DNA of 64,000 nt, taken from Kiritimatiellia bacterium (GTDB lineage: Bacteria; Verrucomicrobiota; Kiritimatiellia; CAIVKH01). Both the position numbers and the translations under genes were made by a program. Below the pieces are notes generated by a model. That model did not search any database, was not told the DNA's origin, and saw only the letters and a list, made by a program, of their open reading frames with translations. Shown here in pieces: positions 1 to 64,000 of this stretch. The DNA is taken from positions 97,261 to 161,260 of the forward strand of contig JBDHQM010000002.1 of NCBI GenBank assembly GCA_039807095.1, read 5' to 3'. How positions within the stretch are numbered: the stretch's first letter is position 1; each line of letters starts with the position of its first letter.

Positions 1-534
1 AGTCTTGCCATCTACGAAGCAGGCGCAACGCCCACCCTCAATCTTCCACCCGCCGACCGCGACGCAGGCATCGCGCGGCTGGCGCCATACCGGAAAGAGA
101 ACACACCCATCTGGATCCTCCATCCCGGCAGCGGAAGCCTGAAAAAGAATTGGCCGCCCGGCAATTTCATCGAACTTGCGCGCCGAATGAAGAGCGAGCG
201 AGGTATTGCGCCACTCTTCCTCTTTGGTGAAGCCGATGACATTGCGCGAGAAAGTATCACCCGCAACGCGCCCGACATTCCCTACATCGAAAACCTCAGC
301 GTTCGAGAAGCCGCGCAGCTCCTGGCCGCCGCAGATGGGTATATCGGAAACGACTCCGGCATCTCCCACCTCGCAGCCGCAGTCGGCGCCAGAACCATCG
401 CCCTCTTCGGTCCCTCCAACCCTGCACTCTGGAGCCCACGCGGCCCCTCCGTCACCATCATCCAATCCCCCGCCCCCCAACTCGACACCCTCCCCGTCAC
501 CACCGTCCTCAACGCTATCCCTCACACCGGCTAG
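1..534 (+). CDS. ADP-heptose:LPS heptosyltransferase (glycosyltransferase family 9), 5'-truncated by window start
   Basis: Open frame from nt 1 joins the 187..534 ORF. The C-terminal GT9 signature region is present (YIGNDSGISHLAAAVG..FGPSNP). Confidence 0.7.
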   Translation, partial: SLAIYEAGATPTLNLPPADRDAGIARLAPYRKENTPIWILHPGSGSLKKNWPPGNFIELARRMKSERGIAPLFLFGEADDIARESITRNAPDIPYIENLSVREAAQLLAAADGYIGNDSGISHLAAAVGARTIALFGPSNPALWSPRGPSVTIIQSPAPQLDTLPVTTVLNAIPHTG

Positions 535-920
535 ACCCGGACACCCACGCAGAAAACGACTCGCATTAGCGTTATTCCGGGCCCTCCACAACACGTCGCC
601 GAGCTGCGAACTGTACGCCGTCTTCGTTGGGGACGGCCTTCAACCCGCACCATACGAAGGGCACGCTCCCCCTCGAAAAAGGTCTACAGTCCACGGTCTA
701 CGGTCTTCTATGAGAAAGCTGTCTCTGTCAAGGTCGAGCGCCGTGGCGGAGTCCTATATTTGAAGCGGGTTTTGAGCATCGTTTTGCTTCTATTCGCACT
801 CGTAATGGATGGCTTATCGCACCCGGTGCATTGTTGGGTCCATCGTCGAAGGGGCTGCTACCTACAGGACGCACTCTAAACGTGCTAGACCGTTACCGCA
901 GTCACCCGGACGGAACATGC

Positions 921-1008
921 TCAAAACTTCACTTCACTTATAGACCTCTACCTCCAACACTCAATGTTTCCTTCTTTGTTGAACCAAACAGTTCCTTTTC
1001 CTTTGTTT
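921..1008. repeat. 88-bp direct repeat (target-site duplication copy 1 of the IS1634-family insertion)
   Basis: Identical to 2670..2757 and directly abuts the left terminal inverted repeat. Confidence 0.85.
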
Positions 1009-2669
1009 CCTGAGTTCAACAATGGGACACCCGCGGACGATTTGAGCCCCAGATCAAATCGTAAAGGGCCTGTTGTTCAGGGTCCATCTGCAGGAGAACG
1101 CTTTGTTTTTCAGGGCTATTGGGATACGTAAAGGTCATTTCATACATGGTCTGCGTAAGCTCAGCCGCGCGCTTTGGCGTAATCTCGATCTTGCCGATTT
1201 CAAGGCGGCGCTGGAGTTCTTTGTAAAGGGTGTACGCCACGAACGCGATCAGCACGTGTGCTTCGATGCGATGGCGTCGGCGGTGATATATCGGACGGAT
1301 GCGCAGATCGGTTTTCGATATGCGAAAAGCTCTTTCGATTTGCCAGAGTTGCCCGTAGTTGTGGATGACTTGATCCGCTGATAATCCCGTGTTGGTAAGA
1401 TAGCCCTTGAGACCATCCCACACTGCGTCCTGAAGAACTTTGGTTTCATCGATTTCCATCAGGACCTCTCCATTGAGTTTTAGATATTTGTTGTAGCCCC
1501 GGTGATTGAGTTGCTCCTTGGTCATACGCCCCGTGGCGATCTGTTTGCGCAATCTCGCGATCCCTCGTTCGCGGTTGTAGCGATCCTTCCTCGCGCGGAC
1601 GTCTGAATAGGCAATGATCAGGCGACGTCCCTGCCCATGTTCCAGCACGACAGACTGGCCAGATCGTAAACTCTGTGCTTGCTGCAAGATGGCTTTGCTC
1701 ATGGCTTCTGTTTCGTTTCGAATGCGTGCGGCCACGATGAAGGGGTATCCCTCCTCCTCAAGGGCCCCAAGGTTTTCTTTACTCAACATAGCCGAGTCGG
1801 CAACGACGACCGGTTTGCCAAGCTTGTATCGCTTTTGGATTCCTCGGAGGACCGGCAACAAGGTCTTTCCCTCGAAGCGGTTACCCTCAAAAATATCGTA
1901 GGCGATCGGATATCCGTTTTCGCCAACAAGGAGGCCCAACATAATTTGTGGATGCTGAAATTTGCCGTCTTTGGAAAAGCCGACCTTTCGGAGATCGTCT
2001 TCGTCTTCCGCCTCAAAATAAAGGCTGGTCATGTCGTAGAACACGGCCGCGATCTGCTTGATGATTTTGCGGGTATGCTGGTATGCGATTTGTTTGGCGC
2101 GGTCGGCATAATGCTCATTGAGCCGGTCAAGGAAGCGGTAAATTTCCTGCACACTTAGTGTTTTGCCGCGGTATCGGTAGAGGTAATCAAGCGTCTTGAG
2201 CTTGCTTGTGGGATAGACCAACCGTGTAACGACGATGTCGCGGAATAGCGTTTCGGGAATGACGTTGAAGCCAACTTCGTCGAAGAGTCGCCCGAAAATA
2301 AGCTCCGGTCCAATCGTGCGAATAGAAGTATTCTTCAGCCCCCGCACAAAGTGATCAATAAGCGATCGTTCACGAGCGTTTTCGAAGGAAAGAAGATACT
2401 GTCCCCGCTCTTCTTCAATGAATCGTTTTCCGAGTTCAATCAGGCGCCGAAGCTCTGTGGGGTCGCGGCTCGATCCAATCGTTTTGATGATGCGATACCC
2501 CTTTGATTTATCGACCACCTGCACGCTGATGCTGCCGGATTTATTCTGCTTCTTTCGAACAAACACACCCCATTTTAGGCGCGGGACACCCAAAACGGCA
2601 ATTCTCAGAAATTGAAGCCTTGTAAATCAACGAGTTACAACAACGACTCCGGCGAATGTTGAACTCAGG
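1009..2669 (-). mobile_element. IS1634-family (IS4-related) insertion sequence, 1661 bp
   Basis: 12-bp perfect terminal inverted repeats CCTGAGTTCAAC at 1009..1020 and 2658..2669. A single 525-aa DDE transposase fills the element. Flanked by 88-bp direct repeats. GC content is visibly lower than the surroundings. Confidence 0.85.
1016..2593 (-). CDS. IS1634-family DDE transposase
   Basis: 525-aa ORF. Its length and sequence character match IS1634/ISMac-type transposases. Confidence 0.8.
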   Translation of the reverse strand: MGVPRLKWGVFVRKKQNKSGSISVQVVDKSKGYRIIKTIGSSRDPTELRRLIELGKRFIEEERGQYLLSFENARERSLIDHFVRGLKNTSIRTIGPELIFGRLFDEVGFNVIPETLFRDIVVTRLVYPTSKLKTLDYLYRYRGKTLSVQEIYRFLDRLNEHYADRAKQIAYQHTRKIIKQIAAVFYDMTSLYFEAEDEDDLRKVGFSKDGKFQHPQIMLGLLVGENGYPIAYDIFEGNRFEGKTLLPVLRGIQKRYKLGKPVVVADSAMLSKENLGALEEEGYPFIVAARIRNETEAMSKAILQQAQSLRSGQSVVLEHGQGRRLIIAYSDVRARKDRYNRERGIARLRKQIATGRMTKEQLNHRGYNKYLKLNGEVLMEIDETKVLQDAVWDGLKGYLTNTGLSADQVIHNYGQLWQIERAFRISKTDLRIRPIYHRRRHRIEAHVLIAFVAYTLYKELQRRLEIGKIEITPKRAAELTQTMYEMTFTYPNSPEKQSVLLQMDPEQQALYDLIWGSNRPRVSHC

Positions 2670-2757
2670 TCAAAACTTCACTTCACTTATAGACCTCTAC
2701 CTCCAACACTCAATGTTTCCTTCTTTGTTGAACCAAACAGTTCCTTTTCCTTTGTTT
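2670..2757. repeat. 88-bp direct repeat (target-site duplication copy 2)
   Basis: Identical to 921..1008 and directly abuts the right terminal inverted repeat. Confidence 0.85.
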
Positions 2758-2769
2758 TTTTCCTTCTTT

Positions 2770-3810
2770 TTAGGCCGCCGCCATTTCCCGGCGATTCGGC
2801 TCATATTCTTCGCCACTCTTCCACAACGCATGCAATAGCACCGCCAGTTTCCTGGCCACAGCCACCACAGCACGCTTCTTCGCCCGCTTCCCACCCCGTT
2901 TCTGGATCGCCATTCCATAGCGGCGCAGATCACACTCCGGACCAAAGGGCCCCAAAATATACTGAGCACTTCCCACCAGCAGTTTCCTCAAATACGCGTT
3001 GCCCGCTTTGCTTATCCCTAGTTGTTTTATCGTCTTGCCCGATTCATCAAGCCGTGGAGTAAGCCCTAAATACGGACCCACCATCCGACTCTTTTCAAAG
3101 CGGTCCGCTTCCTCCAGCGTCAAAACAAACGCAAGCGAGGTGACCGGGCCAACGCCAACAACCTGCTGGAGGGTTTCAGTCTCCGCATAATCAAGGCAGA
3201 GTCGTCCAATAAGTTGATCATAAGCACGTATTTGCTCCGTCATCATCGCTATCAGTTCCATTGTAGGTTCCAAAGCAGGAACGAGCGCCTCAGGAAGCTC
3301 GGCTTTTCGTGCAAAGGCATCAGAACGAATGCTCGATGGAATGCGTTCGCCGAAGCTCTTAACCATGCCGCGAACATGCTGGATTAGTCGGGCACGCGTC
3401 CGAACCACCATGTCACGCGCACGAACAACGGCTAAATCCTGCTGTGCCCCGGCACTGCGATGCTCAATGGGACTTAGCAGTTTGGAATCGAAGCGACCCA
3501 TACGGGCCAACAACTCCGCATCACGAACGTCCGTTTTGTACGCATTCGCCCAGATGGCTCGAAGCTTCCTGGCGTTCCCGACTAGCGTCTCCAAACCTGC
3601 GGCCTTCGCTTCTTCACTCACCCAACGCGAGTGCGTGCCACTCTCGATCACCAGGTTGGCCCCGGAATACTGACCGAAAAACTTCGCCACCGCTTTGCGT
3701 GTGCAGGGAACCGTACATTCCCGAGCAATTTCACCGCTCGCATCCAAAATGCAGACTACGTGCTTTTTATCTCCAAGATCCATACCGATTGTGATAGTTG
3801 TTTCGTTCAT
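2770..3810 (-). CDS. IS110-family transposase
   Basis: 346-aa ORF with an N-terminal DEDD-type catalytic region (ITIGMDLGDKKH...) and the C-terminal IS110/IS1111 transposase-20 region. Confidence 0.85.
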   Translation of the reverse strand: MNETTITIGMDLGDKKHVVCILDASGEIARECTVPCTRKAVAKFFGQYSGANLVIESGTHSRWVSEEAKAAGLETLVGNARKLRAIWANAYKTDVRDAELLARMGRFDSKLLSPIEHRSAGAQQDLAVVRARDMVVRTRARLIQHVRGMVKSFGERIPSSIRSDAFARKAELPEALVPALEPTMELIAMMTEQIRAYDQLIGRLCLDYAETETLQQVVGVGPVTSLAFVLTLEEADRFEKSRMVGPYLGLTPRLDESGKTIKQLGISKAGNAYLRKLLVGSAQYILGPFGPECDLRRYGMAIQKRGGKRAKKRAVVAVARKLAVLLHALWKSGEEYEPNRREMAAA

Positions 3811-3911
3811 TGCTGGTCTCCTTTTTGTTTGCAGCTATTGACTGACTGCGTCGCATGTTATCAAACATGTTCAACAAAACAGGAGATCAGCTTTCTCATC
3901 CAACCTACAGT

Positions 3912-5141
3912 CTACGGTTTCAGAACAAATGATCGAATTCCGGAATCATCGAGCACAAAGTCGTCGCGACTTTCGCTCGTCTCAAAAACCGGGACGATAA
4001 AATCAAGGTCCACGTCAATACCCGGCTGTTTCGCTTTCACAGACACCTTCCACTCAATGCTTCCGCCGCTCGACGGAAGGTCGCGCGGAATACCAAACAA
4101 CACTGGAATCTCAACCCCATTGCCGCGCGCAGGCAATTTTTCCGGGTCCAGGTTTCGCTCGTCGCTCCACACCCGTTCCGTCGTGCTATGCTTGCCCCGT
4201 CGCACGCTCCTGCTGCACACGATCGCGGTGTAATACGACTCATCCGGTTCGGCATAATCCGGAAGCGAAATAACACCCGCCAGTTTTCCGCCCAATACGC
4301 CCGGCACCGATGCCATGTGCAGCACCGCGGCGCCATAGCGACGCGCAACACGCAGCTCGCGTATGCCCCAAATCAGCAAGCCGATGCCGACCAGCGGAAA
4401 AATTGACAGCACAACCACTGCGCCGGTTTCGAGATTTGCGCGATTGATGAAGCCCATCGCAACCGCCAGCGACGAAATCGCGCACCAAATGCCCGCGAAT
4501 GACAGCAACCCCACCGCGCGTGTCGTTGCGGTTGATTTAATCACCCCCGCATTCCAATCCTCGCGCCAACGCCACGGCTCGTCCGGATATTGTTTCTGTA
4601 TTTTCCGCTGCGAACCCGACCGCACCATCGCAGTGATCCCGCCCAGCAGCATCGCGCTGCCGACCAACACAAAGATTCCGCCGACTATCGCCGGAAATAT
4701 CGCCTGACCGCGCGGTAAATCCGGAAACAGCACAGCCTCGCCGGGATCATCCGGATTCACAAACGCCTTGTACGCACCGTCGCTCTTCAATACGCGAGAG
4801 AGCTCGTCATACCGCCTCCGTACCCACTCGTTCCCAATATCAGCGCCGCGCCCAAGTCCAACGCGATTGCCTTCGTAAACGCGGCCGTTCACCTCATATT
4901 CGTATTTTGCCGTCAGGCGATACGAAACACCATCGTCGCCGTTCTCAATCTCCTCGATATTCGCTTCCAGAATGCGCGCGAATACCGGGTTCCATTTCTC
5001 CACCCGATGCATTTCGGCGACGCCGAGAATCGCGCTCCGCACGGCAAATGCGCCGAGCCCGATAAAGGGAAGCGAAAAGAGCGAGATGAAAAGCCCCATC
5101 CAGAATCCGTGGAATGCGTGCCGAATCCGAACACCTGCCAT
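3912..5141 (-). CDS. membrane protein with two tandem DUF3592-like modules
   Basis: Two TM-anchored repeats, each followed by a beta-rich domain, in the pattern typical of DUF3592. Confidence 0.5.
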   Translation of the reverse strand: MAGVRIRHAFHGFWMGLFISLFSLPFIGLGAFAVRSAILGVAEMHRVEKWNPVFARILEANIEEIENGDDGVSYRLTAKYEYEVNGRVYEGNRVGLGRGADIGNEWVRRRYDELSRVLKSDGAYKAFVNPDDPGEAVLFPDLPRGQAIFPAIVGGIFVLVGSAMLLGGITAMVRSGSQRKIQKQYPDEPWRWREDWNAGVIKSTATTRAVGLLSFAGIWCAISSLAVAMGFINRANLETGAVVVLSIFPLVGIGLLIWGIRELRVARRYGAAVLHMASVPGVLGGKLAGVISLPDYAEPDESYYTAIVCSRSVRRGKHSTTERVWSDERNLDPEKLPARGNGVEIPVLFGIPRDLPSSGGSIEWKVSVKAKQPGIDVDLDFIVPVFETSESRDDFVLDDSGIRSFVLKP

Positions 5142-5175
5142 GACGAGTAACTCCTCCTAATGCCGCCCACCGTCT

Positions 5176-6201
5176 CTAAACGGCAGAAAGAAATGCCTCC
5201 ATCTGTTCATCCGTCCCGATTGTGATCCGGAGATAATCGGAAATCCGCGGGGCGGCAAAATAGCGCACGAGAATCTTCTTTTCGCGCAAATGCGCGAACA
5301 GCTCTTTCGCGCTGATCCCGTGTGGTTTCGCAAAAAGAAAATTCGTTGCCGAGGGCAACACAGACCACCCGCGCGCCATCAACGCTGCTGCAACGCGATT
5401 GCGCGTCGCCACAATCTTTTCCGCATTCGCCCGCATCCATGCCTGATCGCGAATCGCCGCCAGACCGATCACCTGCGTCAACGCATCGAGATTGTAGGAA
5501 TCTTTGATTTTATACATCGCTTCAATCAGTGGCGCAGCACCAACTGCATAACCCAGTCTGATCCCGGCAAGCGAATAGGACTTCGAGAGCGTGCGCGACA
5601 CCAGCACATTCGGGTAGCGCAGTGCGAACTCCATTCCGTTTTCCGGGGCAAAATCAGCGTATGCCTCATCCAGCAGTACCACACCGCGATAACTCGCACA
5701 GAAGGCTTCCAGCTTCTCGCGCGGATACAGCATTCCAGTCGGCGCATTCGGCGTGGTCAAAAAGAAAAGCGGCGCGCAATCGGGCGCGGGAGTCGTCCAC
5801 TCAAAGCGGTCCGTCAGCGGAACGTGCACCGTCGGGACATCGGCAATCGCCGCCAGCACGGGATAGAGCGAATACGAAGGGTCGAAGCAGGCGATCCGCC
5901 CGCCCGGCGCGACAAAGGCGCGCGTGCAAAGCGCAAGCGTTTCATCAGAGCCATTTCCGGCAAATACATTCTCGATCTTACACCCGTGCAGCTCCGCAAT
6001 CGCCTCACGCAATTCCGTCGCGACCGGATCGGGATAAAGCCGCAGCCGCTCGGCCGAGAACGCCCTGAGCGCTTCTTCCACGCGCGGCGAAGGCGGGTAT
6101 GGATTCTCATTGGTGTTAAGCTTGATGAGCCCGGGCACGCGCGGCTGCTCGCCGGGTGTATAGGGCGTCATCGCAGCAACAGAGGGTCGAATTAATGGCA
6201 T
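5176..6201 (-). CDS. hisC: histidinol-phosphate aminotransferase
   Basis: Class II aminotransferase with the PLP lysine motif (SKSYSLAGIRLGY) and the N-terminal LNTNENPYPP motif. Start is taken at MPLIRP. Confidence 0.9.
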   Translation of the reverse strand: MPLIRPSVAAMTPYTPGEQPRVPGLIKLNTNENPYPPSPRVEEALRAFSAERLRLYPDPVATELREAIAELHGCKIENVFAGNGSDETLALCTRAFVAPGGRIACFDPSYSLYPVLAAIADVPTVHVPLTDRFEWTTPAPDCAPLFFLTTPNAPTGMLYPREKLEAFCASYRGVVLLDEAYADFAPENGMEFALRYPNVLVSRTLSKSYSLAGIRLGYAVGAAPLIEAMYKIKDSYNLDALTQVIGLAAIRDQAWMRANAEKIVATRNRVAAALMARGWSVLPSATNFLFAKPHGISAKELFAHLREKKILVRYFAAPRISDYLRITIGTDEQMEAFLSAV

Positions 6202-6284
6202 ATTCAAATCATCCTTCGCACGAGCTGGCACAGTGCGCAGCCACAAAACTGGTAGAGTGCGAGACGTTCATTGTCAAACTCTCC

Positions 6285-7406
6285 TCATGCACGGCTCTGA
6301 ACCACGCGTTCGAACACGCGCCACAACGCCGCCGCGCTTGCATCCCACGTGAACAGGCGAGCGCGCTCGCGCCCTGCCTTCACTAAGCGCGCGCGATCGT
6401 CAGCCGACATCACAACCGCCTTACTCAGCGCAGCGGCAAAAATTGCTTCATCCCGCCCATCTGCATAGCAGGCGGCATCGCCTGCCACCTCGGGAATAGA
6501 CGCTTCGCGCGTAGTAAATACCGGTGCTCCCGCCGTCATCGCTTCCAACACGGGCAGGCCGAATCCCTCGTAGAGCGACGGGAATACAAACCAATCCGCT
6601 CGCTGATACAGCGCGATCATTTCCTCCCGTGCAACATCCGCCAGGCGCACCACCCGCCCTGCGGGCGACTGCGCAAGCGCGGCTGCAACTTCCGGCTCAC
6701 CCAGCCGCGCTTTCCCCACCAGCACGAGGCGATGTGGAATCACCGATGCGATGCGATTGAAGGCGCGGATCAACATCGCGACATTTTTGTGCGGATAGGT
6801 ATGCGCCACGCAAAGCAAATAGGGGCCGTCTCCCGTCCGCAACGGCACACTCGATGGCACGCCAAACGCCGGGTCTGCTGCAAGCAGAGTTACTTCGATC
6901 TTGTCTGCGGGTGTGCCGAGGAAGCGAACGATCTCCGCCTTCGCAAATTCGGAAATTGTCACCACCGCCGCACTCACACGCGCGGCGAGCGGATAGAGGA
7001 TATCCATCGTCTGCGCCGCAAGCCACGTGACATCGTGTGGGAAGCGCTTGTACTGCATGTCGAGAGTGGACACGACCTGCGGACACGAACATCGCCATGG
7101 CGCCGTATAGCCCGGCGACCACAACACATCCACTCCGGCGCGCTTCACGAGTTTTGGCAGTGAAAACTGTTCAGCTGGAATCCGCGCAAACCGGTTTGTC
7201 GCCGCGACGCCTGTAGGCACCAGTTTTGCCGCCGGAAACGCGCGACTCAAAAATTCATGATTCTCGGCATTGGTAAAAAGGACAAGCTGCGGGGGCAGCT
7301 CGCGTCGGAGCAGTGCACGCAGCGTTTCGAGCAGATAGGTTTCAGAACCGCCGACCTCACCCGGCAGATAAAATAGCGTATTGACGCCCACTCGCATCGC
7401 GCTCAC
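6285..7406 (-). CDS. glycosyltransferase family 4 (GT-B)
   Basis: C-terminal EX7E-like region (EGFGLPVLEAMTAGAPV). Confidence 0.8.
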   Translation of the reverse strand: MSAMRVGVNTLFYLPGEVGGSETYLLETLRALLRRELPPQLVLFTNAENHEFLSRAFPAAKLVPTGVAATNRFARIPAEQFSLPKLVKRAGVDVLWSPGYTAPWRCSCPQVVSTLDMQYKRFPHDVTWLAAQTMDILYPLAARVSAAVVTISEFAKAEIVRFLGTPADKIEVTLLAADPAFGVPSSVPLRTGDGPYLLCVAHTYPHKNVAMLIRAFNRIASVIPHRLVLVGKARLGEPEVAAALAQSPAGRVVRLADVAREEMIALYQRADWFVFPSLYEGFGLPVLEAMTAGAPVFTTREASIPEVAGDAACYADGRDEAIFAAALSKAVVMSADDRARLVKAGRERARLFTWDASAAALWRVFERVVQSRA

Positions 7407-8005
7407 GGCTCCACGCGACGATGCTGCTTTTCCAGCTCCTCCACGCGCGCTTCAAGGTTGGCGCAACGCTGCGCCAGGCGTGCGCGGTCGTCGCTCAAGC
7501 GGGAAAGCGCGATAGAAAAGTGAAATGCGACGAGCAATAGAAACGTGAAGATCACCGCCACAACAAACGTCACGTACTGCATTCCGAAGAGCGCACAGAA
7601 AAAATCGAGCACATCCGTAAAGATTGCGCAAAGCAGCAAAATCAAGCCCGTGGACATCCACAATAGCGCATATCGCTCGCGCAGATGCGCGCGACGAACG
7701 GCCTCAAATGTCACCAGCAGGACAACAAAGCTCAACACGCCCATCAGCAATCGGATGCGTCCAAGAAATGTGATGCGGTTCAATTCCAGCAAAAGCCGCA
7801 AATCCCACGCCAGTGCGGCAAAGAACAGAGATAGCGCAATGAGAATTACGCTGCGGAATACGTGAATGCGATTCGCGCGCACCGCCAATACCATCGTCAC
7901 AAGCAGGAACACTGCGATGGCGACGAACAACACGCGCGCCCCCATCGGGCCCAGCGGGGCTACAATCGCGTCAACCCAACCCTGCATGGTTTTGACCGCG
8001 TTCAT
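7403..8005 (-). CDS. DUF2304 small membrane protein (partner of a polyprenol-phosphate glycosyltransferase)
   Basis: Four to five TM helices plus a C-terminal coiled coil. ATGA overlap with the upstream GT2 gene. Confidence 0.6.
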   Translation of the reverse strand: MNAVKTMQGWVDAIVAPLGPMGARVLFVAIAVFLLVTMVLAVRANRIHVFRSVILIALSLFFAALAWDLRLLLELNRITFLGRIRLLMGVLSFVVLLVTFEAVRRAHLRERYALLWMSTGLILLLCAIFTDVLDFFCALFGMQYVTFVVAVIFTFLLLVAFHFSIALSRLSDDRARLAQRCANLEARVEELEKQHRRVEP

Positions 8006-8733
8006 GTCCACTCCACCGTATAGCGGCGCGAAAGCCCCTTGTTCAATACGCGGACCCGGTCCACTACCAGCGCGAAGCCCACCTTCAGCGCGTAATAGAC
8101 TGTTCCCCAACCGTGAATACTCGACTGACCAGCCTGGCGTGCGCGGAACTGTACACCCGCCTCTGTGAACGTGTAGCCCAGTCGGCACAAAAGGGCGATT
8201 GCCTCAGGCTCCGGATAATCCACCGGATACTCGCGCGCAAAGTATTGCAGCAACGGTCGCTTCACTGCCCAGAAACCGGACGTGGGATCCGTCACACGTC
8301 TCCGGCAGATAATGGAAAGGAAAACCGCCAGCATCTTAATTCCGAAGAAACGGAACAGCGTCGTGTGTAAACCGGCGGACGAAAAACGGGAACCAATCAC
8401 GAGGTCCGCATCTGACTCACGCGCCGCCTTCAACAGCGTCGGGATTTCAGACGGCGGATGCTGCCCGTCTCCATCAATCCGGATTGCCAGTTGATAGCCA
8501 TTCGCCAGCGCATACTGGAAGCCCGCCTGCACCGCGCCGCCTACGCCCAGGTTGCACGGCAGGTCAAGAACTGTTGCGCCCGCCTCACGCGCCACCAGCG
8601 CTGTCCGGTCTGAGGCGCCATCACAGATCACAAGTGCAGGCACGCCCGGACACGCATCCGCGAGTTCCTTCACCAAGCCTCCAATCGAACCCTCCTCGTT
8701 GAAGGCCGGAATAATGACGACGACATCCTTCAT
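8002..8733 (-). CDS. GT2 polyprenol-phosphate sugar synthase (GtrB/ArnC/Ppm1-like)
   Basis: GT-A fold with DGxSxD and DxD motifs. About 240 aa, similar to dolichyl/undecaprenyl-phosphate hexose synthases. Confidence 0.75.
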   Translation of the reverse strand: MKDVVVIIPAFNEEGSIGGLVKELADACPGVPALVICDGASDRTALVAREAGATVLDLPCNLGVGGAVQAGFQYALANGYQLAIRIDGDGQHPPSEIPTLLKAARESDADLVIGSRFSSAGLHTTLFRFFGIKMLAVFLSIICRRRVTDPTSGFWAVKRPLLQYFAREYPVDYPEPEAIALLCRLGYTFTEAGVQFRARQAGQSSIHGWGTVYYALKVGFALVVDRVRVLNKGLSRRYTVEWT

Positions 8734-8790
8734 TTGGAATCCCGTCAGTATGAGCAGAAAGCCTCCCGCGTGTCCACGCCGCGCACGGCC

Positions 8791-10602
8791 CTAATCATCC
8801 GTCTCCAAATAAAACCCTGCCCCTAAATTTCCGGCCTTGCGCATCCGAAGCTCCTTCAACGGATACGGCGTACAGGGAAGCGGTGCGTCGCCACATTGAT
8901 CGCCCTGTACCGGCGCATACACAAGAAAAGGCGTGTTGGTGCCCAATACAAGTTCCTGCACAGGCAAGCTGCGCGAATGGCCAATCTCCCACCAAGGCCG
9001 ACTCGACGCGCTCTTCAACGACGGCTTCATCCACCACACCAACGACGCCACAGCGGCAATTGCAAGAAGCCGAATCCACGCGCGATCAGGGAGGCGCGAG
9101 AACAAGAGTGCACCTGCCGCGCCAAACCACATCCAGAAAAATCCAAGCCCAAATCGTAAATCCGGCGCAGTGAGCAACCAGAAGACCAGACTCGCCCCCG
9201 CCATCAGCAGAATCAAGATGGCCGCAACATCTTCGCCCCATAACGCCCCGCCGCGCCGCCGCCACGGCCATATCGTCAGCCATGCGGCGACGCAAACAGC
9301 TCCCGCTATCGCAATGAAGCGTGGAACGCCCCGCCAATTCTGCCGCGCCCAACGAGGCAGCCATTCCGACAACCGCTGGTTCGCCGCTTTTCCATAATGC
9401 GGACCGGGGCGACGCGCCCAGCCCTTTAGCACTCGATATTGCCCCTCCACGGACTGCATTTTGTATTCATGCCCTTTGGCAATGGGCTCTCGCGGAACCG
9501 ACCAATCCACCGGCAATGCCAAAATTGGACTTGGATATAGTGGCCATCCTGTTGCAATCGAATTTCGTGCAACAACACTCACAGCAAATAGACCGGGTAA
9601 AAGCAGAAGTGTAGCCGCGCGTCGTATCGCAGCAGGACGGCTCGCCCGCTCATCCGCACTCCACGCGATCAGTGCACTCAGCACGGCAACGAGCAGCACA
9701 ACAGCCGAAAGCGCTTTGACGGCATACGCCGCAGAAATCAGGAATAGAGGCGCGCGCAGCGCGAGCAGCCACGCACCTCTCTCTTTGGGCGGATATCGCA
9801 AGAGTTGCAAACCTGCGACGAGGAGCAAAATGTGCGCAACGTCGTCAGTGTATAGCGAAGGCTGGAGCAACCCGACCTGCGCGATCAAATACGGCAAAGT
9901 GAACAATGCGAAAAACCGAGCGACAGGCGGTACGGTTGTTTCGCGCACGATCACGTGAAGCCACTGCAGAAGCGCTGCACCCAGAGCGAAACCGGGAACA
10001 ACCCACGCGGATCGGCCATCCCACCATCCATGATCTACAAACGCTGCCAGCAACAAACCCGCGTAGGTATGCCCCAAGCGGCAGTGCAGATTTGCGATAC
10101 CCGGCACAACTGCATACTCCTTCGCCCAGCGCACCCAGGAAAAATGGTAGAGGTCGGTGTCATAAACGGAGGACCAACGCCAGGTGGCGGATTTCATCAC
10201 CAGCAAAACGATTGTCGCAGCTGCAAGCGTCCAGGAAACAAGACCGCGCATATTCACGCGCGGACGAGACGCAAAATCCGGCGCGACGATGCAGGTGGCG
10301 CGCGAACAGCGGTTGAAGAAACCGGCCGTAGAAATTAGCGCTACAGCTCCCGCGACAAATGATGTCAACGGAACCACAAAATTCAGTACGAGCAGAACGA
10401 GGAGCAAAAACGCGAGGCCTATCCAGAAGCGGGGCCATCGGTCGAACCTCTCCTGCGACCCGCTCATGAGGCGCCAAAGCGATTCGACCGCGAGACCGAA
10501 GCCCTGACACACCAGCGCGAGAAGCAACCAGGCTAAAGCAATACGAATCATGGGCGCTTTATCTACTCGGGATCCTGCAACAGCAATTCCGGCGAATCCC
10601 AC
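8791..10602 (-). CDS. large polytopic membrane protein, GT-C-like putative glycosyltransferase (start probably the internal Met at 10551)
   Basis: At least 12 predicted TM helices. Acidic D-x-D (YDTDLYHF) in the first loop. Confidence 0.45.
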   Translation of the reverse strand: MGFAGIAVAGSRVDKAPMIRIALAWLLLALVCQGFGLAVESLWRLMSGSQERFDRWPRFWIGLAFLLLVLLVLNFVVPLTSFVAGAVALISTAGFFNRCSRATCIVAPDFASRPRVNMRGLVSWTLAAATIVLLVMKSATWRWSSVYDTDLYHFSWVRWAKEYAVVPGIANLHCRLGHTYAGLLLAAFVDHGWWDGRSAWVVPGFALGAALLQWLHVIVRETTVPPVARFFALFTLPYLIAQVGLLQPSLYTDDVAHILLLVAGLQLLRYPPKERGAWLLALRAPLFLISAAYAVKALSAVVLLVAVLSALIAWSADERASRPAAIRRAATLLLLPGLFAVSVVARNSIATGWPLYPSPILALPVDWSVPREPIAKGHEYKMQSVEGQYRVLKGWARRPGPHYGKAANQRLSEWLPRWARQNWRGVPRFIAIAGAVCVAAWLTIWPWRRRGGALWGEDVAAILILLMAGASLVFWLLTAPDLRFGLGFFWMWFGAAGALLFSRLPDRAWIRLLAIAAVASLVWWMKPSLKSASSRPWWEIGHSRSLPVQELVLGTNTPFLVYAPVQGDQCGDAPLPCTPYPLKELRMRKAGNLGAGFYLETDD

Positions 10603-12278
10603 TCATAAATCGCCAGCGCATCGTTGTCGAACACACGACGGAATCGCGCGTCTGCATCCAGTTGCGCGGCAAAATAATCTGGATAGACACCAAGATTTGA
10701 AACTTCCGCATCCACATGCGCAACGCGGTCTTTTTTGATTACAATCGCGCCGACCCTTCGCCTCGCAAGAATGCCGATTCGCGTATCGTTATCGCCCAGC
10801 CAAAACTCACGCAAATGGCCGCCCAGATACCAATCGTGCGGTGCAGGAAACAAACGATAATTGCCTTCCGGATACATAAATATCCGACGCGGCTCCGGCA
10901 AATGCTCTCCCAGAAAGGCAATTCCCTCTTTCAGCTCATCGGACACACTTCGAAGCTGAACGGTCTTTGCAAGCACGCCGCCCGCCTGGGCCAAACACAG
11001 CAGCAGCAGCGCAGGAATCCAAATACGCGGGCGGACCAATCTGGCAGCCGATTCCGCGACAGGAATGAGAAGAAAGGGCACTGCGGGATAAAAGAACCGC
11101 GCATCCGGAGACGCCCTGAGCAAGAATGCAGCGGGAATAAGAAAACTCAATCCCACCCAGAACGGCCAGCACACCGCGGCAGCTTCCGATAGCTCGACGA
11201 GGCGGGTGCGACGGAATACTGACCCCGCTGCACCGGCGATCAATACAACCCACAGCGCGCCGCCACCATAGAGCAGCCAGTTCTTAGGCTCGCGTAAGTC
11301 GCCCGGATGATATGCCGACACTTGATTTTCATAGACCGATATTGATTGCGCTTTTACTGGCCGCGCGGCCCTTGGCTTTTCCGAACTACGCGATGGCGGT
11401 GACGTTTTTGCGCCAAATTTCTCAGCAATTGCGCGAACCTGGCGCAGCGGATAATACCCGCCATGCGGCGACAACACGCGATCTGCAATCTGCATGGAGA
11501 AGCTCACCAGAACGAGCGAGACCAAGAGCGGAATAAGTGTACAACGCACCCTTGCTCTGCGGGGTTTGTCACGTGTAGCGCTCCAGCGCCGCAGTGTCAG
11601 CATGACAAAGAACGCAGGAATGAACAGAGCGGCCGTCTCTTTCATACACAGAGCAAGCACAAGAAACAGCGTCGCCCATACCCAGCGCCGACGCTCCAGC
11701 AAATAGAACGCTGTCAGCAATTGCGCGGTCATCGGAACATCGAGATAGAAGACAACTGAAAACAGTAGCGACATGGGCAAAGAGGCAAGCGTCAGCAGAT
11801 ACACAATCGTTGAGCGCGCGGGCGTTTTCGAACACGACCGCAGCAGCAGAGAGCCGGCGAATAGCAACTGCGCAAAAAACAGCGCCTGATAAATCTGCAC
11901 CGAGGCAAAATAGGGGAACAAACGATACAGCCATGCCCCCGCGTAATGCCAAAGGTTTGCGTGCGCATAGTAGTGAAACTCCGTCTCTCCCCACCCCGTG
12001 GGAATAAACACTTCAAACGTGAGTGACGGCAATACATCCGCCTGATGCGTCAGCATGAAATAGTGCCGAACTTCATCCCCCAGCATCGCATGCGGCATCC
12101 AAAGCCCGGCGATCAAGACGGCAAACGAAAACAGAATGACGAGGCCTAGCCGCACGCGAGAAAGCGCGCGCGGTGCATGCGTACAACTCGTCGCGGAATT
12201 GGCATCTATTGATGAAGCTTCTCTCATCCAGCAGTACCTGCGGACTACAATGCGCAACACCCTATTCCATCTCAACAA
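10563..12278 (-). CDS. GT-C glycosyltransferase, PMT/ArnT-like (GT39/GT83-like); start probably 12227
   Basis: First-loop LGDEVRHYF resembles the PMT FDEVHFG motif. Multi-TM N-terminal half with a soluble C-terminal domain. Confidence 0.55.
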   Translation of the reverse strand: MLRWNRVLRIVVRRYCWMREASSIDANSATSCTHAPRALSRVRLGLVILFSFAVLIAGLWMPHAMLGDEVRHYFMLTHQADVLPSLTFEVFIPTGWGETEFHYYAHANLWHYAGAWLYRLFPYFASVQIYQALFFAQLLFAGSLLLRSCSKTPARSTIVYLLTLASLPMSLLFSVVFYLDVPMTAQLLTAFYLLERRRWVWATLFLVLALCMKETAALFIPAFFVMLTLRRWSATRDKPRRARVRCTLIPLLVSLVLVSFSMQIADRVLSPHGGYYPLRQVRAIAEKFGAKTSPPSRSSEKPRAARPVKAQSISVYENQVSAYHPGDLREPKNWLLYGGGALWVVLIAGAAGSVFRRTRLVELSEAAAVCWPFWVGLSFLIPAAFLLRASPDARFFYPAVPFLLIPVAESAARLVRPRIWIPALLLLCLAQAGGVLAKTVQLRSVSDELKEGIAFLGEHLPEPRRIFMYPEGNYRLFPAPHDWYLGGHLREFWLGDNDTRIGILARRRVGAIVIKKDRVAHVDAEVSNLGVYPDYFAAQLDADARFRRVFDNDALAIYEWDSPELLLQDPE

Positions 12279-14556
12279 AAAGCACTCTATGAATCAGTGC
12301 GCCTAAATCGCCCGGGTAGTTGTCGCGGTGTCCCGCAGACTGCGGATCAAAGGGGGTTTCTGCATAAAAATGATAGATTCCGGTACGAGGCAGTTCTATT
12401 CCTGCAGGCGCCACAAGTTCGGCTGTCAATTCGGCGACGGACGGCGGCACATCCAGCCAGACCGCGCCCCCTTCGCCCCACGGCGGCACCACGCGCAGAC
12501 GTTGCACGGGCTTGCTTTGATTCGATGCGGCAACAACGGTCAATTTCACACGCCCCTTGCGCGGAACGGGCCCGACAATGCCGCTACCCTCACGGCTCCA
12601 CTGCCCCGGCACGCGCGTCCCATCGCTCAGCTTCAACGACTGTGTAGGCCCCCACGGCGGGCGCAACGCAGCAGGACCACCATCAAGCAGTTTTTCCTGC
12701 TGGAGTCTCGCGATCTCATTGTCAATTAGCGCGACGCGTGCAAATTGCAACACGCGCTCGTCCTTCTTAAGAACTGCAGGAAGCGCCCGCTTGCTGTGCA
12801 CACGCGATACAGGAATCCGCTCTGTCGAAATAGGTTCAAAGCGAATCCCTTCTTCCAAATCAGGCAGCGAACGCGATGCGACAAACCACACATCCTCTGT
12901 GCTCGCCACGCCGCGAAGCCAGCCGATAAGTTGTTCCCAGTGCTGCGGCTTTCCCTCGCTGCTCCAACCAATGGCGCGCGTCTGGTTATCCACCGCGAAA
13001 GGAAAGCTGTCGGGAAGATAATCGAAGAGAACTAAGCGCGACCCGATGTTCGCTTTTATTTCTTGTACGCGCTCCAGCGCGCCGATTTCTTGGCGAACAA
13101 AATATGGAGCAGGCCACCGCGCTACATTTGCGCTGCCAAGAACAAGTGCCAGGACGCCGCATCCCGCCGCAATCGCGCGGCGAGTTCCGATCCGGGCTTG
13201 AACCCAGCGCGCGGCAGGCAAGAGCAATGCGGGTAGTAACAATAAAACAAACGGCCCCATTCGTCGCTGGCTCCACATTGCCATTTGTTCTGCGCCCTTG
13301 AGATAGGAAAAGACGGGCAGCAACGCGACCGCAAATCCTGCCACCAGACGCGCACGGCCGGCAGTCCTCGAAAATACAAGCGGGATCGCGCACGCGATCG
13401 CAAGAACTGCAGCGGGCCATCGAACAGCGGACCAGAGATCTGTCAGTCCCGTCAACACACGCGGCGATTCTGCCCAGAAAAGCAAGGCCAAGGCGGTAGG
13501 CAATACGGCAACCAATAACCAGGCGGGCGCACGGGGATGCAAGCGATCCAACGCTCGTTGAAATGCGTCTGCCTTACGAAGCCGCCAGATCAGGAGCCAT
13601 AGCAACGCAATGCCAAATACAGCGGCAAATACATCCACGACTTGGTGCGCTTGGCTATATTTGAAATTCACGACCAGCGTGCGCCAGCGCAGCCTGCCAT
13701 ATGGCCCGCAGACATTTGCGGTCAACCAGAGCAGAAATGCAGGGCCGGTTGCGAACAGCGTCACCCCAGATAAAAGCCGCCGCGCTGAACCCCGGTCTAC
13801 TGCCAGCAATACGGCGAGCAACGGAAGCGAGACAACGATCAAAGCAGGATGGAATGCCGGCGCCAAACCGAGTGCGAGATATGCAGCCAGCGATACCGGC
13901 CGCCCCGCAGGCAGCGTCATCCAATGCAGGGCGACCAGACCCGCAAACACTGCGCCACACACTTCCGCATAAAAACCGCGAAACAGCATCGCAGGCAATG
14001 GGGTCGCCAGAAAGAGCGCGCCCGCAAGAAGCAGTCCGGCAACCCCGCCCTCACGACGACCGATTGCGAGCAGAGCCGCTGCAAACAACAGCCCCAAAAG
14101 AGGCGGGAATAGGTCCATGCCTCTCCACGGCAAGAGCTTCTGCAACCCCGCAGCGCCCAGCGGTAGCGTGGGGTAAAAGTACGGCTCTGTTGCCCCGGAT
14201 CCGTCTTGCATCACTCGAAAGGATCGGTCGCGCGTGTTGCGATCCTTGGTGTACGGAAGCAACGTGAGATCCTCCCGAAATTCAGAAGAAACATCGAGAA
14301 ACGTGTGGTCAACATCATTGAAGCCGCGACCATTGGCGAACGAGTACGCCATAAGCCGGTAGCCGGAGTGATCCAATGCGGTGAACGTATCGCCGTGAGG
14401 CCGCAACAAAAGCAACGCAGCCAATAACACCGCCACCCACACGCCAAGCGAACGCCACACACCGCGCACAGACTGAACGCACAGCCAGATGGCGCAGGAA
14501 ATCGAAATCAGGAAAATCGCTAGTGCAAGCCAAGACATCGAGAAGATAGTAGCCAT
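12262..14556 (-). CDS. large polytopic membrane protein with C-terminal periplasmic domain (GT-C/YfhO-like, putative glycosyltransferase)
   Basis: 764 aa. Multiple N-terminal TM helices and a roughly 300-aa soluble C-terminus. Confidence 0.4.
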   Translation of the reverse strand: MATIFSMSWLALAIFLISISCAIWLCVQSVRGVWRSLGVWVAVLLAALLLLRPHGDTFTALDHSGYRLMAYSFANGRGFNDVDHTFLDVSSEFREDLTLLPYTKDRNTRDRSFRVMQDGSGATEPYFYPTLPLGAAGLQKLLPWRGMDLFPPLLGLLFAAALLAIGRREGGVAGLLLAGALFLATPLPAMLFRGFYAEVCGAVFAGLVALHWMTLPAGRPVSLAAYLALGLAPAFHPALIVVSLPLLAVLLAVDRGSARRLLSGVTLFATGPAFLLWLTANVCGPYGRLRWRTLVVNFKYSQAHQVVDVFAAVFGIALLWLLIWRLRKADAFQRALDRLHPRAPAWLLVAVLPTALALLFWAESPRVLTGLTDLWSAVRWPAAVLAIACAIPLVFSRTAGRARLVAGFAVALLPVFSYLKGAEQMAMWSQRRMGPFVLLLLPALLLPAARWVQARIGTRRAIAAGCGVLALVLGSANVARWPAPYFVRQEIGALERVQEIKANIGSRLVLFDYLPDSFPFAVDNQTRAIGWSSEGKPQHWEQLIGWLRGVASTEDVWFVASRSLPDLEEGIRFEPISTERIPVSRVHSKRALPAVLKKDERVLQFARVALIDNEIARLQQEKLLDGGPAALRPPWGPTQSLKLSDGTRVPGQWSREGSGIVGPVPRKGRVKLTVVAASNQSKPVQRLRVVPPWGEGGAVWLDVPPSVAELTAELVAPAGIELPRTGIYHFYAETPFDPQSAGHRDNYPGDLGALIHRVLFVEME

Positions 14557-14592
14557 CCCTGCGAGACGGACAACTGCAAAGCCCGGGTCACC

Positions 14593-15702
14593 TCAACGCG
14601 CACGACCCTTCTCCGCCGCGACTCCAACAAGCGAAGCCTTCAGCTTTGCGCGCAAGTTCCCGACATCCAAATGACGCCGATAATAAGCACGCGCAGCCTC
14701 CATCTGGGCGCGGCGCGCATCAACATCTCGCTGCAGTCGCATAGCTTCGTCCCGCATCTCCGACGGCGAATCCACCTCGATCCACGCGCCGTCCCCCGTC
14801 GGAATTCCGCGCATCGCTCCGCGGCGCGCAATAATGGCGCGCCCTGCGGCAAGCGCCTCGATTGTCTTGATCTGAACCCCCATCCCTTCAATGGTCGTCA
14901 TCAGTATGATTCCGCATTCGCGATACGGATCCATTGTCTCGTGATATCGCCCCACCCGTTCGAAGCCCACTTCACCGACATGCGCCGCCAGCCCGCCGTA
15001 CACGCGAATTGGCGATTCCGTAATGCCCTCGCCCAACCAACGCAACCCCTCGCGATTGAATGCGTTGGCCGAACCGATCATTCCGATGCGCTCTGAGTCG
15101 GGCAGTTCCACCGCATCCACAAACGGTGGACTCCATAGCGTCCGCTCAATTCCACGCGCGCGCAAACGCTCCTGCTCCTGCTGTGAAATAACGACGACCA
15201 AGCCCGCGCTTCTCAAATCGCGCGTTTCCGCGGCGTGTCCGCCCCACATAAAGTCCGACCACACATCCAGTAGCGCGACGACTTTTGGGCACTTCGTCGG
15301 GAAACCCGCCCAGAAACTATAAACAAATACAGCGAGATCAGCCGATTCAGAGTGATGCGCAACCCATCGCGGATCAAAGGCAAACCGATGGTACGGATTC
15401 GCGTGGCCGAATGCCTTTTCCAGTCGCAGCGCTTTGCAAACGACGGCATAGAGCAACCCTAACCACCGCAACGGACGGAGCCGGCGAGGCTCATCGTCTT
15501 CGCGAAACAGAATGCGGAACCCCCGCGATTCCAATTCCGCAATCGCCGGTTTCGTCCAGCCAGTTCCAACCGGCAGCGTACGCGCGGAAAGGATTGTACA
15601 CTCACCCAATTCGCGAAGAGTCTCCAACACCTTCAGCATCTCCATCTTCCCACCGTGGTCGGCTGGAAGCGGGCAATAGGGAATAAGAACCACCGATTTC
15701 AT
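14593..15702 (-). CDS. glycosyltransferase family 4
   Basis: GT-B fold, about 369 aa. Confidence 0.65.
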   Translation of the reverse strand: MKSVVLIPYCPLPADHGGKMEMLKVLETLRELGECTILSARTLPVGTGWTKPAIAELESRGFRILFREDDEPRRLRPLRWLGLLYAVVCKALRLEKAFGHANPYHRFAFDPRWVAHHSESADLAVFVYSFWAGFPTKCPKVVALLDVWSDFMWGGHAAETRDLRSAGLVVVISQQEQERLRARGIERTLWSPPFVDAVELPDSERIGMIGSANAFNREGLRWLGEGITESPIRVYGGLAAHVGEVGFERVGRYHETMDPYRECGIILMTTIEGMGVQIKTIEALAAGRAIIARRGAMRGIPTGDGAWIEVDSPSEMRDEAMRLQRDVDARRAQMEAARAYYRRHLDVGNLRAKLKASLVGVAAEKGRAR

Positions 15703-16769
15703 TCGCTGGTCCCCACGGAGATACTTCTAGGCTCATTCTGCCACTTCACCAAATCACGGATAAAACGCTCGGTGCGCAACTCGCGGCCCTCTGCGTTCAG
15801 ATGATAGGCGGAGTCATAAAACAATGCGCGATCGAAACGGTAGTCTTCCGGCACAGAAATCACGGCAATATCCATCTCTTTCAAGTGCCGGGCGATAAGG
15901 TTGATCCATTCTCTCTGGTTATCAAACGACTCCTGCTCAAAGCTCGGATAGCTCAGCACAAAAGAAACAGAATTGTGCGCGTCTCTCACTTCATTGAAGA
16001 AACGCGACAGCGCACGGAAGATGTTCATGTCGAGTTTCTCGAGATCGGCGGCGTGCGAAGCCTTGAAGGGCAACGCGGGCTTCCCGAGATGCCCGACGAA
16101 ATCACCATATTTGTTGAAGCCGCTGCGACGCAGCACAGCGTCTGAAAATACCTCGCGCCTCCGGAAAAAGCTGAATGACTTCCATCTGATGTATTCTGCG
16201 AACTGACTCGGCAGGCCATACATCCCTCGTCGCCACAGCAGCGACGGGGGCTTCCTCTCAACATCAATCATTACAGCGATTCGGTTGAAGTTCCCGTTCC
16301 ATCCGGAAAACTGACCATATTCAGGCAATAACGCAACGGTGTCCCCATCCTGAATAAACGGCTCGACGGAAGCCAGGGCATACCCCAACCCCATTCCCGC
16401 ATTGAAGCCGGTGTTGATCACCGTCATGCCGGTTTCACTCTCAATCCGCTCTGAATTCATACTGAACGCAAGATTCGATCCGCCGATCAGAATAAGCCGC
16501 CTGGGCCGCCCCATCGTCTCCTTCAGCCGCGCCAGTTTATCGAGCCATGCCATATTGTAATCGTCGGCCGCCAGCGATGGCGAAGGGCGCGTCAGGCAGA
16601 ACGCGACGAGCGCGGCTGCTGCCATGAGCAGTAGAAAAAAGAAAAGCGCCGTCTGTTTGATGAAGCGTCTCATTGTATATCCATCTAAAACTGAAAATAG
16701 ATGAACTCCATTCCGCGCGAAGGTGCGAAAAAGAACATCAGCCCTATAAGCGCGTAATACAGACCCCAC
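15699..16769 (-). CDS. SGNH/AlgX-AlgJ-DltD-like polysaccharide O-acetylation protein (probable start 16673)
   Basis: Signal anchor, GGSN motif, Ser and His blocks. Adjacent to and coupled with the MBOAT gene. Confidence 0.6.
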   Translation of the reverse strand: MGSVLRAYRADVLFRTFARNGVHLFSVLDGYTMRRFIKQTALFFFLLLMAAAALVAFCLTRPSPSLAADDYNMAWLDKLARLKETMGRPRRLILIGGSNLAFSMNSERIESETGMTVINTGFNAGMGLGYALASVEPFIQDGDTVALLPEYGQFSGWNGNFNRIAVMIDVERKPPSLLWRRGMYGLPSQFAEYIRWKSFSFFRRREVFSDAVLRRSGFNKYGDFVGHLGKPALPFKASHAADLEKLDMNIFRALSRFFNEVRDAHNSVSFVLSYPSFEQESFDNQREWINLIARHLKEMDIAVISVPEDYRFDRALFYDSAYHLNAEGRELRTERFIRDLVKWQNEPRSISVGTSE

Positions 16770-18169
16770 CGCAGCAGTTTATTCTGTGGCAGTCGCGCAA
16801 GGCCATGCTGCTCGCGACGGGCAAACCACTCCACGGCGAACAACACAACAATCCCAAGCGGCGCCGCGATGGATTTAACATCGCCGAAAAGAGCGGGCAG
16901 CATATTTCGGCCTGATGCAAGAGAAAGCATTCTCGCAATCCACGTGAACGCGACGTGAATATCCGGCGCGCGAAAGAACGTCCACGCCAAAACAACCAAA
17001 AGAAATGTAAGCGCCATTTGCAGCGCCTCCGCAAGTGTCGGAAGGCTGTGCTCCGCAGCGACAACTGACGTATATTTCCGGTTTCGACGCAGCAGCAGCA
17101 AAGGCAAGAAACAACACGCATGCACGAAACCCCAGGCGATGAAGGTCCAATTTGCGCCGTGCCAAAATCCGCTGACGACAAATATGATGAACACATTCCG
17201 GATCGCCATGCTGACCGAGCAGCGGCTTCCGCCCAGTGGAATATACAGGTAGTCCCGAAACCAGGTGCTTAACGAAATGTGCCAGCGCCGCCAAAACTCT
17301 GCGATATCGCGCGAGAAATAGGGATAGGCGAAGTTGCGCATCAAACGAATGCCGAATAAACGCGCACACCCAATCGCAATATCAGAATAGCCCGAAAAAT
17401 CGCAGTATATCTGTATCGCGAAAAAGACCGCGCCCGCCCATAGCGAAACACCCGAAGGCTCTGAATCTGACTTCAAGATTGTATTTGCAAGGCTCGCGCA
17501 ATTATCGGCCACCACCATCTTCTTGAACAGTCCCCACAGCATCTGCCGGCAACCATCCACTGCTGAGGAATAATCGAAGCGACGGGGAGACAAAAATTGC
17601 GGCAAAAGACTGGAAGCGCGCTCAATCGGACCCGCTACAAGCTGCGGGAAAAAAGTCACAAACGCGAGGAAGGCTACGATGTCGCGAGCCGGCTCCACAT
17701 CGCGGCGACAGACATCCACCGTGTAGCTGATCAGTTGAAAGGTGTAAAAACTAATGCCGACGGGAAGGATAACGCGCAGCGACGTAATATGAGGCGCAAA
17801 ACCGAGCTGCAGCAACAGGCTCGCGAATTGCTCAATGAAGAAGTTGGAATACTTGAAATAGCCAAGAATACCAAAATTGACGACGCAGCTTAGCCAGACC
17901 CAGCGACGGTCGCGCCGATCGCCCCTCGAAGCGAGAACGCCAAGCGCGTATGTCCACAGGGAGCTCAAGGCTATCAGGATGAGAAAACGCCAGTCCCACC
18001 AGCCGTAGAACACGTAGGAAGCGATAACGATGAGCAGATTTTGCAATCTGCGCCGGTGCGCGCCAATCAGCCAATAGAGAGAAAAGACAATGGGCAAAAA
18101 AACGAGAAAGGTGAGGGAGTTAAATAGCATCGCTCTCTCCGACTCCTTCGGCCAAGCCTCTCCGGACAA
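16685..18169 (-). CDS. MBOAT family O-acyltransferase (AlgI/DltB-like); probable start 18130
   Basis: Multi-TM protein with the conserved His region (WHISLSTWFRDY...GFWHG). Confidence 0.85.
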   Translation of the reverse strand: MSGEAWPKESERAMLFNSLTFLVFLPIVFSLYWLIGAHRRRLQNLLIVIASYVFYGWWDWRFLILIALSSLWTYALGVLASRGDRRDRRWVWLSCVVNFGILGYFKYSNFFIEQFASLLLQLGFAPHITSLRVILPVGISFYTFQLISYTVDVCRRDVEPARDIVAFLAFVTFFPQLVAGPIERASSLLPQFLSPRRFDYSSAVDGCRQMLWGLFKKMVVADNCASLANTILKSDSEPSGVSLWAGAVFFAIQIYCDFSGYSDIAIGCARLFGIRLMRNFAYPYFSRDIAEFWRRWHISLSTWFRDYLYIPLGGSRCSVSMAIRNVFIIFVVSGFWHGANWTFIAWGFVHACCFLPLLLLRRNRKYTSVVAAEHSLPTLAEALQMALTFLLVVLAWTFFRAPDIHVAFTWIARMLSLASGRNMLPALFGDVKSIAAPLGIVVLFAVEWFARREQHGLARLPQNKLLRWGLYYALIGLMFFFAPSRGMEFIYFQF

Positions 18170-19292
18170 ACGTCACAAATCTTTCAGCGGCAAGCGCAGG
18201 TTGATATTCCTTCAGCAAGCGAGTCTGCAATCCTTGTCCGACGCACATACGGCGACCTGCATCGCCCAGCAAATCGGATATTCGCTCCGCAAACACCTCC
18301 GCTCCCGGGTCCGCGATCCACTGCCGATCGCCAAGATACTCGCTCATTCCTCCAAACGGGCTCGCGACAACGGGCTTTGCGCGCGCCATCGCTTCCAACA
18401 GCGCAGTCGGAGAGGTATCCCATCGCGACGGCATAATGACGGCCCATGCTCGACGATAGGCCTCATTCAATTTCGCCGCATTCAACTGGCCTAGAAAACG
18501 GACGCGGGCGCGCATGTCGCCAAGCTCCCGCTCCAGCCACGCCCGCATGGAGCCGAGGAAGCGAGCGTACGAATCGCCTCCCGCAATCTCCAGCACGACG
18601 CGCGGATAAAGTTTTGAAACCTGCTTCAGGATATCGCGCAGATAGCCAATCCCTTTCCCGATATCAATCCGACCGACAAGCAGCAGGGTGGGCTCTTCGG
18701 CCTCTGCATTTGTCCACTCCGGAAGCGCCGCCAATGGCTTGGGCAGAACACCTCGAATCTCTGGAAGCCTCAGACCCTGCTGCTGCAAGGCATCAAGCAT
18801 CCACGCAGATGGCGCGGCGAGAAAATCGGCGTGCTCAATGGAAAAACGCTCGCGTCGCAATCGCGCGCGATCGCGTAGGCAGGCAAGATCAATCACACGC
18901 CGCTGCCACCCGTACCACGCCTGAGCATACCGCGCACGTAAAACGACGTCGTTGTAGCGGCAATTGATCAACACCGGTGGCCGCGATCTCATTTTCAGCA
19001 GTTCTGCCGCCTCGCCCAGATGATCCACAGCCTCGATCAAGTCCACCCGATAATCTCTCGCAAGCGACAACACACGTTCTGCCACTGTGCATGAGCCGAT
19101 CTCCCGTTCCTCGTAGATGCGATGAATACAACCGTGGGGTAGCTCTTCCCGCTCCGGAAGCCCATCGCCGCGGCTCGTAACGACAATAGATTCATGACCC
19201 AGGGCTCGCAGCCCGGCGGATATTTCGAAAATATATTTTCCGACTCCAGACCCGCGCGGCGGATATTCCCAACAGAAGTGCAGAACTTTCAT
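18120..19292 (-). CDS. glycosyltransferase family 4
   Basis: GT-B fold with an N-terminal GxGxxV-type motif. Confidence 0.75.
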   Translation of the reverse strand: MKVLHFCWEYPPRGSGVGKYIFEISAGLRALGHESIVVTSRGDGLPEREELPHGCIHRIYEEREIGSCTVAERVLSLARDYRVDLIEAVDHLGEAAELLKMRSRPPVLINCRYNDVVLRARYAQAWYGWQRRVIDLACLRDRARLRRERFSIEHADFLAAPSAWMLDALQQQGLRLPEIRGVLPKPLAALPEWTNAEAEEPTLLLVGRIDIGKGIGYLRDILKQVSKLYPRVVLEIAGGDSYARFLGSMRAWLERELGDMRARVRFLGQLNAAKLNEAYRRAWAVIMPSRWDTSPTALLEAMARAKPVVASPFGGMSEYLGDRQWIADPGAEVFAERISDLLGDAGRRMCVGQGLQTRLLKEYQPALAAERFVTFVRRGLAEGVGESDAI

Positions 19293-20530
19293 TCTGCACC
19301 GCCTTTCGTCGTCACCGACAAAAGCAACCTCTGATAGACCTCACACAGACGATCAACTGTCGCCTGAATCGAAAAATGCTCCTCTATCGTCCGCCGTGCA
19401 GCCGAGCCGAGCCGACGACATAGCGCATCATCCATCAATACGCGGAGCAATGCAGCCGCAAGCGCCTCTGCATCGCCAACAGGAACGAGCAATCCGTTCA
19501 CACCATCCTCTACAACAGCGCGGTTCGCGGGAATATCCGACACCACGCACGGGAGCCCCCACGCCTGGGCCTCCAACAGCGCGTTGGACATCCCTTCCGC
19601 ACGTGAGGGCAAAACGAAACAACGGGCATTTTTATAATACACTGCGGGATCAGGCTGATAACCGCAAAAATGCACACCGCCCTCGCAACCCAACTCGCGC
19701 ACGACGCTGCGCCAATGGATATCCTCGCCGCCACCAAGCAAGCTCAATCGCGCGGTTGAAAGCCTCTGATGCACCCGCGCCCACGCTGCAAATAAAACAT
19801 CGAAGGCTTTGTAGCCCGCTCCCTGTGAAAGATTTCCGACATACAAAACATCACCGGCAGGATTCCACTCCAGCCTTTCGGGGAGTTCAACGCCGTTCGG
19901 GATCGTGAATATGCGCTCATCGGAAATTCCCCGCTGCACCAATCTGTTTTTCAGATGCTCTGTCGGCGCGATATACGCCGCGCGCTGTCGAAGCAGTGCC
20001 CACCGGCGACGCTCAGGCACATCGTAGCCGACGCGACTCAGCGGGTGGTCTGAACTCGCTTTGCCCAGCGCTACGCCACCGAGCGCATCGGCCGCCTCCA
20101 CCGCCACACCGGCGAGCCAGATCGCCTCGTGTGCGTGAAATATCTTCACAGTGCGGGCCTCATCCGTTCGCAACCAGGCGCGAAAATCCGAAAGAAAACC
20201 GCGTCGCGCAAGCCACTGCAACGGCAGCTCAAACCAGAATGAAAGGGCCTTGGAAGGAATTTTCGCGAACGCACGGCGAAGAACTCGAATTCCCCTGTTG
20301 AGGCGCGGCACGCATTTTCCGAGTCGCAGAATCTCTCCGCCTTCCCACGTCTCGCGCACCGGTGTATCCCGGAACGGCCGACTCGCCACGATCAACACGT
20401 CGTATCCCCGCCGCGTCAATTCAACCGCAATCCGTCGGCATTGTTTCTCCGCCCCGCCTTCACGATCCGGCGCACACGCCCACATCAGCATCGCAATTCT
20501 GGGACGACTACTATTTGGAGTTTCGTTCAT
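19289..20530 (-). CDS. glycosyltransferase family 4
   Basis: GT-B fold with a C-terminal E-x7-E region (AEGMSNALLEAQAWGLPCV). Confidence 0.8.
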   Translation of the reverse strand: MNETPNSSRPRIAMLMWACAPDREGGAEKQCRRIAVELTRRGYDVLIVASRPFRDTPVRETWEGGEILRLGKCVPRLNRGIRVLRRAFAKIPSKALSFWFELPLQWLARRGFLSDFRAWLRTDEARTVKIFHAHEAIWLAGVAVEAADALGGVALGKASSDHPLSRVGYDVPERRRWALLRQRAAYIAPTEHLKNRLVQRGISDERIFTIPNGVELPERLEWNPAGDVLYVGNLSQGAGYKAFDVLFAAWARVHQRLSTARLSLLGGGEDIHWRSVVRELGCEGGVHFCGYQPDPAVYYKNARCFVLPSRAEGMSNALLEAQAWGLPCVVSDIPANRAVVEDGVNGLLVPVGDAEALAAALLRVLMDDALCRRLGSAARRTIEEHFSIQATVDRLCEVYQRLLLSVTTKGGAE

Positions 20531-21750
20531 GCCGACTTCGCACCCGCCTCGCCGTAAAATCTGACAACGCGTTTTGCGATAGCCTCCATCTGGAATTCCG
20601 ATTCAATCCGTGCGAATGCGGCCCGACTCATCGCCGCGCGCAAAAGCGGATCATCCAGCAAACGCAGTATCCCCGTCGCCAGCGCGTCCGTATCGCCGAC
20701 AGGCACCACCACCCCGTTTTCGCCATCGCGCACCACATATTCATTGCCCGGAATTGCGCTCACTACTGCCGGGACGCCCCAACTTTGCGCTTCCAGCAGC
20801 GCGTTTGAAATACCTTCGCGCCGGGACGGCAGCAGCAGCATAAGCGCGTTGCGATACAGCGGACTTAAATCTGACACTCGCCCCGCAAAATGAACCGACG
20901 CCTCCGCACCGCGCACTCTCAAGAACTTCTGCCACACGCCCGAATCGCCCGCGCCGGCCACCACCAACTTCGCGGCGGGCCGATGCTCATGCACACGTGC
21001 CCACGCATCAAACAGGACGTCGAAGGCCTTGTTCTCAACCGGACGCGTGAGATTGGCGACATACAACACAACTCCATTCGCACCCGGATCGGGGCGCGGC
21101 TCACGGGTGGGCATAGCAATTCCATTAGGGATCACCGCGATTCGCTTTTCATCAACACCGTTTGCGGCCAGATCGGCCTTCATTTCCGGAGTCAACGCAA
21201 TGAAGTACAAACGCCTGCGCGATTCGATCATCGTGCGGCGAAAGGGGATGCCCGATTCATTCGAAAAAACCGGGAGGTTTGCCCCTTTGCATACAACCGG
21301 AACTCCTGCTCGCCGGGCCCACCACGCGCACCAGCCCGCCGTCAACGCCGCCACGTGTACATGCCAGATATCCACTTGATCGCGCAACCGGCACATCCGC
21401 CATGCGGTGCCTCCGAGCATCAGCCACAAATTTAGCCGCTTCACTATCCACGCGGCGACACAACTGCAGCGGGACGGCGAGAGCGCCGCAGCAGGCGGCG
21501 TCTTACCCGAGTCCGACTTTCCGACAGCAGGTTTCGAGCGGCGGCCGAGCAATGCCTCGATACGCGGCATTCTAATTACACGAACTCCATTCTCAATAGC
21601 ATCGCGCGGCGAATCGCGGCGCGCGCGAGTCGTGAGAATTGTCACAGAATGGCCTTGTCGCACCAGCTCTTCCGACAGGCGACGGCACTGCTGTTCCGCC
21701 CCGCCCGTTTGGTCGGGAAAGTATGACGCGATAAACATTCCGATCTTCAT
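20527..21750 (-). CDS. glycosyltransferase family 4 (start taken at MKIGMF)
   Basis: GT-B fold (REGISNALLEAQSWGVPAV). Confidence 0.75.
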   Translation of the reverse strand: MKIGMFIASYFPDQTGGAEQQCRRLSEELVRQGHSVTILTTRARRDSPRDAIENGVRVIRMPRIEALLGRRSKPAVGKSDSGKTPPAAALSPSRCSCVAAWIVKRLNLWLMLGGTAWRMCRLRDQVDIWHVHVAALTAGWCAWWARRAGVPVVCKGANLPVFSNESGIPFRRTMIESRRRLYFIALTPEMKADLAANGVDEKRIAVIPNGIAMPTREPRPDPGANGVVLYVANLTRPVENKAFDVLFDAWARVHEHRPAAKLVVAGAGDSGVWQKFLRVRGAEASVHFAGRVSDLSPLYRNALMLLLPSRREGISNALLEAQSWGVPAVVSAIPGNEYVVRDGENGVVVPVGDTDALATGILRLLDDPLLRAAMSRAAFARIESEFQMEAIAKRVVRFYGEAGAKSA

Positions 21751-21775
21751 GGCGGGCGCGCGCAATGACGCGATT

Positions 21776-22624
21776 CTACGGTCGCTTCCACATATAAATG
21801 CTGCCACCGATAAGCGTGAGATTAGCCGCGCGCAGCCAAGGATTTCGCCGCAGTGCTCCCAGCACGCGGGCACCGATTCCCACGCGCGCGTCTCCGCGCG
21901 GCAAGCTCAACAAATCCATCGGTGAATAGAACTGCGCAAATCCTGCCTCACGCCCCAGCGAACACAAATCGGCAAAGCTATACCAGTGCACAGCGGGGCG
22001 TGGCGAATAGTCCGCCAGCGTCGGCTTATAGTGCAGATGTTGAAAGACGTAGGATTCTCTTACTGTGCGCGGGAACCAGTTGTAGAACGGCACGCGATAT
22101 TCCCCGTTGCGGCCCAGCGGTGAAAAACGGAGCCGGTTTGTCGTCCGGACAAACAAAACACCCCCCGGCGCCAGCACGCGAAACATTTCCGCCAGACTTT
22201 TACCGGGCGAGTCCACATGCTCCAACACACCCTCCATCAGCACAATTCGCTGCGAGTGATCCGGAAACGGCATTTCTTCCGCAACACCCCATTTCACACG
22301 CGATGCATCGCCCAAATACTCACGCGCCACTGCCAGGCTTTCCTCCACCGGTTCAATGCCCACGGCATCAAACCCCTTTTCAAGCAGCGTTTTCACTGTG
22401 AGCGGGCTCGGCCCGCACCCCACAACCGCCACCGTTTTGAGGCCAGCCGACAGATCAATAAGGCGACGACAGCACTCGAGAATATCGTTAAGCCCGCCAC
22501 GTTTGAGTGTTGTCGGCAAGCGTTCATCAAACCGCTTCCGTTTATGTTCAACGTAGCGAGCAGGCAAATCCGGAACACCGGATGAAAGAGGGCGATTGCG
22601 ATACAAGTCCGAATACTTCATCAC
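21776..22624 (-). CDS. class I SAM-dependent methyltransferase
   Basis: Motif I VVGCGPS. Length and later motifs fit the Methyltransf_11/12 type. Confidence 0.75.
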   Translation of the reverse strand: MMKYSDLYRNRPLSSGVPDLPARYVEHKRKRFDERLPTTLKRGGLNDILECCRRLIDLSAGLKTVAVVGCGPSPLTVKTLLEKGFDAVGIEPVEESLAVAREYLGDASRVKWGVAEEMPFPDHSQRIVLMEGVLEHVDSPGKSLAEMFRVLAPGGVLFVRTTNRLRFSPLGRNGEYRVPFYNWFPRTVRESYVFQHLHYKPTLADYSPRPAVHWYSFADLCSLGREAGFAQFYSPMDLLSLPRGDARVGIGARVLGALRRNPWLRAANLTLIGGSIYMWKRP

Positions 22625-23388
22625 CGGCTCCCTTTCGCGCGCGAATGTTGAGACACGATAAACTCCGCAATGCGCTGTGCTTCGGCATCAAGGTTTGAAA
22701 TGCCACTCGCGCGAAGCACAGGAACGCCTCGACCCTCCAGTGCATCAGCAAGTGCATTCAGTAGGGTCGCGCCCTCCTGAAAACGTGTCTTCATTTTATC
22801 TACGGGTTCACTCCCGAACAGGACAGGGGGCTGTCCGCGTCCTTGTACGCGCTCTACGCAGACATCGGCCGGAGTATCCACACAAATCAAGACATCCGGC
22901 GCGGGCAACAATGCGGCATAGCGCTCAGCGTCCGCAGGTTTGCCCAGCCCGCGATAACCGCGCAACGAGAAGAATCGGTGCGCAAACCCTTCGTCGAGCA
23001 CAACAATTCCATCCAGTTGTTTCGCCAATTGAAATTCAAAGCCTGAAGTCAACACCGCGCGAAATACCGGATCGCGCCAACTCGAATCCGTCCCGGATAC
23101 AGCGAGCCATTCGTGCAGCAACGCGACGAAATCCGCGTGCTCGACTGCAAAGCGATGCCAATCGTTCAGCCCGTGGGGCAGTCCGAGAAAATGCCGGCGC
23201 CAGGCAGGAATGAGCCGGCCACACAGATTGCCAATGACTCCGAAATCACGCGCACGCAAACCCCGCTCAACTACGTCCTCGCGATTCGCAGCCTCGATAC
23301 CGCGCGCGCGCAACGCCTTCACCACCACTCCGCAGAGCGTGCTCTTGCCCGCCGCAGGGACGCCGCAAAACTCTACGCGCATTTTCAC
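22621..23388 (-). CDS. P-loop NTPase, small-molecule kinase-like
   Basis: N-terminal Walker A motif (GVPAAGKST) and a Walker B-like VVLDEGF. 255 aa. Coupled by ATGA overlap to the methyltransferase. Confidence 0.5.
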   Translation of the reverse strand: MKMRVEFCGVPAAGKSTLCGVVVKALRARGIEAANREDVVERGLRARDFGVIGNLCGRLIPAWRRHFLGLPHGLNDWHRFAVEHADFVALLHEWLAVSGTDSSWRDPVFRAVLTSGFEFQLAKQLDGIVVLDEGFAHRFFSLRGYRGLGKPADAERYAALLPAPDVLICVDTPADVCVERVQGRGQPPVLFGSEPVDKMKTRFQEGATLLNALADALEGRGVPVLRASGISNLDAEAQRIAEFIVSQHSRAKGSR

Positions 23389-24749
23389 GAACCGGCCTCA
23401 TTCGGAATCAGCCAAAACGAGTGCTTCGCAAATGGGCGGATATCGTAATTCGCCCGAATATTCGAGACCTCCATCATCCGGCTCATCGTCTCGCGAATTT
23501 CTGCCTCGTCCAGCCCTGGAAATTTCTGGGAGCTGTAACCATCCGACACCAGTTGTGCCTCGCGCCGGGCATGAAGTCGTACCCGCCACATGCGCTTCGC
23601 CTCGGCCAACATCCGTTGTTTTGCAGAAAATTGACCGAGCGGTTTCCTGCCCGCCAATTCCACCAGCTCATTTGTAATCCGTTCCGCGGATGTCACCCCG
23701 GACAGACCGGCCATATAGCGCTTGGCAGTTGTCCACTGTTCGTCCGTCCACAAGACACCTCGCTCGCGAGCCGTCTTTCGCCCCTCCAGTGCAACGAACA
23801 GTTCATCCATCGAAAACACGTTCTCACTCAATGCATTCGGCAAGTGATTTTCATATCGCGGATAGCGCTTGGGGCGATACGCAATCGCCGGAACATCCAG
23901 AAGGAAAGATTCGACGGCGGTTGTGCAGTTAAAGTGAATCACCACTTCCGACGCCAGTATCCACTCGTGCACATTGCCGCTGCCATCCACATGCAAACGC
24001 GGATGCCTCTTGGCCAGCTCCAACCACGGTGCATGGCTTTCAGAGGGATGTGGGCGGACGACCACCGCATGCTTTGGATAACGCGCGAGAATCTCAGGCA
24101 CCATGGCGAGATACGCCTCGTGCATCTCGCGATGCATGGCGATCCACTTCTCCATGTAGCCGGGCTCGTTGTTGATCGGATATCGGGCCAATAATTTCTT
24201 CACTTCTTCCGGCGATTTGAAGTGATTGTGAAAAGCGAAGTTGGTGTTCACCAGCAGCATCGGACCGAACCGCGCGCGCAGTTGCTCGACGGGCTCCCGA
24301 TAAAAGGGCCGCAATTCCGGGCGCAAGAAATCGAAGCGAGGGTTGCCGCACAACGCAATCCGATCAACGTATTGTGGATATTCCTCACAGATCGCCTCGC
24401 GTTGCACCTCACCCCACGCGAAGAATCGCGTCACCTGATCCAGGGATTCGGGGACGATCCGCTGTTTGCGATACAGCCACGCATCAAAAAAAACCAATCC
24501 CTCTTCATCCCACGAAACTAATTCGTGTCCCATCGCCCGGCAGCGGCGAAACCAATCCGTTCGCGTCGCGGCAACGCTCTTGTCCAAATAGATCGCGGGT
24601 TCGACCAGATCCGCATAATCCCAGAGTCGCCCCTGCACGCCGAAAAGGACCGGATGCCCTCTGCTCAAAACATTGAGCGCGAGCCACAGCTTTCCGTGAA
24701 ACTCACGTGCCTTCGTCTCTACAGGTATAATGACAGCCGTCTTCTTCAC
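23385..24749 (-). CDS. TagF/KpsS-fold transferase ('surface carbohydrate biosynthesis protein' type), candidate CMP-ulosonate or polyol-phosphate transferase
   Basis: An RPHP motif and a downstream HFNCTTAVESF block resemble the CDP-glycerol glycerophosphotransferase / capsule-synthesis fold. Located beside neuB and neuA. Confidence 0.45.
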   Translation of the reverse strand: MKKTAVIIPVETKAREFHGKLWLALNVLSRGHPVLFGVQGRLWDYADLVEPAIYLDKSVAATRTDWFRRCRAMGHELVSWDEEGLVFFDAWLYRKQRIVPESLDQVTRFFAWGEVQREAICEEYPQYVDRIALCGNPRFDFLRPELRPFYREPVEQLRARFGPMLLVNTNFAFHNHFKSPEEVKKLLARYPINNEPGYMEKWIAMHREMHEAYLAMVPEILARYPKHAVVVRPHPSESHAPWLELAKRHPRLHVDGSGNVHEWILASEVVIHFNCTTAVESFLLDVPAIAYRPKRYPRYENHLPNALSENVFSMDELFVALEGRKTARERGVLWTDEQWTTAKRYMAGLSGVTSAERITNELVELAGRKPLGQFSAKQRMLAEAKRMWRVRLHARREAQLVSDGYSSQKFPGLDEAEIRETMSRMMEVSNIRANYDIRPFAKHSFWLIPNEAGS

Positions 24750-24758
24750 GCTGCATTC

Positions 24759-27011
24759 CTACAATCCAAATCGCTCCAGGCGCTCAAGGGCCACCCAAAA
24801 ACCCTCTCCACCATTTTTGTGGCCCTGCCAGATTTCCGGCATGAAGGAGGCGCCGGGGCACACCTCCTTCAACTGCGCGCAAAGCGCGGGAAAGTCCAGC
24901 TCGCCCTCGCCCACCTGCAATCCCTCTCCATCGGTTCCACGAGCATCCGCCATGTGCAGATGCGCAGCAAACGGCCCCACCTGATCCACAAACTCCTTGA
25001 ACGAAGTTTTGTAATGATTGCAGGCGAGTTTTGAGTGACTCACATCGAAGCAGAGGCGCAAGTTATTCGCGCGGCAGAACTCCACTGTGTCTTCTGCTTT
25101 GACAAAAAGATTGAGGTACATCTGCCCGCCGAAATACCAGGGGAATGGAGGCAGAGTCTGGCCAATAATCTCGACGCCGTCCGAATCTAACTCCCGCAAA
25201 CTGCGCGCCATAATTTCGTAGCGCTTGCTTACTTCGGGTTCCGACAAAAATCCGTCTCGCGAAAATCCGCCCAAACTAACAATAATGACCGGGCGCGTTG
25301 CCTTCTTAAAGTAGGGCTTCAGCTTTCGCGTCAAGTCCACCACGCGCTGGAGCTCGGCAATGGATCGCGCACGATGCGCTTCATCCGGATTTGAGAGATC
25401 GAGAAGGTGATCGCCATTGAACGTATCGGGACTGTGCACCTTGAAGTCCAGATCAAGAGGCTCGCCGAAGTAGCGCTCATACTCCTCATCCATGTCCTTA
25501 AAGCTCAGATGAAACTCGATGAAGTCGGGATTCGACTTCTTTCGTATTTCCTGGAAGTCGTGCCAACGCACCGTGACCCCCCACGGCCGACTAAAGCGAT
25601 AGTGCCGCGCCTGTGCGATGGGCTGCTCAATGTCACCGGCAAAAAAGAAATCGCCTTTCTTTAGATTGCGCGTGGCGCGCCGACCGATCAGCTCCGGTTT
25701 TCGATTTGGCTGCAACCCCCGCCCGGGGCTCCGAATTTCCACCGCGCTCTCATCAATCTCCTCGCCTTGTGCGATATCGCGTGCAGCAACAAGACTCTTG
25801 GCAAGGTTTGAGCGATTCATCAGTTCGCCCTGCGAAAGCGTGCGCGGATGGCCCGTTCCGATGGATTCTTCAACCTGCCGAATACCCTCAACCATTGCCG
25901 CAAATTCGTCCGGCAACAGACTCGCTTTATGGTCCGATCCTTCGAGGTTTCGGTCCAGCGTGATGTGCTTTTCGATAATCTTCGCGCCCTGCGTCACAGC
26001 CGAAATGGCAACGTGAATACCGCGCTCGTGACCGGAATATCCGACGAGACATCCGCCGATCGAGCGTAACCGGGACAGGTAGGCAAGGTTAATGTCTTTG
26101 AACGGCGCGGGGTACGTTGAATTGCAGTGCAACAGCGCATAGGCACTTCCATTCCGGCGCAGCACCTTCACGGTTTCCGCGATCTCATCCTCCGTGGACA
26201 TACCCGTCGAAAGAATCAACGGCTTATACGTTCGCGCAAGCTTCTCGATGAACGGATGATTCGTCAAATCCGCCGAAGCAACTTTGTATGCCTCCATCCC
26301 GTTGCGCTCCAGCACGTCCAGGCTCTCTTCTTCCCACGGAGTGCACAGCACGGCGAGGTCGAGAGAGCGGGCGTAATCAAACAGCGCAAGCATATCCGGG
26401 ACGGGTAGCTCGAACTTTTCCAACAGATTGAGCGTATATTGAGCGCCGAGGTCCTCCCCCGCCACACCGCCCGGCGTGTTGCGGTACAAATGCGACATTG
26501 AGCGCATCTGAAACTTCACCGCATCTACACGCGCATCGCGCGCCGCGCGGATCAGGCGACGCGCCATCTCCACGCTGCCGTTATGATTGATCCCGACCTC
26601 CGCGATGACGAAAACCGGCCCCTCGTCGCTGATTACGCGGTCACCGATTTTCAGCCCTTCAAACAATCCGCGACGGCGCACCACGCCAATCAAACGGCGG
26701 CGCGCGTCCAGCAGCGGCAGAAATTTTACGCGATCGGAAAAACGACGGCGAATTTCCTCCTGCGATTCGCCTTCCAGTGCCACCGCACAGGAGCGCACGA
26801 GAATCGTGCGAACCGGCTCGCGCAGATTCGCCACAGATTGCTTCATCAGCCAGCGTCGCACGTCGCCGTCGGTCAGAACACCCTCCAGCACACCGTACTC
26901 ATCCACGCCGATAACAAATCCCTTATGATTCGCGTCGAGGCGATGCAACGCCTCCGCAATCGGCGTATCCGCATTCACGCTCCACGGTCGGACATCGCGT
27001 TCGATGATCAT
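24759..27011 (-). CDS. neuB: tri-domain fusion: CBS pair + N-acylneuraminate/ulosonate-9-P synthase (NeuB, with SAF domain) + xylose-isomerase-like TIM-barrel sugar isomerase/epimerase
   Basis: NeuB core motif (VFVIAEVGINHNGS...VKFQ) and a SAF domain. The C-terminal roughly 260 aa has the TIM-barrel AP_endonuc_2-like pattern. The ORF as listed overlaps neuA by 43 bp, so the start was taken at MIIERD. Confidence 0.75.
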   Translation of the reverse strand: MIIERDVRPWSVNADTPIAEALHRLDANHKGFVIGVDEYGVLEGVLTDGDVRRWLMKQSVANLREPVRTILVRSCAVALEGESQEEIRRRFSDRVKFLPLLDARRRLIGVVRRRGLFEGLKIGDRVISDEGPVFVIAEVGINHNGSVEMARRLIRAARDARVDAVKFQMRSMSHLYRNTPGGVAGEDLGAQYTLNLLEKFELPVPDMLALFDYARSLDLAVLCTPWEEESLDVLERNGMEAYKVASADLTNHPFIEKLARTYKPLILSTGMSTEDEIAETVKVLRRNGSAYALLHCNSTYPAPFKDINLAYLSRLRSIGGCLVGYSGHERGIHVAISAVTQGAKIIEKHITLDRNLEGSDHKASLLPDEFAAMVEGIRQVEESIGTGHPRTLSQGELMNRSNLAKSLVAARDIAQGEEIDESAVEIRSPGRGLQPNRKPELIGRRATRNLKKGDFFFAGDIEQPIAQARHYRFSRPWGVTVRWHDFQEIRKKSNPDFIEFHLSFKDMDEEYERYFGEPLDLDFKVHSPDTFNGDHLLDLSNPDEAHRARSIAELQRVVDLTRKLKPYFKKATRPVIIVSLGGFSRDGFLSEPEVSKRYEIMARSLRELDSDGVEIIGQTLPPFPWYFGGQMYLNLFVKAEDTVEFCRANNLRLCFDVSHSKLACNHYKTSFKEFVDQVGPFAAHLHMADARGTDGEGLQVGEGELDFPALCAQLKEVCPGASFMPEIWQGHKNGGEGFWVALERLERFGL

Positions 27012-27724
27012 GTCGGATTCTCCCCGCGTTGAAGCAGAAAACTCGCCCACTCCAAATCCATTTCGGAATCAATATCTACTCCAGCCTCTTCAGTCATTTT
27101 GAACAAAACGATTTTGCCGCCCAACCGATTGTTTCCCTGCCGCAGCACCCACGGTTTGAAAATGTAAATGGATCCGTTCTCCCGATAGCGTGGCGCCATG
27201 TCCTGACGCCGCGGGCGTACACGCCAGTCGCGATTGACCGCGACCGCAGATCCATCCTGTTCTTCCCAAAGAAACAGATGAGAGGGCGAAACAGAGACAA
27301 CAGAATCGGCATTCGATTCCTCTAGCAAGGCAATAGCGGAATCAATATCCATTCCGGTTCGAATCGGACACGTTGCTTGTAGAAATACGACGAGGTCAGG
27401 GTCTCCGCCCCGGTCTGCCGCGATGCAATCCAACGCGTGCAACAGCGCAGCCTCGGATGTTGTCGAGTCTTCCGCCAAGACCGCCGGGCGATCAATAATC
27501 TGTGCGCCGGCATCTTGTGCTGCGCACTTAATCTCGGCGTCATCCGTGCTGACATACACACAAGAGACGCGTTGAGACTCAAGCGCATCGGCGACGCTCC
27601 ACGCAATCAGTGGGCGCCCCGCTACAGGACGCACATTTTTTCGCGGCACACCCTTGGATCCGCCGCGCGCCGGGATGATGGCGACGACGTTTTCGAATCG
27701 CTGACTGTGCTGGGAGGGGTTCAT
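27008..27724 (-). CDS. neuA: acylneuraminate (CMP-ulosonate) cytidylyltransferase
   Basis: IPARGGSKGVPRKN motif of the CTP_transf_3 family. Confidence 0.85.
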   Translation of the reverse strand: MNPSQHSQRFENVVAIIPARGGSKGVPRKNVRPVAGRPLIAWSVADALESQRVSCVYVSTDDAEIKCAAQDAGAQIIDRPAVLAEDSTTSEAALLHALDCIAADRGGDPDLVVFLQATCPIRTGMDIDSAIALLEESNADSVVSVSPSHLFLWEEQDGSAVAVNRDWRVRPRRQDMAPRYRENGSIYIFKPWVLRQGNNRLGGKIVLFKMTEEAGVDIDSEMDLEWASFLLQRGENPT

Positions 27725-29481
27725 GCTGAGGCTTCGGCGTTCTTCGCCTTTTTCTCCACCACAAAATCGCCAAGCACCAACACGTCAATCTCCGTACCCA
27801 GGAAGCACGCAACCGCCTGCTCCGGAGTTTGGACAATCGGCTGCCCCTTTACATTGAAGGATGTATTCAACAGCACAGGACAGCCGGTCTTCTTATGAAA
27901 CGCAGTGAGCAACTCGTAGAAGCGCTCGTTGTTTTCCCGACCGACCGACTGCACCCGGCACGAATCATCCACATGGACCGTTGCCGGAATCGCCGACTTC
28001 TTCGCCGGCTGCACTTTGCACGCGATCAGCATGTGCGGACTTTCCTGCCCGATGTCGAAGTATTCATGCACATATTCCTTCAAACACGCCGGAGCAAGCG
28101 GCCGGAAATACTCGCGGAACTTCACGTTGTCGTTAATGTGATCGCGCATCGCCTCCGGATACGGCTTGGCAAGAATACTGCGATTGCCGAGCGCGCGCGG
28201 ACCGAATTCTGCTCCGCCCTGATACCAGCCAATCACCTTCCCCGCAGCCAGTTTGTCAGCAACATCGGCGTAAAGATTTGGCGGACGCGTGTATGCCACG
28301 CCGGCACTCTTGAGCGCCTGCTCCATTTCGGCCGACGTGTAGTCGCCGTGCAGATAATAGTTGTGGTTTTTGACCGGCCGGTAATTCGGATCATGTGCGC
28401 GCTGCGCAAGGAAACACGCGCCGATCGCCAGTCCGGCGTCACCCGATGCAGGCTGCACGAAGATTTCGTCAAATATATGCTCGCGCTCAATCCGCCCGTT
28501 CATCGAGCAGTTCAGCGCAACGCCGCCGCTCAAGCACAGATACTTGATTCCCGTATCTTTGCGCGCATTGCGCAGCACACCCAACACAACCTCCTCAAGG
28601 CGCCGCTGCAAGGCAGCGGCAATATCTTTATGGTGCTGATTTAGCGTTGCGACATCGTACTTCCGGCGCGGGCCGAACACTTCGACAAAGCGGTCCGACA
28701 CCCATTTATTCCGCTCATAATAATACGCCATCCATTCCGGATTGATGGTGATAGTGTATTTCCCGTCATACTGAATGATATCTTCAAAAAACGAATAGTA
28801 GCTCCGCGTCTGCCCCGGCACGATATGATCGGAATCACCAAAGCACGCCAGCGCCATGATGATGCCCTCATGGTGCACATTCTTCCACCCGAGATAGCAG
28901 GTGATCGCGGCATACACCAATCCGAGTGAATGCGGGTAATCGTAGCGGTCATACAAGACCTCAATCGCGCCTGCCCGCCCGACGCCCAGTTTCATCGTCT
29001 TGTTGTCGCCGATGCCGTCAATGCTCAGCAACACAGCATCCTGAAATCCGCTCGGATAATACGAACTCGCCAGATGTGTGAGGTGGTGATCGAAATAGGA
29101 AATCTTTCCCGTAAAACCGGTCTTCTCGCGGATGATCTCTTCCACATTGAACATCTCTTTGATGCGCTCAAACTCCTGAATCATCATGCCCACGCGTTTG
29201 GGGTCGCGAATTGCCGCCTCGAGATACGTTCTGCGAATGCACGCCTCCGGATCCCCGCCGAATGCAATTTCGTCCACATCGGCCATCGTCAGCTTTGCCT
29301 TCCGTAGGCAATCCTGAATTGCATCTGTCGGAAACAGCCGGCTGTGCTTATCCAGTGAATAGCGCTCCTGCTCGCACGCGGCGATCAGCTTGCCATCCAC
29401 CATAATCGCGGCTGCTGTATCGTGTGCCAGATACTTGATCCCCAAAATCACTTTTTTCATTCGATTCATCCTTTCCAACAT
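27721..29481 (-). CDS. carbamoyltransferase (NodU/CmcH family); start probably at 29460
   Basis: FDHHLTHL metal-binding motif and a YrdC/Kae1-like C-terminal region. Confidence 0.8.
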   Translation of the reverse strand: MLERMNRMKKVILGIKYLAHDTAAAIMVDGKLIAACEQERYSLDKHSRLFPTDAIQDCLRKAKLTMADVDEIAFGGDPEACIRRTYLEAAIRDPKRVGMMIQEFERIKEMFNVEEIIREKTGFTGKISYFDHHLTHLASSYYPSGFQDAVLLSIDGIGDNKTMKLGVGRAGAIEVLYDRYDYPHSLGLVYAAITCYLGWKNVHHEGIIMALACFGDSDHIVPGQTRSYYSFFEDIIQYDGKYTITINPEWMAYYYERNKWVSDRFVEVFGPRRKYDVATLNQHHKDIAAALQRRLEEVVLGVLRNARKDTGIKYLCLSGGVALNCSMNGRIEREHIFDEIFVQPASGDAGLAIGACFLAQRAHDPNYRPVKNHNYYLHGDYTSAEMEQALKSAGVAYTRPPNLYADVADKLAAGKVIGWYQGGAEFGPRALGNRSILAKPYPEAMRDHINDNVKFREYFRPLAPACLKEYVHEYFDIGQESPHMLIACKVQPAKKSAIPATVHVDDSCRVQSVGRENNERFYELLTAFHKKTGCPVLLNTSFNVKGQPIVQTPEQAVACFLGTEIDVLVLGDFVVEKKAKNAEASA

Positions 29482-29492
29482 TTCGTAAATTT

Positions 29493-30389
29493 CTATATCG
29501 CTCGCGTCGGCTCTTCCCCCGATTTAACCGCAGAATTCACCGCACGTGACAAATAAATACCCGCAGGCGAAACGTAAAATTCACGCGGCGCATCACCAGG
29601 ACCGATATCCGTTCCCTTCATAAACTTTCGGATTTGATGGAAGTGCAGATACATCATCTCTTCGCCGTTCGCACCGTATACCCGGCCCTCACACCAGCGC
29701 ATGCTCAACGATGGGTCCTCCAGCATCAAGCGCTGATGTTTTCCGCTCGTCGTCCACACCCGCTCCCACCACACGCGTGGCAGCGGCAACCGGCGAATCC
29801 AGCGCGTGGTCAACCGGCCAATGGCGCTGAGCTGATACCACTGCAGCACCTTGGATAACCCGTCTTCATCCACTCGCCAGTATCTGGCAGAGTCCTCTAC
29901 CCGTTCCTGAATTTTCGAAACCCGGCGAAAAAGGTTGTTCCATGCCTCCTGATTCCGAAACAGGGTGAAGTGTCCCGATATACGGTTCGGACGCGCGGAG
30001 ATCACGTCGTAATTCGCCAGAAGCTCCTCCGTCAGAAAGTGCCGCAGATTTCCCCAGATCACATCCAGATCGCAGCATCCCCAGAAATCGTACCCCTTCA
30101 ATTCCTCCTCGAAAATCAAACCGCTCATCATTTTGAGATCGCACAGCTTATAGGTGAATGAGGGATTCACCCGAATTCGATACCCCGACGCCGCGCTTGC
30201 GCGAGTATTGAAACGATCAATATCCATCGGAAAAAACTTAACGTTTTCCGGCGTCGAGGCGGGCGCGGATTGATCGGTGAAGATCAGCCAATCCACATCG
30301 GGGTTGAAACGACACGAATGTAGCAAGGCCGGCATCCAAAATGGCAATGGACCGAACCACACGTTGACAAGCGCTATGCGCGCACTCAT
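29493..30389 (-). CDS. putative glycosyltransferase-like protein (DxD-containing, GT-A-like)
   Basis: CCDLDVIW DxD-like motif. Lies among the GT genes. Confidence 0.3.
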   Translation of the reverse strand: MSARIALVNVWFGPLPFWMPALLHSCRFNPDVDWLIFTDQSAPASTPENVKFFPMDIDRFNTRASAASGYRIRVNPSFTYKLCDLKMMSGLIFEEELKGYDFWGCCDLDVIWGNLRHFLTEELLANYDVISARPNRISGHFTLFRNQEAWNNLFRRVSKIQERVEDSARYWRVDEDGLSKVLQWYQLSAIGRLTTRWIRRLPLPRVWWERVWTTSGKHQRLMLEDPSLSMRWCEGRVYGANGEEMMYLHFHQIRKFMKGTDIGPGDAPREFYVSPAGIYLSRAVNSAVKSGEEPTRAI

Positions 30390-31177
30390 TCCGACCCCCT
30401 TCCCAACAGGGAAACGAAGATATCGGATGCAAAACGACGCATGCGATAAATAAGAGAGAAGTGCGACCGGAGGCGCCGGCGCTCGCGCTTCATTTCGGAC
30501 GAATGCTTTTTTTGCGCAGAAACGCCGGTTGCATCATATTCGGCCACCAGTACGTCACAGCGTTCCATTCGAGCGCCGCCTAAAACTGCGCGCACAAAAA
30601 AATCCCAGTCCGCGATATATTTGAATGTCGTGTCATACGGGCCGAATTTCTCGAATGCTCTACGCCGGATAAATGCCGACTGATGATTCACCGGGCGGCG
30701 GTAGAAGTGATGCAGATCGAGCGCACCTGAATGTATTTTTTTGACCGGTGCACGCCCATCCGGCCACACGCGAACATGTGCGCCGACCAGCACGTCTACA
30801 TCACTCTTTTCGAGCAATGGCGCAATACTCGCAACTGTGCTCCGGTTCACAAATGCGTCTCCACCGTTGAGAAAAAGCAGCCACTCTCCCGATGCAGCGC
30901 GCGCGCCTTTATTCATCGCGTCGTAAATGCCGCGATCCGGTTCTGAAATCAATTTTGCAATGGCATCATTGTGCGCCTGGAGAATCGCCAACGTTCCATC
31001 TGTTGAAGCGCCGTCCACAACAATCCACTCAAACAATTCTGTTCTCTGACCGAGAATCGAATCAATCGTCCGCTGTATTCGTCCGACCTCATTGCGGCAC
31101 ACCGTAATGACGCTGATCAGCGGACGGACACGTTCGCTCGACGCATATTCGGCTACAGCTTTTGGGCCGGAGTTCAC
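30386..31177 (-). CDS. glycosyltransferase family 2
   Basis: ISVITVCRN...DGASTDGT...DAD-like GT-A motifs. Confidence 0.8.
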   Translation of the reverse strand: MNSGPKAVAEYASSERVRPLISVITVCRNEVGRIQRTIDSILGQRTELFEWIVVDGASTDGTLAILQAHNDAIAKLISEPDRGIYDAMNKGARAASGEWLLFLNGGDAFVNRSTVASIAPLLEKSDVDVLVGAHVRVWPDGRAPVKKIHSGALDLHHFYRRPVNHQSAFIRRRAFEKFGPYDTTFKYIADWDFFVRAVLGGARMERCDVLVAEYDATGVSAQKKHSSEMKRERRRLRSHFSLIYRMRRFASDIFVSLLGRGSE

Positions 31178-32217
31178 GAAGTTACCCCCGAACGGGATTT
31201 TTGCTGCATCCGCATAAAGTCAAATAGCCGCTCTGCAATCAACCCCACCCCAGTGGCAGCAAATACTAAGTGCGCAAATCCCCCGACCTTCCACGGCTGC
31301 GGGCATCGCCACAGAAGGATTGCCGAGGCAGCAAGCGCGATTCCAACGGCGCGCGCAACGCGCTGCTGTGACACTCGTCCGTTTGCAGCGCTCACGTAGC
31401 GTCGCGCCAACGCCCGCCGCTGCTCTGCCGATAACTTTCGCGAAGCAGCCCATTTCAACAGATCGCCCCAGACCTGTTGGATTCCCGCATACTGCAATTG
31501 ACGCGGCCTGCCCGTCACCCGGTTGCCGGAATGAACGCGCGCCATGGCTACCGGCGACAACACATCACTGGAATAAAGTCGTCCAACTGCTGCCAATCGA
31601 ACCCACAGGTGCGTATCCTGTCCCGTGCGCAAGCGTGTATTAAAATTACCGCTCTTCTGCAAAAGCTCCCGCCGCAACACGATTCCATCGGTACAAAACG
31701 CGCCCGACCCGCCGCGCGCCAGGCTTTCAAATAACTGTTCAGGAAGAATCGCATCCCGAATTCGAAGTACTTCTGGCCAATTGGCTTTTTCCCAGCGCTC
31801 GTGAGCCGCCTCGTCTTCAAAGATCATGCCGACAGCATCATAGACACCATCCGCATCCGGATGCGCCTCCAGAGTTCGAATCACACCGCGAAACCGACCG
31901 GGAAGAAAAATGTCGTCTGCATCCAAGAATGCCACCAAGGGATGCACTGCATGTTCGATCCCAAGATTCCGCGCTGCTCCGGCGCCTCGATTTTCGCCAT
32001 TGGCGTGGCGGAGCAAGCGGACCTGAGCAAATTGCGCAACCAAATGCTCACAAATCTCGAGTGACCCATCTGTAGAACCGTCATCCACCAGAATCACCTC
32101 ACCCGTCTCGGGTTGCGCCAATGCAGAGCGCACCGCACTCTCGACAAACGGCGCGGCGTTAAAAACCGGAATCACTACAGAAATCATTAGCGCAGGATTG
32201 TGTGCTGTTTCAGACAT
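31174..32217 (-). CDS. glycosyltransferase family 2
   Basis: ISVVIPVFN...VDDGSTDGS...DADD motifs. Confidence 0.8.
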   Translation of the reverse strand: MSETAHNPALMISVVIPVFNAAPFVESAVRSALAQPETGEVILVDDGSTDGSLEICEHLVAQFAQVRLLRHANGENRGAGAARNLGIEHAVHPLVAFLDADDIFLPGRFRGVIRTLEAHPDADGVYDAVGMIFEDEAAHERWEKANWPEVLRIRDAILPEQLFESLARGGSGAFCTDGIVLRRELLQKSGNFNTRLRTGQDTHLWVRLAAVGRLYSSDVLSPVAMARVHSGNRVTGRPRQLQYAGIQQVWGDLLKWAASRKLSAEQRRALARRYVSAANGRVSQQRVARAVGIALAASAILLWRCPQPWKVGGFAHLVFAATGVGLIAERLFDFMRMQQKSRSGVTS

Positions 32218-33109
32218 CCGGCACCCCTACGATTGGCTCCTCGGCGATCACTCCACGAACTGAGCGCTGTTCGACTGCACGCCAGTAGTGTGCGCGTAGC
32301 TTCGTTTTCATCCCGGTTTCAGTGCTTCGCGTCAATTGCCCGCCGTGCTGGCGATATAACATTTGCGTTTCCGGCAGGGAGAACACAGGGATATCCGCCT
32401 TTGCTGCGCGCCGCAAGAAGTCCCGATCGCCCGCACACGGCCACGGAGCGAAGCCGCCCAGGCGGGTGAGGACTGTCTTGGAAAGCCCAATGGCGCCCTT
32501 GACCTGGCGCGGATGTTTCTTCTCGGCGGGCTGTAGCCGGTCATCGCAAATCGCCGCCATCGGACGCACAAGAAATGCGGGCGTTATGGCGGCGCATTGA
32601 CGACAAAAAGAATAGAAGGACGCGAGAGCGCCGGGCACCAGCGCATCGTCAGCATCCACGAACAGGACAAACTCACCGCGGGATGCCAGCAGTAGAGAGT
32701 TGCGAATAACAAACAGTCCACAATGGGACCGGAAGTTCAGCACGCGAACGCGTCTACGCATCTCCGATGAAAGTGCGGCGATATACCGGTGTGCTGCGGA
32801 AAGCGTAGCTTCACAACAGTCTATCGCGATCAACACTTCCAGCTCCACCCCAACCGGCGCAGGTTGGTGCAGGATGGAATCCAAGCAATCTGCCAAATAG
32901 CGATCTACAGCCCGGGCAGCGATCAGCACAGAAAACACGCCCGGATCGGATTCGCGGACCAAGGAATTCACGGGACGACAAGATTGATTGATATTGCGCT
33001 CCCACGCTGCAGCCTGCGCAGCAGCCGAACGCGCAGCTACCATCCCGCTTGCGTATCGCCACAATGCGCCCGCAATCATGACGAACCTCCAGGGATATGG
33101 GCCGCCCAA
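32210..33109 (-). CDS. glycosyltransferase family 2-like (start probably 33079)
   Basis: VLIAARAVDRYL...FVDADD motifs. Confidence 0.6.
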   Translation of the reverse strand: MGGPYPWRFVMIAGALWRYASGMVAARSAAAQAAAWERNINQSCRPVNSLVRESDPGVFSVLIAARAVDRYLADCLDSILHQPAPVGVELEVLIAIDCCEATLSAAHRYIAALSSEMRRRVRVLNFRSHCGLFVIRNSLLLASRGEFVLFVDADDALVPGALASFYSFCRQCAAITPAFLVRPMAAICDDRLQPAEKKHPRQVKGAIGLSKTVLTRLGGFAPWPCAGDRDFLRRAAKADIPVFSLPETQMLYRQHGGQLTRSTETGMKTKLRAHYWRAVEQRSVRGVIAEEPIVGVPDV

Positions 33110-33885
33110 AAATCGGGCTCATATTTTCCCCACGCATGGCACCCGAACGGCAAACGCCCGTTCATGCGAGCCACATAGCTCGATGGCTCCAGTTCCAGCG
33201 CAAAATACATCGCTTCCTCTTCGCGAGGAATCCGGAAACCGGGAGGCGCAAACATTGTCCAGAACATATCTTCATTTCCCGGCCACTGCGCAGCGAACTT
33301 CCCGTGCGTCATCAGGGTCTGGCGAAAACCCGGTATACGGCGCAGCGAGAAACCGCCATTGCCCACGCGAAAATCACGGCGATACCAGAGTCGCGCCAAT
33401 CCCGGCCACTGCACCAACCGTGGCCGCGCCTCGCGCACATGGCGATGGCGCAATAGGTCCCGACTGCCCCACGGCGCGCCGATATAGTCATACCCACGCG
33501 CGCACCAGTCCTCCAATTCATCGCGGAAAACAAAGGCATCCAACTGATAAATCAGCAAGTATTCCCACCCGCGAAATCGGGCATAAAAATCATCGGAAAG
33601 CAGCAGGCGGCTGTATGCGTCAACGCTCACAAATGCCGATGCTGGGAAATACTCGGTTTTCACTCCCTCAAACTCCGGAGGCAGGATCAAACCTTCCGGG
33701 CAAATGATGCGGATGTCGTGGCGGCCCAAAATACGGCGGCACTGTGCAAGCGACAGGCGCTCTTCCGCGCTGAGCGTCTCCTTGAAGCAGGGCACTAATA
33801 CGACACAACTCATTTTGTCATCCACACGTTCCCGCACACCCGGCGCATCACAGCCATACGTCACGCCGAGTTGACGATCTCCCAT
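33076..33885 (-). CDS. DUF5672-like glycan-cluster protein (putative GT-A-like transferase)
   Basis: YQLDAFVFRD DxD-type block. Typical companion of GT2 genes. Confidence 0.45.
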   Translation of the reverse strand: MGDRQLGVTYGCDAPGVRERVDDKMSCVVLVPCFKETLSAEERLSLAQCRRILGRHDIRIICPEGLILPPEFEGVKTEYFPASAFVSVDAYSRLLLSDDFYARFRGWEYLLIYQLDAFVFRDELEDWCARGYDYIGAPWGSRDLLRHRHVREARPRLVQWPGLARLWYRRDFRVGNGGFSLRRIPGFRQTLMTHGKFAAQWPGNEDMFWTMFAPPGFRIPREEEAMYFALELEPSSYVARMNGRLPFGCHAWGKYEPDFWAAHIPGGSS

Positions 33886-35174
33886 TGATGCGACACCAGA
33901 ACCCCCGAATTATCGCTGATCTTTTGCAGTTTGCCCGTCCCGTAAAAATCTCCGTCAACGACGAATAACTCCAGGCCGTCAATCAATTCATCCGCAACGG
34001 TTTTGCCAACCTTGCAGAACAGATGCACCACATAGCGTCCCGGAAGCAGCGGCAACTTTGGAATTGTGAGGCGAATCGTGCCGCGCCGCCCCAAGCGAAG
34101 GGTCTCCGGATGCGAGACGCGCGAAAAACACAGGAATTTTTCCTGACGGGTCTCACCCGATGCCACTCGAAAATAAATGAAGCACGGTTGATCGTTCATC
34201 ACGGTGCGCTCGTAATCCAACTCAACCGTAATGGTTTCGCCAGACTGCGCCGCGTTGATGACGACGTTTCGCTCGTTACGAATTCGATAACCAGTAAAAC
34301 GCACACTGCCGTCCCCGCTCCGGTCGGTTCGTTCGTTGATGGGCAGATGCGACGCCTTCGGTAAATGCGTTTTCAGATACGCTTCTGTAATTTCCTGCAC
34401 ATTGCCGATCATCTGGCACTCACCGCCGCGCAAGAGAACAGCCCGGGAACAGAGCGCCTGAATCGCGGCCATGTTGTGACTGACAAATAAAATCGTACGC
34501 CCCTCTTTTGAGACGTCTTGCATACGGCCAAGGCATTTCGCCTGAAACTCCGCATCACCTACCGCGAGCACCTCGTCCACGATCAATATCTCTGGCTCCA
34601 AATGCGCCGCCACCGCAAAGGCAAGTCGAACGTACATTCCGCTCGAATAACGCTTCACCGGTGTATCTATGAACGCGCTCAACTCGGCGAAGGCAACAAT
34701 CTCGTCCAGTTTGCGGGCGACTTCTCGCTCCTTCATGCCGAGAATCGTGCCGTTCATAAATACATTTTCTCGCCCGGTCAGCTCCGGATGGAAACCCGTA
34801 CCCACCTCAAGCAACGAACCAATTCGACCGCGAATTCGCACCTCGCCAGAGGTGGGTTCTGTGATGCGACTCAGAATCTTCAGGAGCGTGGATTTGCCCG
34901 CGCCATTGCGGCCGATGATGCCGACAACTTCTCCCGGCTGCACATCGAATGAAACATCGCGCAAGGCCCAGAAGTCCTGGTTTCCAGCCTGTTCTGCCTC
35001 GACCCGGCGACGCTCAGTCGCGCCGTATCCGATTTTTTCAAACGCCTTCCGCGGATCGCGGCCGCGCAGTTTGTGCCACCAATACTTGGTTTCATCAATT
35101 AGCGTGTGCCGCCCGATCGTCCCCAATCGGTATCGCTTCGAAAGATTGTGAATGGAAATTGCCGCCTCGCTCAT
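33861..35174 (-). CDS. wzt: ABC transporter ATP-binding protein Wzt with C-terminal glycan-binding domain
   Basis: Walker A GRNGAGKST, signature YSSGM, Walker B ILIVDE. A C-terminal extension of about 170 aa as in Wzt/TagH-type exporters. Confidence 0.85.
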   Translation of the reverse strand: MSEAAISIHNLSKRYRLGTIGRHTLIDETKYWWHKLRGRDPRKAFEKIGYGATERRRVEAEQAGNQDFWALRDVSFDVQPGEVVGIIGRNGAGKSTLLKILSRITEPTSGEVRIRGRIGSLLEVGTGFHPELTGRENVFMNGTILGMKEREVARKLDEIVAFAELSAFIDTPVKRYSSGMYVRLAFAVAAHLEPEILIVDEVLAVGDAEFQAKCLGRMQDVSKEGRTILFVSHNMAAIQALCSRAVLLRGGECQMIGNVQEITEAYLKTHLPKASHLPINERTDRSGDGSVRFTGYRIRNERNVVINAAQSGETITVELDYERTVMNDQPCFIYFRVASGETRQEKFLCFSRVSHPETLRLGRRGTIRLTIPKLPLLPGRYVVHLFCKVGKTVADELIDGLELFVVDGDFYGTGKLQKISDNSGVLVSHQWEIVNSA

Positions 35175-36007
35175 ATCGTATCCACAAACGTGCGTTGAAC
35201 TTTATTGAAGAGGAAAAGGCCGGACACCAAAACAAGCGCAGTGACAAACCAGCTCAAGCCCAGCCCCCAAAGCTCCGGGCTCCCCCGCCCCGTGAGTGCA
35301 TAGCGGCTGAACTCCACAACCGCGGTCATCGGATTAAGCCACAGCACAAACTTCAGGATCGGTTTCACAACCAGTTTGGCGGGATACACAATTGGCGTGC
35401 CATACATCCACAACTGCACCAGAAACGGCAGAGCGAAACGCAGGTCGCGATACTTGATCGTCGCCGCCGAGACCCACAATCCGAATCCGAGTCCGAGCAG
35501 TCCCGTCTGTAGAATCAACAGAGGCAGGAAGAAAACCCACGCATTCGGCTCCATCGCGCTCCCGCGGAAATAATACCAAAAGTAGAAGCCGAGAAACAAA
35601 AGCGAGTTCAGTGCAAGATGGGCAAACTGCACAAACACGCCGGACAACGGCATGATCAGGCGCGGGAAATACACCTTTGTTAGGATATTTGTGTTGGACA
35701 CCAGCGATGTCGCGCCTTGATTCAACACGCCCTGAAAATAATTCCAAAACAGCGTTCCGCTCATGTAGAAAATGAACTGCGGAATTCCATCTGTCGAAAT
35801 CTTTGCCACCGTTCCGAAGATCACCGTAAAGACGATCGTCGTAAGCAGCGGCTGAATCACAAACCAAAGCGGCCCGATGATTGTCTGGCGATACACCGCG
35901 GTCAGCTCGCGCTTGACCCACAGGGTCAAAAGATCACGGTATTCCCACAGCTCGCGCACCGGAATCCGCCACCAGGGACTGTTTGCTCGAATAACGGTTG
36001 TCTGCAT
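35171..36007 (-). CDS. wzm: ABC-2 type polysaccharide exporter permease Wzm
   Basis: Six-TM ABC-2 permease, ATGA-coupled to wzt. Confidence 0.85.
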   Translation of the reverse strand: MQTTVIRANSPWWRIPVRELWEYRDLLTLWVKRELTAVYRQTIIGPLWFVIQPLLTTIVFTVIFGTVAKISTDGIPQFIFYMSGTLFWNYFQGVLNQGATSLVSNTNILTKVYFPRLIMPLSGVFVQFAHLALNSLLFLGFYFWYYFRGSAMEPNAWVFFLPLLILQTGLLGLGFGLWVSAATIKYRDLRFALPFLVQLWMYGTPIVYPAKLVVKPILKFVLWLNPMTAVVEFSRYALTGRGSPELWGLGLSWFVTALVLVSGLFLFNKVQRTFVDTI

Positions 36008-36012
36008 CGCGC

Positions 36013-36525
36013 CTATCCCAGCTTAGAAAACAAATTCACAAGAGGATTCTTCATCAAACGGCTTGCGCGCTTGTTCAACTGACTCAAACGAGCGACACGC
36101 CGACGTAGAAACGCTTCATCCGGACTCGCCGCTTTGCCCCCCAATGCCGCGTCTGCTTCTTCCAGCTCCGTATCCAGCGCCGCCATACGCGCGCTGGCAA
36201 ATTTCAAAATTCCGTGGCGCAACGCGGTTCCAATATCGTCCGCGCTTCGATAGTAGCGTTTACGGTCGCCCGGTTTCCGCACACGATGGGCTAATCCCAG
36301 CCGGTCCAGTTGCGCAGCAGCAAGACTCACCGCCGCCTTACTCAAGTTCAGCTCGCGCTCCAACGCATCCAGCGATGCCTCCCCCTCTGTGAGGTAAAGG
36401 CACGCCAAGACTTCGCCCGCAGTCCGATTGAAACCGAAATCCTGCGCAAGTCGCCCGCCGGCCGCCACCAGACGCCGCTTCACATTCCTGGCACTCGCTC
36501 CGTTATCCACGCCCATGTTTATCAC
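36013..36525 (-). CDS. GbsR/MarR-type winged-helix transcriptional regulator
   Basis: HTH region LACLYLTEGEASLDALERELNLSKAAVSLAAAQLDRLGL. About 170 aa. Confidence 0.65.
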   Translation of the reverse strand: MINMGVDNGASARNVKRRLVAAGGRLAQDFGFNRTAGEVLACLYLTEGEASLDALERELNLSKAAVSLAAAQLDRLGLAHRVRKPGDRKRYYRSADDIGTALRHGILKFASARMAALDTELEEADAALGGKAASPDEAFLRRRVARLSQLNKRASRLMKNPLVNLFSKLG

Positions 36526-36527
36526 GC

Positions 36528-36551
36528 AACTTTTACAATTTCGTAAAAGTT
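36528..36551. promoter_or_regulatory. perfect 9-6-9 palindrome AACTTTTAC-AATTTC-GTAAAAGTT, candidate GbsR operator
   Basis: Sits 3..28 bp upstream of the regulator start, in the 100-bp divergent intergenic region. Confidence 0.5.
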
Positions 36552-36623
36552 AGGCAGTTTGCCGGGGTGGCGTCAATGGATTTCTTTCCATCGCGGCGGC
36601 CGCGTTGCGAAGATTGACGCACC

Positions 36624-37763
36624 ATGCCGCGCGTGCAACTCTTTCGCGCCATGGATGCCACAGCAGCGGAACGCGACAACCAGACTACCGGCGCCGTGCG
36701 CATTCTCTACTCTTCTTTCCAAACCGGTCCTGCCCTGCCGGGATACATCCGCTACGCACTTACCAGTTTCGCGCGCAGCGGCATGCCGGTCGTCTTGCTG
36801 ACAAATCGCCGCGAGCTGGACGAGGAAAGCAAACAGTTCCTCGCGGCAAACGGAATCGAGCTGTTTCTCACCGAGAATGATGGATTCGATTTCGGTATGT
36901 GGCGCCGCTTCATCAACGCCACGCCTGAAGGAGTTCGCAATGCCTGGTCGCGCATCCTCCTCGCCAACGACTCCGTGGTTTATTTTCGCGACACCATCCC
37001 CGACTTCATCGCTCAGGCAGAAATGAATGACGCCGACATGGTCTCGCTCACCGCAAACCCAAATCTTGGCTTTCACCTGCAATCATTCTTTCTCTATCTC
37101 AAGCCGCGTGCGATCCACGAGCTTTTCCGCCATCTCTCAACAGGCGCCTCCTCAACCGGGTATTGGGACACGATCAAATCCATGGAAGTGGGATTGAGTC
37201 GGCGAATGGTTGAGAGCGGATTGAAAATCGCGCCCCTCTTTCGCACAAGCAAACACATTGATTTTTCGTACGAAGAACTGATCCGCCAGGGTGCGGGTTT
37301 TGTGAAGCGACGCTTCGTGGATGGACGATACAAACACTCATCGCCCACCTATTTTTGGAAAAACGGAGAGGCGCGGGCGATTGAACTCGATTATGTGCGC
37401 CTCATTCGCGAAGCGGGCAATCTAGATCCCGCCTTTTCTCTCGATTGGATCAGCGACCTGAATACACACCCCTCTTTTCGGTCCGCGCTCTATAGGCTCC
37501 GAAAATTCGCGTTTTACGCCGTATATCCGGGTTTTCGCGCAATTCAACGCTATCGGCGCTATGCAACGCCGACAGTTTTGATGGCCGATCTTGCCTCAAT
37601 CTTCGTGTGCGTTGCCGCGGCAGCGACAGGCGGATATTTCTTCGGATGGCGGTCTGCGCTTGCGGGATTTTTGGCGATGTTTTTTCTGATTCTTGCGGTG
37701 CGTCGCCTACGCTCTCGTGTCAGAAAGCGAAACGGATCGTCTATTTCCGCAGGACAACGGTAA
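36624..37763 (+). CDS. putative polysaccharide-biosynthesis transferase-like protein with C-terminal TM anchor
   Basis: The only plus-strand gene in the locus. It is divergent from the regulator. No firm family assignment. Confidence 0.3.
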   Translation: MPRVQLFRAMDATAAERDNQTTGAVRILYSSFQTGPALPGYIRYALTSFARSGMPVVLLTNRRELDEESKQFLAANGIELFLTENDGFDFGMWRRFINATPEGVRNAWSRILLANDSVVYFRDTIPDFIAQAEMNDADMVSLTANPNLGFHLQSFFLYLKPRAIHELFRHLSTGASSTGYWDTIKSMEVGLSRRMVESGLKIAPLFRTSKHIDFSYEELIRQGAGFVKRRFVDGRYKHSSPTYFWKNGEARAIELDYVRLIREAGNLDPAFSLDWISDLNTHPSFRSALYRLRKFAFYAVYPGFRAIQRYRRYATPTVLMADLASIFVCVAAAATGGYFFGWRSALAGFLAMFFLILAVRRLRSRVRKRNGSSISAGQR

Positions 37764-38403
37764 AGCCGTTGCCAATTTTGTCGTCCCGGCCCTGCACGGC
37801 TTCAATCTTTACCGGCGCGGGAAAAAGGCCACTGCGATTCATGTGGAGAATAAGCTCCAACAGATCTTCTGTAACCCAGACTGAGTAGTGGCCATCCGGC
37901 GGATCAAACGGTGCAATTTTTCCGGCATGGCGATCGAGCAGTTCCGACAACTGAGTTCGTTGTTTCTCTTTGTCGAAGGTTCGCTCTTTGTGCGGGACAA
38001 TGATGAAAATGATCCCGCCGGGCCGCACGAGGCGATACCACTCTTGAAGCGCTTTGATTGGATCGAAAAAATGCTCCAGCACGTGCGAGTTGATCACGAA
38101 ATCAACTGACGCATCGGGCAGCGGAACTGCGTCGCCCGGTGCGACAATATCCACGGGCAACGCGCGCCCACATGCGCTGATTTCCATTTCTTTGTAGACC
38201 GTTTGCTCGCGCGTATAGTCCACATTGCGCGTGTTTAGTCCGAACGGATTGTGTGCTGCACCGCCAATCTCCAGCCCCTCGCCCTTGCAGAATTCCTTGG
38301 CAAGTGCAGAAGGCCGGTTGGGACGCCGATCCAATCGAAGAAGATGCTCCAATCGTTTTCGAAGCGGGCGCGGCACTCCAATATCTTTCAAGAAAGATCG
38401 CAT
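37741..38403 (-). CDS. class I SAM-dependent methyltransferase
   Basis: LEIGGAAHNPF motif I and VDFVINSHVLEHF motif II. Confidence 0.75.
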   Translation of the reverse strand: MRSFLKDIGVPRPLRKRLEHLLRLDRRPNRPSALAKEFCKGEGLEIGGAAHNPFGLNTRNVDYTREQTVYKEMEISACGRALPVDIVAPGDAVPLPDASVDFVINSHVLEHFFDPIKALQEWYRLVRPGGIIFIIVPHKERTFDKEKQRTQLSELLDRHAGKIAPFDPPDGHYSVWVTEDLLELILHMNRSGLFPAPVKIEAVQGRDDKIGNGFTVVLRK

Positions 38404-38418
38404 TCCCGACTCGCCTGC

Positions 38419-39783
38419 CTATTTATCAAAACGAATCCGGGCGGAGCGGCCGTGGGCGGGGAGGCGTTCGACGCGGGAGAATTGGTCAATGTGCGGGAGG
38501 ACGTCCTGCAGGTCGGCGCGTGTGAACGAGATGAAGCTGGTGCGGCGGCGGAAGGAGTCCACAGTCAGGCCGGAAAACAAGGCGGCAGTACCGCCGGTCG
38601 GCAAAACGTGGCTGGGGCCAGCCACAAAGTCGCCCGCGCATTCCGGGGTCCAGGGGCCAATGAATACCGCGCCCGCGCTCTTTACCTTCTTCAGCCACAC
38701 GCGCGGTTCGCGGCACATCACTTCCAAATGTTCCGGCGCGAATGCGTTGATGAGCTCCATTCCGATATCCAGATTATCCACGATGACAATCAGGGTGCCT
38801 TTGTTCAGCACGCGATAGACGGCGTCACCGGCGTTGAGGTCGGATGCCTGTTTGGGCAGCTCTTCCGCAACGGCGTAGGCGAGTTGCGGGGAAACAGTGA
38901 CCAGCAGCGCGCGCTCGTGGCCGGTGCCGTGTTCCGCCTGTGCCAGCATGTCGGCAGCGACGTGCTTCGCAGATGCCGAATCGTCAGCGAGGATCGCAAC
39001 TTCGCTGGGGCCCGCGATCATATCGAGGTCCACAGCTCCATACACGAGCCGTTTGGCAGCGGTGACGTACGGCCCGCCGGGGCCAACAATCTTCTGCACT
39101 TTCCGAATGGTTTTGGTGCCATACGCCATTGCGCCAATGGCTTGGATTCCGCCGATGCGATAAATCTCCGTCGCGCCCGCGAGATCGAGCGCATACAGGA
39201 CGTGCGGGTTAACTTTGCCGCCCTTCTCAGCAGGGGTGCAGGCGACAACTTCCAAAACACCTGCCGCCTTCGCGAGACCGACGGTCATCAAAGCGGTGGA
39301 GGCGAGCGGCGCGGCGCCGCCGGGGATGTAGCAGCCGACGCGATCGTAAGGCTGAAACTGTTCGCCGAGCATGCCGCCTTTGGGGCTGAGGATATTCCAA
39401 TCTTTGCGCAATCCGGCTTTGGCAAATTTCTGAATTCGCGCGAGCGCTTCGCCTGCGGCCTTCTTGAAGTCGGAATCCACGCGATCAATCGCATCCATTC
39501 GCTCGGCCTTCGTCACTTCCATCTTGGCGGCGGTGACCTTGTGTCCATCAAACTGCGCGACGAACTCACACACGGCGGCATCGCCGCGCGCCCGAATTTC
39601 TGCGAGTACCCCGCGCGCGGATTCTTCGGCCTCCGGAAGGATGGCATCGCGCACAATGAACTCTTCCACCGCTTTGACGGTGGATGTGGGGGCCCACTTC
39701 ACCACGCGGATGTCAGCGGTTCGATTATCGTCTTGCTTGCTCATAAACTTCTTTTCCTTCCTGCCCGCGTACGCTGTTTTCAA
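38419..39783 (-). CDS. hisD: histidinol dehydrogenase
   Basis: HisD core motifs (CYIPGGAAPLASTALM, AQAEHG). Alternative start at 39744 has a GGAAGG RBS. Confidence 0.9.
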   Translation of the reverse strand: MKTAYAGRKEKKFMSKQDDNRTADIRVVKWAPTSTVKAVEEFIVRDAILPEAEESARGVLAEIRARGDAAVCEFVAQFDGHKVTAAKMEVTKAERMDAIDRVDSDFKKAAGEALARIQKFAKAGLRKDWNILSPKGGMLGEQFQPYDRVGCYIPGGAAPLASTALMTVGLAKAAGVLEVVACTPAEKGGKVNPHVLYALDLAGATEIYRIGGIQAIGAMAYGTKTIRKVQKIVGPGGPYVTAAKRLVYGAVDLDMIAGPSEVAILADDSASAKHVAADMLAQAEHGTGHERALLVTVSPQLAYAVAEELPKQASDLNAGDAVYRVLNKGTLIVIVDNLDIGMELINAFAPEHLEVMCREPRVWLKKVKSAGAVFIGPWTPECAGDFVAGPSHVLPTGGTAALFSGLTVDSFRRRTSFISFTRADLQDVLPHIDQFSRVERLPAHGRSARIRFDK

Positions 39784-40013
39784 CGCAATGGCGCCTCATT
39801 CAAATGATCGCAGTGCGGGCAACGCGCCATGGGCACCTGGCGGGGTTCGACATAGAGACGCCCGCAGTTCACACACCGATACAGGCGTCCGGGATCGTAT
39901 GATTTGCGCGTTTTTTCCTCGCGCGCGGCATAATATAGCCACGCGGCTAAAATTGCGACAAGGGCGAAAACCGGCGGCACCCAGAAGACCAGCGCTGATG
40001 AGGCTCCGGTCAT
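39780..40013 (-). CDS. small membrane protein with CxxC...CxxC zinc ribbon
   Basis: 77 aa with one N-terminal TM and CVNC..CPHC. ATGA-coupled on both sides. Confidence 0.45.
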   Translation of the reverse strand: MTGASSALVFWVPPVFALVAILAAWLYYAAREEKTRKSYDPGRLYRCVNCGRLYVEPRQVPMARCPHCDHLNEAPLR

Positions 40014-40786
40014 GGCGTCGCCTCCGATGCGCGCGCGGAGTCCAGCGTCGGACGCTGAAGATAGAGCCCGACCCGCACGCTCGATTCTGCGCCCGGCCCG
40101 GTGTGCAGTCTGTACAGCGCACGCACCAGCGAGTCGGTTCGTTCACGGGTGGCTGTACTCTGCTCAACAAATACGCTGCGCACGTCGCCGCGATCGGAGA
40201 AGAATAGACGCGCGTGCACCTCCCACACCTTCTCGTCCAACGCAGGGTCAATCGCGAGTGGAAGGCCCGACGCGAGTTCCGGCCGGCCGTCCGGCCATTC
40301 CAGCACAACCACCGCGCTCGTGACGACGGGCGGGGCAAACGGATCTTTCACTTGCGGCAAGCGCCCCCACCGCGCGGAGAGCGCGCCCTCCAGTTCCGCC
40401 GCAGTGCGGTCGCGAAGCAACTCGGGTGCGGGCGCATCGGCGGGCATACGGTCCAGCCACAGCCCGGCATTCCGGCGCTCTTGCAGCGCGGGCGATGCGG
40501 GAAACACGCGCGCGGAGCGCGTGGGACTGAAGCCCGCTGCAGTAGGCAGCGCAAACAAGACGGGAGATCCAAGCGCCCGCGGATCCTGATCCCATGCGGC
40601 GAGGCCCGCGCGCGATTCTCCATCGGGCAGATAGGCTAGATGCGGGACGAACGGGGCCGCACGCATGGAAAATGCGAGCGGCCAGGTGCGGTGCGCCAGC
40701 GCGGCGACTCCGGCAAAACACGCGCTGGTCACCAGAAGCGCGACCCACGTTTCGCGCGTGCGCCAGAAGGGCACACGAACGTTCAC
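40010..40786 (-). CDS. membrane-anchored Pro/Ala-rich protein, possible TonB-like energy transducer
   Basis: N-terminal TM, Pro/Ala-rich linker and C-terminal domain. Located directly after exbD. Confidence 0.35.
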   Translation of the reverse strand: MNVRVPFWRTRETWVALLVTSACFAGVAALAHRTWPLAFSMRAAPFVPHLAYLPDGESRAGLAAWDQDPRALGSPVLFALPTAAGFSPTRSARVFPASPALQERRNAGLWLDRMPADAPAPELLRDRTAAELEGALSARWGRLPQVKDPFAPPVVTSAVVVLEWPDGRPELASGLPLAIDPALDEKVWEVHARLFFSDRGDVRSVFVEQSTATRERTDSLVRALYRLHTGPGAESSVRVGLYLQRPTLDSARASEATP

Positions 40787-41232
40787 GGCTTTCGCTCCAG
40801 TCGCGATGCGAGCACAATCTCGCGAACACCTGCGTTGCGCGCCATGCCATAGATGCGGATCATGGTGTCGTAGGAAATCCGTTTATCCGCTTCGATGATC
40901 AAGGCGGCATCCCGGTTGCTGCGCACGGCCCGCTCGAGAGCCAGCGCAACGCCATCGAATGAAAGCCGCTCGTCCTGAAAGAAGAACATCCCCTCCTGTG
41001 GAACGGTCAGCACCAGCGCGTCGGGGCGAATGCCATCCACGAAAGACGCAGCGGGCAGATCCAGGCGCACACCGGGGCGCAGGGTGGAGGCCGACTGTTG
41101 AATCAGTACGAGAATAAATAGCAGCAGCACATTGATCCACGGCGCAATGATGAGCATGGCGCGCGGCGCGCGGTGCGTCGTGTCGAAGTGCCGCCGGAAC
41201 ACGTACATTCGTTTGGGGGTCGTATCTGCCAT
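40783..41232 (-). CDS. exbD: biopolymer transport protein ExbD/TolR
   Basis: Single TM plus periplasmic domain, about 149 aa. Confidence 0.8.
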   Translation of the reverse strand: MADTTPKRMYVFRRHFDTTHRAPRAMLIIAPWINVLLLFILVLIQQSASTLRPGVRLDLPAASFVDGIRPDALVLTVPQEGMFFFQDERLSFDGVALALERAVRSNRDAALIIEADKRISYDTMIRIYGMARNAGVREIVLASRLERKP

Positions 41233-41238
41233 GGCGAA

Positions 41239-41865
41239 TCAGGAGTCCCGCTTGTCCGTCTGAAGGTGCGCGAGCGTCTGCAGGATTTCGGTATAGGCCT
41301 GCTCCATTTCGAGTACAACCGCCGCCACCCGGTTCACGATGAAGGCATGGCCGAAATAGCCCACCACGCACGCGCCCAGGCCGGCCATGGTGGTGATCAG
41401 CGCGCGGCTCATTCCAAAACCGAGATCGCCCGACTGAAGCAGCGGCGCCTGCTCGTGCAGCGCCACCAGCATATCCCACATCCCGACCACCGTGCCGAGC
41501 AGACCCAGCACCGGTGCCATCTGCGATAGCGCCAGCAGAATCGGCAGATTCTTCTCCAGACGCGCAATCTCAATCACGCCCACCTCTTCCATCACCTGTC
41601 GCGTGCGCGCGCCGCCCTGCTGATGTTCCAAAATCGCCACGCGCGCCATCTGCGACACCGGGCCCGGCGTCTCTTCGCACAGCGCGACGGCTTCCATCAA
41701 ATTGCCGCGCTGAAGGTTGATGAATATCCCCTTCAGGAAATCGCGCCCGCGCAGCGACGCGCGGTGTACCGTCAGCGAGCGCTGCAAGATCAGCATCACA
41801 ATGGCAAAACTGAACCCTAGAATCACCCAGAGGACAGCGCCGCCCAACTCCAACAAATGCATCAT
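41239..41865 (-). CDS. exbB: MotA/TolQ/ExbB proton channel
   Basis: Three-TM pattern and a conserved C-terminal region. Confidence 0.8.
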   Translation of the reverse strand: MMHLLELGGAVLWVILGFSFAIVMLILQRSLTVHRASLRGRDFLKGIFINLQRGNLMEAVALCEETPGPVSQMARVAILEHQQGGARTRQVMEEVGVIEIARLEKNLPILLALSQMAPVLGLLGTVVGMWDMLVALHEQAPLLQSGDLGFGMSRALITTMAGLGACVVGYFGHAFIVNRVAAVVLEMEQAYTEILQTLAHLQTDKRDS

Positions 41866-44462
41866 CGCGTAGTTCTCCCGGCCGCCGGCTCGCCCAACTG
41901 GGCAGAGCGGCTGTCTTGAATCTTCTGTATCTGTTTCTCCGCATCCGCGCCTGCGGGGAGCCCGCTCTCCACAACGCGCTGATAGATGCGAATCGCCTCA
42001 TCCCACTGCTGCTCGGCCTCCTTCAGCGCCGCCGCCGCAAATGCGGCGCGCACGAACCAGACCGGCTCCACAAACTGTTCCTGCTCGCGCGCGCTGAGCC
42101 AGCCATACACGGTGTCGAGATAGTAGCGAAACGCCTCACTCCCGCGCCCCAGCCGCTCGTAGGAGCGCCCGATTTTGAACTGCGCCTGCAAGCGCAATGC
42201 GGGCGCAACAGCGGGGTTGTCGAGCAGCGCGCGGTAACTCGCGATGGCTTCCTGATAGCGCTCGGGGCGGTCCGTTCCGAGCATGAATTGGCTGTCCCCT
42301 CGCCGACCCCGCGCGCGGTCGGCCAGCGGGTGCGCGGGATAGCGCCGCACAATGTCGTCGAACGCCAGCAGCGCACCGGAAAATTCGCCCAGCTCGGAAA
42401 GCGCGTCGCCCTGCGCGAAACGCGCATCCGGCACCAACGGACTGTTGGTGTACACGCGCGTCAAGTCGTTGAACAATCCCAGCGCGCGCCGGAATTCGCC
42501 CTGCGCCACAGCCGCGCGACCGGCCCAATACAGCGCGTCATCCGCCCAATCGCTCAGCGGATAGGCGGTGACGATGCTGCCAAAATTTGTCTCCGCCCGA
42601 CCATACGCCCCCGCATTGAAGTATTGCTCCGCCATCCAGAAACGCACCTCGGGCACCATGGCCGAGGTTGGATAGCGATCGAGAAACTCCTGCGCCACCT
42701 GCATGGCGCGCGGCGTTTGCCCCAACAGATGCAGCGCGCGCGCGCGGAGGAAAAATGCATCCTCCACAGACGCGCTTTCAGGATATTCGCTCAACACGCG
42801 GTCGAACCGGTCCAATGCCGCCTGAAAGGCGCCCTCGCGATACGACGTCAGCGCGGAGCGAAGCAGCGCCTCGGAGCGAATGACGGCGGGAAATTGATTC
42901 GTCAGCAACTCGTCATATAGCGCCACCGCCTCGGACCACTTCCCCTGATCCTCGCGCAGCGATGCCAGTCGCAGCGCCGCGCGGCTGGCCAGCGGATCTT
43001 TCGGGAAGCGCGCGCGCAAGTCTTCCAGCCGCTTCGATGCCGTGGCGAAGTCGCGATTGCGCGCCATGCTCTCGGCCACCTGCAGCAGCACCTGCGGCGT
43101 CAACGCGCTCGCCGGAAACTCGGCCAGCGCCTTTTCATACGCGTCCTGCGCGAGCTTGAACTGATTGTTCGAGAAATAAGAATCGGCAGCCTTCACCATC
43201 GCCATCTCGCGCATCGCCGCATTCGTCAGCAGCGGCGCGGTCTGCTCAAACACAGTCGCCGACTCCGCATAGCGACCCAGATTCCACAGCGCCCATCCGC
43301 GCCCCATCCGCGCACGCGCCTGTTCATCGGGATCCACCACCATCGCCAGGCAGTTCTGATAGGCCTCCAGCGCGCTGGCATACTGCCCGCGATCCAGCAA
43401 AATATCTGCCAAAGCCAACTGCGCCTCCGCCGCGCCGGGGCGCGAGGGCGCAGAGGTTACCGCCGCCTCTAGCAGGCCGATCGCAGCATCCGCCTTGTCC
43501 ATCCGCGCCAGCAGCCGCGCGCGGGCAATGCGCAGGTCGAGCTTCAAATCGAGGTCATCCGCCGCCTTTTCGCCGCGCTCATACGCATCCAGCGCGGCGG
43601 AATAATTCGTCTTTGCTGTCGCGATGTCCGCCAACGCGAGCCAGGCTTCCGCGCGCGTGTCCGGCTCGGAATCGTTCGCGCGCGGGCGCACAATCAAATC
43701 TAGCATCGCCTTGGCATCCGGAAAATCGCCGCGATCCACCAGCATGCGCCCGAGCCAGAGTCGGGCCGAATGCGACGCCACACTGTCCGGATAGCGCTCG
43801 ATAATCTGGCGCAACAGGCGCTCTGCGTCAGCATCGCGATCGGCCTCCATCAGCAACGCCGCCCAATCGAGCAAGTTGTCCGGCAGTTCCGGCGACTCCG
43901 GATAGCGCTCCTGAAACGACGCAAATGCGCTCAGCGCACTATTGCGATCGCCCAGCTTCACCAGCGCATGCGCGCGAAGCCGCGCCGCCTGCGCCCGGTT
44001 CGCATCTTCCCGATATTCCCGCTCGAAGCGAAAGAGCGACTGGGTCACATCGCTATAACGCCCCAATTCATACTGCGCGCGCGCGGTCCAAAAAACAAAA
44101 CCGCCCTCCACATCATCGCGCGAGGCCCACCCGCGCCGCTCTTGCAACAAGCCCAGCGCCTCCTCAAACTGCCCCATCCCAAACAAGGCTTGCGCCTCGA
44201 ACAACGTCCCGCGCGCCTTGGAGTTCTTGAAAAAGGCCTTATCCACAAAGGCTTCAAACTTCTGGCGCGCGACATCATAGAACCCGTCGCGCAACGCCGC
44301 CTGGCCCGCCACCCAGTTCGGGTCGCGCTCAAACCGCGCCGGGGTCTCCGCGCGCGCCGACCACGCGCCCGCCCCCATCAACAACGCGAGCAGCGCGCCG
44401 CGCACCATCCGCCCGACGGCACGCTTCCAATCCTTGGAACCTGTTTTCGACAAAACTTCCAT
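41862..44462 (-). CDS. large TPR-repeat protein (signal peptide)
   Basis: 866 aa with many TPR-like helical repeats. ATGA-coupled to exbB. Confidence 0.7.
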   Translation of the reverse strand: MEVLSKTGSKDWKRAVGRMVRGALLALLMGAGAWSARAETPARFERDPNWVAGQAALRDGFYDVARQKFEAFVDKAFFKNSKARGTLFEAQALFGMGQFEEALGLLQERRGWASRDDVEGGFVFWTARAQYELGRYSDVTQSLFRFEREYREDANRAQAARLRAHALVKLGDRNSALSAFASFQERYPESPELPDNLLDWAALLMEADRDADAERLLRQIIERYPDSVASHSARLWLGRMLVDRGDFPDAKAMLDLIVRPRANDSEPDTRAEAWLALADIATAKTNYSAALDAYERGEKAADDLDLKLDLRIARARLLARMDKADAAIGLLEAAVTSAPSRPGAAEAQLALADILLDRGQYASALEAYQNCLAMVVDPDEQARARMGRGWALWNLGRYAESATVFEQTAPLLTNAAMREMAMVKAADSYFSNNQFKLAQDAYEKALAEFPASALTPQVLLQVAESMARNRDFATASKRLEDLRARFPKDPLASRAALRLASLREDQGKWSEAVALYDELLTNQFPAVIRSEALLRSALTSYREGAFQAALDRFDRVLSEYPESASVEDAFFLRARALHLLGQTPRAMQVAQEFLDRYPTSAMVPEVRFWMAEQYFNAGAYGRAETNFGSIVTAYPLSDWADDALYWAGRAAVAQGEFRRALGLFNDLTRVYTNSPLVPDARFAQGDALSELGEFSGALLAFDDIVRRYPAHPLADRARGRRGDSQFMLGTDRPERYQEAIASYRALLDNPAVAPALRLQAQFKIGRSYERLGRGSEAFRYYLDTVYGWLSAREQEQFVEPVWFVRAAFAAAALKEAEQQWDEAIRIYQRVVESGLPAGADAEKQIQKIQDSRSAQLGEPAAGRTTR

Positions 44463-44473
44463 ACCTTGGAAAA

Positions 44474-47323
<2,850 letters not shown>

Positions 47324-47526
47324 TGTATGGTGCCAAAATTTGGAAACTCAGAAAACCAGACAACATACCACACTTCACCCCCACCACCCACAAAAACCTT
47401 GGGCACACCGGGGCCCGATCATAGTGGCGTCACCATTCGGGCGCGTCGGCGTAGATGCGACCTATCGTTTTCTTGATTGTGAGGTTTGAGCGTGGTTGAA
47501 TGCACTGCCTGCAATTGGGGTATTTA

Positions 47527-50379
47527 ATGCGTCTTTTTCTCGCCATTTTAGTTCTCGCTTCTCTCGGGCCGGTTTTGCGGGCGGATGAGCCGCCGCTCAC
47601 GCCGGAATCTCACTTCATTCCCGGCATAAAGGCCACGCACTGGCTGCGTTACTCCGATCCGATGGCCAGCACAGTGGAGGTGGCGGGCACCTGGAATCAG
47701 TGGACCGCAGGCGCGCCGCTGATCCGGACAAACCAAAATTTGTATGTGCTGGACGTTAAATCCCTGCCGATCACAAAGCCGGGCCGCTACGAATACAAAT
47801 TCATCGTCAACGGCGTCTGGGAAACCGGCGACAACCGCGAATTTGTCGTGAATGACGACCTCCTGCTGGAGCGCCCACCAAATGTGCTCGTCTCCGCACA
47901 GCTCGACGGCCGCAACGAGATCACGGTGTATCTGAAACAGCCCCTTGCGAGTGCGGAGCACATCCGCGTCGCAATCGAGCCCGATGTCCCCGTGCGCGAT
48001 ATTCAGGTGATCCCCGGCCAACCGGATAAAAATCTGCGCGGCTACCTCCTGGCTGGCGAGTGGCTGAGATTCGTTTTCGACGAGCGTGTCTACGGGGTGA
48101 ATATTTCGCCCACCACAAAAGTCACCGTGGCCGGCAATTTCAATTGGTGGAATTCACAGGGCGGCGCAAACGGCGTGTGGCAGCTTCAGGACGATGATGA
48201 CGACGGCGTATGGGAGGTGACCGTCCCGACCGAAGGCCTTCCGTTCCCCCCGCAGGATCCGTTCCCGATGTTCCGATTCGTGATCAATGGCAGTCAGTGG
48301 ATGGATGTGCCCGCCCAGGCGCCCAACCGGGTGCGCGATCCCAACGGAAACACAAACCTGAAAATTGATTTCACGGAATCCGGCATCTCGGTTCTCAAAA
48401 TCTTTACCGCTGAACCGATGAGCCTGTCCGAAACCTATAACGTCGTCATAGACGGCCTCGCATCGCGCCGCGTGCGCGAGGTGCTCACGGTCGGAAAGCT
48501 CCTCGACTCCATCACCACGACAAAGGAACTCGGCGCGCACCTCAATAAGGCGCGCGGCATCACGACCTATCGCCTCTTCGCGCCTCGCGCCACTGCCGTA
48601 CACCTGAACCTCTTTGATACACCCGAGTATGAAGTGCAGCGTCCCGCCTACCGGCGCCTGACTCCCGCAGAACGCTATCCCATGATCAAGGACGAGAGCG
48701 ATGGCGTGTGGGAAATCAGCCTCGTCGGCCTCGATACGGGCAAATACTACGCCTTCAACGTGGATGGCCCGCAGGGCAATGGCGAGGCGTTCAACGGACA
48801 GGCGTTCATCAGCGACCCCTACGCCTTCGCGGTCGCTCACTCGATGAACAACTCAATCGTCATTGACCGCGAGGCGACAAACGAATGGTTCAACGGATGG
48901 ACCGCCACCCAGTGGAAGGCGCCGCCGCGCGAAGACCTCATCATCTATGAAACCCACATCCGCGACCTGACCATTCACCCCTCCTCGGGCGTCCAACCCG
49001 GCCTGCGCGGCACATACGAAGGCGTACTGGCCACACTCGGCACCGGCACCGGACTCGATCACCTCAAAGCGCTGGGCGTCAACGCGATTGAATTTTTGCC
49101 GGTGAACGAGTTTGAAAACAGCACGCGCGATTATGGCTGGGGCTACAACACCGTACACTTCTTTGCGCCCGAAGCCTCCTACGGACGCAAGCCGCTGCAA
49201 GGCTCGCAGTATTACGAGTTCAAGAAAATGGTGGATGGGTTGCACCGCGAAGGGTTCTCCGTCTTGCTCGATGTCGTCTATAACCACGTCGGCGGACCGA
49301 ACCTCTTCTCCATGATTGATAAAAAATATTTCTTCCGCCTCACCCCGGACTGCAAGTTCATCAACTTTAGTGCGTGCGGCAACGACGTGCGCAGTGAGGC
49401 TCCCATGATGCGCCGCTTCATTGTGGACAACGTCCTCTACTGGATGCGCGAACACAAAGTGGACGGGTTCCGCTTCGACCTCGCCGAACTGATAGATATG
49501 GAAACAATGCGCCAAATCGAAAAAGAGGCGCGCGCACTGAACCGCGATGTCATCCTCATCTCCGAGCCGTGGAGCATCCGCGGCCAGAACAAAGAAAAAC
49601 TGCGCGGCATGTGGTGGGGCGCGTGGAACAATGACTTCCGCTACGCGGCCAAAGATTTCGCGCGCGGCCGCGCCGACCGCGAGTGGATGAAAAAAATCAT
49701 CACCGGCTCCACCGAAACGTGGACCGCAAATCCGCTGCAAGCCGTCAACTATCTGGAAAGCCACGACGACATGGCGCTGGTGGACGAACTGAGTCTGCGC
49801 TCAGACCACAACGGTAAATTCGTGCAGTCCTTTGAAGTGCAGATGAACAAACTCGCCGCAACCGTTCTGTTCACCTCGCTCGGCATGCCGATGATCAACG
49901 AAGGTCAGGAGTTCCTGCGCAGCAAATACGGCATCAGCAACACCTTCAACAAGGGCGATGCCGTCAACGCCATTCGCTGGACGGATCGGGATCGCCCCCT
50001 CGCCGCGGAAGCCATGCGCTACTACAAAGACCTCATCGCCATGCGCCAAAGCGACGAGGGCAAAGCGTTCCGGGTTCACCTGACCCCGCCCGCAGGCTAT
50101 TACGAGTGGATCACCCCGGAAAATGATACCCGCGCCCTCGGCTATATCGTCAACGGCAAGCACGAGAATCCGGGCCGCGCCTTTGCCGTTCTCCTCAATA
50201 GCGGAGACAGCCCGACCTCCTTCAGCGTCCCCCTGCCCGCCGGGAATTGGCGCGTCATCGGTGACCACGCAACAATCAACCTCAAAGGACTGCCCGACTT
50301 CCCTGCAATCGAAGGCGGCCAAACCCGCGAAATTAAACTCGGTGCAACAAAATCTGTAATTTTGATGGACGGATTCTAA
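47527..50379 (+). CDS. secreted GH13 pullulanase/debranching-type alpha-glucanase with N-terminal Ig/CBM domains
   Basis: Signal peptide, then the GH13 catalytic regions (GFRFDLA, EPW, YLESHD). Confidence 0.75.
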   Translation: MRLFLAILVLASLGPVLRADEPPLTPESHFIPGIKATHWLRYSDPMASTVEVAGTWNQWTAGAPLIRTNQNLYVLDVKSLPITKPGRYEYKFIVNGVWETGDNREFVVNDDLLLERPPNVLVSAQLDGRNEITVYLKQPLASAEHIRVAIEPDVPVRDIQVIPGQPDKNLRGYLLAGEWLRFVFDERVYGVNISPTTKVTVAGNFNWWNSQGGANGVWQLQDDDDDGVWEVTVPTEGLPFPPQDPFPMFRFVINGSQWMDVPAQAPNRVRDPNGNTNLKIDFTESGISVLKIFTAEPMSLSETYNVVIDGLASRRVREVLTVGKLLDSITTTKELGAHLNKARGITTYRLFAPRATAVHLNLFDTPEYEVQRPAYRRLTPAERYPMIKDESDGVWEISLVGLDTGKYYAFNVDGPQGNGEAFNGQAFISDPYAFAVAHSMNNSIVIDREATNEWFNGWTATQWKAPPREDLIIYETHIRDLTIHPSSGVQPGLRGTYEGVLATLGTGTGLDHLKALGVNAIEFLPVNEFENSTRDYGWGYNTVHFFAPEASYGRKPLQGSQYYEFKKMVDGLHREGFSVLLDVVYNHVGGPNLFSMIDKKYFFRLTPDCKFINFSACGNDVRSEAPMMRRFIVDNVLYWMREHKVDGFRFDLAELIDMETMRQIEKEARALNRDVILISEPWSIRGQNKEKLRGMWWGAWNNDFRYAAKDFARGRADREWMKKIITGSTETWTANPLQAVNYLESHDDMALVDELSLRSDHNGKFVQSFEVQMNKLAATVLFTSLGMPMINEGQEFLRSKYGISNTFNKGDAVNAIRWTDRDRPLAAEAMRYYKDLIAMRQSDEGKAFRVHLTPPAGYYEWITPENDTRALGYIVNGKHENPGRAFAVLLNSGDSPTSFSVPLPAGNWRVIGDHATINLKGLPDFPAIEGGQTREIKLGATKSVILMDGF

Positions 50380-50387
50380 CCCTCGCC

Positions 50388-51770
50388 ATGATCTACCGGC
50401 TGATATTCTTGAACGGTCCGCGAACCGGTGAGCGAATCACCGTCGCGGAACAGCCGATGTGCGCAGGGTCCGATCCTCAGTGCGCAATTCACATTGAAGA
50501 CCCCGAAATTGCGCGGCGACACGCTGAAATTTTCCAAAAAAACGATGAGCTGTTCATTCGCGACCTCGGGTCAATGAACAAAATCCTCGTGAACAAGCGA
50601 GAGGTCCAGGACGCACGTCTGAAACACGGCGATGAGTTCGAACTCGGCCGCACCAAACTTGTCGTCCAGGCCCTGGTCCAAGCCGAAGTAGAAGGCCGAT
50701 CACACGCGCGCAGGCGACGCCGTCAAACCACCTGGGCGCTTGCCTCCCTGCTGCTCATCGGACTCGTGCTCGCCCTCTCCGCGCGCTACATCCCACACGA
50801 AACACCCGAAGACGCCGGGAACGCAAGCGCGCTGGCCACCCCGGAAAACATAGACAGCGCCGCGCGCACACGCGCAACGCCCTCGCCAGCGCTCACAGAG
50901 GACATTCGGACACTCCGCGAAGACCTTCGCGCAATTCAAGACACCGTCAAACAGCTCGGCGTCACAACCGCACCGCCGCCATCCGCCCTCCCCACCCTCA
51001 CCCCGCCCCCTTCGCCCCGCACCGCTCGCGAAGAAGCCGAAGAGCTCATCGTCGCCGCGCGCGAGGCGCGCACCACCGGACACCCGGCCGAAGCCGACCG
51101 CCTGCTGGCGCACATCCAGAATCTCGACCCCGATTATCTCCCCGCGTACGAAGAGCGCGCACGCCTCCTCGAAAGTCAGGGCCGCACCGGCGAAGCCGCC
51201 GCACAGTGGTCCGAAATTCTGCGCCGCAGCACGGAATCGCCGATTTATCAAAAAGCCGTCTCGGAACGCATTCGCCTCAGTCGCTTCAACTCGCCGGGAC
51301 TCGACGCGCCCGAACTCAAAATCGCGGCCGTTCAGCAGACGCGATTTCCCGCCACGGCAGACTACGACGAAATGCGTGTCCTCAAAATCACACTGCAATC
51401 TGAAAGCGCATTTCGTCTGAACCCCGACGACCTCCGCATCGAAGTCGCGTTCTACGACCGCAACCCCGACACCGGCGTCATCGCCCCCTCTGCGGGACGC
51501 ACCTCTCAGCAGGCCATGGAGCCCACTCCCGAATGGGGCTCCCTCGACGAACGCACCCTCACTGCCACCTGCGTAATTCCGAAGGGCATGCGCGAACAGC
51601 AAACAGCCACAGGCGAGCCCTGCACATATTACGGCTACTACCTCCGCCTGATCTATCTCGACCACAAGCTCGATGAAGCTGCGCAACCCCGCCCCCTGCT
51701 CGCCAAAGCCTCCGCCAGCGCGGAGCGCGAGCGCCCCACACGCGTCAAGCCCATCGCATCGGCGCCATGA
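50388..51770 (+). CDS. FHA-domain protein with TM segment and TPR-like periplasmic region
   Basis: N-terminal FHA fold (CAIHIEDPEIARRHAEI...GSMNKILVN) and a TM segment around residues 110..135. Confidence 0.7.
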   Translation: MIYRLIFLNGPRTGERITVAEQPMCAGSDPQCAIHIEDPEIARRHAEIFQKNDELFIRDLGSMNKILVNKREVQDARLKHGDEFELGRTKLVVQALVQAEVEGRSHARRRRRQTTWALASLLLIGLVLALSARYIPHETPEDAGNASALATPENIDSAARTRATPSPALTEDIRTLREDLRAIQDTVKQLGVTTAPPPSALPTLTPPPSPRTAREEAEELIVAAREARTTGHPAEADRLLAHIQNLDPDYLPAYEERARLLESQGRTGEAAAQWSEILRRSTESPIYQKAVSERIRLSRFNSPGLDAPELKIAAVQQTRFPATADYDEMRVLKITLQSESAFRLNPDDLRIEVAFYDRNPDTGVIAPSAGRTSQQAMEPTPEWGSLDERTLTATCVIPKGMREQQTATGEPCTYYGYYLRLIYLDHKLDEAAQPRPLLAKASASAERERPTRVKPIASAP

Positions 51771-52594
51771 CCGCCCCGGCACCACGCGAACGCATCTCCG
51801 CGTGCGTCATCGTTTTCAACGAGGAAAAGAAAATCCGCCGATGCCTCGAAAGCCTGCTCTGGTGCGATGAGATCGTGGTTCTCGACAGCTTCAGCACAGA
51901 CAAAACCATCGAAATCTGCCGCGAATATACCGACCGCATTTTCCAGCACGTCTGGCTCGGCTATGTCGGACAGCGCAACAAAGTCCGTACCCTCGCCCGC
52001 TACAACTGGATACTCAACATAGATTCAGACGAAGAAATCTCACCCGGCCTGCGCGAAGAAATCCTCGCTGAATTTGAGAACGACAAACCGCAACATCTCG
52101 GCTACGAGTTCCCCCGCCAGGTCTACTATCTCGGCAAGTGGATTCACCACGGAGAGTGGTATCCCGACGTCAAGCTGCGCCTCTTCCACAAAGACTACGG
52201 TCGCTCCGAAGGAGAAGAACCGCACGACAAAGTCGTGGTCAACGGCCCCATCAAACGGCTGAAGTATCCGCTCTGGCACTACACCTACGACGATCTGCGG
52301 GACCACCTCGACACACTCGACCGTTTTTCCACCATCTCCGCACGCCAGAAGTTCGTGCAAAACCCGCGATTCAAACCGCTGGATATTCTGACCCGCCCCC
52401 CGCTGCGCTTCCTCAAAGGCTACATCCTCAAACACGGGTTTCTCGACGGCTGGCACGGGCTCATCATCGCCATCACCAGCTCCTTCGGCGTCTTCATGAA
52501 ATACGCCAAACTCTGGGAACTCGCGATGCGCAAGAAACACGCCTTCCGCCAGTTTCCTGACCCCGGAACCGGCCCCGGATCACGCCCCTCGTGA
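51767..52594 (+). CDS. GT2 LPS-core glycosyltransferase (WaaE/KdtX-like)
   Basis: ISACVIVFNEE...DSFSTDKT motifs. About 275 aa. Confidence 0.75.
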   Translation: MTAPAPRERISACVIVFNEEKKIRRCLESLLWCDEIVVLDSFSTDKTIEICREYTDRIFQHVWLGYVGQRNKVRTLARYNWILNIDSDEEISPGLREEILAEFENDKPQHLGYEFPRQVYYLGKWIHHGEWYPDVKLRLFHKDYGRSEGEEPHDKVVVNGPIKRLKYPLWHYTYDDLRDHLDTLDRFSTISARQKFVQNPRFKPLDILTRPPLRFLKGYILKHGFLDGWHGLIIAITSSFGVFMKYAKLWELAMRKKHAFRQFPDPGTGPGSRPS

Positions 52595-53370
52595 AAATTA
52601 CCCGCACCATTTCACTCACCGCTCTCACCCTCCTCCTCATCACGCCCTCGACCCGCACGTACGGAATGACCTTCTACGGACGCGCAGAGCAACTCGCGTG
52701 GGAAGAATTCTCCGAAGGCGCGCGCATCCTGAAAGAAGACGGCCTCCGCTACGGAATCGGCGTCAATGGCATCGCAGAAGATTTCGATATCTGGCAGCTC
52801 GGCTTTCGCGCCGAAGGCACACTCGGATCCGTTGACTATGAAGGCCACACATTCGGCGGCGAACCGAAGTCATCCAACACCGACTACTTCGGTTTGCGCA
52901 CCGAAATCTATGCCTCCTTCCTCGCCCGCGACGGCACCGGCCTAAACGCGCATCCCATTCTCGGTATCGGAGGCCGCTATTGGATTCGACGCATCTCCAA
53001 AGGCAGCGCAAACAACGGCGGCTACGACGAAGGCTGGCTCACAATCTATGGCCAACTCGGTGTCGAACTTGAATGGATCGCCACCGGAAACCTCCACCTC
53101 TACGCCCGCATGCTTCGCCGTCCCGCCATCTATAACAACACCCAATACAGTCTCGAACTCGAAGACGAAAAAACCTTCTCCTTAAAACCCGGACGCGACA
53201 CCACCTGGGACCTCGAAGTCGGCATCGCCTACCGCGACATACAACTCTCCGCCTTCTACGAAACCCTTTCCTTCAAACGCTCACCCTCCCGCATCGTCCC
53301 CCCCATCGAAGCCTACCAACCCGAATCCGAAGGCACCCTCCTCGGCCTTCAATTGGGTATCAGTTGGTAG
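52591..53370 (+). CDS. outer-membrane beta-barrel protein
   Basis: Signal peptide, alternating amphipathic strands and a C-terminal aromatic residue (..QLGISW). Confidence 0.55.
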   Translation: MKITRTISLTALTLLLITPSTRTYGMTFYGRAEQLAWEEFSEGARILKEDGLRYGIGVNGIAEDFDIWQLGFRAEGTLGSVDYEGHTFGGEPKSSNTDYFGLRTEIYASFLARDGTGLNAHPILGIGGRYWIRRISKGSANNGGYDEGWLTIYGQLGVELEWIATGNLHLYARMLRRPAIYNNTQYSLELEDEKTFSLKPGRDTTWDLEVGIAYRDIQLSAFYETLSFKRSPSRIVPPIEAYQPESEGTLLGLQLGISW

Positions 53371-53474
53371 AGGGCACCAAGGCGCAAGGGCATCCGGCTT
53401 CGTCCCGTCCCGACTCTTGGAGGTCGGGACGGAACTACGCCGTGACAAGCAAAGGCACAAAGTTTAAGAGTCGT
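53367..53474. repeat. intergenic repeat copy 1 (about 100 bp) with a 10-bp-stem hairpin CCGTCCCGAC-TCTTGGAG-GTCGGGACGG at 53405..53432
   Basis: About 90% identical to 53861..53960. Confidence 0.7.
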
Positions 53475-53860
53475 CTATTCACCAATCCACCCGCTGTAGT
53501 TCCGCCACTCCGCTGGCGGAATGCCGAACCAAGCACCTCTCGGAGGGGCAGGCGATGCCAGCCTGCCCCTGGCAGGTCCTGCCCGCCTCTAGCAATTCCT
53601 ACCCTCGTCAATAAGGTCATTGCGGTCATTCAGGTCAAACCATTGTTCGAGTAGATCGAATTGGGCGACATTATCGAGTGGTTCGAATTCTTTCCGCCTT
53701 CATCATATTTCTCTTTTCTTCCTCCACCCTTCGTGCTCTTCGTGGTTAATCAAATCCGAAATTCGCCATTCGAAATCCGAAATTCCTTTCTCTTCCATCA
53801 GTGAAAATCCGTGAAATCCGTGGTTGGAAAAAGGAGTTAGGAGTTGGGAGTTAGGAGTTC

Positions 53861-53960
53861 GTAGAAGGCACAAAGGCATCCGGCTTCGTCCCGTCCCGAC
53901 TCTTGGAGGTCGGGACGGAACTACGCCGTGGCAAGCAATGGCACAAAGTTTAAGAGTCGT
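53861..53960. repeat. intergenic repeat copy 2 with the same hairpin (53891..53918)
   Basis: Second copy. Each copy is associated with a CATCAGTGAAAATCCG..ATCCGTGGTTG..AAAAAGGAG..TAGGAG tail motif (53797..53850 and 54057..54110). Confidence 0.7.
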
Positions 53961-54245
53961 TAGTTTTTCAGCGCCCCACAGAATGGCCGATCTTCTTTTT
54001 CCACAATTTTCTTCCCGTCCATCCGGTCAATCCCGTTATCCGGTCTCTTCTTTCATCATCAGTGAAAATCCGCGACATCCGTGGTTGAAAAAAAGGAGGT
54101 AGGAGCTGAAAATTTCTCTTCTCTTTTTCTCCTCTATTCGTGTCTCTTGGTGTTCATTCGTGGTTAAATCCTTCTTCCTCATCAGGCCTCAAAAAATCCC
54201 TTCGCAAACTCGCGCCGCTCTGCAAGCATCGGATCCACGAACGCC

Positions 54246-54905
54246 ATGACTACAAAACCTGCACCGCAACTCCGCAATCGGGCTAACGAAATACTCACCC
54301 GACTCCGTCGCCACATCGAACTCCGCTGCGAACTCGATTTCACTTCTCCCCTCGAACTCGCTGTCGCCGCAATCCTCGCCGCACAATGTACCGACAAACG
54401 TGTCAACGAGGTCACCCCCGCCCTCTTCAAAAAATACCGCACCGCAAAAGACTATGCCGACGCAGACCCGACGGAACTCGAGGCCCTCATCAAATCCACC
54501 GGCTTCTTCCGCAACAAAGCCAAGAGCATCCGCGCGCTCGGCGCCGCACTCATCGCACACCACAACGGCCAACTCCCGCGCGATCTCGAACAACTCATCA
54601 AACTCCCCGGCATCGGACGCAAAACCGCCAACCTCCTCATGGCCGATGCATTCGGACAACCCGGTCTCATCATTGACACCCACCAAATCCGCGTGAACCA
54701 GCGCCTCGGCATCACCAAACAAACCGATCCCGCCAAAATCGAAATGGAGCTTCGCGACCTCCTCCCCCCCTCCGACTGGACCGACTGGTCTCACGCCCTC
54801 ACCCTCCACGGCCGCTACACCTGCATCGCGCGAAAACCCAAATGCGGCGAATGTCCCCTCACCGATCTCTGCCCCTATTTCGCCGAACACCCCATCACCA
54901 AATAA
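54246..54905 (+). CDS. nth: endonuclease III
   Basis: HhH-GPD motif (LPGIGRKTANLL) and the C-terminal 4Fe-4S Cys cluster (C-x6-C-x2-C-x5-C). Confidence 0.9.
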   Translation: MTTKPAPQLRNRANEILTRLRRHIELRCELDFTSPLELAVAAILAAQCTDKRVNEVTPALFKKYRTAKDYADADPTELEALIKSTGFFRNKAKSIRALGAALIAHHNGQLPRDLEQLIKLPGIGRKTANLLMADAFGQPGLIIDTHQIRVNQRLGITKQTDPAKIEMELRDLLPPSDWTDWSHALTLHGRYTCIARKPKCGECPLTDLCPYFAEHPITK

Positions 54906-54967
54906 GCGCGAAACTGCACCCTCGCATCTCCGAAACAGTTGACACCACACGCCATTAACCTAGCCTA

Positions 54968-56032
54968 GTGCCCATGAGCGCTATTTTTCGCCTACTTCGC
55001 GTCGCTACCGTCGCCGCCATCCTCTTCGCCGCACTCCCCGCTCACGCACAGCAGGAAGTCAAAACAACCCCCGCCAAAGAAGTTGCCGCCAACCCGCAGC
55101 GCTTCTGGGCGCGCGGCGTAGTCTTCCGCGACACCCTCGTCGAGGCGCCCGCCAAAGAAACCATCACACTCGCCGGCGCGCGCGTGTACAAATTCACAAC
55201 CAAAACCGTCGGCACCTGCTACGCCGACGAAAAAGTACTCGCCGCTCTTCAAGCGCTCGCACCCAACCGCGAATACATCTTCGGCGCATCCGTCCTCAGC
55301 CAGCAGACCGGCTTCTTCCGGAAAAAGACCATCTATCGAGTCGTCGTCAACGGCCTCGTCATCCCCACCCAGGGAGTTGACGATCTCCCCGAAATGATCG
55401 AGACCGCCATTGAGCAGGCCGCCGAAGAGAATCCTCTCCGCCAGCACCTCGTCATTCTCAAGCAGCTTATCGTCAGCGTCCAGGAATCCATCACCGCTTC
55501 AGCCGCCACCGACCAGATTGATCGCTCGCAATACCTGGACCCCAAATCAGAGTACTTCGACAAACTCATCCAAGTCTGTCGGCGCGCCGTCAACGACCTT
55601 GAAACCGAAACCAAAACTCCGGGCCGCGAACAGCTCGCCCAAATCCTCGCCGCCCTCGTCTCGCTTGAAGAAGGCGCACTCACCCCCGCTGCACAGCCCG
55701 CAACCCACCACACAGATAACAGCAGCGACACCGCCTCCACTCCGCCCGACGAGCAGCCCGCGACGGAAAACGCCCCCGCCACCGAGTCGCCCGTAAAAAC
55801 CAAATCCCGCCACTGGTACTGGCCCTTCGGCGGCAGCGACAAATCCGCACCCGCCACGGAAGAGATCGAAACACAAACACCCGCTGCTGAACCCCTCGAC
55901 CCCGAACCCCAACCGCCCCTCGCGCTCTCCGCAAAGAACATCGCGCCCGCCCCCGAAGCACAAGACAACGAACCCCCTCTCGACGCGAGCGAAAGCGAAG
56001 ACGAACCCGCCATCGAAGAATCCGCCCCCTGA
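54968..56032 (+). CDS. secreted protein with acidic Pro/Glu/Ala/Thr-rich low-complexity C-terminus
   Basis: Signal peptide (..ALPAHAQQ). The C-terminal roughly 130 aa are low-complexity. Confidence 0.5.
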   Translation: MPMSAIFRLLRVATVAAILFAALPAHAQQEVKTTPAKEVAANPQRFWARGVVFRDTLVEAPAKETITLAGARVYKFTTKTVGTCYADEKVLAALQALAPNREYIFGASVLSQQTGFFRKKTIYRVVVNGLVIPTQGVDDLPEMIETAIEQAAEENPLRQHLVILKQLIVSVQESITASAATDQIDRSQYLDPKSEYFDKLIQVCRRAVNDLETETKTPGREQLAQILAALVSLEEGALTPAAQPATHHTDNSSDTASTPPDEQPATENAPATESPVKTKSRHWYWPFGGSDKSAPATEEIETQTPAAEPLDPEPQPPLALSAKNIAPAPEAQDNEPPLDASESEDEPAIEESAP

Positions 56033-56042
56033 TCAAGCGTCA

Positions 56043-56071
56043 TTGCAACTCGCGCTCACCTTCGCTATAAT
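56043..56071 (+). promoter_or_regulatory. sigma-70-like promoter TTGCAA-N17-TATAAT for tRNA-Thr
   Basis: The -10 hexamer ends about 18 nt before the mature tRNA 5' end. Confidence 0.5.
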
Positions 56072-56088
56072 TCCGCCTTCCTACCCAC

Positions 56089-56161
56089 GCCAGCGTAGCT
56101 CAGTTGGTAGAGCAGCTGATTTGTAATCAGCAGGTCGGGGGTTCGAATCCCTTCGCTGGCT
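56089..56161 (+). tRNA. tRNA-Thr (anticodon UGU)
   Basis: Cloverleaf: acceptor GCCAGCG/CGCTGGC, D-arm GCTC..GAGC, anticodon stem GCTGA/TCAGC with loop TTTGTAA, T-loop TTCGAAT. A genomic CCA follows. Confidence 0.85.
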
Positions 56162-56335
56162 CCACTCTTTTCCCTCGTTTTCCCAAGCAATCAGGCGCAT
56201 TTTGGCCAATAAACACGGGCCTTTTCTCAATATCCGCCCTTTTCGCGCTGTTCGCTTTTCTTCGCTTACGTGCCTTTGCGAAGTCTTCCAAAATGATGCA
56301 CGAAAGCAGAGCAGAAGCAGAGCATCCCTTTTTGA

Positions 56336-56569
56336 CTGATTTTCCTGCACGCCCCTGCCCTGCCTCTCGGTCGCCCCGGTCGCGGTCTTTTTACACCCCG
56401 CCAAACGCGCAACACGGCCTCAGTGGTTCCGGTCGGCTCCAGTATCGCGGCGCGGATAGATCGGGCCGCCTGCGCGATTCCTGCGGATGTTTATGAAGAC
56501 AAGCACGTAGGGCCGCATGTGGGATCAGATCACTTCCCGGTCGTCGTGGAGTTTGCCACCCGCGAGTAG
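56336..56569 (+). pseudogene. possible 3' remnant of an endonuclease/exonuclease/phosphatase (EEP) family gene
   Basis: Stop-to-stop frame with no ATG. It ends ..HVGPHVGSDHFPVVVEFATRE*, and SDH-x-PV is the typical EEP C-terminal catalytic motif. It lies between the tRNA and the groEL terminator. Confidence 0.25.
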
Positions 56570-56653
56570 CGCGCTCACGAACGCTCTGCAATTCTTCAAA
56601 GAACGGAACGCCGATCTCCCGATCGGCATCCCCTCCTTCTCACACCATGCCGC

Positions 56654-56684
56654 AAAAAAACGGGCGGCCCGGAGGCCGCCCGTT
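56654..56684 (-). terminator. rho-independent terminator of groEL
   Basis: GGGCGGCC-TCCG-GGCCGCCC hairpin followed by TTTTTTT on the minus strand, about 25 nt after the groEL stop. Confidence 0.8.
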
Positions 56685-56709
56685 TCTATAGTCCGTTTGA
56701 CCGGATGGA

Positions 56710-58332
56710 TTAGTAGTCCATTCCGCCCGGAGGCATGGCCGGAGCTGCTTCCTTCTTCTCGGGCACCTCGGTGATCATGCACTCGGTCGTGAGCAACAGA
56801 CCGGCGATGCTCGCCGCGTGCTGGAGCGCCGAACGGGTGACCTTGGTCGGATCAATGATACCGGCCTTGATCATGTCCACATACTCGCCAGAAGCGACGT
56901 TGTAGCCATTGCTCCCCTTCGACTTCTTGACTTCCTGCACCACCACAGCGCCTTCGATGCCTGCGTTGGCCACCAACTGACGGAGCGGAGACTCGCACGC
57001 ACGGCGCACAATGTCAGCGCCAATGGCTTCGTCACCGGAGAGGCTGAGGTCGTCCAGCGCGTTCTGCGCGCGCAAGAGCGCAACGCCACCGCCTGCCACA
57101 ATACCCTCTTCCACCGCTGCGCGGGTCGCGTGCAACGCGTCTTCCACGCGGGCCTTCTTCTCCTTCATCTCCGTCTCGGTCGCCGCACCGACGTTGATCA
57201 CAGCCACACCGCCTGCCAGCTTGGCCAGACGTTCCTGCAGCTTCTCGCGATCGTAGTCGGACGTGGTTTCCTCGATCTGGCGACGAATCTGGCCAATGCG
57301 GGCCTGAATGTCCGCAGACTTGCCAGCGCCTTCAACGATGGTCGTGTTGTCCTTGTCAATCGTGACGCGCTTCGCGCGGCCGAGATCGGCCGGCTGGATG
57401 CTCTCCAGCTTGATGCCGAGGTCTTCCGAAATGAAGCGACCACCGGTCAGGATTGCGATGTCTTCCATCATGGCCTTGCGGCGATCACCGAAGCCCGGCG
57501 CCTTGACGGCGGCGACTTGCAGCGTGCCACGGATCTTGTTGACCACGAGGGTTGCCAGCGCTTCGCCTTCCACGTCTTCCGCGATGATGAGGAGCGGACG
57601 ACCGCTCTTCGCCACCGACTGGAGCAACGGGAGGAGATCCTGCAGGTTCGAAATCTTCTTTTCGAAGATCAAGAGATAAGCATCGTCCAGAACCGCTTCC
57701 ATCGTGTCCGGGTTGGTCACGAAGTACGGGGAGAGATAGCCCTTGTCGAACTGCATACCTTCCACGACATCGAGCGAGGTCTCAATGCTCTTGGCCTCTT
57801 CAACCGTGATGGTGCCGTCCTTGCCGACCTTGTCCATCGCGTCCGCAATGATTTCGCCGATCGCCGTTTCGCCGTTGGCCGAAACCGTCGCAACCTGCGC
57901 AATCTCTGCGCGGTCTTTGACCTTCTTGCTCTGCTTGTGGAGGTTCGCGACGATGGACTCAACCGCGGCGTCAATTCCGCGCTTGAGGCTCATCGGGCTC
58001 GCACCCGCGGTGACGTTCTTCAGACCTTCGCGATAGATGGCTTCCGCCAGCACGGTGGCTGTCGTTGTTCCATCGCCCGCGATGTCGCTCGTCTTGCTCG
58101 CGACTTCGCGAACCATCTGAGCGCCCATGTTCTCGAAGGGATCCGCCAATTCGACTTCCTTCGCTACGGATACGCCGTCTTTCGTGATCGTCGGCGAACC
58201 GAACTTCTTATCAATCACGACATTGCGGCCACGCGGACCCAGCGTCGCCTTGACCGCGCGGCTCAATTTCTCCACGCCGGCCAGGATGAGCTGACGCGCT
58301 TCCTGGTCATATTTCAACTGTTTAGCTGCCAT
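56710..58332 (-). CDS. groEL: chaperonin GroEL
   Basis: Canonical GroEL sequence with a Gly-Met C-terminal tail. Confidence 0.97.
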
Positions 58333-58349
58333 TTGCTGTTCTCCTTAAA

Positions 58350-58640
58350 TCAGGCCTCGATCACGCCGAGGATGTCTTCCTCGCGCACAATCTGGTATTC
58401 CTTGCCATCAACTTTGACCTCGGTTCCGCCGTATTTCGGCATCAACACGCGGTCGCCCTTCTTCACGTTGAAGGGAATCTTCTCACCCTTCTCGTTCAAC
58501 TTACCCGTACCCACGGCAATGACTTTGCCTTCCTGGGGCTTCTCTTTGGCCGTGTCCGGAATGATGATGCCACCCTTGTTGACTTCCCCTTCCTTGAGGG
58601 GCTCCACGAGGACGCGATCACCTAGCGGTTGGATCTTCAT
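58350..58640 (-). CDS. groES: co-chaperonin GroES
   Basis: [12 protein letters not shown].. 96 aa. GAGAGGAAAG RBS. Confidence 0.95.
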
Positions 58641-58721
58641 GCGGTTCTTTCCTCTCGTTTCTGTTGCTTGTGTATTCCCGGGCGCAGGCACCCGCCGGTG
58701 CGCCCAATGAAAGTTGCGAAA

Positions 58722-58748
58722 GCGCTCGCGCGAATCGCGCGCGAGCGC
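58722..58748. promoter_or_regulatory. perfect 11-5-11 GC-rich palindrome GCGCTCGCGCG-AATCG-CGCGCGAGCGC between dnaK and groES
   Basis: 16 bp after the dnaK stop. Followed on the minus strand by a weak T-rich run. Candidate attenuator/terminator or operator. Confidence 0.4.
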
Positions 58749-58763
58749 CGTGTGCGCGATGGC

Positions 58764-60695
58764 TTATTTCTTCTTGTCGTCGTCCACCATCGTGAAGTCG
58801 GCGTCAATGACGTCGCCTTCAGCCTTCTTCTCCGATGCGCCTGCATCGCCGGACGGCGGCGGAGGCGGTGCACCCGCACCCGCGCCGGGCTGCTGCTTGG
58901 CCTGCGCATACATCTCGGTCGAAATCGCCTGCATCTGGGCAGTCACATCCTCAATGCCGCTCTTCATCTTGGCCGCATCGTTGTTCTTCACCGCATCGCG
59001 CAGGTCGCTGACGGCCGACTCCAATTTCGACTTCTTGTCCGCCGCAACCTTGTCGCCGTGCTCCTTGAGGAACTTCTCCGCCTCATACGCCATGCCGTCG
59101 GCGCGATTGCGTGTCTCCACTTCCTCACGCTTCTTCGCATCGTCCGAGGCGTGAGCCTCCGCATCGCGGCGCATCTGCTCAATCTCCTCTTTCGAGAGAC
59201 CGCTCGATGCCGTGATCGTGATCTTCTGCTCTTTGCCCGTGCCCAAATCCTTCGCGCTCACGTGCAAAATGCCGTTCGCATCAATATCAAACGTCACTTC
59301 GATCTGCGGAACGCCGCGCGGCGCAGGCGGAATGCCGTCGAGATGGAACTTCCCGATCGTTTTATTGTCGCCTGCCATCTTGCGCTCGCCCTGGAGCACG
59401 TGAATCTCCACAGTCGGCTGGCTGTCCGCCGCCGTGCTGAAAATTTCGCTCTTCTTCGTCGGGATCGTCGTATTGCGCTCAATCAACGGCGTGAAAATTC
59501 CGCCGAGCGTTTCGATACCCAGCGTCAACGGCGTCACGTCGAGCAGGAGCACATCCTTCACCTCGCCCTTCAGCACACCGCCCTGAATACCCGCGCCAAT
59601 CGCCACCACTTCATCCGGGTTCACACCCTTGTGCGGTTCCTTGTTGAAGAACTTCTTCACCACTTCCTGAACCTTCGGCATGCGCGTCATACCGCCGACG
59701 AGAATGACCTCGTCAATGTCCGACGCACTCAAACCCGAATCGCGCAGGCAGTTTTCCACCGGCTTGATCGAACGCTGAATCAAATCATCCACCAACTGCT
59801 CAAGTTTCGCGCGCGTCAGCGTCACCGTCAGGTGCTTCGGTCCGCTCGCATCCGCAGTGATGAACGGAAGGTTGATCTCCGTGCTCTGCGAGCTGGAAAG
59901 CTCAATCTTCGCCTTCTCCGCCGCCTCTTTCAAACGCTGCAGCGCCATCGGATCCTTCGAAAGATCAACGCCGTTATCGCGCTTGAATTCCGCAATCAAC
60001 CACTCAATCACACGCAAATCGAAATCGTCACCGCCGAGGTGCGTGTCGCCGTTCGTCGCCTTCACCTCGAACACGCCGTCGCCGATTTCCAGAATCGAAA
60101 TGTCGAACGTACCACCGCCCAGGTCGTACACCGCCACCTTCTCTTCCTTCTTCTTATCCAACCCGTACGCGAGCGACGAAGCCGTCGGCTCGTTGATGAT
60201 GCGCAGCACTTCCAAGCCCGCAATCCGCCCCGCGTCCTTCGTCGCCTGGCGCTGGCTGTCATTGAAATAGGCAGGCACGGTCACAATCGCCTGCGTAATC
60301 TTCTCACCGAGAAACGCCTCCGCATCCGCCTTGAGCTTCTGCAGAATCATCGCCGAAATCTCGGGCGGCGAATACGACTTGTCGCCAATCTTAACCGCAA
60401 CGTCGCCATTGCCCGCCGCCGCAATTTCATACGGAACCCGCGTCGCCTCGTTGCCCATCTCGGCAAACTTGCGACCCATGAACCGCTTCACGGAATAAAT
60501 CGTCTGCTTCGGATTCGTCACCGCCTGGCGCTTCGCCGCCTGGCCAACCAACCGCTCACCCGACTTCGTGAACGCAACAATCGAAGGCGTCGTGCGACCC
60601 CCTTCCGCGTTCGGCACCACGACCGGCTCGCCACCCTCCATAACGGACATGCACGAGTTCGTCGTACCCAAATCAATACCTAATACCTTGGACAT
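58764..60695 (-). CDS. dnaK: molecular chaperone DnaK (Hsp70)
   Basis: Canonical Hsp70 motifs ([16 protein letters not shown]). GAGGAG RBS. Confidence 0.97.
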
Positions 60696-60737
60696 AAAAT
60701 ACTCCTCACTTCCTTAAACCAAAATGTGACACCCACT

Positions 60738-60756
60738 AAAGCAGGAGCCGTGCCAA
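60738..60756 (-). promoter_or_regulatory. sigma-54-like -24/-12 element TTGGCACGGCTCCTGCTTT upstream of dnaK
   Basis: GG-N10-GC invariant spacing. The -12 GC lies 46 nt upstream of the dnaK ATG. It is part of an inverted-repeat pair (60725..60756 and 60866..60894). Confidence 0.35.
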
Positions 60757-60928
60757 AAACAGCGAGAAAAGAGGCGTATAAAATTACAACGCGTTGTGAT
60801 TGTGGATGTTGCGCAAACTTTTCGCGCCTAAAAGCTGCGGCAAATTCTCGCACTAGTGTGCCACATTGGCACGGACAGCCTATTCCGTGTCACACTTGGC
60901 CTTAGAAATGGCGCACCGGATAGCCGGA

Positions 60929-61624
60929 TCAACCAGCACCCTGCGCGTAGGCAAGAATCGCCTCGGCGTGGAGGATCATCGTGTCGTAGAGCGGCAGCGG
61001 TGTGTCTTCCGGCTTGATGAGCATACTCAGTTCCGTGCAGGCGAGAATCACCGCATCCGCGCCCTGCGCAGCCAGGTCCGCGATCATCCGCTTGGCGGCG
61101 GCGCGCGATTTTTCCTCAATCACGCCGTGCGCCAGCTCATCCCAAACCATTCGATCCAACGCCTGCCGCTCCGCAGCGGGCGGAATGAGCGATGAAATCC
61201 CGAGCGATTCAAAATGCTTCTGAAAGAAGCCGTACTCCATCGTTGCCTTCGTCCCCAACAGCGCGACCTTCTTCCGCCCGTCTCGCAGCAAAGGCGCGCT
61301 CGTCGCCTCCATGATCGTCAAAATCTTCAGCGGCGACGCATCGCGAATCAAATCGTAGGCATTGTGCGGTGTATTCGCCAGAATCGCAGCGAACTCCGCG
61401 CCAGAATTTTTGAGTCGCTGCAAAACGCGAAGCAGAATTTCCGCCACCTTCTCCCACTGATTTGTGCTAAACAGCCCGATCAGCTCCTGCAAATTCACGC
61501 TCTCGATGGACATCTCGGGGAAACTCAACCCGCCCGCCTTCGCGTTGTGTTCGCGACAAATCGCGAGATAATAGTGAACCGTGGACTCAGGCGTGAGCCC
61601 GCCAATCAACCCGATCTTCTTCAC
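60929..61624 (-). CDS. aspartate/glutamate racemase family protein (probable GTG start)
   Basis: KKIGLIGGLTPEST N-terminal motif and a second Cys region (ILACTELS). Confidence 0.65.
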   Translation of the reverse strand: MKKIGLIGGLTPESTVHYYLAICREHNAKAGGLSFPEMSIESVNLQELIGLFSTNQWEKVAEILLRVLQRLKNSGAEFAAILANTPHNAYDLIRDASPLKILTIMEATSAPLLRDGRKKVALLGTKATMEYGFFQKHFESLGISSLIPPAAERQALDRMVWDELAHGVIEEKSRAAAKRMIADLAAQGADAVILACTELSMLIKPEDTPLPLYDTMILHAEAILAYAQGAG

Positions 61625-61649
61625 ACTCAACCTGCCATTCTGTAACGAC

Positions 61650-62057
61650 TCACAAATAATGCGAGCCGGACGCCTCGGGCTGATACACAACATCCTTGAT
61701 GCGCAAATGCCGGACGCCATCCGGCACCGGCCACGTAATCTTGTCGCCCTTCGAATACCCGAGAATCGCCGTTCCGATCGGCGCCAACACAGAAATCGCA
61801 CCCGCCCCCGGATTCGCCTCATGCGGAAACACCAGCGTGTACGTCATTTCCTCGTGCGAATCCACATCCTGTAAAATAACTTTCGAGTTCATCGTCACCA
61901 CGCCCGGCCGCACGCTCTCGGAATCCACCACCTCCGCGCGCGCCAACTCCTGAACCAGCGCACTCACATCCTGCCCGGAGCGCGGGGGAATCCGCGCCAA
62001 CAGCTCTTCCAGCCGCGCTTTATCGCGCTTCGTGATGCAAATTGCTTTCGCTTTCAT
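61650..62057 (-). CDS. GreA/GreB-family regulator lacking the coiled coil (Rnk-like)
   Basis: 135 aa. C-terminal FKBP-like GreA domain (DKITWPVPDGVRHLRI). Strong GGAGAAGGAAG RBS. Confidence 0.65.
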   Translation of the reverse strand: MKAKAICITKRDKARLEELLARIPPRSGQDVSALVQELARAEVVDSESVRPGVVTMNSKVILQDVDSHEEMTYTLVFPHEANPGAGAISVLAPIGTAILGYSKGDKITWPVPDGVRHLRIKDVVYQPEASGSHYL

Positions 62058-62190
62058 AGTCGAACTTCCTTCTCCGTTTCGAACCGTAAACCCAGTGTAG
62101 AGTGAAACACACAACCTGACCAGAAAGGAAATTTCCGCGCGCGCATTTTTCTTCAAACAGCATCCACACGCGCGCCGCGCGCCGCGCGGA

Positions 62191-63207
62191 CTAGAACAAC
62201 TCGCCCTGACGCGAACCGGGTTTCAGGCCGAATTTCTTGTAGCACAACTCGGTCGCAACGCGGCCCTGCGGAGTGCGCTTGAGATAGCCCTCCTGAATCA
62301 AATACGGCTCGTACACTTCTTCAATGGTGCCCGCCTCTTCGCCAACCGATACGGCCAGCGAATTCACGCCTACGGGGCCGCCCGCGAATTTGTGGATGAT
62401 GGTTTCCAGAATCCGCTTGTCCATCTCGTCGAGCCCGTGCTCATCAATGTCGAGCATCGAGAGCGCTTTATCCGCGACGTCTTTCGTGATCTTGTTGCCC
62501 GCCCGCACCTGTGCGTAGTCGCGCACCCAGCGCAGCAGATTGTTCGCAATGCGCGGCGTTCCGCGCGAGCGGCGCGCGATCTCACGGGCGCCGCCATCGT
62601 CCACATCCACATTCACAATCCGCGCGGAGCGCTGGACAATCAGCATCAATTCTTCCGGCGTGTAGTAATCGAGGCGATTCGCCAACCCGAAGCGCGAGCG
62701 CAGCGGCGCGGAAAGCAATCCGCTTCGTGTCGTCGCGCCGACGAGCGTGAATTTCGGCAGATTCAACCGCACCGACCGCGCGTTGGGCCCCTGATCAATC
62801 ACGATGTCGAGGACATAGTCCTCCATCGCGGAATACAGATATTCCTCCACCGCCTTCGGCAACCGGTGAATTTCGTCAATGAAGAGGATATCGCCCTTTT
62901 CAAGATTCGTGAGGAGACCCGCCAACTCGCCCGCCTTCGTAATCACCGGGCCCGAGGTGGATTTCACATTCACCCCCATCGCCTCGGCAATGATGTACGC
63001 CAGCGTCGTCTTCCCCAGTCCCGGCGGCCCGAAAAGCAGGACGTGATCCAGCACATCTCCGCGCCCGCGCGCCGCTTCCACAAACAACTGCAAACGCTCG
63101 CGGACCTTTCCCTGCCCCACGAAGTCCACAAACTTCGACGGACGCAGCGAAACATCAAACTCCGTGTCCGCCCGATTCAACGTATTGGTTACAAAACGCT
63201 CCGCCAT
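62191..63207 (-). CDS. ruvB: Holliday junction DNA helicase RuvB
   Basis: AAA+ Walker [15 protein letters not shown] and Walker [11 protein letters not shown]. Start at MAERFV. Confidence 0.95.
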
Positions 63208-63290
63208 AAAAACCTTTACCCTCGCCCGCTCCCCCCGCCCGGGGGGCCCGCCCGGGGTCAGCCCTTGAAATTCAATTATCCGACTCCGCC

Positions 63291-63884
63291 TCACGCCAGC
63301 GCGCGGCGCACCAGATCCTCCACGGTCGCATCCGCCGAAACATTCGGCAGCACGTCCTTCACCATCTTCAGCGCATCCGCCTGTTTATAGCCAAGCGAGA
63401 TCAGCGCCAGAATCGCATCGCGCGTACGCAGCTCTTCCGCACTGCCCGGCTCGGCGCTGGCGACGGCTTCCATCATCTCGCCTTCCGTCAGTTTATCCTT
63501 CAGCTCAACGATGATCTTCTCCGCCGTCTTTCGGCCCAGTCCCTTCACCGTCGCAAGACGCTTGGCATCGCCCTCGGCAATCGCCTTCTTGATGTCGCGA
63601 ACAGAGAGCCCGCCCAGCACGCCCAAAGCGGTTTTGGGACCGATTCCGCTCACCGAATACAACAGCAGAAACAACCGGCGCTCCGTCTCCGTCGCAAAGC
63701 CGAACAATTCCTGCGCATCCTCGCGGACGTGGTGATAGGTCAACACTTTGCACGCCGCGCCTTCCGGCGGAAGCCGCTCGAAACTCGATAGCGGAATAAA
63801 GACTTCATAGCCCACACCGCCGACGTTCACAACCGCGCGACCCGGCTGCTTCTCAAGCAATACACCTTCCAAAAACGTAATCAT
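63291..63884 (-). CDS. ruvA: Holliday junction DNA-binding protein RuvA
   Basis: MITFLEGVL.. OB fold, two HhH motifs and the C-terminal domain III. Confidence 0.95.
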
Positions 63885-64000
63885 TCGTTCAACTCTATCA
63901 CACTCGCTCCGTCAAAACCGACAGCAAACGCATTTTTCCAATCGTTGGAAACTCATTTGTGCGCGACTTCCAAGCGTTGGAAATCCACTCGCGCCTCAGC

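What the first reader, a model, noticed from the sequence alone, without database searches (positions are those of the whole stretch)
921..2757. IS1634-family element with perfect 88-bp target-site duplication nested in an IS110-family element
The sequence 921..1008 is repeated identically at 2670..2757. Immediately inside the repeats are perfect 12-bp terminal inverted repeats CCTGAGTTCAAC (1009..1020 and 2658..2669) bounding a 1661-bp element with a single 525-aa transposase. IS1634-family elements are known to generate exceptionally long, variable target-site duplications (tens to hundreds of bp). An 88-bp duplication with zero mismatches argues for a very recent transposition. The insertion lies 13 bp from the end of an IS110-family transposase gene. 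That makes this an IS-in-IS hotspot between the LPS-core gene and the DUF3592/hisC genes.
Basis: partly seen in the sequence, partly recalled or inferred. Interest (0 to 1): 0.6.

Follow-up and report, generated by a model that had tools for sequence, protein, structure and literature searches.

The report
IS1634-type insertion inside RNA-guided IS110
A 1.66-kb jumping gene of the IS1634 family has landed inside another jumping gene, an RNA-guided IS110/IS1111-type element, and copied 88 bp of it on both sides; this is an ordinary though well-preserved event, and it separates the host element's enzyme gene from its guide-RNA gene without damaging either.

Summary
Window 921-1008 and 2670-2757 are identical 88-mers, present only twice in the window. 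They directly abut a 1,661-bp element (1009-2669) with perfect 13-bp terminal inverted repeats and one intact DDE transposase that passes the curated IS1634 model (367 bits, cutoff 100).

The 88-mer is a target-site duplication:
- The closest relatives share the termini but have unrelated flanks.
- 22 other insertions of this clade carry abutting duplications of 21-596 bp. With the window the median is 88.
- Independent unitigs from SRR19427039 fit the 88-IS-88 arrangement.

The host is an IS1111-type IS110-family element, window 707-3906 (1,451 bp before the insertion). It has 12-bp subterminal inverted repeats and a 3' guide (seek/bridge) RNA gene. Guide segments covary with flanks in about 40 relatives, and the window's guides match its own target, a heptamer array.

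The duplicated 88 bp is the non-conserved spacer between the transposase stop codon and the guide-RNA gene. All host parts are intact but now lie 1,749 bp apart.

"Hotspot" and "very recent" are over-read. Long variable duplications are already known for IS1634 and IS1549. Verdict: a new member of a known kind, of modest interest.

The parts
1009..2669 (-). Complete IS1634-family insertion sequence, 1,661 bp
   Evidence: Bounded by perfect 13-bp inverted repeats. The termini are conserved in relatives. An identical copy sits on the independent unitig L002.
1016..2566 (-). IS1634-family DDE transposase, 516 aa from the GTG at 2566 (the longest ORF reaches 2593)
   Evidence: NF033559 367.5 bits against cutoff 100, and PF01609. 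Homologues start at MFVRKK. D164, D243 and E397 are invariant, with a Y-2-L-3-E-6-K motif.
2657..2669 (.). Left terminal inverted repeat of the IS1634 element (transposase-proximal end), CCTGAGTTCAACA
1009..1021 (.). Right terminal inverted repeat of the IS1634 element
2572..2601 (-). Promoter-like site TTGCCG-18-TAAAAT upstream of the IS1634 transposase start
   Evidence: A consensus match only; 1 site found against 2.1 expected in shuffles, so this is weak evidence.
921..1008 (.). Target-site duplication, copy next to the guide-RNA gene (88 bp)
2670..2757 (.). Target-site duplication, copy next to the IS110 transposase stop codon (88 bp)
707..3906 (-). Interrupted IS1111-type (IS110 family) element: 3,200 bp now, 1,451 bp before the insertion
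   Evidence: Subterminal inverted repeats with 7-nt and 3-nt terminal extensions. Removing the element rejoins an in-phase heptamer array. The right end and the flank rule hold in 41 of 41 relatives.
2770..3810 (-). IS110-family DEDD transposase, 346 aa, full length
   Evidence: NF033542 198.9 bits against cutoff 140, matching model positions 1-342 of 343; PF01548 and PF02371. It carries every residue that is invariant in the 20-sequence alignment.
3888..3899 (.). Left subterminal inverted repeat of the IS110 element (ATGAGAAAGCTG in transposase orientation); the 7-nt extension AGGTTGG is 3900-3906
   Evidence: (I22)
710..721 (.). Right subterminal inverted repeat of the IS110 element; the 3-nt extension AGA is 707-709
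   Evidence: (I22)
787..918 (-). Guide (seek/bridge) RNA gene. Helix 1 is 907-898 with 858-850. The right-flank guide is 893-887 (ACGGTCT). The inner hairpin is 885-882 with 874-871. The left-flank guide is 867-860 (CTGTAGGT). Helices 3 and 4 are 836-825 with 801-790. Helix 5 is 824-820 with 811-807. The right-end segment is 793-787 (ATAGAAG).
   Evidence: Homologous in 72 of 74 relatives. Variable islands sit inside a conserved scaffold. Guides covary with flanks. The structure shows covariation.
726..731 (-). Conserved TTGACA inside the IS110 right end, a candidate -35 box of a circle-junction promoter
   Evidence: Conserved in nearly all relatives. Its role is inferred from PMC11187229 and was not tested.
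682..706 (.). Right-flank part of the heptamer-array target (YGTRGAC)n of the IS110 element; the left-flank part is 3907-3918

Best explanation
First, an IS1111-type IS110-family element inserted into a tandem heptamer array, (YGTRGAC)n, between a family-9 heptosyltransferase gene and a DUF3592 gene. Its own guide RNA specifies that site. The element was 1,451 bp long and carried a DEDD transposase, a variable spacer of about 100 nt, and a two-domain guide RNA gene.

Later, a single-copy 1,661-bp IS1634-family element inserted into the spacer. Its two ends joined to opposite target strands 88 bp apart, and gap repair copied the intervening 88 bp. This produced the perfect direct repeats that abut the CCTGAGTTCAACA termini.

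Shown here:
- the family of each transposase;
- the termini of both elements;
- that the 88-mer is host-element spacer DNA and not part of the inserted element;
- that long, variable duplications (21-596 bp) are typical of this clade;
- that the host transposase, both host ends and the guide RNA gene are intact and co-oriented, and now lie 1,749 bp apart.

Inferred:
- The long duplication comes from two strand transfers whose polarity is coupled but whose spacing is not. Each transfer has a loose preference for joining next to an A.
- Guide RNA supply to the IS110 transposase now depends on transcription running through the IS1634 element. IS1111-type guide RNAs are reported to have no promoter of their own.
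For: Repeats and termini.

IS1634 family: 367.5 bits against cutoff 100; motifs.

Termini conserved with unrelated flanks.

Duplications in relatives: 104 bp and 26 bp. A survey of 23 insertions gives 21-596 bp with a median of 88. One complete Phycisphaerae chromosome alone gives 37, 63, 85, 99, 107, 185 and 271 bp.

End-base bias: A first in 19 of 23 (p about 1e-8) and T last in 14 of 23 (p about 3e-4).

Independent unitigs.

Nesting: the module is homologous in 72 of 74 relatives. The 88-mer alone has no hit in 80 related loci, and homology starts at about position 95-110 after the stop codon. The spacer with one 88-mer copy is 101 nt, against 15-258 nt (median 76) in relatives.

Guide RNA: the first island matches its own right flank with a median of 8 nt, reaching 7 nt or more in 63% of own pairings against 0.3% of mismatched pairings. 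The second island reaches 4 nt or more in 77% against 11%. The right-end rule holds in 41 of 41 elements across 6 variants. In the structure, 89.9% of cells are paired against 29-42% when partners are slid, 17 of 26 pairs are compensatory, and 0 of 500 shuffles reach the observed values.

The window's guides match its own flanks, and removing the element restores an in-phase heptamer array.

Literature: long variable duplications of 8-514 bp for IS1549 and IS1634, with no mechanism known (PMC2266710). IS1111 features, an essential guide region that can act in trans, and no internal promoter (PMC11187229).
Against: - No empty-site allele and no pristine copy of this IS110 element could be found. 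The nearest relative is 67% identical at the protein level, so a single-88-mer ancestor is inferred, not observed.
- The Logan unitigs may come from the same reads as the window's assembly, so they are not fully independent.
- Several copies in relatives show no abutting duplication: 1 of 9 copies in the Phycisphaerae chromosome, 5 of 6 in a Myxococcota MAG, and many short-read contigs. Long duplications are common in the clade but not universal.
- The strand-transfer model and the transcriptional consequence are untested.
- The order of events could differ: the composite element could have moved as a unit after the nested insertion.
Confidence: 0.9

Rival explanations
1. The composite moved as a unit. 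The IS1634 element inserted into the IS110 spacer at some earlier locus. The resulting 3.2-kb IS110::IS1634 composite, with intact ends, transposase and guide RNA, then transposed by RNA guidance into the heptamer array and carried the IS1634 element as cargo.
For: All IS110 parts are intact and co-oriented, and the guides match the present target. Cargo flanked by IS ends can be mobilised, and the guide region works in trans (PMC11187229). No terminator-like site lies between the IS1634 transposase stop and the guide module.
Against: No second copy of the composite or of either element is seen in the window or in the sample's unitig graph. The simple order, IS110 first and then IS1634, explains the same data with one fewer step.
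Confidence: 0.12
2. The 88-bp repeat existed before the insertion, as a tandem duplication in the spacer or as a repeat built by recombination, and the IS1634 element happened to insert exactly at its junction, or was placed there by homologous recombination, making little or no duplication of its own.
For: No single-copy ancestor of this spacer has been observed. A few relatives have spacers longer than 189 nt (3 of 72).
Against: It requires insertion exactly at the junction of two perfect 88-mers. Twenty-two other insertions of the clade have perfect abutting repeats of unrelated sequence and varied length. With one copy the spacer is 101 nt, which is typical of relatives.
Confidence: 0.03
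3. The arrangement is an assembly artefact. The true population could hold an uninterrupted IS110 element, with the IS1634 element elsewhere or as a separate molecule that shares the 88-mer.
For: The 88-mer is longer than k=31, so the graph alone cannot phase the two copies. The unitigs may derive from the same reads as the assembly.
Against: The unitig L002 shows both IS termini joined to 88-mer sequence, and L001 shows the IS110 transposase joined to the 88-mer. The only simple linear path through that graph is flank-88-IS-88-flank. An 88-bp repeat is spanned by ordinary 150-nt reads. Identical architecture is found in long-read genomes of relatives.
Confidence: 0.03

Closest known systems
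IS1634 (Mycoplasma mycoides) and IS1549 (Mycobacterium smegmatis), founders of the IS1634 family
   Same: A DDE transposase of the same curated family. Size falls within 1.5-2 kb. The terminal repeat starts with C and has YT at positions 7-8. The YREK-like motif lacks the arginine. These elements make long, variable direct repeats on insertion, reported as 8-514 bp (PMC2266710). Here the repeat is 88 bp, and 21-596 bp in the clade.
   Different: This is a different, environmental clade, found mainly in PVC-group bacteria and also in Myxococcota and candidate phyla; the founders themselves were not compared directly. The family norm given in PMC2266710 is 5-6 bp, so this clade belongs with the 'atypical' members. 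The A-first/T-last bias at duplication ends was seen here, and I do not know of a prior report.
IS1111-type members of the IS110 family with a 3' seekRNA (ISEc11, ISKpn4, ISPa11, ISPst6; Siddiquee et al. 2024, PMC11187229)
   Same: A DEDD transposase. Subterminal inverted repeats with about 7-nt and 3-nt terminal extensions. A long non-coding region downstream of the transposase gene. Short RNA segments that match both strands of the target. No target duplication.
   Different: The target here is a tandem heptamer array, not attC sites, transposon ends or REP sequences. The transposase gene and the guide RNA gene are separated by a 1,749-bp insertion. No RNA or activity data exist for this element.
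IS621 bridge RNA (IS110 subgroup)
   Same: A two-domain structured RNA with internal loops, one reading the target and one reading the element's own ends, with a shared core dinucleotide. Here AG starts both the left end and the right flank in most relatives.
   Different: From my own knowledge, the IS621 RNA lies upstream of the transposase gene and the order of the guide segments differs. Rfam gives no match for the module here.
Nested insertion sequences (IS-in-IS) in general
   Same: One IS is interrupted by another. This is common in IS-rich genomes.
   Different: Here the interruption falls in the one stretch of the host element that is not conserved, so no functional part is destroyed.

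Membership tests
IS1634 family | Transposase matches the curated family model above its cutoff | tested here: met
   NF033559 scores 367.5 bits against a cutoff of 100, covering residues 34-513 and model positions 4-478 of 483. Other IS4-like models score far below their cutoffs.
IS1634 family | DDE triad with a long spacer between the second D and the E, and a YREK-like motif that usually lacks the arginine (PMC2266710) | tested here: met
   D164, D243 and E397 are invariant in 21 relatives. The D-to-E spacer is 154 aa. The motif is Y390-(2)-L-(3)-E-(6)-K.
IS1634 family | Length 1,500-2,000 bp with terminal inverted repeats of consensus C-----YT (PMC2266710, table) | tested here: met
   The element is 1,661 bp. 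The repeat CCTGAGTTCAACA has C at position 1 and TT at positions 7-8.
IS1634 family | Target-site duplication: 5-6 bp in most members, long and variable (8-514 bp) in IS1634 and IS1549 | tested here: met
   88 bp here and 21-596 bp in 22 related insertions. This matches the long-variable subgroup, not the 5-6 bp norm.
IS1634 family | Transposition activity | not testable with these tools
   The intact ORF, perfect inverted repeats and perfect duplication are compatible with recent activity, but nothing was measured.
IS110 family, IS1111 type | DEDD (RuvC-like) N-terminal domain plus the IS116/IS110/IS902 C-terminal domain | tested here: met
   PF01548 and PF02371; NF033542 scores 198.9 bits against a cutoff of 140, full length.
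IS110 family, IS1111 type | Subterminal inverted repeats with short asymmetric terminal extensions, about 7 nt left and 3 nt right (PMC11187229) | tested here: met
   A perfect 12-bp repeat at 710-721 and 3888-3899. With 7-nt and 3-nt extensions the flanks rejoin as an in-phase heptamer array. The 3-nt extension is read by the RNA in 41 of 41 relatives.
IS110 family, IS1111 type | Long non-coding region downstream of the transposase gene that encodes a guide RNA with segments matching both strands of the target | tested here: met
   The conserved module is present in 72 of 74 relatives. Guides covary with flanks. Structural covariation is supported by 0 of 500 shuffles reaching the observed values. 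The window's guides ACGGTCT, CTGTAGGT and ATAGAAG match its own flanks and ends.
IS110 family, IS1111 type | No target-site duplication | tested here: met
   With the 7/3 boundaries no bases are duplicated. The similar-looking flank sequences are successive units of the heptamer array.
IS110 family, IS1111 type | RNA bound by the transposase and required for circle formation and transposition | not testable with these tools
   This needs RNA-seq or biochemistry.
Rfam-described RNA families | Match to a curated covariance model | tested here: not met
   No match at E up to 10 over window 500-4100. The module is not filed under any Rfam family.

The most novel reading that the evidence does not exclude
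The nested element is not dead. Because the IS1634 element landed in the only dispensable stretch of the IS1111-type host and is co-oriented with it, the 3.2-kb composite may still be an active RNA-guided transposon that carries a second, mechanistically unrelated transposon as cargo. In that case its guide RNA would be transcribed by read-through from the IS1634 transposase gene.

Separately, the clade-wide pattern offers a concrete and testable model for the unexplained long duplications of this family. Duplications of 21-596 bp start with A and tend to end with T, which suggests two strand transfers with fixed polarity and free spacing.
Probability: 0.2. Interest if true: 0.5.

Novelty: new member of a known kind. 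Interest (0 to 1): 0.33.

Why it matters
For the genome, this is routine mobile-element annotation: two single-copy insertion sequences, one nested in the other, in an intergenic region, with no host gene disrupted.

Three points have wider use.

1. It is a clean example, backed by a 23-insertion survey, that long variable target duplications are a property of a whole environmental clade of IS1634-family elements. They are not limited to the two founders, and they show an end-base bias that constrains mechanistic models. PMC2266710 notes that no model exists.

2. It shows how to delimit an IS1111-type element and its guide RNA from sequence alone, using covariation between guide segments and flanks. 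This also gives a set of about 40 natural guide-target pairs.

3. It identifies the spacer between the transposase gene and the guide RNA gene as variable in length (15-258 nt) and tolerant of a 1.7-kb insertion. That is relevant to engineering cargo sites in bridge/seek-RNA recombinases.

Tried and rejected
- **Rfam scan of 500-4100 at E up to 10:** no hit.
- **Exact-protein look-ups of the 525-aa and 516-aa transposase readings:** not on record. The database version is a 502-aa call, P0001.
- **Single-sequence fold of the non-coding region:** not more stable than shuffles, z = +0.65. Structure became evident only from covariation.
- **Pristine IS110 copy or empty site:** each exact protein is on record on a single NCBI contig of 177,953 bp, and the look-up returned only Logan contigs. 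The window's genome is not among the representative genomes.
- **Organism name:** no source names were attached to the cluster members. I ran no further search on taxonomy because it would not change the verdict.
- **AT-rich target preference:** the window's duplication has GC 0.36 against 0.55 in its flanks. This does not hold across the clade, where the mean is 0.52 against 0.54, so it was rejected as a general rule.
- **The 88-mer as part of the inserted element (long terminal direct repeats):** rejected, because relatives with the same termini have unrelated flanks.
- **The similar sequences flanking the IS110 element (ctacagtc[c/t]acggt) as a target duplication:** rejected. They are units of a heptamer array.
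- **Sigma-70 scan:** no promoter-like site for the guide module and no terminator between the IS1634 stop and the module. These consensus scans found fewer sites than shuffles, so they carry little weight.
Full report
**1. Observation**

Window 921-1008 and 2670-2757 are identical 88-mers. With up to 3 mismatches allowed, the sequence occurs exactly twice in the 64-kb window, and never in shuffles. Immediately inside them lie perfect 13-nt inverted repeats, CCTGAGTTCAACA, at 1009-1021 and 2657-2669. The enclosed element is 1,661 bp with one long ORF on the minus strand.

Two unitigs from the read set SRR19427039 fit the arrangement. L002 (1,721 bp) is the identical element plus 30 nt of the 88-mer's end on one side and 30 nt of its start on the other. 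L001 runs from hisC through the IS110 transposase and stops about 30 nt into the 88-mer. These are the break points expected at k=31 if the 88-mer has two different contexts.

Both unitigs reach unique flank without branching at an IS terminus. Both elements are therefore single-copy in that sample.

**2. The inserted element**

- The ORF matches the curated IS1634 model at 367.5 bits against a cutoff of 100. All other IS4-like models fall far below their cutoffs.
- Pfam finds only the generic DDE_Tnp_1 domain.
- Homologues start at MF(V/I)RKK, so the likely start is the GTG at 2566, giving 516 aa.
- D164, D243 and E397 are invariant in 21 relatives.
- The spacer between the second D and the E is 154 aa.
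- The C-terminal motif is Y-(2)-L-(3)-E-(6)-K, without the arginine of YREK.

These are the traits that De Palmenaer et al. give for the family, together with a length of 1.5-2 kb and ends of the form C-----YT (PMC2266710).

**3. Is the 88-mer a target-site duplication?**

The closest relatives (81% and 79% aa; L174-L176), a 69% relative (L004-L013) and a 71-72% relative (L003) keep the termini CCTGA[G/C]TTC... and ...GAACTCAGG. Their flanks are unrelated to the 88-mer. The 88-mer is therefore not part of the element.

The 69% relative has a perfect 104-bp duplication in two contigs. It also has a 26-bp duplication, reconstructed across chimeric contigs.

A scan of representative genomes returned 80 loci. 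A search for direct repeats that abut an element of about 1.64 kb did not rely on inverted-repeat detection. With the window it gave 23 insertions with duplications of 21, 26, 30, 37, 40, 51, 55, 60, 63, 85, 87, 88, 99, 104, 105, 107, 120, 142, 185, 190, 271, 576 and 596 bp. The median is 88, the window's own value. A single complete Phycisphaerae chromosome contributes 37, 63, 85, 99, 107, 185 and 271 bp.

Not every copy has a duplication. One of 9 copies in that chromosome lacks one, as do 5 of 6 in a Myxococcota MAG and many short-read contigs, some of which are visibly chimeric.

Long variable duplications of 8-514 bp are already on record for IS1549 and IS1634. The family norm is 5-6 bp and no mechanism has been proposed (PMC2266710).

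Duplications in the survey begin with A in 19 of 23 cases (p about 1e-8) and end with T in 14 of 23 (p about 3e-4). I read this as two strand transfers of fixed polarity, each with a loose preference for joining next to an A, at a spacing that is not fixed. That is inference. A general AT-rich preference is not supported.

**4. The host element**

The neighbouring ORF (2770-3810, minus strand) is a full-length IS110-family DEDD transposase: NF033542 at 198.9 bits against a cutoff of 140, plus PF01548 and PF02371.

A perfect 12-nt inverted repeat, ATGAGAAAGCTG, lies at 710-721 and 3888-3899. The non-coding DNA is 89 nt upstream and about 311 nt downstream of the gene once the insertion is removed. 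This is the IS1111-type layout described by Siddiquee et al.: subterminal repeats, extensions of about 7 nt and 3 nt, and a 3' non-coding region giving a seekRNA (PMC11187229).

Applying the 7/3 rule puts the element at window 707-3906. Removing it rejoins the flanks as CGTAGAC-TGT|AGAC-CGTAGAC-CGTGGAC-TGTAGAC, an in-phase heptamer array. That array occurs nowhere else in the window.

**5. The guide RNA gene and what was duplicated**

A metagenome scan gave 80 related loci at 47-61% aa identity. A 211-nt module, window 920 down to 710, is homologous in 72 of 74 of the loci that have enough downstream sequence. It begins 15-258 nt (median 76) after the stop codon.

With the whole 3' region as query, homology begins at about position 95-110. 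The 88-mer alone finds nothing in the 80 loci. The 88-mer occupies positions 13-100 after the stop. It is therefore the non-conserved spacer, and with one copy the spacer is an ordinary 101 nt.

The module has strongly conserved blocks that bracket hypervariable islands. Across 41 elements, three rules hold:
- The first island is the reverse complement of the element's own right flank. The median longest match is 8 nt, and 63% of own pairings reach 7 nt or more against 0.3% of mismatched pairings.
- The second island equals the end of the left flank, and the conserved AGAT/AGGT that follows it equals the start of the left end. For the island against the last 7 nt of its own left flank, 77% of own pairings reach 4 nt or more against 11% of mismatched pairings.
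- A third segment always reads AT, then the 3-nt right extension, then the first two flank bases. This holds in 41 of 41 elements across six variants.

The window obeys all three: ACGGTCT with AGACCGT, CTGTAGGT with CTGT|AGGT, and ATAGAAG with CAT-AGA|AG.

A five-helix, two-domain structure is supported by covariation. Of all cells, 89.9% are paired against 29-42% with slid partners, 17 of 26 pairs carry compensatory changes, and 0 of 500 shuffles reach the observed values. Rfam has no match.

**6. Consequence**

On the minus strand the order is:
- IS110 left end;
- IS110 transposase;
- 12 nt;
- 88-mer;
- IS1634 element (left repeat, promoter-like site at 2601-2572, transposase, right repeat);
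- 88-mer;
- guide RNA;
- IS110 right end.

Everything is co-oriented and intact. The transposase gene and its guide RNA gene are now 1,749 bp further apart.

IS1111-type guide RNAs are reported to lack a promoter of their own, to be made from the transposase transcript, and to work in trans (PMC11187229). No terminator-like site lies between the IS1634 stop and the module, although that scan is weak evidence.

So the host element may be impaired, or it may still function and carry the IS1634 element as cargo. This cannot be decided from sequence.

**7. Rivals**

- The composite could have moved as a unit after nesting. I cannot exclude this.
- A pre-existing tandem 88-mer is unlikely. It needs insertion exactly at the junction, and it is contradicted by the clade-wide pattern.
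- An assembly artefact is unlikely, given the unitig graph and the same architecture in long-read genomes.
- Long terminal direct repeats belonging to the element are refuted.

**8. Verdict**

'Hotspot' and 'very recent' are over-read. This is a new member of a known kind. The added value lies in the survey of duplication lengths, the end-base bias, and the finding that the duplicated segment is the dispensable spacer of an RNA-guided element.

Noticed in passing
L072, 54-206 and 260-380 nt after the transposase stop codon: One IS110 relative carries two tandem copies of the guide-RNA module downstream of its transposase gene.
   Followed up: no
L175:1-1974: This is a unitig of an IS1634 relative (79% aa). 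It reads as the complete element (1-1662), then 282 nt, then the first 30 nt of the same element's left end, with no graph branch. It could be a tandem IS-282-IS arrangement, a circle of the IS plus 282 bp, or a 282-bp duplication whose outer flanks were not assembled.
   Followed up: partly
window 2583-2591 and 1024-1032; also L003-L013: The 9-mer GGGTGTCCC occurs in direct orientation 79 nt from the left end and 15-23 nt from the right end of the IS1634 element. It is conserved at the same places in relatives and may be a subterminal transposase-binding site.
   Followed up: partly
23 insertions: window plus L005, L098-L172: Target duplications of this IS1634 clade start with A in 19 of 23 cases (mostly AA or AG) and end with T in 14 of 23. 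This suggests a symmetric base preference at the two strand-transfer sites.
   Followed up: yes
window 726-731, and the same position in L014-L093: TTGAC(A) is conserved about 20 nt inside the right end of the IS110-type elements. It is a candidate -35 box of the promoter formed when the ends abut in a circle. The matching -10 box across the junction is poor in the window element.
   Followed up: partly
window 682-706 and 3907-3918: The IS110-type element sits in a tandem heptamer array (YGTRGAC)n, the only such array in the 64-kb window. The right flank starts with AG in 39 of 41 relatives, and the left end starts with AG in most, which is consistent with an AG core dinucleotide.
   Followed up: partly
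window 921-1008, compared with the whole window: The spacer is markedly AT-rich (GC 0.36), against 0.58 for the window, 0.51 for the IS1634 element and 0.53 for the IS110 element. Both elements are below the host GC, which is consistent with foreign origin.
   Followed up: no
L128-L133 (Myxococcota MAG, accession prefix CAXXHC01): Five of six copies of an IS1634 relative in this MAG, assembled in megabase-scale contigs, show no abutting duplication, unlike the Phycisphaerae and Planctomycetota genomes. Possible causes are recombination between copies, older insertions, or a different insertion mode.
   Followed up: no

Follow-up and report, generated by a model that had tools for sequence, protein, structure and literature searches.

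We analysed a stretch of 64 kb (the window) from a Kiritimatiellae bacterium, in which 32,217 bp with 28 glycan-related genes lie between hisD and hisC (Table 1). That the two his genes are co-oriented with glycan genes between them had been proposed in the initial annotation; both are on the minus strand, and the Pfam and NCBIfam matches agree with this proposal. Both genes are intact and pass the NCBIfam equivalog cut-offs (hisD, TIGR00069, 454.7 versus 243.8 bits; hisC, TIGR01141, 316.2 versus 276.55 bits); hisD also matches PF00815 (Histidinol_dh, 1.8e-141). The longest ORF (38419..39783) begins about 13 codons upstream of the hisD start, and the HisD C-terminus, ...IRFDK before the stop, is conserved with relatives. 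An alignment showed that the HisC N-terminus MxLIRPSV is common to relatives. Because the conserved hisC start is therefore ATG 6201, hisC is preceded by a gap of 83 nt; the 38 nt given previously reach only an upstream in-frame TTG. The 15 nt after the hisD stop were confirmed by the junction table.

Table 1. Features of the hisD-hisC region in the window
Feature	Coordinates	Strand	Match or remark
hisD, histidinol dehydrogenase	38419..39744	-	upstream anchor of insertion
Spacer, hisD stop to first insert gene	38404..38418	-	15 nt
SAM-dependent methyltransferase	37741..38403	-	Methyltransf_11 4e-13; first insert gene
RgpF-family glycosyltransferase-like protein, 379 aa	36624..37763	+	weak Pfam RgpF match
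Divergent control region	36517..36623	-	98-nt intergenic; promoter-like element and palindrome
MarR-family regulator	36013..36516	-	MarR_2 5.4e-7, MarR 3.7e-6; heads main operon
Wzm, ABC-2 permease	35171..36007	-	PF01061 9.4e-17
Wzt, ABC ATPase with C-terminal carbohydrate-binding domain	33861..35174	-	ABC_tran 2.3e-24; Wzt_C 37.4 bits (cut-off 30.4); overlaps wzm by ATGA
DUF5672 protein, candidate glycosyltransferase	33076..33864	-	PF18922 5.2e-48
Three consecutive GT2 (span 30386..33079)	32210..33079, 31174..32217, 30386..31177	-	PF00535 3.9e-9, 1.3e-30, 1.4e-22
DUF6625 protein	29493..30389	-	PF20330 1.6e-56
NodU/CmcH-type O-carbamoyltransferase	27721..29481	-	Carbam_trans_N 1.5e-58, Carbam_trans_C 1.1e-70
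NeuA/PseF-like cytidylyltransferase (CMP-nonulosonic-acid synthetase-like)	27008..27724	-	CTP_transf_3 2.4e-21
CBS-NeuB-SAF-xylose-isomerase-like TIM barrel fusion, about 750 aa	24759..27011	-	NeuB 1.4e-79, AP_endonuc_2 2.2e-17, CBS, SAF
TIGR04396 "surface carbohydrate biosynthesis protein"	23385..24749	-	345.9 bits (cut-off 125)
P-loop kinase-like protein	22621..23388	-	AAA_33 1.4e-5, below cut-off
SAM methyltransferase	21776..22624	-	Methyltransf_11 1e-15
Three consecutive GT4 (span 18120..21750)	20527..21750, 19289..20530, 18120..19292	-	Glycos_transf_1/Glyco_trans_1_4, 1e-22 to 1e-36; start of first uncertain
MBOAT O-acyltransferase	16685..18130	-	MBOAT 9.8e-27
MBOAT partner, 324 aa	15699..16673	-	one N-terminal TM segment
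Divergent GT4-like glycosyltransferase	14593..15702	-	Glyco_trans_1_4 7e-5, Glyco_trans_1_2 1.2e-4, both below cut-off; 76% identical in sister species
764-aa polytopic membrane protein	12262..14556	-	about 12 TM segments and C-terminal soluble domain
Polytopic membrane protein, weak GT-C signatures	10563..12260	-	ALG10 4.2e-5, GT87 3e-4, ALG3 6e-4 (residues 100-236), all below cut-off
LIC_10190-family polytopic membrane protein	8791..10551	-	NF047510 174.4 bits (cut-off 100); about 11 predicted TM segments
GT2, polyprenyl-phosphate-sugar-synthase-like	8002..8733	-	PF00535 3e-18
DUF2304 membrane protein	7403..8005	-	DUF2304 2.7e-17; ATGA-coupled to GT2
GT4 glycosyltransferase, last insert gene	6285..7406	-	Glyco_trans_1_4 1e-23
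Spacer, last GT4 to hisC	6202..6284	-	83 nt; AAGGA ribosome-binding site
hisC, histidinol-phosphate aminotransferase	5176..6201	-	downstream anchor of insertion
DUF3592 membrane protein	3912..5141	-	PF12158; conserved hisC neighbour, outside insert

At the head of the insert, the first methyltransferase (78% identical to the sister-species copy and 71% to that of contig L173) is converged upon by the RgpF-like gene, with the 3' ends overlapping by 23 nt; the latter diverges from the MarR gene. Contrary to what had been stated, the genes are thus not all co-directional, and in the sister species the RgpF-like copy (63% identical) is on the opposite strand too. The RgpF-like protein has two predicted C-terminal TM helices, an exact database match (P0241) and 280 further homologues at E <= 1e-10, and about three quarters of the best 120 of these 280 carry PF05045. 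In the control region, a promoter-like element (TTGACG, 36576..36571; 18-nt spacer; TAACTT, 36552..36547) overlaps the perfect palindrome AACTTTTA-N8-TAAAAGTT (36528..36551). Element and palindrome are invariant across a 5-locus alignment, occur once in the window (0 expected by chance) and lie upstream of every related MarR gene (L161-L165, L173, L174), the MarR proteins being 69-77% identical across the related loci. The promoter was predicted from its sigma-70-like consensus resemblance and its conservation; generic promoter and terminator scans did no better than on shuffled sequence.

The profile searches bore out most of the gene content previously listed: five GT4 (one weak), four GT2, NeuB, NeuA, a carbamoyltransferase, an MBOAT, two methyltransferases and Wzm/Wzt with a Wzt_C domain. 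They also added the MarR, RgpF-like, DUF5672, DUF6625, TIGR04396 and DUF2304 proteins, which had been missing from that list. The "three GT-C" fared differently, as one (10563..12260) gave a sub-threshold signal and the other two none; likewise, the "SGNH" partner of the MBOAT has no family match in Pfam or NCBIfam and no PDB match, and the "kinase" is a weak P-loop match. No match to the Wzx, Wzy, Wzz, WecA/WbaP or rml/galE/manC families was found in the profile searches, and the 64 kb yielded neither a priming transferase nor a ligase, nor a flippase for a lipid-linked donor. These results uphold the description of an ABC-transporter-dependent locus lacking priming and common nucleotide-sugar genes in this stretch.

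The best NCBIfam matches are below cut-off for Wzm (Wzm/RfbD, KpsM), the carbamoyltransferase (NodU), the MBOAT (DltB) and the NeuA-like protein (PseF, 116.8 versus 205.7 bits). The same is true of the NeuB fusion (NeuB_NnaB, 321 bits; PseI, 251 bits), which matches PseI, SpsE and SiaC in the PDB and is a protein of the nonulosonic-acid synthase family; it has at least 120 homologues (55-100% identical), all listed as about 750 aa with NeuB and TIM-barrel domains. The TIGR04396 protein scores 83.8 bits, below cut-off, against the family of BFO_1060, a nonulosonic-acid transferase homologue that has been aligned with the Tannerella Pse/Leg transferases (PMC5420450), and is a candidate nonulosonic-acid transferase. 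The kinase-like and methyltransferase genes at 21776..23388 overlap by 4 bp and are kept as a pair in the sister species; they are candidates for glycan modification or chain capping, although the WbdD kinase fold is unrelated to the P-loop match. The MBOAT and its partner are absent from the sister species (L161-L163), and there (L161/L163), as in L174, the DUF6625 protein and the preceding GT2 form one fused protein. In L173, DUF5672 is fused to a Glyco_transf_9 domain.

The 764-aa membrane protein has no Pfam, NCBIfam or PDB match and belongs to an unannotated family with only 150 representatives among 1.84 billion proteins, in which Asp62, between predicted TM2 and TM3, is invariant. The GT2 at 8002..8733 has PpgS, AglJ, dolichyl-P-hexose transferase and ArnC as best NCBIfam matches, all below cut-off, and together with the DUF2304 protein it resembles the GacI/GacJ or PpgS/Rv3632 pairs. 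The role of GacJ and Rv3632 is known from the GacI/GacJ/GacL paradigm (bioRxiv 10.1101/180810), and three-component systems also occur in ABC-transporter-dependent O antigens (PMC11127046).

The main block comprises 27 genes, from MarR to the last GT4, with gaps of at most 57 nt between them. Overlaps of 4 bp (ATGA/GTGA) are possible at 14 of 27 junctions (26 between block genes plus last GT4 to hisC), about half rather than "most" as claimed before. The GC content had been judged close to that of the flanks; it is 56.7% in the insert versus about 60% outside, and GC3 is about 11 points lower in the insert (0.625 +/- 0.035 in 28 genes versus 0.733 +/- 0.038 in 16 genes outside; Mann-Whitney p = 2.5e-7).

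We compared the hisD-hisC region with that of relatives. The two genes are adjacent, with gaps of 10-135 nt, in seven nearest-relative contigs (L166-L172, hisD 82-87% identical), and also in most of the deeper Kiritimatiellae/Verrucomicrobiota relatives sampled, often with a 4-bp overlap; eight contigs (L003, L004, L007, L009, L010, L082, L083 and L085) show a 4-bp overlap or a gap below 20 nt. The view that hisD and hisC were never adjacent thus fails, and the synteny shows that the locus is a true insertion into a formerly adjacent pair. The classic hisGDCB order was not the appropriate reference, since the his-gene linkage in this lineage is the hisD-hisC pair only. The identities of hisC and hisD to relatives correlate (Spearman rho 0.95), and hisC was therefore considered to be vertically inherited. 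On its upstream side, hisD is flanked by a TonB/ExbBD-type cluster. Downstream of hisC, the DUF3592 gene is found in the window and in the empty-site relatives L167, L168 and L170, and Rce1-like or MatE genes in other relatives.

One sister species (L165, hisD 91% identical) has the order hisD, methyltransferase, RgpF-like, MarR, Wzm, Wzt. L165 overlaps L161-L164 at 96-98.5% nucleotide identity, and the remainder of the locus, with its gene order unchanged, is found on the latter. The hisD-side junction can be aligned between the window and L165, and on this alignment is homologous; the hisC-side junction is seen in the window only, as the sister loci stop short of hisC. Trees of hisD and of a TPR protein both place the two occupied genomes as sisters within a set of empty-site genomes, a topology that favours a single gain. 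Related MarR-Wzm-Wzt loci are present in two further contigs, L173 and L174, in other genomic contexts; L173 has the same conserved head, its methyltransferase converging on the RgpF-like gene, yet hisD is not adjacent there. In other lineages the same hisD/hisC junction holds other cargo (AbiL, HicAB, a PIN-domain gene, GH106). Neither an integrase nor a tRNA nor a flanking repeat was found that would account for the insertion. We consider it likely, with a probability of about 0.75, that a self-contained ABC-transporter-dependent surface-glycan locus was inserted into hisD-hisC in a single event, in the common ancestor of this bacterium and its one sister species.

The insertion had been regarded as old or ameliorated. 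It is not very recent, because it is older than the split from the sister species, whose flanking core genes are only about 82% identical to the window in nucleotides; its composition, on the other hand, still differs from the flanks. The sister locus has a GC3 of 0.708, close to its own core genes, whereas the window copy is well below its core; the window copy may thus have been partly replaced since the original insertion.

A single translationally coupled unit from hisD to hisC, as suggested earlier, is excluded because the opposite-strand gene and the 98-nt divergent region with the MarR promoter and palindrome intervene. At least three units would exist instead: hisD with the first methyltransferase, which are probably co-transcribed; the RgpF-like gene by itself; and the block from MarR to the last GT4. 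The palindrome is probably a binding site for MarR, which would autoregulate the operon. The terminator scan found no terminator-like hairpin in the 83-nt spacer, and hisC is probably expressed by read-through from the MarR unit or from a weak promoter in this spacer.

In the pathway that we propose, the GT4, GT2, DUF5672, DUF6625 and RgpF-like enzymes would assemble a polyprenol-linked heteropolysaccharide in the cytoplasm, primed by an enzyme encoded elsewhere. A nonulosonic acid made by the NeuB fusion and activated by the NeuA-like protein would be added to the glycan by the TIGR04396 protein, and the glycan would be further decorated with carbamoyl, methyl and possibly phosphate groups. 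Following the WbdD/Wzt-CBM paradigm (PMC3482155), and with Wzt_C above cut-off here, the C-terminal domain of Wzt would recognise a terminal residue or modification, and Wzm/Wzt would export the chain. Once outside the membrane, the glycan would be O-acylated by the MBOAT and its partner, and at least one of the three large polytopic membrane proteins would add side-chain sugars, for which the GT2/DUF2304 pair would supply a polyprenyl-phosphate-sugar donor. The enzyme that attaches the glycan to its final acceptor, most likely lipid A-core, would be one of these three proteins or a ligase whose gene lies elsewhere. The locus is a clear yet fairly ordinary example of a variable surface-sugar island between housekeeping genes.

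All large open reading frames between 5.1 and 39.8 kb of the window were scanned against Pfam and NCBIfam. Both his genes scored above their family cut-offs (see the table), and alignment with relatives showed that their native ends are retained, hisD terminating in ...IRFDK* and hisC beginning with MPLIRPSV...; since relatives share this N-terminus, the hisC start is fixed at the ATG at 6201. The gene list of the initial annotation was largely borne out: five GT4 (one of them weak) and four GT2 glycosyltransferases, NeuB, NeuA, a carbamoyltransferase, an MBOAT protein, two methyltransferases, Wzm and a Wzt with a Wzt_C domain were all matched, and six genes had been overlooked, encoding MarR, an RgpF-family glycosyltransferase, DUF5672, DUF6625, a TIGR04396 protein and a DUF2304 protein. 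Among three proteins called GT-C, one gave GT-C matches, below cut-off, and the other two gave none; the presumed kinase gave a sub-threshold P-loop match, and the presumed SGNH partner of the MBOAT protein matched no family. The classic hisGDCB order, taken as the reference, does not apply here: hisG is not upstream of hisD, where a 77-aa ORF is followed by a TonB-like/ExbD/ExbB/TPR cluster, and hisB is not downstream of hisC, where a DUF3592 gene lies; both are absent from these positions in close relatives too. The small ORF between the TonB-like gene and hisD matches no family, and a counterpart of 76-78 aa is called in most close relatives.

Coordinates of the features discussed (positions in the window, unless a related contig is named by its L number)
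Feature	Location	Strand	Match or remark
hisD	38419..39744	-	TIGR00069 454.7 bits, cut-off 243.8
hisC	5176..6201	-	TIGR01141 316.2 bits, cut-off 276.55
hisD-to-hisC interval	6202..38418		32,217 bp, 28 genes
First methyltransferase gene	37741..38403	-	
RgpF-like gene	36624..37763	+	
TTGAC(G/A) box	36576..36571	-	upstream of MarR
TAACTT box	36552..36547	-	upstream of MarR
Palindrome AACTTTTA-N8-TAAAAGTT	36528..36551		upstream of MarR
CBS-NeuB-SAF-TIM-barrel fusion	24759..27011		
764-aa polytopic protein	12262..14556		
Second polytopic protein	10563..12260		
Third polytopic protein	8791..10551		
GT2 beside DUF2304 gene	8002..8733		
Small ORF	39792..40022		about 77 aa
uvrA	44474..47323	-	
Amylase/FHA/GT2 cluster	47500..53370	+	
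tRNA	56089		
IS4-family element	1009..2669		1,661 bp; 13-bp terminal inverted repeats cctgagttcaaca / tgttgaactcagg
DDE_Tnp_1 transposase of IS4-family element	1016..2593		
88-bp perfect direct repeat	921-1008, 2670-2757		
IS110-family transposase	2770..3810		DEDD_Tnp_IS110 + Transposase_20; beside IS4-family element, about 1.4 kb beyond hisC
Second palindrome, L174	7245..7268		
GT2 deletion between sister strains	L161 3954..4713; L162 4623..4718		about 0.76 kb
hisD-hisC cargo, L005	1482..3496		AbiLi + AbiLii
hisD-hisC cargo, L011	11881..12457		HicA/HicB
hisD-hisC cargo, L015	11348..12019		PIN-domain protein with small upstream ORF
hisD-hisC cargo, L022	11305..12950		SMR pump + unknown genes
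hisD-hisC cargo, L092	12170..15871		1,233-aa Ig-domain protein
hisD-hisC cargo, L102	11516..14317		GH106 rhamnosidase
hisD-hisC interval, L158			about 3.6 kb, unannotated

Representative genomes were scanned with hisD and then searched by tblastn with all window proteins. The ten closest were Kiritimatiellae/Verrucomicrobiota MAGs with hisD 60-69% identical, several of which retain uvrA-TPR-exbB-exbD upstream. hisC lies downstream of hisD in all of them except one short contig; the two genes often overlap by 4 bp (L003, L007 and L010) or are less than 20 nt apart. A metagenome scan with hisD gave no relatives nearer than those from the genome scan; nearer ones (L165 to L172) came only from a large protein collection, and their contigs were read. 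In seven of these (L166 to L172, hisD 82-87% identical) hisD and hisC are 10-135 nt apart, and three of the seven have a DUF3592 gene after hisC, as in the window. L165, a contig of a sister species (hisD 91%), reads hisD-methyltransferase-(RgpF-like, opposite strand)-MarR-Wzm-Wzt, and its hisD junction is alignable with that of the window. It overlaps contigs L161 to L164, taken from two Kiritimatiellae assemblies, GCA_023953735.1 (contig JAMLJF010000004.1) and GCA_019454825.1, and from contigs of JGI and ENA, at 96-98.5% nucleotide identity, and these hold the remainder of the locus with the gene order of the window. The matched empty and occupied sites uphold the earlier proposal that the locus is inserted between hisD and hisC; GCA_025054615.1 is one example of a genome with an empty site. 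Neighbour-joining trees were built from hisD and from the TPR protein; in both, the occupied genomes pair as sisters surrounded by empty-site genomes, and because of this nesting a single gain of the locus is the parsimonious reading.

Presence and absence alone do not give the direction of change, glycan loci are frequently lost, and the spacers of the empty sites are short and unconserved, all of which would suit a locus ancestral to the whole clade, with several precise deletions restoring hisD-hisC adjacency elsewhere. However, we consider this improbable, as many independent precise deletions would be needed against one gain: the occupied genomes amount to a single sister pair, nested within at least five distinct lineages that have the site empty, and hisD-hisC adjacency, often with the 4-bp overlap, extends to deep outgroups across Verrucomicrobiota and even to Firmicutes-type MAGs. 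Misassembly, by which a chimeric metagenome contig would have fused his genes with a glycan locus, is scarcely credible as the cause of the arrangement. The source is apparently a metagenome-type contig (177,953 bp) and insert and flanks differ in composition, but the hisD-methyltransferase junction recurs in the independent assembly of another species (L165), which overlaps three further independent assemblies (GCA_023953735.1; GCA_019454825.1/JGI; ENA), and both his genes are intact with native termini.

Single gain of the locus remains the reading that we adopt, with hisC as a resident gene rather than one brought in with it, since hisC identity tracks hisD identity (Spearman 0.95, 31 loci). 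Import of hisC with the island, considered in view of its low GC3 (0.655), was rejected on this correlation, and hisC GC3 is lower than hisD GC3 in several empty-site relatives too. At the insert borders no direct repeats or att sites were found, only short chance matches; there is no integrase among the genes, the only tRNA is at 56089, and the locus does not qualify as an integrase-mediated island or ICE.

The RgpF-like gene lies on the plus strand. Because its product has an exact database match and 280 homologues at E <= 1e-10 (most of those listed being annotated PF05045), and the sister species has a 63% identical copy in the same orientation, we judged it to be a real gene. It converges on the first methyltransferase gene, with 3' ends overlapping by 23 nt, and 98 nt separate it from the divergent MarR gene. 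A block of 27 co-directional genes runs from MarR (36516) to the last GT4 (6285), with ATGA/GTGA overlaps possible at fourteen junctions, about half, and a largest gap of 57 nt between block genes; the last GT4 is spaced 83 nt from hisC, which is preceded by an AAGGA ribosome-binding site. Upstream of MarR, an alignment of five loci revealed invariant TTGAC(G/A) and TAACTT boxes separated by 17-18 nt, overlapped by the perfect palindrome AACTTTTA-N8-TAAAAGTT. The palindrome occurs once in the window, where shuffled sequences are expected to hold none even if two mismatches are allowed, and one copy precedes MarR in all seven related loci. The most plausible interpretation of this conserved element is a promoter of the operon combined with a putative MarR operator. 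L174, a contig with a related MarR-Wzm-Wzt locus in another context, has a second palindrome inside the locus, just after an opposite-strand pyruvyl-transferase gene, which looks like an internal restart promoter or operator. No terminator-like hairpin was found in the spacer before hisC, and hisC would probably be expressed by read-through from the glycan operon. Generic promoter and terminator scans of both his junctions gave counts not above those of shuffled sequence.

A single long operon, translationally coupled and transcribed from the hisD promoter, had been proposed to run from hisD through all the glycan genes to hisC. It is true that hisD, 27 of the 28 insert genes and hisC lie on one strand, that about half of the junctions could be 4-bp overlaps and that the scans found no convincing terminator. 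But the conserved opposite-strand gene converging on the methyltransferase, and the promoter and palindrome in the divergent region before MarR, interrupt the series, and the same head occurs without hisD in L173, a contig with another related locus. We regard a single translationally coupled unit as ruled out by the opposite-strand gene and the conserved element, and the model as highly improbable, being already contradicted by the gene layout.

The insert had also been described as old or ameliorated, with GC near that of its flanks, and the age stood whereas the composition did not. The insertion is shared with the sister species, and for this reason is judged to be old, predating a species split at about 82% nucleotide identity. 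In the window the locus is nonetheless compositionally unassimilated: GC3 is 0.625 +/- 0.035 in the 28 insert genes and 0.733 +/- 0.038 in 16 core genes (Mann-Whitney p = 2.5e-7), and GC is 56.7% versus about 60%. The locus of the sister species has a GC3 of 0.708, near its own core. Compared with the sister species, the window's locus proteins show 56-91% identity and its flanking core proteins mostly 85-91%, a TonB-like protein (64%) being the one outlier. The MBOAT pair is present in the window only, and GT2 and DUF6625 are fused in the sister species. Between the sister strains L161 and L162, otherwise 97-98.7% identical across the locus, a deletion removes one GT2 gene, which is ongoing gene-content variation inside the locus.

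These differences in identity, GC3 and gene content would also fit a replacement of all or part of the window's locus after the insertion, from a lower-GC relative, by homologous recombination through the two his genes or through conserved genes of the locus, as in enterobacterial O-antigen switching. Such a replacement is possible, although we give it less than even odds: gene order is collinear and alignable over the hisD junction with no sharp identity break within hisD, faster glycosyltransferase divergence is expected under vertical descent too, and a donor was not identified.

The genes of Wzm (PF01061, 9.4e-17) and Wzt (PF00005, 2.3e-24) are joined by an ATGA overlap, and Wzt has a C-terminal domain (PF14524, 37.4 bits, cut-off 30.4) predicted to bind carbohydrate. 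As the initial annotation had stated, none of the 28 locus genes, three of which encode polytopic proteins without assigned role, gave a Pfam or NCBIfam match to Wzx, Wzy or Wzz; a WecA/WbaP-type initiating transferase and WaaL were not found among the scanned ORFs of the 64-kb window. Because of Wzm, Wzt with its carbohydrate-binding domain and the lack of Wzx/Wzy/Wzz, the locus is, as judged from gene content, a member of the ABC-transporter-dependent class, a known biochemical class (PMC3482155, PMC11127046). It resembles the E. coli O9a/Klebsiella O-antigen prototypes in having Wzm, a Wzt with this domain and many cytoplasmic glycosyltransferases, and in lacking Wzx/Wzy/Wzz, with the primer enzyme presumably encoded elsewhere; it is unlike them in the MarR regulator at its head, in its nonulosonic-acid, carbamoyl and MBOAT modules and in its Kiritimatiellae host. 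A kinase-like protein (AAA_33, 1.4e-5, below cut-off) adjoins a Methyltransf_11 protein, a pair that recalls the capping logic of WbdD (PMC3482155), and, by analogy only, a terminal cap read by Wzt would follow WbdD-type logic. Unlike WbdD, however, the kinase-like protein is a weak P-loop match, not a WbdD-type kinase, and is not fused to the methyltransferase.

The matches to NeuB (1.4e-79) and CTP_transf_3 (2.4e-21) give membership at the family level only, the synthase lying below the cut-offs of the Neu5Ac and Pse equivalogs and the cytidylyltransferase below that of PseF. Together with the TIGR04396/BFO_1060-type protein, these two would form a contiguous module making, activating and transferring a nonulosonic acid. 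The locus shares with the sialic, pseudaminic, legionaminic and KDN pathways a synthase of the NeuB family, a CMP-sugar synthetase-like protein and, after them, a candidate transferase; in contrast to these pathways, the synthase is a CBS-NeuB-SAF-TIM-barrel protein that misses the Neu5Ac and Pse cut-offs, and the upstream enzymes are not in the locus, as no NeuC, PseB/C/H/G or LegB/C/H/G was found among its genes. This fusion of about 750 aa, with a xylose-isomerase-like TIM barrel, is a widespread fixed architecture, the hosts among the matches listed being Kiritimatiellae, Lentisphaerae, cyanobacteria, Chloroflexi, KSB3 and Peregrinibacteria. Carbamoyl decorations are suggested by the carbamoyltransferase, phospho- or methyl ones by the kinase-like/methyltransferase pair and acyl ones by the MBOAT pair. 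The MBOAT protein matches PF03062 with 94.5 bits (cut-off 27; best NCBIfam match DltB, below cut-off). Its 324-aa partner, with a single N-terminal TM segment, has no match in Pfam, NCBIfam or the PDB, and a single-sequence AlphaFold2 model of it (pLDDT 47.7) was too poor for fold search. Sequence searches of the PDB with the kinase-like and TIGR04396 proteins gave no useful match.

The glycan might not be an LPS O antigen but a capsule-like polymer or a protein- or S-layer-linked glycan, with a polytopic protein acting as ligase or oligosaccharyltransferase. No WaaL or Wzy_C match was found anywhere in the window, relatives of TIGR04396/BFO_1060 act in Tannerella protein O-glycosylation (PMC5420450), and the locus has three polytopic proteins without assigned role. 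Nevertheless, Wzm/Wzt with Wzt_C is typical of O-polysaccharide export (PMC3482155) and KpsE/KpsD/KpsC/KpsS-type capsule genes were not found, and we hold this alternative to be conceivable but the less favoured one.

The GT2 protein encoded next to the polytopic proteins has a GT2 domain (3e-18), with PpgS, AglJ, Dol-P-hexose transferase and ArnC as top NCBIfam matches, all below cut-off. Its gene has a 4-bp (ATGA) overlap with that of the DUF2304 protein (63.4 bits, cut-off 25.5), whose family, that of GacJ/Rv3632, stimulates polyprenyl-phosphate sugar synthases (bioRxiv 10.1101/180810). The pair adjoins three large polytopic membrane proteins, and the whole would fit extracytoplasmic side-chain glycosylation from a polyprenyl-phosphate sugar by a candidate GT-C enzyme. 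As in GtrA/B/C, GacI/J/K/L of Streptococcus pyogenes and PpgS/Rv3632 of M. tuberculosis, a synthase-like GT2 is coupled to a DUF2304 protein, and as in three-component systems the two stand beside large polytopic proteins, here within an ABC-transporter-dependent locus (bioRxiv 10.1101/180810; PMC11127046). Unlike in those systems, no GtrA/Wzx/MATE-type or SMR flippase was found among the locus genes, and there are three polytopic candidates rather than one, with GT-C signal in one of the three: ALG10, GT87 and ALG3 match the same region of the second protein, all below cut-off.

The other two polytopic proteins gave no GT-C, PDB or hhalign signal. Sequence searches of the PDB with all three gave no useful match, and by phmmer the three are not detectable paralogues. 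The 764-aa protein belongs to a small family without a Pfam model (150 representatives in 1.84 billion proteins), in which D62, R193, H236, Y286, W428, R431, R432, E568 and W635 are invariant, Asp62 lying between predicted TM2 and TM3. A profile of 72 family sequences showed no relationship to PDB entries, nor did the family members, compared one by one, to Pfam; hhalign did not link the profile to either of the remaining polytopic proteins or to a PMT-like protein. The single-sequence AlphaFold2 model (pLDDT 41.8) was too poor for fold search.

Related loci were found at other addresses. L173 repeats the head (methyltransferase 71%, RgpF-like 57%, MarR 75%, then Wzm, Wzt and DUF5672) and adjoins TonB_C, a BACON/malectin protein and type II secretion pseudopilins, not hisD. 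In L174 the order is MarR-Wzm-Wzt...GT2-DUF6625-NeuA-NeuB(81%)-TIGR04396...kinase-like-GT4, directly after a peptidase/BACON/malectin gene. Because of these two other contexts, we consider that the locus is one of a mosaic cassette family with a varying genomic address.

The hisD|hisC junction itself holds other cargo. Of the 58 surveyed loci in which hisC follows hisD in the same orientation, seven have an interval of at least 0.8 kb (see the table). In holding varied cargo in other Verrucomicrobiota, the junction is like core-gene-flanked cargo and defence hot spots, and it is unlike them in its low occupancy (about 7/58), in the lack of an integrase or att-like repeat and in the heterogeneity of the cargo. 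That variable glycan islands can lie between housekeeping genes is well established. As at the enterobacterial galF-gnd O-antigen hot spot, a low-GC surface-glycan cluster lies between core genes, its content varies among close relatives, and the flanks could be homology arms for exchange; but the enterobacterial cluster is beside the his operon, whereas this locus is inside an otherwise coupled his pair, and close relatives mostly have an empty site, not an alternative serotype cluster.

Beyond hisC and the DUF3592 gene the window has IS110- and IS4-family elements; relatives carry other genes at the IS110 position, so that synteny is broken there. The direct repeat flanking the IS4-family element is unrelated to the insert borders and far longer than usual target duplications; in this the element is reminiscent of IS1634-type elements, whose duplications are long. 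Plus-strand GC skew is negative in all but one 2-kb window of the whole 64 kb, with a minimum of -0.33 at 54-56 kb, and this holds at 47.5-56 kb too, though genes there are mostly on the plus strand. The plus-strand cluster, divergent from uvrA, encodes a CBM48/alpha-amylase protein, an FHA-domain protein, a GT2 and an unannotated 259-aa protein; in the relative L166, too, uvrA has the amylase gene beside it.

A joint reading of these observations, taken whole, is unlikely, with perhaps one chance in seven. Throughout Kiritimatiellota and Verrucomicrobiota the hisD|hisC junction would be permissive for recombination, and the two conserved his genes would act there as homology arms for acquiring or exchanging cargo such as whole glycan loci, defence systems and toxin-antitoxin pairs. 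Histidine biosynthesis would be rewired, in that hisC, once coupled to hisD, would be the last gene of a 30-kb MarR-gated operon; if this is true, amino-acid biosynthesis and surface-glycan production would be co-regulated. The 764-aa membrane protein family could be a new extracytoplasmic glycosyltransferase or ligase.

Searches of a paper library on Kiritimatiellota nonulosonic acid and Kiritimatiellae lipopolysaccharide gave no study of their surface glycans, and one on O-antigen clusters interrupting hisD/hisC gave nothing directly relevant. Current understanding is not overturned by any of these findings; what is new is the location within a coupled pair of his genes, the signature of MarR and palindrome, and a number of families that lack annotation. 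The conserved MarR gene behind an invariant palindrome provides a regulatory handle that marks this locus family, and the 764-aa membrane protein, DUF5672, DUF6625 and the CBS-NeuB-TIM-barrel fusion are flagged as unannotated families tied to glycan assembly. With matched empty and occupied sites available in close relatives, the locus offers a clean, phylogeny-polarised case of a whole surface-glycan operon lying between two normally coupled genes, both intact, and a first sketch of Kiritimatiellae surface-glycan genetics.

Follow-up and report, generated by a model that had tools for sequence, protein, structure and literature searches.

A block of five genes at the far end of a Wzm/Wzt-dependent glycan operon probably encodes a glycosylation module of several components that works across the membrane and would decorate the polymer after export. 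The block lies in a window of 64,000 nucleotides (the whole stretch of DNA analysed) from a Kiritimatiellia bacterium and encodes, in their order on the minus strand, three membrane proteins named here memA, memB, and memC, a glycosyltransferase of family GT2, and a DUF2304 protein.

Gene block and operon context

All five open reading frames were present on the minus strand where the first-pass annotation had placed them (Table 1), and homologs of all five are conserved, indicating that none is a chance reading frame. The three large membrane proteins that it had set upstream of the GT2 gene comprise 764, 571, and 603 aa as open reading frames (memA, memB, and memC, respectively), or 758, 554, and 586 aa from the ATG starts of the public gene models (14538, 12227, and 10551), which are the likely starts. 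Each is polytopic and ends in a soluble C-terminal tail (~284, ~129, and ~101 aa by hydropathy); hydropathy and the positive-inside rule were the sole basis for the topology of the proteins of the block. The ATGA coupling proposed for the GT2 and DUF2304 genes was found as the overlap of the GT2 stop with the DUF2304 start, and the DUF2304 stop is overlapped by the GTG start of the next gene, encoding a GT4 glycosyltransferase. Counts of promoters and terminators in a scan of 5-17 kb were the same as in shuffled sequence.

Table 1. Coordinates of the module genes and of the operon genes discussed with them
Feature	Coordinates	Strand	Basis of assignment
Wzm	35171-36007	-	ABC2_membrane
Wzt with Wzt_C domain	33861-35174	-	ABC_tran, Wzt_C
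MBOAT	16685-18169	-	PF03062, 94.5 bits
MBOAT partner, single-TM, 356 aa	15699-16769	-	No family match
Weak GT4-like cytoplasmic protein	14593-15702	-	Weak Glyco_trans_1_4 match
memA, predicted GT-C-fold membrane glycosyltransferase with C-terminal CBM35-like beta-sandwich	12262-14556	-	Structure model
memB, predicted GT-C glycosyltransferase with invariant first-loop GDE motif	10563-12278	-	Pfam GT-C families, motif
memC, DUF8201/LIC_10190-family polytopic membrane protein, probably GT-C fold	8791-10602	-	NF047510, weak model
Predicted polyprenyl-phosphate sugar synthase of 243 aa, GT2 family with GT-A fold	8002-8733	-	PF00535, PDB relatives, motifs
DUF2304 membrane protein, GacJ/Rv3632 family, ~5 TM and charged C-terminal helix	7403-8005	-	PF10066
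GT4 glycosyltransferase	6285-7406	-	Glycos_transf_1, Glyco_transf_4

A Wzm/Wzt ABC exporter heads the same-strand gene array, and the GT-C block closes this surface-glycan operon of ~30 kb. The context of an ABC-exported polymer claimed earlier was borne out by the Wzt_C domain of this exporter, and Wzm/Wzt is predicted to deliver the acceptor polymer. The GT4 gene is the final glycan gene before hisC and holds the same position in the related locus L004. Additionally, the MBOAT protein and its partner, directly upstream of the GT-C block, are predicted to form an extracytoplasmic O-acylation pair. The MBOAT protein scored 160 bits against the DltB model TIGR04091, below its cutoff. Its partner, for which Pfam, NCBIfam, and the PDB gave no match, is 62% identical to the gene product after MBOAT in L084; a similar unannotated gene follows MBOAT in L005 and L086, there without a BLASTP match to the partner in the window. 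Orthologs of the weak GT4-like protein (52-76% identical) directly precede memA in L004 and L084, and in L002 one lies several genes upstream of it. Related loci were also retrieved with sequences sub-selected for VPGLGNLHG. Kiritimatiellota strain B12222 (L001), a cultivable relative, likewise has the module. Flippases of the GtrA, Wzx, MATE, and SMR families were found neither among the window genes scanned (to ~53 kb) nor in the eight related loci.

The predicted GT2 synthase and its DUF2304 partner

The GT2 protein matched PF00535 with 66.8 bits, and its top NCBIfam matches were PpgS, AglJ, Dol-P-hexose transferase, and ArnC, each below the equivalog cutoff. Its closest solved relatives are DPMS of P. 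furiosus (5mlz; 3e-12) and ArnC (9bhc/8vxh; ~1e-10), with the motif DGDGQH aligned with DADLQH and the DxD at residue 87. The protein ends at residue 243 and has a single weak hydrophobic segment, without a TM anchor of its own. By sequence, it is a member of the polyprenyl-phosphate glycosyltransferase class of GT2, in agreement with the synthase type assigned to it in the first-pass annotation, while its donor and lipid specificity are predicted only. A score of 83.3 bits against the PpgS equivalog NF058614, far below the cutoff of 370, indicates that it is not a PpgS ortholog, although it is predicted to operate as PpgS does. A processive GT2 synthase, the alternative that the first-pass annotation had raised, was ruled out by the length of the protein and by the absence of the processive-synthase motif QxxRW from its sequence.

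The DUF2304 protein scored 63.4 bits against PF10066 (cutoff 25.5) and has ~5 hydrophobic segments, as expected of the small protein with four to five TM segments described earlier. By analogy with GacJ and Rv3632, whose function has been described (bioRxiv 10.1101/180810), it is predicted to be an activator or anchor of GT2. It shares 57% identity with the N-terminal domain of P0045, a DUF2304::GT-C fusion protein, and an N-terminal DUF2304 domain (PF10066) is likewise fused in ~92 of 120 memB homologs, among the matches listed. In L084 and L085, a PpgS-like GT2 gene lies directly upstream of such a fusion. DUF2304 is also fused to cytoplasmic GT2 proteins in some bacteria (Rush et al.).

These widespread DUF2304::GT-C fusions argue that DUF2304 bridges donor synthesis and donor use, and they bear on the role of GacJ/Rv3632-type proteins and on the question of who flips Und-P-sugars. 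DUF2304 is fused to GT2 in some bacteria and to a periplasmic GT-C enzyme in most memB relatives, and no flippase gene stands alongside the module in nine loci. Beyond activating the synthase, DUF2304 might physically couple the parts of a glycosylation complex that spans the membrane, and might even be the missing scramblase or conduit. Taken together with the idea that memA and DUF8201 represent two new GT-C families, this is a speculative proposal that we consider unlikely as a whole. If true, the synthase, DUF2304, and the GT-C enzyme would together pass Und-P-sugar through the membrane with no need for a dedicated flippase (GtrA, Wzx, or MATE), and memA and DUF8201 would each count as a new GT-C family at the CAZy level.

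Three membrane proteins and their possible acceptors

The three membrane proteins, which the first-pass annotation took for paralogs, are three families without detectable sequence similarity. Paralogy was rejected on negative results of pairwise BLASTP (E-values of at least 0.26) and of hhalign of the family profiles (probabilities of 0.3-27%). The sole sign of kinship, an 'APDxRF' motif common to memB and memC, reached an hhalign probability of 27% with a shallow profile and 3% with a deeper one. In profile searches (Pfam and NCBIfam), none of the three matched O-antigen ligase, polymerase (Wzy/WaaL, Wzy_C), or transporter families, the identities that had been set against a GT-C assignment, and these candidates were rejected. 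Characterised GT-C equivalog models likewise gave no match.

Neither the single memA sequence nor a 37-sequence profile matched Pfam, NCBIfam, or the PDB, and structure prediction was the sole informative method for its identity. The high-confidence model (pLDDT 93.6) matches ALG12, AftB, Pmt4, and ArnT, its polytopic core is superposable on solved GT-C enzymes, and its C-terminal domain (about residues 565-764) is CBM35-like; as modelled, memA is a GT-C fold. Residues D62, D83, and D110, candidates for the catalytic Asp, are invariant among the 37 sequences in the loop 52-145, and this loop is predicted to be periplasmic by the positive-inside rule. The memA family was seen in Kiritimatiellota only and is covered by no Pfam or NCBIfam model, and PpgS-like GT2 and DUF2304 genes adjoin its homologs in five other genomes. 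An unannotated, phylum-specific family thereby gains a confident predicted fold (GT-C and CBM) and a conserved genetic partner. Gene context, in the form of these memA neighbours and the DUF2304::GT-C fusions, links memA, memB, and memC to the GT2 synthase.

The Pfam matches of memB itself to ALG10, GT87, and ALG3 fell just below the gathering scores. In a scan of 27 family members, ALG3 was matched by all (best 2.7e-10), ALG10 by 21, GT87 by 20, and PMT_2 by 19, the last of these weakly and only in the relatives, not in the window proteins. The memB profile had no match among PDB sequences. On these families and its motif, memB is classed as a GT-C glycosyltransferase. The first-loop DE motif of the PMT/ArnT type that had been claimed for the middle protein is LGDEVRHYF, which directly follows the first TM helix, and M65, G67, D68, E69, V70, and H72 are invariant across the 27 members. 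The GDE lies at the predicted periplasmic end of TM1, and the 36-aa N-terminus before it contains six K/R, as a segment in the cytoplasm should, consistent with the extracytoplasmic placement originally proposed for the acidic loop.

The memC protein matched NF047510 with 174.4 bits (cutoff 100; profile positions 3-424 of 424), and its homologs carry PF26626, that is, DUF8201. Its model was weak (pLDDT 63.5) and had no Foldseek match at E<=1e-3; no GT-C match was found when 79 DUF8201 members were scanned with Pfam, nor any match of the memC profile to PDB sequences. Judging from the model, memC probably has a GT-C fold. The GT-C architecture proposed for the outer two proteins therefore held for memA and is carried by a weak model for memC. 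The DUF8201 family is very large (>7000 clusters at 50% identity), and a literature search on DUF8201 and LIC_10190 returned no papers; the family now gains a functional hypothesis, namely a GT-C enzyme often adjoining a Ppm-type GT2.

DUF2304 was present in only one of 78 DUF8201 loci, which makes the use of the GT2 donor by memC the weakest link of the module. Moreover, it is unusual for three unrelated transferases to share one synthase, so some of them may use other donors. Only memA and/or memB might use the product of GT2/DUF2304, while memC, possibly with another, would take a different lipid-linked donor (an Und-P-sugar made elsewhere or an Und-PP-oligosaccharide) or would act otherwise, as a GT-C enzyme of the periplasmic extension, polymerase, or ligase type instead of one that transfers single side-chain sugars. 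We rate this division of labour as improbable.

GT-C fold similarity does not tell one type of acceptor from another. The module might decorate lipid A or the LPS core by the logic of ArnC/ArnT, Francisella FlmF2/FlmK, or Bordetella LgmA/LgmB. However, its genes form part of a Wzm/Wzt glycan operon, the CBM35-like domain of memA belongs to a polysaccharide-binding type of domain, genes for lipid A modification (ArnA/B/D, deacetylase, or others) were not found nearby, and memB relatives are also found within Wzt_C and NeuB glycan clusters, so that lipid A or core is a distinctly improbable acceptor. At least one of the GT-C enzymes could also O-glycosylate periplasmic or surface proteins with the Und-P-sugar in a PMT-like manner. 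This seems very improbable, since memA, memB, and memC had no match to PF02366, the PMT family proper, and no MIR domain (nor, at the same E<=0.1, to PF13231 or YfhO), and since the module is located in a polysaccharide operon and memA bears a CBM-like domain.

Predicted pathway and known systems

In the favoured reading, decoration of the exported polymer, GT2 would load undecaprenyl phosphate with one sugar taken from a nucleotide-sugar donor at the cytoplasmic face, as homology suggests. The translationally coupled DUF2304 protein would hold and activate the anchorless GT2, in the manner of GacJ with GacI and of Rv3632 with PpgS. The Und-P-sugar would then reach the periplasmic leaflet, a step to which no gene is assigned. 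There, memA, memB, and memC, whose conserved charged residues, acidic and basic, fall in loops predicted to be periplasmic, would attach its sugar at different sites of the Wzm/Wzt-exported polymer. The C-terminal CBM35-like domain of memA appears to hold the polymer, and the adjacent MBOAT pair would add an acyl group, also on the periplasmic side. Making a lipid-linked sugar inside and attaching it outside by GT-C enzymes is a well-established strategy, and the system is not new in kind. Two of the three GT-C families in the block are uncharacterised, and a putative periplasmic decoration (glycosylation and MBOAT acylation) of an ABC-exported glycan is documented here in a poorly studied PVC phylum.

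The first-pass annotation regarded three paralogous GT-C genes in a row as unusual, but tandem or multiple GT-C genes have precedents. Mycobacterial embCAB are tandem GT-C genes, and the Emb proteins are true paralogs, whereas memA, memB, and memC share no detectable similarity. The Scc locus of S. mutans also holds several GT-C enzymes (SccM/SccQ); its flippases are unidentified, and one Und-P-Glc synthase, SccN, feeds both SccM and a second, unidentified transferase (PMC11754754). Its pairs SccN/SccM and SccP/SccQ amount to two synthases for two GT-C enzymes, compared with one for three here.

The polymer modified by gmlABC is ABC-transporter-dependent. As in the glucosylation of O antigen by GtrA/GtrB/GtrC-type systems and in the gmlABC system of Klebsiella O1/O2 (PMC5403891), a side-chain sugar would be put on the polysaccharide after polymerisation. 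The decoration reading of the first-pass annotation, based on GtrABC or ArnCT logic, was retained, but GtrABC was not retained as its model, since there is no GtrA-like gene and DUF2304 stands in place of the C-terminal TM helices of GtrB, which GT2 lacks. In three-component pentofuranose systems (PPPRS, a MATE flippase, and a GT136 GT-C enzyme with a C-terminal CBM; PMC11127046), a periplasmic GT-C enzyme with such a module similarly decorates O antigen from an Und-P-linked donor, although the synthase here is a GT2 rather than a PRPP-dependent PPPRS and no MATE gene is present.

Because they share the DUF2304 partner, and given the differences from GtrABC, GacI/GacJ/GacL and PpgS/Rv3632/Rv3779 come closest as models. 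In Streptococcus pyogenes, GacI/GacJ/GacK/GacL provide the GlcNAc side chain of the Group A carbohydrate (bioRxiv 10.1101/180810). The module differs in having no GacK/Wzx-type flippase gene, three GT-C enzymes instead of one, a diderm host (PVC group), and a DUF2304 protein that is longer (200 aa; GacJ, 113 aa) and has two additional TM segments. As in the Gac system, a short GT2 is predicted to form sugar-P-Und, the adjacent DUF2304 protein to bind and activate it, and a GT-C enzyme to add the sugar to a polymer exported by an ABC transporter. In Mycobacterium tuberculosis, PpgS (Rv3631)/Rv3632/Rv3779 place GalN on arabinogalactan, as cited by the same source (10.1101/180810). The acceptor glycan and the number of GT-C enzymes differ from those here, whereas the length of GT2 is about that of the 226-position NCBIfam model of PpgS, its best NCBIfam match, and in both systems the DUF2304 partner is co-transcribed and a GT-C transferase is present.

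Gene array and its genomic setting

All substantial open reading frames from ~36.0 kb down to 5.2 kb were tightly packed on the minus strand, and the coordinates assigned to the gene block in the first-pass annotation proved exact. A promoter and terminator scan (5-17 kb) returned sites not above shuffled sequence, and thus gave nothing against co-transcription of the array.

Genes of the glycan array and its flanks, in transcription order from Wzm, with hisD last
Feature	Coordinates	Strand	Remarks
Wzm	35171-36007	-	First in transcription order
Wzt with Wzt_C domain	33861-35174	-	After Wzm
DUF5672 protein, three GT2s, DUF6625 protein		-	Next after Wzt
Carbamoyltransferase, CMP-sugar-type cytidylyltransferase, CBS-NeuB-SAF-TIM-barrel fusion		-	After DUF6625 protein
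TIGR04396 "surface carbohydrate biosynthesis" protein, kinase-like protein, methyltransferase		-	After NeuB fusion
Three GT4s		-	Between methyltransferase and MBOAT
MBOAT	16685-18169	-	After three GT4s
MBOAT partner	15699-16769	-	Single-TM, 356 aa; paired with MBOAT
Weak GT4-like protein	14593-15702	-	Between MBOAT partner and memA
memA	12262-14556	-	ATG start matching public gene model, 14538
memB	10563-12278	-	ATG start matching public gene model, 12227
memC	8791-10602	-	ATG start matching public gene model, 10551
GT2	8002-8733	-	After memC
DUF2304	7403-8005	-	Start overlaps GT2 stop as ATGA
GT4	6285-7406	-	GTG start overlapped by DUF2304 stop
Class I/II aminotransferase	5176-6246	-	After GT4; looks like hisC
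Histidinol dehydrogenase hisD	38419-39783	-	PF00815, 472 bits

The ~32-kb glycan block and its two flanking genes, hisD and the hisC-like aminotransferase, shared the minus strand; the block is apparently an insertion in a his operon. The same aminotransferase followed the last GT4 in the related locus L004, which also had a Transposase_20 fragment nearby. Just past the cluster, the window carried transposase genes of the IS110 family (2770-3810) and the DDE type (1016-2593). Two ~258-aa ORFs had no Pfam match (40010-40786 and, on the plus strand after a GT2 and an FHA-domain protein, 52591-53370).

In the window (15699-18169) and at L084 (1627-4063), L005 (5292-7915), and L086 (14808-17476), an MBOAT had as its partner a mostly single-TM protein of 320-356 aa, and this pair was found again beside memB-type genes in distant bacteria. 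The partner had no match in Pfam, NCBIfam, or PDB; the L084 copy was 62% identical to that of the window, and the L005 and L086 neighbors had no BLASTP match to it. It may act in acyl transfer as a DltD/AlgJ-like partner that has gone unannotated. The operon of the Wzt_C-bearing Wzt also encoded a kinase-like P-loop protein and a SAM methyltransferase (21776-23388), a combination resembling the WbdD-type chain-terminating cap that the E. coli O9a exporter recognises. Additionally, an unusual 763-aa fusion of CBS, NeuB, SAF, and xylose-isomerase-like TIM-barrel domains (24759-27050) adjoined the cytidylyltransferase and carbamoyltransferase, suggesting that the polymer contains a modified nonulosonic-acid or related acidic sugar.

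Predicted donor synthase and its DUF2304 partner

The 243-aa GT2 matched PF00535, and its best NCBIfam matches (PpgS, AglJ, Dol-P-hexose transferase, and ArnC) were all far under the equivalog cutoffs. Solved relatives at E<=1e-3 were limited to the Dol-P-Man synthase of P. furiosus (3e-12) and to ArnC (~1e-10 to 4e-9), with DGDGQH of the GT2 aligned with DADLQH and DPTSGF with DPVSGF. Neither a QxxRW motif nor a TM bundle was found in the GT2, which excludes a processive synthase and agrees with the earlier assignment as a polyprenol-phosphate sugar synthase. Its partner is a genuine DUF2304 protein (63.4 bits, cutoff 25.5). The DUF2304 protein GacJ complexes with the GlcNAc-P-Und synthase GacI, so that the synthase's Und-P Km drops from 18.7 to 1.1 uM and its Vmax rises several hundred-fold, and PpgS is likewise stimulated by Rv3632 (bioRxiv 10.1101/180810).

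Three membrane protein families and the conserved core

The three large membrane proteins had been described as paralogs, which was not borne out: pairwise BLASTP and profile-profile comparisons of memA, memB, and memC gave no significant similarity, and a paralog array was rejected. They are three different families sharing a predicted fold. A short "(T/S)(A)PD(A/L)RF" motif was common to memB (aa 387-396) and memC (aa 478-486), in comparable positions towards the end of the TM domain. The hhalign probability was 27% for shallow profiles, and the match was lost with a deeper one; the motif might be an ancient or convergently evolved site for donor binding.

Among unfused memB family members, ALG3 was matched by all 27 (best 2.7e-10), ALG10 by 21, GT87 by 20, and PMT_2 by 19, all four being GT-C families; residues 106-236 of the window memB gave ALG10, GT87, and ALG3 matches just below threshold. 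The acidic motif previously noticed in memB is real, with M65, G67, D68, E69, V70, and H72 invariant directly after TM1, which is preceded by a K/R-rich N-terminus. Accordingly placed among these families by sequence, memB is a predicted GT-C. Approximately 92 of the 120 best memB homologs were ~760-aa proteins carrying a DUF2304 domain N-terminal to the memB-type GT-C, with hosts in Kiritimatiellae, cable-bacteria relatives (Electrothrix, Electronema), and Lentisphaerae; fusions of this kind were at L084 10001-12268, L085 10001-12301, and L005 8001-10274. These fusions, the most telling result for memB, link a memB-type GT-C to the activator of the synthase. The separate DUF2304 of the window shared 57% identity with the N-terminal part of one fusion, and a PpgS-like GT2 lay immediately upstream of the fusion gene in L084 and L085, overlapping its start in L085. 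The DUF2304 fusions described in bioRxiv 10.1101/180810 are only to GT2 (GacI homologs).

Gene context was compared in five other genomes (L001, the complete genome of strain B12222; L002-L004; and L084). A PpgS-like GT2 directly followed the memA homolog in L001, L002, L003, and L084, scoring 366-470 bits against an HMM of the window GT2 and its relatives; the next gene was a free DUF2304 in L001-L003 and a DUF2304::memB fusion in L084. In L004, a locus syntenic to the window, memA was separated from the GT2-DUF2304 pair by memB and memC. L001-L003 lacked genes of the memB and memC types; the 516-aa DUF2304 protein of L001 matched the memB profile only weakly (97 bits). On this gene context, the conserved Kiritimatiellota core is memA, GT2, and DUF2304. 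The related loci also encoded unannotated polytopic membrane proteins of 466-697 aa (~8-14 TM segments) without Pfam match (L001 6396-8126, L002 2003-5149, L003 4402-6159, L084 5154-6875, L005 1491-3365, L086 3600-5693); they matched no memA, memB, or memC profile and may be extra GT-C-like families.

Proposed route and comparison with known systems

A reading on the logic of GacI/GacJ/GacL (S. pyogenes) and PpgS/Rv3632/Rv3779 (M. tuberculosis) appears best supported. The analysis shows the motifs, the gene linkage, and the predicted folds of the module, while its chemistry and topology, like the donor sugar and the acceptor, are inferred. Cytoplasmic GT2 and GT4 enzymes would build a backbone exported by Wzm/Wzt, and the GT2-DUF2304 complex would form an Und-P-sugar that crosses the membrane, to be attached on the periplasmic face by the GT-C enzymes. 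The CBM-like domain of memA would hold the polymer during attachment, and the neighboring MBOAT pair would acylate it on the same side. The target may instead be lipid A or core, as in an ArnC/ArnT-like system, or a protein, as in a PMT-like system, but the operon context and the memA CBM speak against both. A further possibility is that part of the GT-C set, most of all memC, draws on a different lipid-linked donor or lengthens the polymer instead of decorating it.

For the favored periplasmic decoration, GtrA, Wzx, MATE, and SMR genes were found neither among the window genes scanned nor in the eight related loci. Together with the DUF2304::GT-C fusions, a further point of interest, and the known GT2::DUF2304 fusions, this suggests that DUF2304 links the making of the donor on one side of the membrane with its use on the other. 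From modeling, we are confident in predicting the unannotated Kiritimatiellota family memA as a GT-C with a CBM, and the very large DUF8201 family, to which memC belongs, gains a functional hypothesis. The system is of a known kind in a new variant. GT136 is a precedent for a CBM, like that predicted for memA, on an O-antigen-decorating GT-C (PMC11127046), and S. mutans provides precedents both for one synthase serving more than one transferase and for a system whose flippases are unidentified (PMC11754754).

Follow-up and report, generated by a model that had tools for sequence, protein, structure and literature searches.

Chain terminators and related systems

The terminator WbdD of E. coli O9a and K. 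pneumoniae O3 combines a kinase resembling eukaryotic protein kinases, a coiled-coil ruler and a membrane anchor in a single polypeptide. A coiled-coil ruler is present in the protein of every characterised terminator (PMC11231755). Methyl-phosphate terminators can also use an unrelated kinase fold, as in ORF6 of K. pneumoniae O7, in which an AmiN/aminoglycoside-kinase-like kinase is fused to methyltransferase, carbohydrate-binding (CBM), coiled-coil and polymerase glycosyltransferase (GT) modules (PMC11231755). In the Kdo terminators WbbB of K. pneumoniae O12 (GT99) and ORF7 of O4 (GT137), a dedicated transferase adds the ulosonic acid from its CMP-activated form, and the Wzm/Wzt locus encodes a Wzt with a CBM. 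Glycan kinases of the P-loop type are rare, LpxK being one example, and the Kdo kinase KdkA, which acts on the lipid-linked residue newly added by the monofunctional Kdo transferase WaaA, has a protein-kinase-like fold.

Transferases of nonulosonic acids (NulO) are represented by Tanf_01245/TFUB4_00887 of Tannerella forsythia (BFO_1060 family), which have D/E-D/E-G and HP motifs and a TagB-like GT-B fold, and in this organism the glycan ends in the nonulosonic acid (PMC5420450). The Tannerella loci serve protein O-glycosylation, and a partner kinase is undescribed there. To our knowledge few nonulosonic-acid transferases are known, and their accessory enzymes are uncharacterised.

Organization of the locus

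The window analysed here, a 64,000-nucleotide stretch from a Kiritimatiellia bacterium, resembles the WbdD systems in that genes for a kinase-like protein and a SAM-dependent methyltransferase (MT282) are adjacent in a glycan operon that depends on an ABC transporter and encodes a Wzt with a Wzt_C module (Table 1). A first-pass annotation had proposed that these two proteins form a split WbdD-like chain terminator paired with the Wzt. The open reading frames of the kinase, MT282 and the Wzt were all confirmed where it had placed them. The kinase and methyltransferase genes are indeed coupled, but their junction is not the ATGA originally read; it is GTGA, a 4-nt overlap, or TGATG. At its other end the kinase start is overlapped by the stop codon of the TIGR04396 gene, and this pair is also GTGA-coupled. 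Because the kinase has 35 close homologues and 342 cluster representatives at E<=1e-10, the genes of the locus are more than chance open reading frames.

Table 1. Features of the glycan locus, in coordinates of the window
Feature	Coordinates	Strand	Details
First of three GT4 glycosyltransferases	20527..21750	-	Glyco_trans_1_4 + Glycos_transf_1
Class I SAM-dependent methyltransferase MT282	21776..22624	-	282 aa; overlaps kinase stop codon
P-loop kinase-like protein	22621..23388	-	255 aa from GTG 23388; 253 aa from ATG 23382
TIGR04396 'surface carbohydrate biosynthesis protein'	23385..24749	-	454 aa; predicted CMP-ulosonic/nonulosonic-acid glycosyltransferase
CBS-NeuB-SAF-AP_endonuc_2 fusion, ulosonic-acid synthase	24759..27050	-	763 aa; Pfam NeuB E 1e-79, with CBS, SAF and AP_endonuc_2 domains
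CMP-ulosonic-acid synthetase (cytidylyltransferase)	27008..27724	-	238 aa; CTP_transf_3 E 2e-21
NodU/CmcH-type O-carbamoyltransferase	27721..29481	-	586 aa; Carbam_trans_N E 1e-58, Carbam_trans_C E 1e-70; NodU-like
Wzt ABC ATPase with C-terminal Wzt_C module	33861..35174	-	437 aa; ABC_tran + Wzt_C
Wzt_C portion of Wzt (carbohydrate-binding module)	33957..34328	-	residues 283-406; Pfam PF14524
Wzm ABC-2 permease	35171..36007	-	278 aa; ABC2_membrane E 9e-17
Second SAM methyltransferase	37741..38403	-	220 aa; Methyltransf_11 E 4e-13
hisD	38419-39783

Conservation of the kinase neighbourhood

Gene neighbourhoods were compared in 14 lineages (loci, designated by L numbers) that carry the kinase, 13 of them with upstream flank. 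All 13 encode an orthologue of TIGR04396 together with CTP_transf_3 and NeuB proteins, and these partners are kept even beside kinases of only 26-30% identity (L019, L020 and L022). The TIGR04396 gene is usually immediately upstream of the kinase gene and overlaps it, the stop and start codons overlapping in the window, L001, L008, L019 and L024. Downstream, the gene next to the kinase in most related loci is an orthologue of the first GT4 gene (286-628 bits in L005, L006, L008, L011, L019, L020 and L022). In Kiritimatiellia, Verrucomicrobia and relatives the kinase family is genetically locked to ulosonic-acid transferases of the TIGR04396 type. Three NeuB architectures occur with the kinase (CBS-NeuB-SAF-AP_endonuc_2, NeuB-cupin, and plain NeuB with Epimerase_2 and DegT), which links the kinase to transfer or assembly and not to the biosynthesis of one sugar. 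Distant relatives of the kinase (E about 1e-18) are found outside ulosonate loci, one in a glycan locus with no NeuB within 10 kb (L023) and one with no glycan locus at all (L021). Mobile elements or housekeeping genes surround L015-L018 and L021 and offered no hint of function.

The TIGR04396 protein of the window scored above the NCBIfam cutoff, contains both sialyltransferase motifs (D/E-D/E-G and HP), has a TagF-like (TagB/TagF) GT-B fold in its structure model, and is homologous to the Tannerella NulO transferases (E 1e-23). It scored 83.8 against the BFO_1060 model, below the cutoff of 200, and TIGR04396 is therefore a sister family to BFO_1060. The NeuB fusion matched TIGR03569 at 321 bits, below the equivalog cutoff, and the cytidylyltransferase is PseF-like at 116.8 bits, also below the cutoff. 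Since the sugar is made by a NeuB-type synthase, it would be nonulosonic or Kdn-like, and not Kdo.

We tentatively favour, at somewhat less than even confidence, an explanation in which the 255-aa protein is catalytically active, transfers phosphate from ATP and thereby assists glycan assembly at its ulosonic-acid (sialic-acid-like) step. The genomic context supports the involvement in glycan modification that was first proposed. The kinase travels with a sialic-acid-type transferase and not with the methyltransferase or the Wzt, and is therefore probably an unstudied glycan kinase rather than half of a split WbdD-like terminator. The NeuB and cytidylyltransferase proteins would provide a CMP-activated ulosonic acid, which the coupled upstream TIGR04396 GT-B enzyme would move onto a lipid-linked glycan. 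By the logic proposed here from KdkA acting after WaaA, the kinase would then phosphorylate this glycan at or beside the ulosonate residue, after which the GT4 enzymes encoded downstream may act on the same lipid-linked intermediate. MT282 would be a lineage-specific addition that decorates the ulosonate end of the glycan, on either a sugar hydroxyl or the phosphate. If the kinase does phosphorylate a glycan it would represent a new class of glycan kinase, and phosphorylated sialic-acid-like termini would be predicted on environmental bacterial surfaces. Against this explanation, the nearest solved structures act on nucleotides or nucleosides and not on glycans, the catalytic geometry of the kinase is non-canonical (see below), and some distant relatives lie outside ulosonate loci. 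We also know of no described phosphorylated nonulosonic-acid glycan; the open-access literature text searched under TIGR04396, polysaccharide-cluster P-loop kinases and phosphorylated nonulosonic acids contained neither such a glycan nor an account of the kinase family.

Comparison with WbdD-like termination

The component annotations behind the terminator proposal were correct. MT282 is a class I SAM methyltransferase, as first annotated, with a match to Methyltransf_11 at 58.6 bits (cutoff 21.2, E 1e-15) and to four further class I models, scores above the Pfam cutoffs also being obtained for Methyltransf_25, _23 and _31; the domain spans residues ~60-230. The C-terminal extension of the Wzt contains the predicted carbohydrate-binding module, Wzt_C scoring 37.4 bits (gathering score 30.4, E 3e-9), with ABC_tran at residues 71-202. 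The best PDB match to the Wzt was 8dku, the full-length Aquifex Wzt with its carbohydrate-binding domain (E 4e-69), and the C-domain alone, when compared with the PDB by sequence, gave no match to any entry, solved CBMs included.

Under the terminator proposal, the P-loop kinase and the methyltransferase would cap the non-reducing end with methyl-phosphate and so stop polymerisation, the cap being the ligand of the Wzt C-terminal module, in a split system that evolved independently of WbdD. The overlap of the two genes and the Wzt_C module in the same operon are consistent with this, as are the MT282 orthologues directly after the kinase in two more lineages (the L001 group and L014) and the unrelated kinase fold already known from Klebsiella O7, where ORF6 sets a precedent for the independent kinase origin envisaged. 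In L019 a different methyltransferase follows the kinase, and the MT282 orthologue lies 5 kb further on, past an IS element. The partnership is poorly conserved, however: only 4 of the 14 lineages (the window, the L001 group, L014 and L019) have a methyltransferase gene right after the kinase, while in the other ten the next gene encodes a GT4 enzyme, a hexapeptide transferase, an ABC exporter or an Asn-synthase-like protein. No methyltransferase was found in the sequence available for L003 and L024, nor in the ~3 kb of downstream flank of L020. Orthologues of MT282 were found only in L001/2/9/10/13, L014 and L019, and the gene represents an insertion, specific to certain lineages, that separates the kinase from the first GT4 gene. 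The methyltransferase shows no detectable specific similarity to WbdD, which was absent from its PDB matches at E<=0.01, all of these being generic methyltransferases.

The pairing with Wzt varies among the relatives. A Wzt_C-bearing Wzt accompanies the kinase in the window, L002/L009 and L012. In at least four loci (L003, L008, L019 and L022) the exporter is instead a fused ABC_membrane/ABC_tran protein and neither Wzm nor Wzt occurs within 10 kb, which counts against the terminator proposal; the flanks of the other loci are too short for this comparison. Where WbdD is one polypeptide, the window has two small separate proteins, and the architecture of O7 ORF6 is likewise absent. No long coiled-coil candidate was found in any protein of the locus by a crude composition scan; the longest helix of the kinase model has 24 residues, and in the TIGR04396 model the longest has 26 (198-223, within the GT-B core) and the C-terminal one 24. 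The many different GTs of the operon suggest a complex heteroglycan, and not a homopolymer measured by a ruler. We therefore regard the split WbdD-like terminator as unlikely; the idea is weakened but not refuted, because in the window lineage the methyltransferase is coupled to the kinase and the Wzt_C module is present. A kinase gene beside a methyltransferase and a Wzt_C module is thus no safe sign of a WbdD analogue unless the conservation of the partnership is checked.

It is similarly improbable, for the window lineage itself, that the kinase and the coupled methyltransferase place phosphate or methyl-phosphate on the ulosonic-acid end and that this cap is read by the Wzt C-terminal module. 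Methyl-phosphate termination would then have recruited a kinase type independently for a third time, here with two free-standing proteins and no coiled-coil ruler. A better candidate for a terminator in this locus is the CMP-ulosonic-acid-dependent GT-B transferase, by analogy with the Kdo terminators of Klebsiella O12 and O4. Judged in this way, WbbB and ORF7 appear to be the closest functional counterparts of the TIGR04396 protein and Wzt_C module of the window, although here the sugar is NeuB-derived and the transferase is a TIGR04396/TagF-like GT-B enzyme without a coiled coil. As in those systems, the Wzt C-terminal module probably recognises an ulosonic-acid-bearing terminus. The NodU/CmcH-type O-carbamoyltransferase is a candidate for another end-modifying enzyme.

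The P-loop kinase family

The structure model of the kinase is a compact 253-aa globule with the P-loop fold of NMP and deoxynucleoside kinases, bearing out the first-pass view that its fold is unlike the eukaryotic-like kinase fold of WbdD. Profile searches assigned the protein to no family. The 255-aa protein was below threshold for every thymidylate kinase (TMPK), deoxynucleoside kinase (dNK) and kinase model scored, with 20.4 bits against a cutoff of 27 for Thymidylate_kin (PF02223) and 16.9 bits against 83.25 for TIGR00041, and dNK (PF01712) gave a weak match in only 7 of 36 relatives. Identity to the thymidylate/deoxynucleoside/adenylate kinase superfamily is 11-21%. The family, of ~250 aa, is without a Pfam or NCBIfam model and is previously undescribed and uncharacterised.

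Thymidylate and deoxynucleoside kinases are defined by a P-loop, a LID rich in arginine and, following strand 3, a DR(Y/H) or ERS motif. In the window protein the P-loop and LID arginines R178 and R182 are present and conserved, and after strand 3 DR(Y/H)/ERS is replaced by D130-E131-G132, with glycine at the arginine position; the catalytic geometry is therefore non-canonical. The LID arginines and the glutamate after strand 3 are kept as in true kinases even in very distant relatives. Residues on the substrate side of the pocket are invariant across the family, and a helical insert, ~30 residues longer than that of NMP kinases, is rich in invariant tryptophan and arginine.

Several other identities were considered. 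The sub-threshold scores and the missing DR(Y/H) arginine led us to reject a bona fide thymidylate or deoxynucleoside kinase. The only trace of a BY-kinase or Wzc-type chain-length regulator was a weak match to BceF (E 1.4), and none was among the top structural matches. The protein is not a sulfotransferase, an outcome that would have counted against the terminator proposal: neither a PAPS-binding 5'-PSB motif nor a sulfotransferase fold as best match was found.

It is possible, with a probability we also consider low, that the protein is a nucleotide kinase which phosphorylates the CMP left by the ulosonic-acid transferase to CDP, easing product inhibition and recycling CTP for the cytidylyltransferase. 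NMP kinases are the best structural matches to the model, and the gene is coupled to that of a CMP-releasing transferase and lies near that of a CTP-consuming cytidylyltransferase; relatives also carry the automatic names 'thymidylate kinase' or 'broad-specificity NMP kinase'. The model scores, the loss of the phosphate-acceptor arginine of DR(Y/H) and the long insert all argue against this activity, and a housekeeping Cmk would make a dedicated CMP kinase copy redundant. The setting also differs from that of the superfamily, being one of glycan assembly and not of nucleotide metabolism.

Slightly less probable still is a role in precursor supply, in which the kinase would act ahead of transfer, phosphorylating either a free sugar or the ulosonic acid, itself free or bound to CMP, and might for instance feed a phosphate-dependent NeuB route. 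A variant of this would be 3'-phosphorylation of a cytidine-linked donor, as carried out by Cj1415 in Campylobacter MeOPN synthesis. The kinase gene always falls within or borders the NeuB/cytidylyltransferase block, and HAD phosphatases beside NeuB in L005 and L006 hint at phosphorylated intermediates, but a domain profile search found no HAD phosphatase in the window locus. The variety of NeuB architectures also argues against precursor supply, as the classical NeuB/Epimerase_2/DegT set needs no kinase. At least 962 TIGR04396 proteins were found at E<=1e-10, far more than the close kinase homologues, and the pathway therefore generally runs without the kinase.

A non-catalytic or regulatory NTPase that helps to scaffold or assemble the transferase/exporter complex is very unlikely: the tight coupling to the transferase gene, the fused ABC exporter adjoining the kinase in L003, L008, L020 and L022, and the non-canonical, Walker-B-like D-E-G motif would suit it, but the conservation of the LID arginines, of the glutamate and of the substrate-side pocket counts against it.

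Two further points concern gene annotation. The second methyltransferase, which the first-pass annotation had placed at the upstream end of the locus, is a real gene, but its position immediately downstream of hisD, ahead of the MarR gene with which homologous loci begin, leaves its membership of the locus uncertain. The GT4 gene after MT282 most likely starts at the ATG at position 21750, and not at 21873.

A kinase-fold protein of an undescribed family

The 255-aa P-loop protein has a canonical Walker A motif (GVPAAGKST) and reaches the threshold of no Pfam or NCBIfam model. Its 35 close homologues are nearly all unnamed metagenomic proteins, together with proteins from Kiritimatiellia and Verrucomicrobia MAGs. 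A profile search of 1.84 billion representatives returned 342 at E<=1e-10, all single-domain and approximately 250-270 aa long; source names of relatives were generic only ('AAA ATPase', 'thymidylate kinase', 'NMP kinase'). Relatives with identities as low as 17% all or nearly all share the Walker A Gly and Lys, E4, P160, the E131-G132 pair beyond strand 3, and LID arginines R178 and R182. The DR(Y/H)/ERS arginine is absent, with D-E-G instead, and the inter-strand helical insert (residues 34-121) is enlarged, with W61, R62, W75, W92, W102 and R103 invariant in the close family. Foldseek agreed with the kinase-fold placement. Judged from the alignments, this conservation pattern is that of an active P-loop kinase, and conserved residues and fold together point to an undescribed family of enzymes with the kinase fold. 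Thymidylate kinase proper, sulfotransferase and WbdD-type kinase were each rejected as its identity. The first-pass annotation had distinguished the P-loop type from the WbdD kinase, which the fold bears out, and had named classification as a sulfotransferase among its refuting outcomes, which did not hold.

Conserved pairing with a predicted nonulosonic acid transferase

Relatives of the kinase, 65% down to 26% identical, were found in loci of 14 distinct lineages. Annotation of these loci drew on precomputed Pfam hits and on phmmer searches with the window proteins as queries. A TIGR04396 orthologue, CTP_transf_3 and NeuB occur in all 13 lineages with upstream flank. The TIGR04396 gene lies directly upstream of the kinase in eight of these and at a distance of one to four genes in the remaining five, and overlaps the kinase start in the window and in four further loci (L001, L008, L019 and L024). 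The window's 454-aa member scores 345.9 bits against TIGR04396 (cutoff 125) and matches the BFO_1060 transferase family (E 1e-23), whose Tannerella forsythia namesakes are implicated genetically as pseudaminic/legionaminic acid transferases adding the terminal sugar of an O-glycan, and share D/E-D/E-G and HP motifs with bacterial sialyltransferases (PMC5420450). Across 36 aligned homologues, D81-E82-E83-G84, R232, P233, P235 and E237 do not vary, and H234 hardly does. The kinase is paired across deep divergence with a GT-B enzyme bearing sialyltransferase motifs.

The pairing is independent of NeuB pathway type, methyltransferase and exporter type. NeuB occurs as a four-domain fusion, a NeuB-cupin (L006, L008), a short NeuB (L005) or classical NeuB accompanied by Epimerase_2 and DegT (L022); the kinase is therefore not bound to the route to a single sugar. 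A methyltransferase directly follows the kinase in only 4 of 14 lineages: orthologues of the window's 282-aa enzyme in the window, the L001 group and L014, and a different one in L019, where the orthologue lies 5 kb away beside a GT4 gene, past an IS element. The gene after the kinase in the remaining ten encodes a GT4, hexapeptide acyltransferase, ABC exporter or Asn-synthase-like amidotransferase. Wzm/Wzt were found in the window, L002/L009 and L012, while in L003, L008, L019 and L022 the module itself includes a fused ABC_membrane/ABC_tran exporter and Wzm/Wzt are absent within 10 kb; in L020 the fused exporter is accompanied by a Wzm fragment at the locus edge. Instead of using Wzm/Wzt, the fused-exporter loci may rely on PglK/MsbA-like flipping of a lipid-linked oligosaccharide. 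Two distant relatives depart from this setting: L023 lies in a glycan locus with Wzm/Wzt and no NeuB nearby, and L021 outside any glycan locus.

The fused exporter is embedded in the ulosonic acid module in five loci, often adjoining the kinase. Asn-synthase-like amidotransferases recur beside kinase or GT4 genes in more distant loci; the window has none. They presumably resemble PseA/PtmG, enzymes that make acetamidino groups on nonulosonic acids.

The 751-763-aa CBS-NeuB-SAF-AP_endonuc_2 fusion also occurs in L001, L003, L007, L012, L019, L020 and L024. Its AP_endonuc_2 part is a xylose-isomerase-like TIM barrel, and the cupin fused to NeuB in L006 and L008 shows faint lyxose isomerase similarity. 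Genes of the NeuC, PseB or LegB type are absent from the window locus, so the product may be a Kdn-like sugar derived from an isomerised hexose.

Comparison with known chain terminators

Polymerase-terminator systems, as summarised in a 2024 Klebsiella study (PMC11231755), end chains with methyl, methyl-phosphate or Kdo. Recognition of the terminus by a CBM on Wzt restricts export to terminated chains, and in every system the protein that carries terminator activity also has a coiled-coil ruler. The O7 terminator kinase has a fold unrelated to WbdD (PMC11231755), a precedent for independent kinase recruitment. The first-pass annotation had proposed the kinase and 282-aa methyltransferase as a split WbdD-like methyl-phosphate terminator. 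Its components were confirmed: the methyltransferase is class I SAM-dependent (Methyltransf_11, E 1e-15), and Wzt carries a glycan-binding-type module (Wzt_C, residues 283-406, 37.4 bits, cutoff 30.4), its closest PDB relative being the complete Aquifex Wzt, carbohydrate-binding domain included. The gene overlap is real, but the kinase/methyltransferase junction reads GTGA or TGATG, not ATGA. As a terminator, however, the pair differs from WbdD in kinase fold, shows no coiled coil of the kind present in characterised terminators, is not inherited as a unit among relatives, and its methyltransferase shows no specific similarity to WbdD. Co-occurrence with Wzt_C, the one remaining feature, is seen in some lineages only. 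The WbdD analogy, though attractive, is what the evidence supports least.

The locus does have a predicted counterpart of the CMP-ulosonic-acid-dependent transferase of the Klebsiella O12/O4 terminators, and by that analogy Wzt_C is most simply read as recognising an ulosonic-acid-bearing end, which carbamoyltransferase, methyltransferase and/or kinase may further decorate. The window and L012 Wzt proteins align well over the ATPase part (380 bits overall), while their C-terminal modules are barely alignable (28 bits); L012 lacks the carbamoyltransferase and methyltransferase. This single sequence comparison is consistent with a CBM that changes along with the glycan terminus.

Proposed function

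We tentatively favour, at somewhat below even odds, a role in which the kinase would act once the ulosonate has been transferred and phosphorylate the lipid-linked glycan on that residue or beside it, with methylation an optional decoration; the same logic applies to KdkA, the Kdo kinase that follows WaaA. The methyl-phosphate terminator is unlikely, Wzt_C and the O7 precedent notwithstanding. Equally unlikely is a nucleotide kinase recycling CMP, which the 'NMP kinase' labels and the cytidylyltransferase would suit; the D-E-G motif replaces the DR(Y/H)/ERS arginine. A precursor or donor kinase would fit beside NeuB and is slightly less probable again, NeuB architecture being so variable. A non-catalytic NTPase, for a protein retaining its catalytic residues, is the least probable. 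With its robust synteny, this undescribed family offers a clear experimental target: perhaps a P-loop glycan kinase that works alongside nonulosonic acid transferases.

The glycan locus

The operon as a whole is unremarkable, an ABC-transporter-dependent glycan locus that includes a nonulosonic acid module, its genes co-directional and closely packed or overlapping from Wzm to the last GT4 gene. Identities were assigned by Pfam and NCBIfam and are listed in transcription order. The TIGR04396 stop overlaps the kinase start as GTGA, and 25 nt separate the methyltransferase from a likely GT4 start at 21750.

Features of the glycan locus and related loci
Feature	Location	Strand	Remarks
hisD	38419-39783	-	Histidinol_dh, E 2e-141
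ORF, 379 aa	36624-37763	+	weak sub-threshold RgpF match
ORF, 169 aa	36573-37082	-	
MarR			before Wzm
Wzm	35171-36007	-	array start
Wzt	33861-35174	-	after Wzm
DUF5672	33076-33885	-	after Wzt; E 5e-48
GT2 x3		-	after Wzt
DUF6625	29493-30389	-	after Wzt; E 2e-57
NodU-type carbamoyltransferase		-	after DUF6625
CTP_transf_3 cytidylyltransferase	27008-27724	-	
CBS-NeuB-SAF-AP_endonuc_2 fusion	24759-27050	-	
TIGR04396 protein, 454 aa	23385-24749	-	NCBIfam
P-loop protein, 255 aa	22621-23388	-	Walker A
Methyltransferase, 282 aa	21776-22624	-	Methyltransf_11
GT4 x3		-	after methyltransferase
MBOAT (DltB/AlgI-like)	16685-18169	-	after methyltransferase
356-aa protein	15699-16769		no family match
Several membrane proteins		-	listed after MBOAT
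GT-C-like membrane protein, 571 aa	10563-12278		weak ALG10/GT87/ALG3 matches
LIC_10190-family membrane protein	8791-10602		
PpgS-like polyprenyl-phosphate-sugar synthase	8002-8733		
DUF2304 protein	7403-8188		
GT4	6285-7406	-	array end
hisC	5176-6246	-	TIGR01141, 316 bits, above cutoff
Two transposases	1016-2593; 2770-3810		DDE_Tnp_1; IS110 (DEDD_Tnp_IS110 + Transposase_20)
Wzt	L012 1854-3209		
Fused ABC exporter	L003 7729-9465; L008 10916-12673; L019 1622-3427; L020 7097-8848; L022 8235-10004		578-601 aa
Asn-synthase-like amidotransferase	L008 14062-15927; L019 11614-13470; L020 12031-13875; L022 5162-6904, 10822-12738		

The array (~32 kb) is flanked by hisD and hisC on the same strand, as if an island had inserted within a his operon, a position recalling enterobacterial his-linked O-antigen loci. 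Two transposase genes border the glycan region just past hisC. The two overlapping candidate ORFs at 36573-37763 lie between a 220-aa methyltransferase and MarR. DUF6625 and DUF5672 are conserved members of these loci, and that DUF6625 is joined with GT2 in L001, L003 and L007 suggests that both are uncharacterised glycosyltransferase-like enzymes. MBOAT and the 356-aa protein, a pair kept in L011 and L024, are probably a glycan O-acylation pair. The four-gene group at 7403-12278 resembles extracytoplasmic 'three-component' glycosylation sets (PMC11127046).
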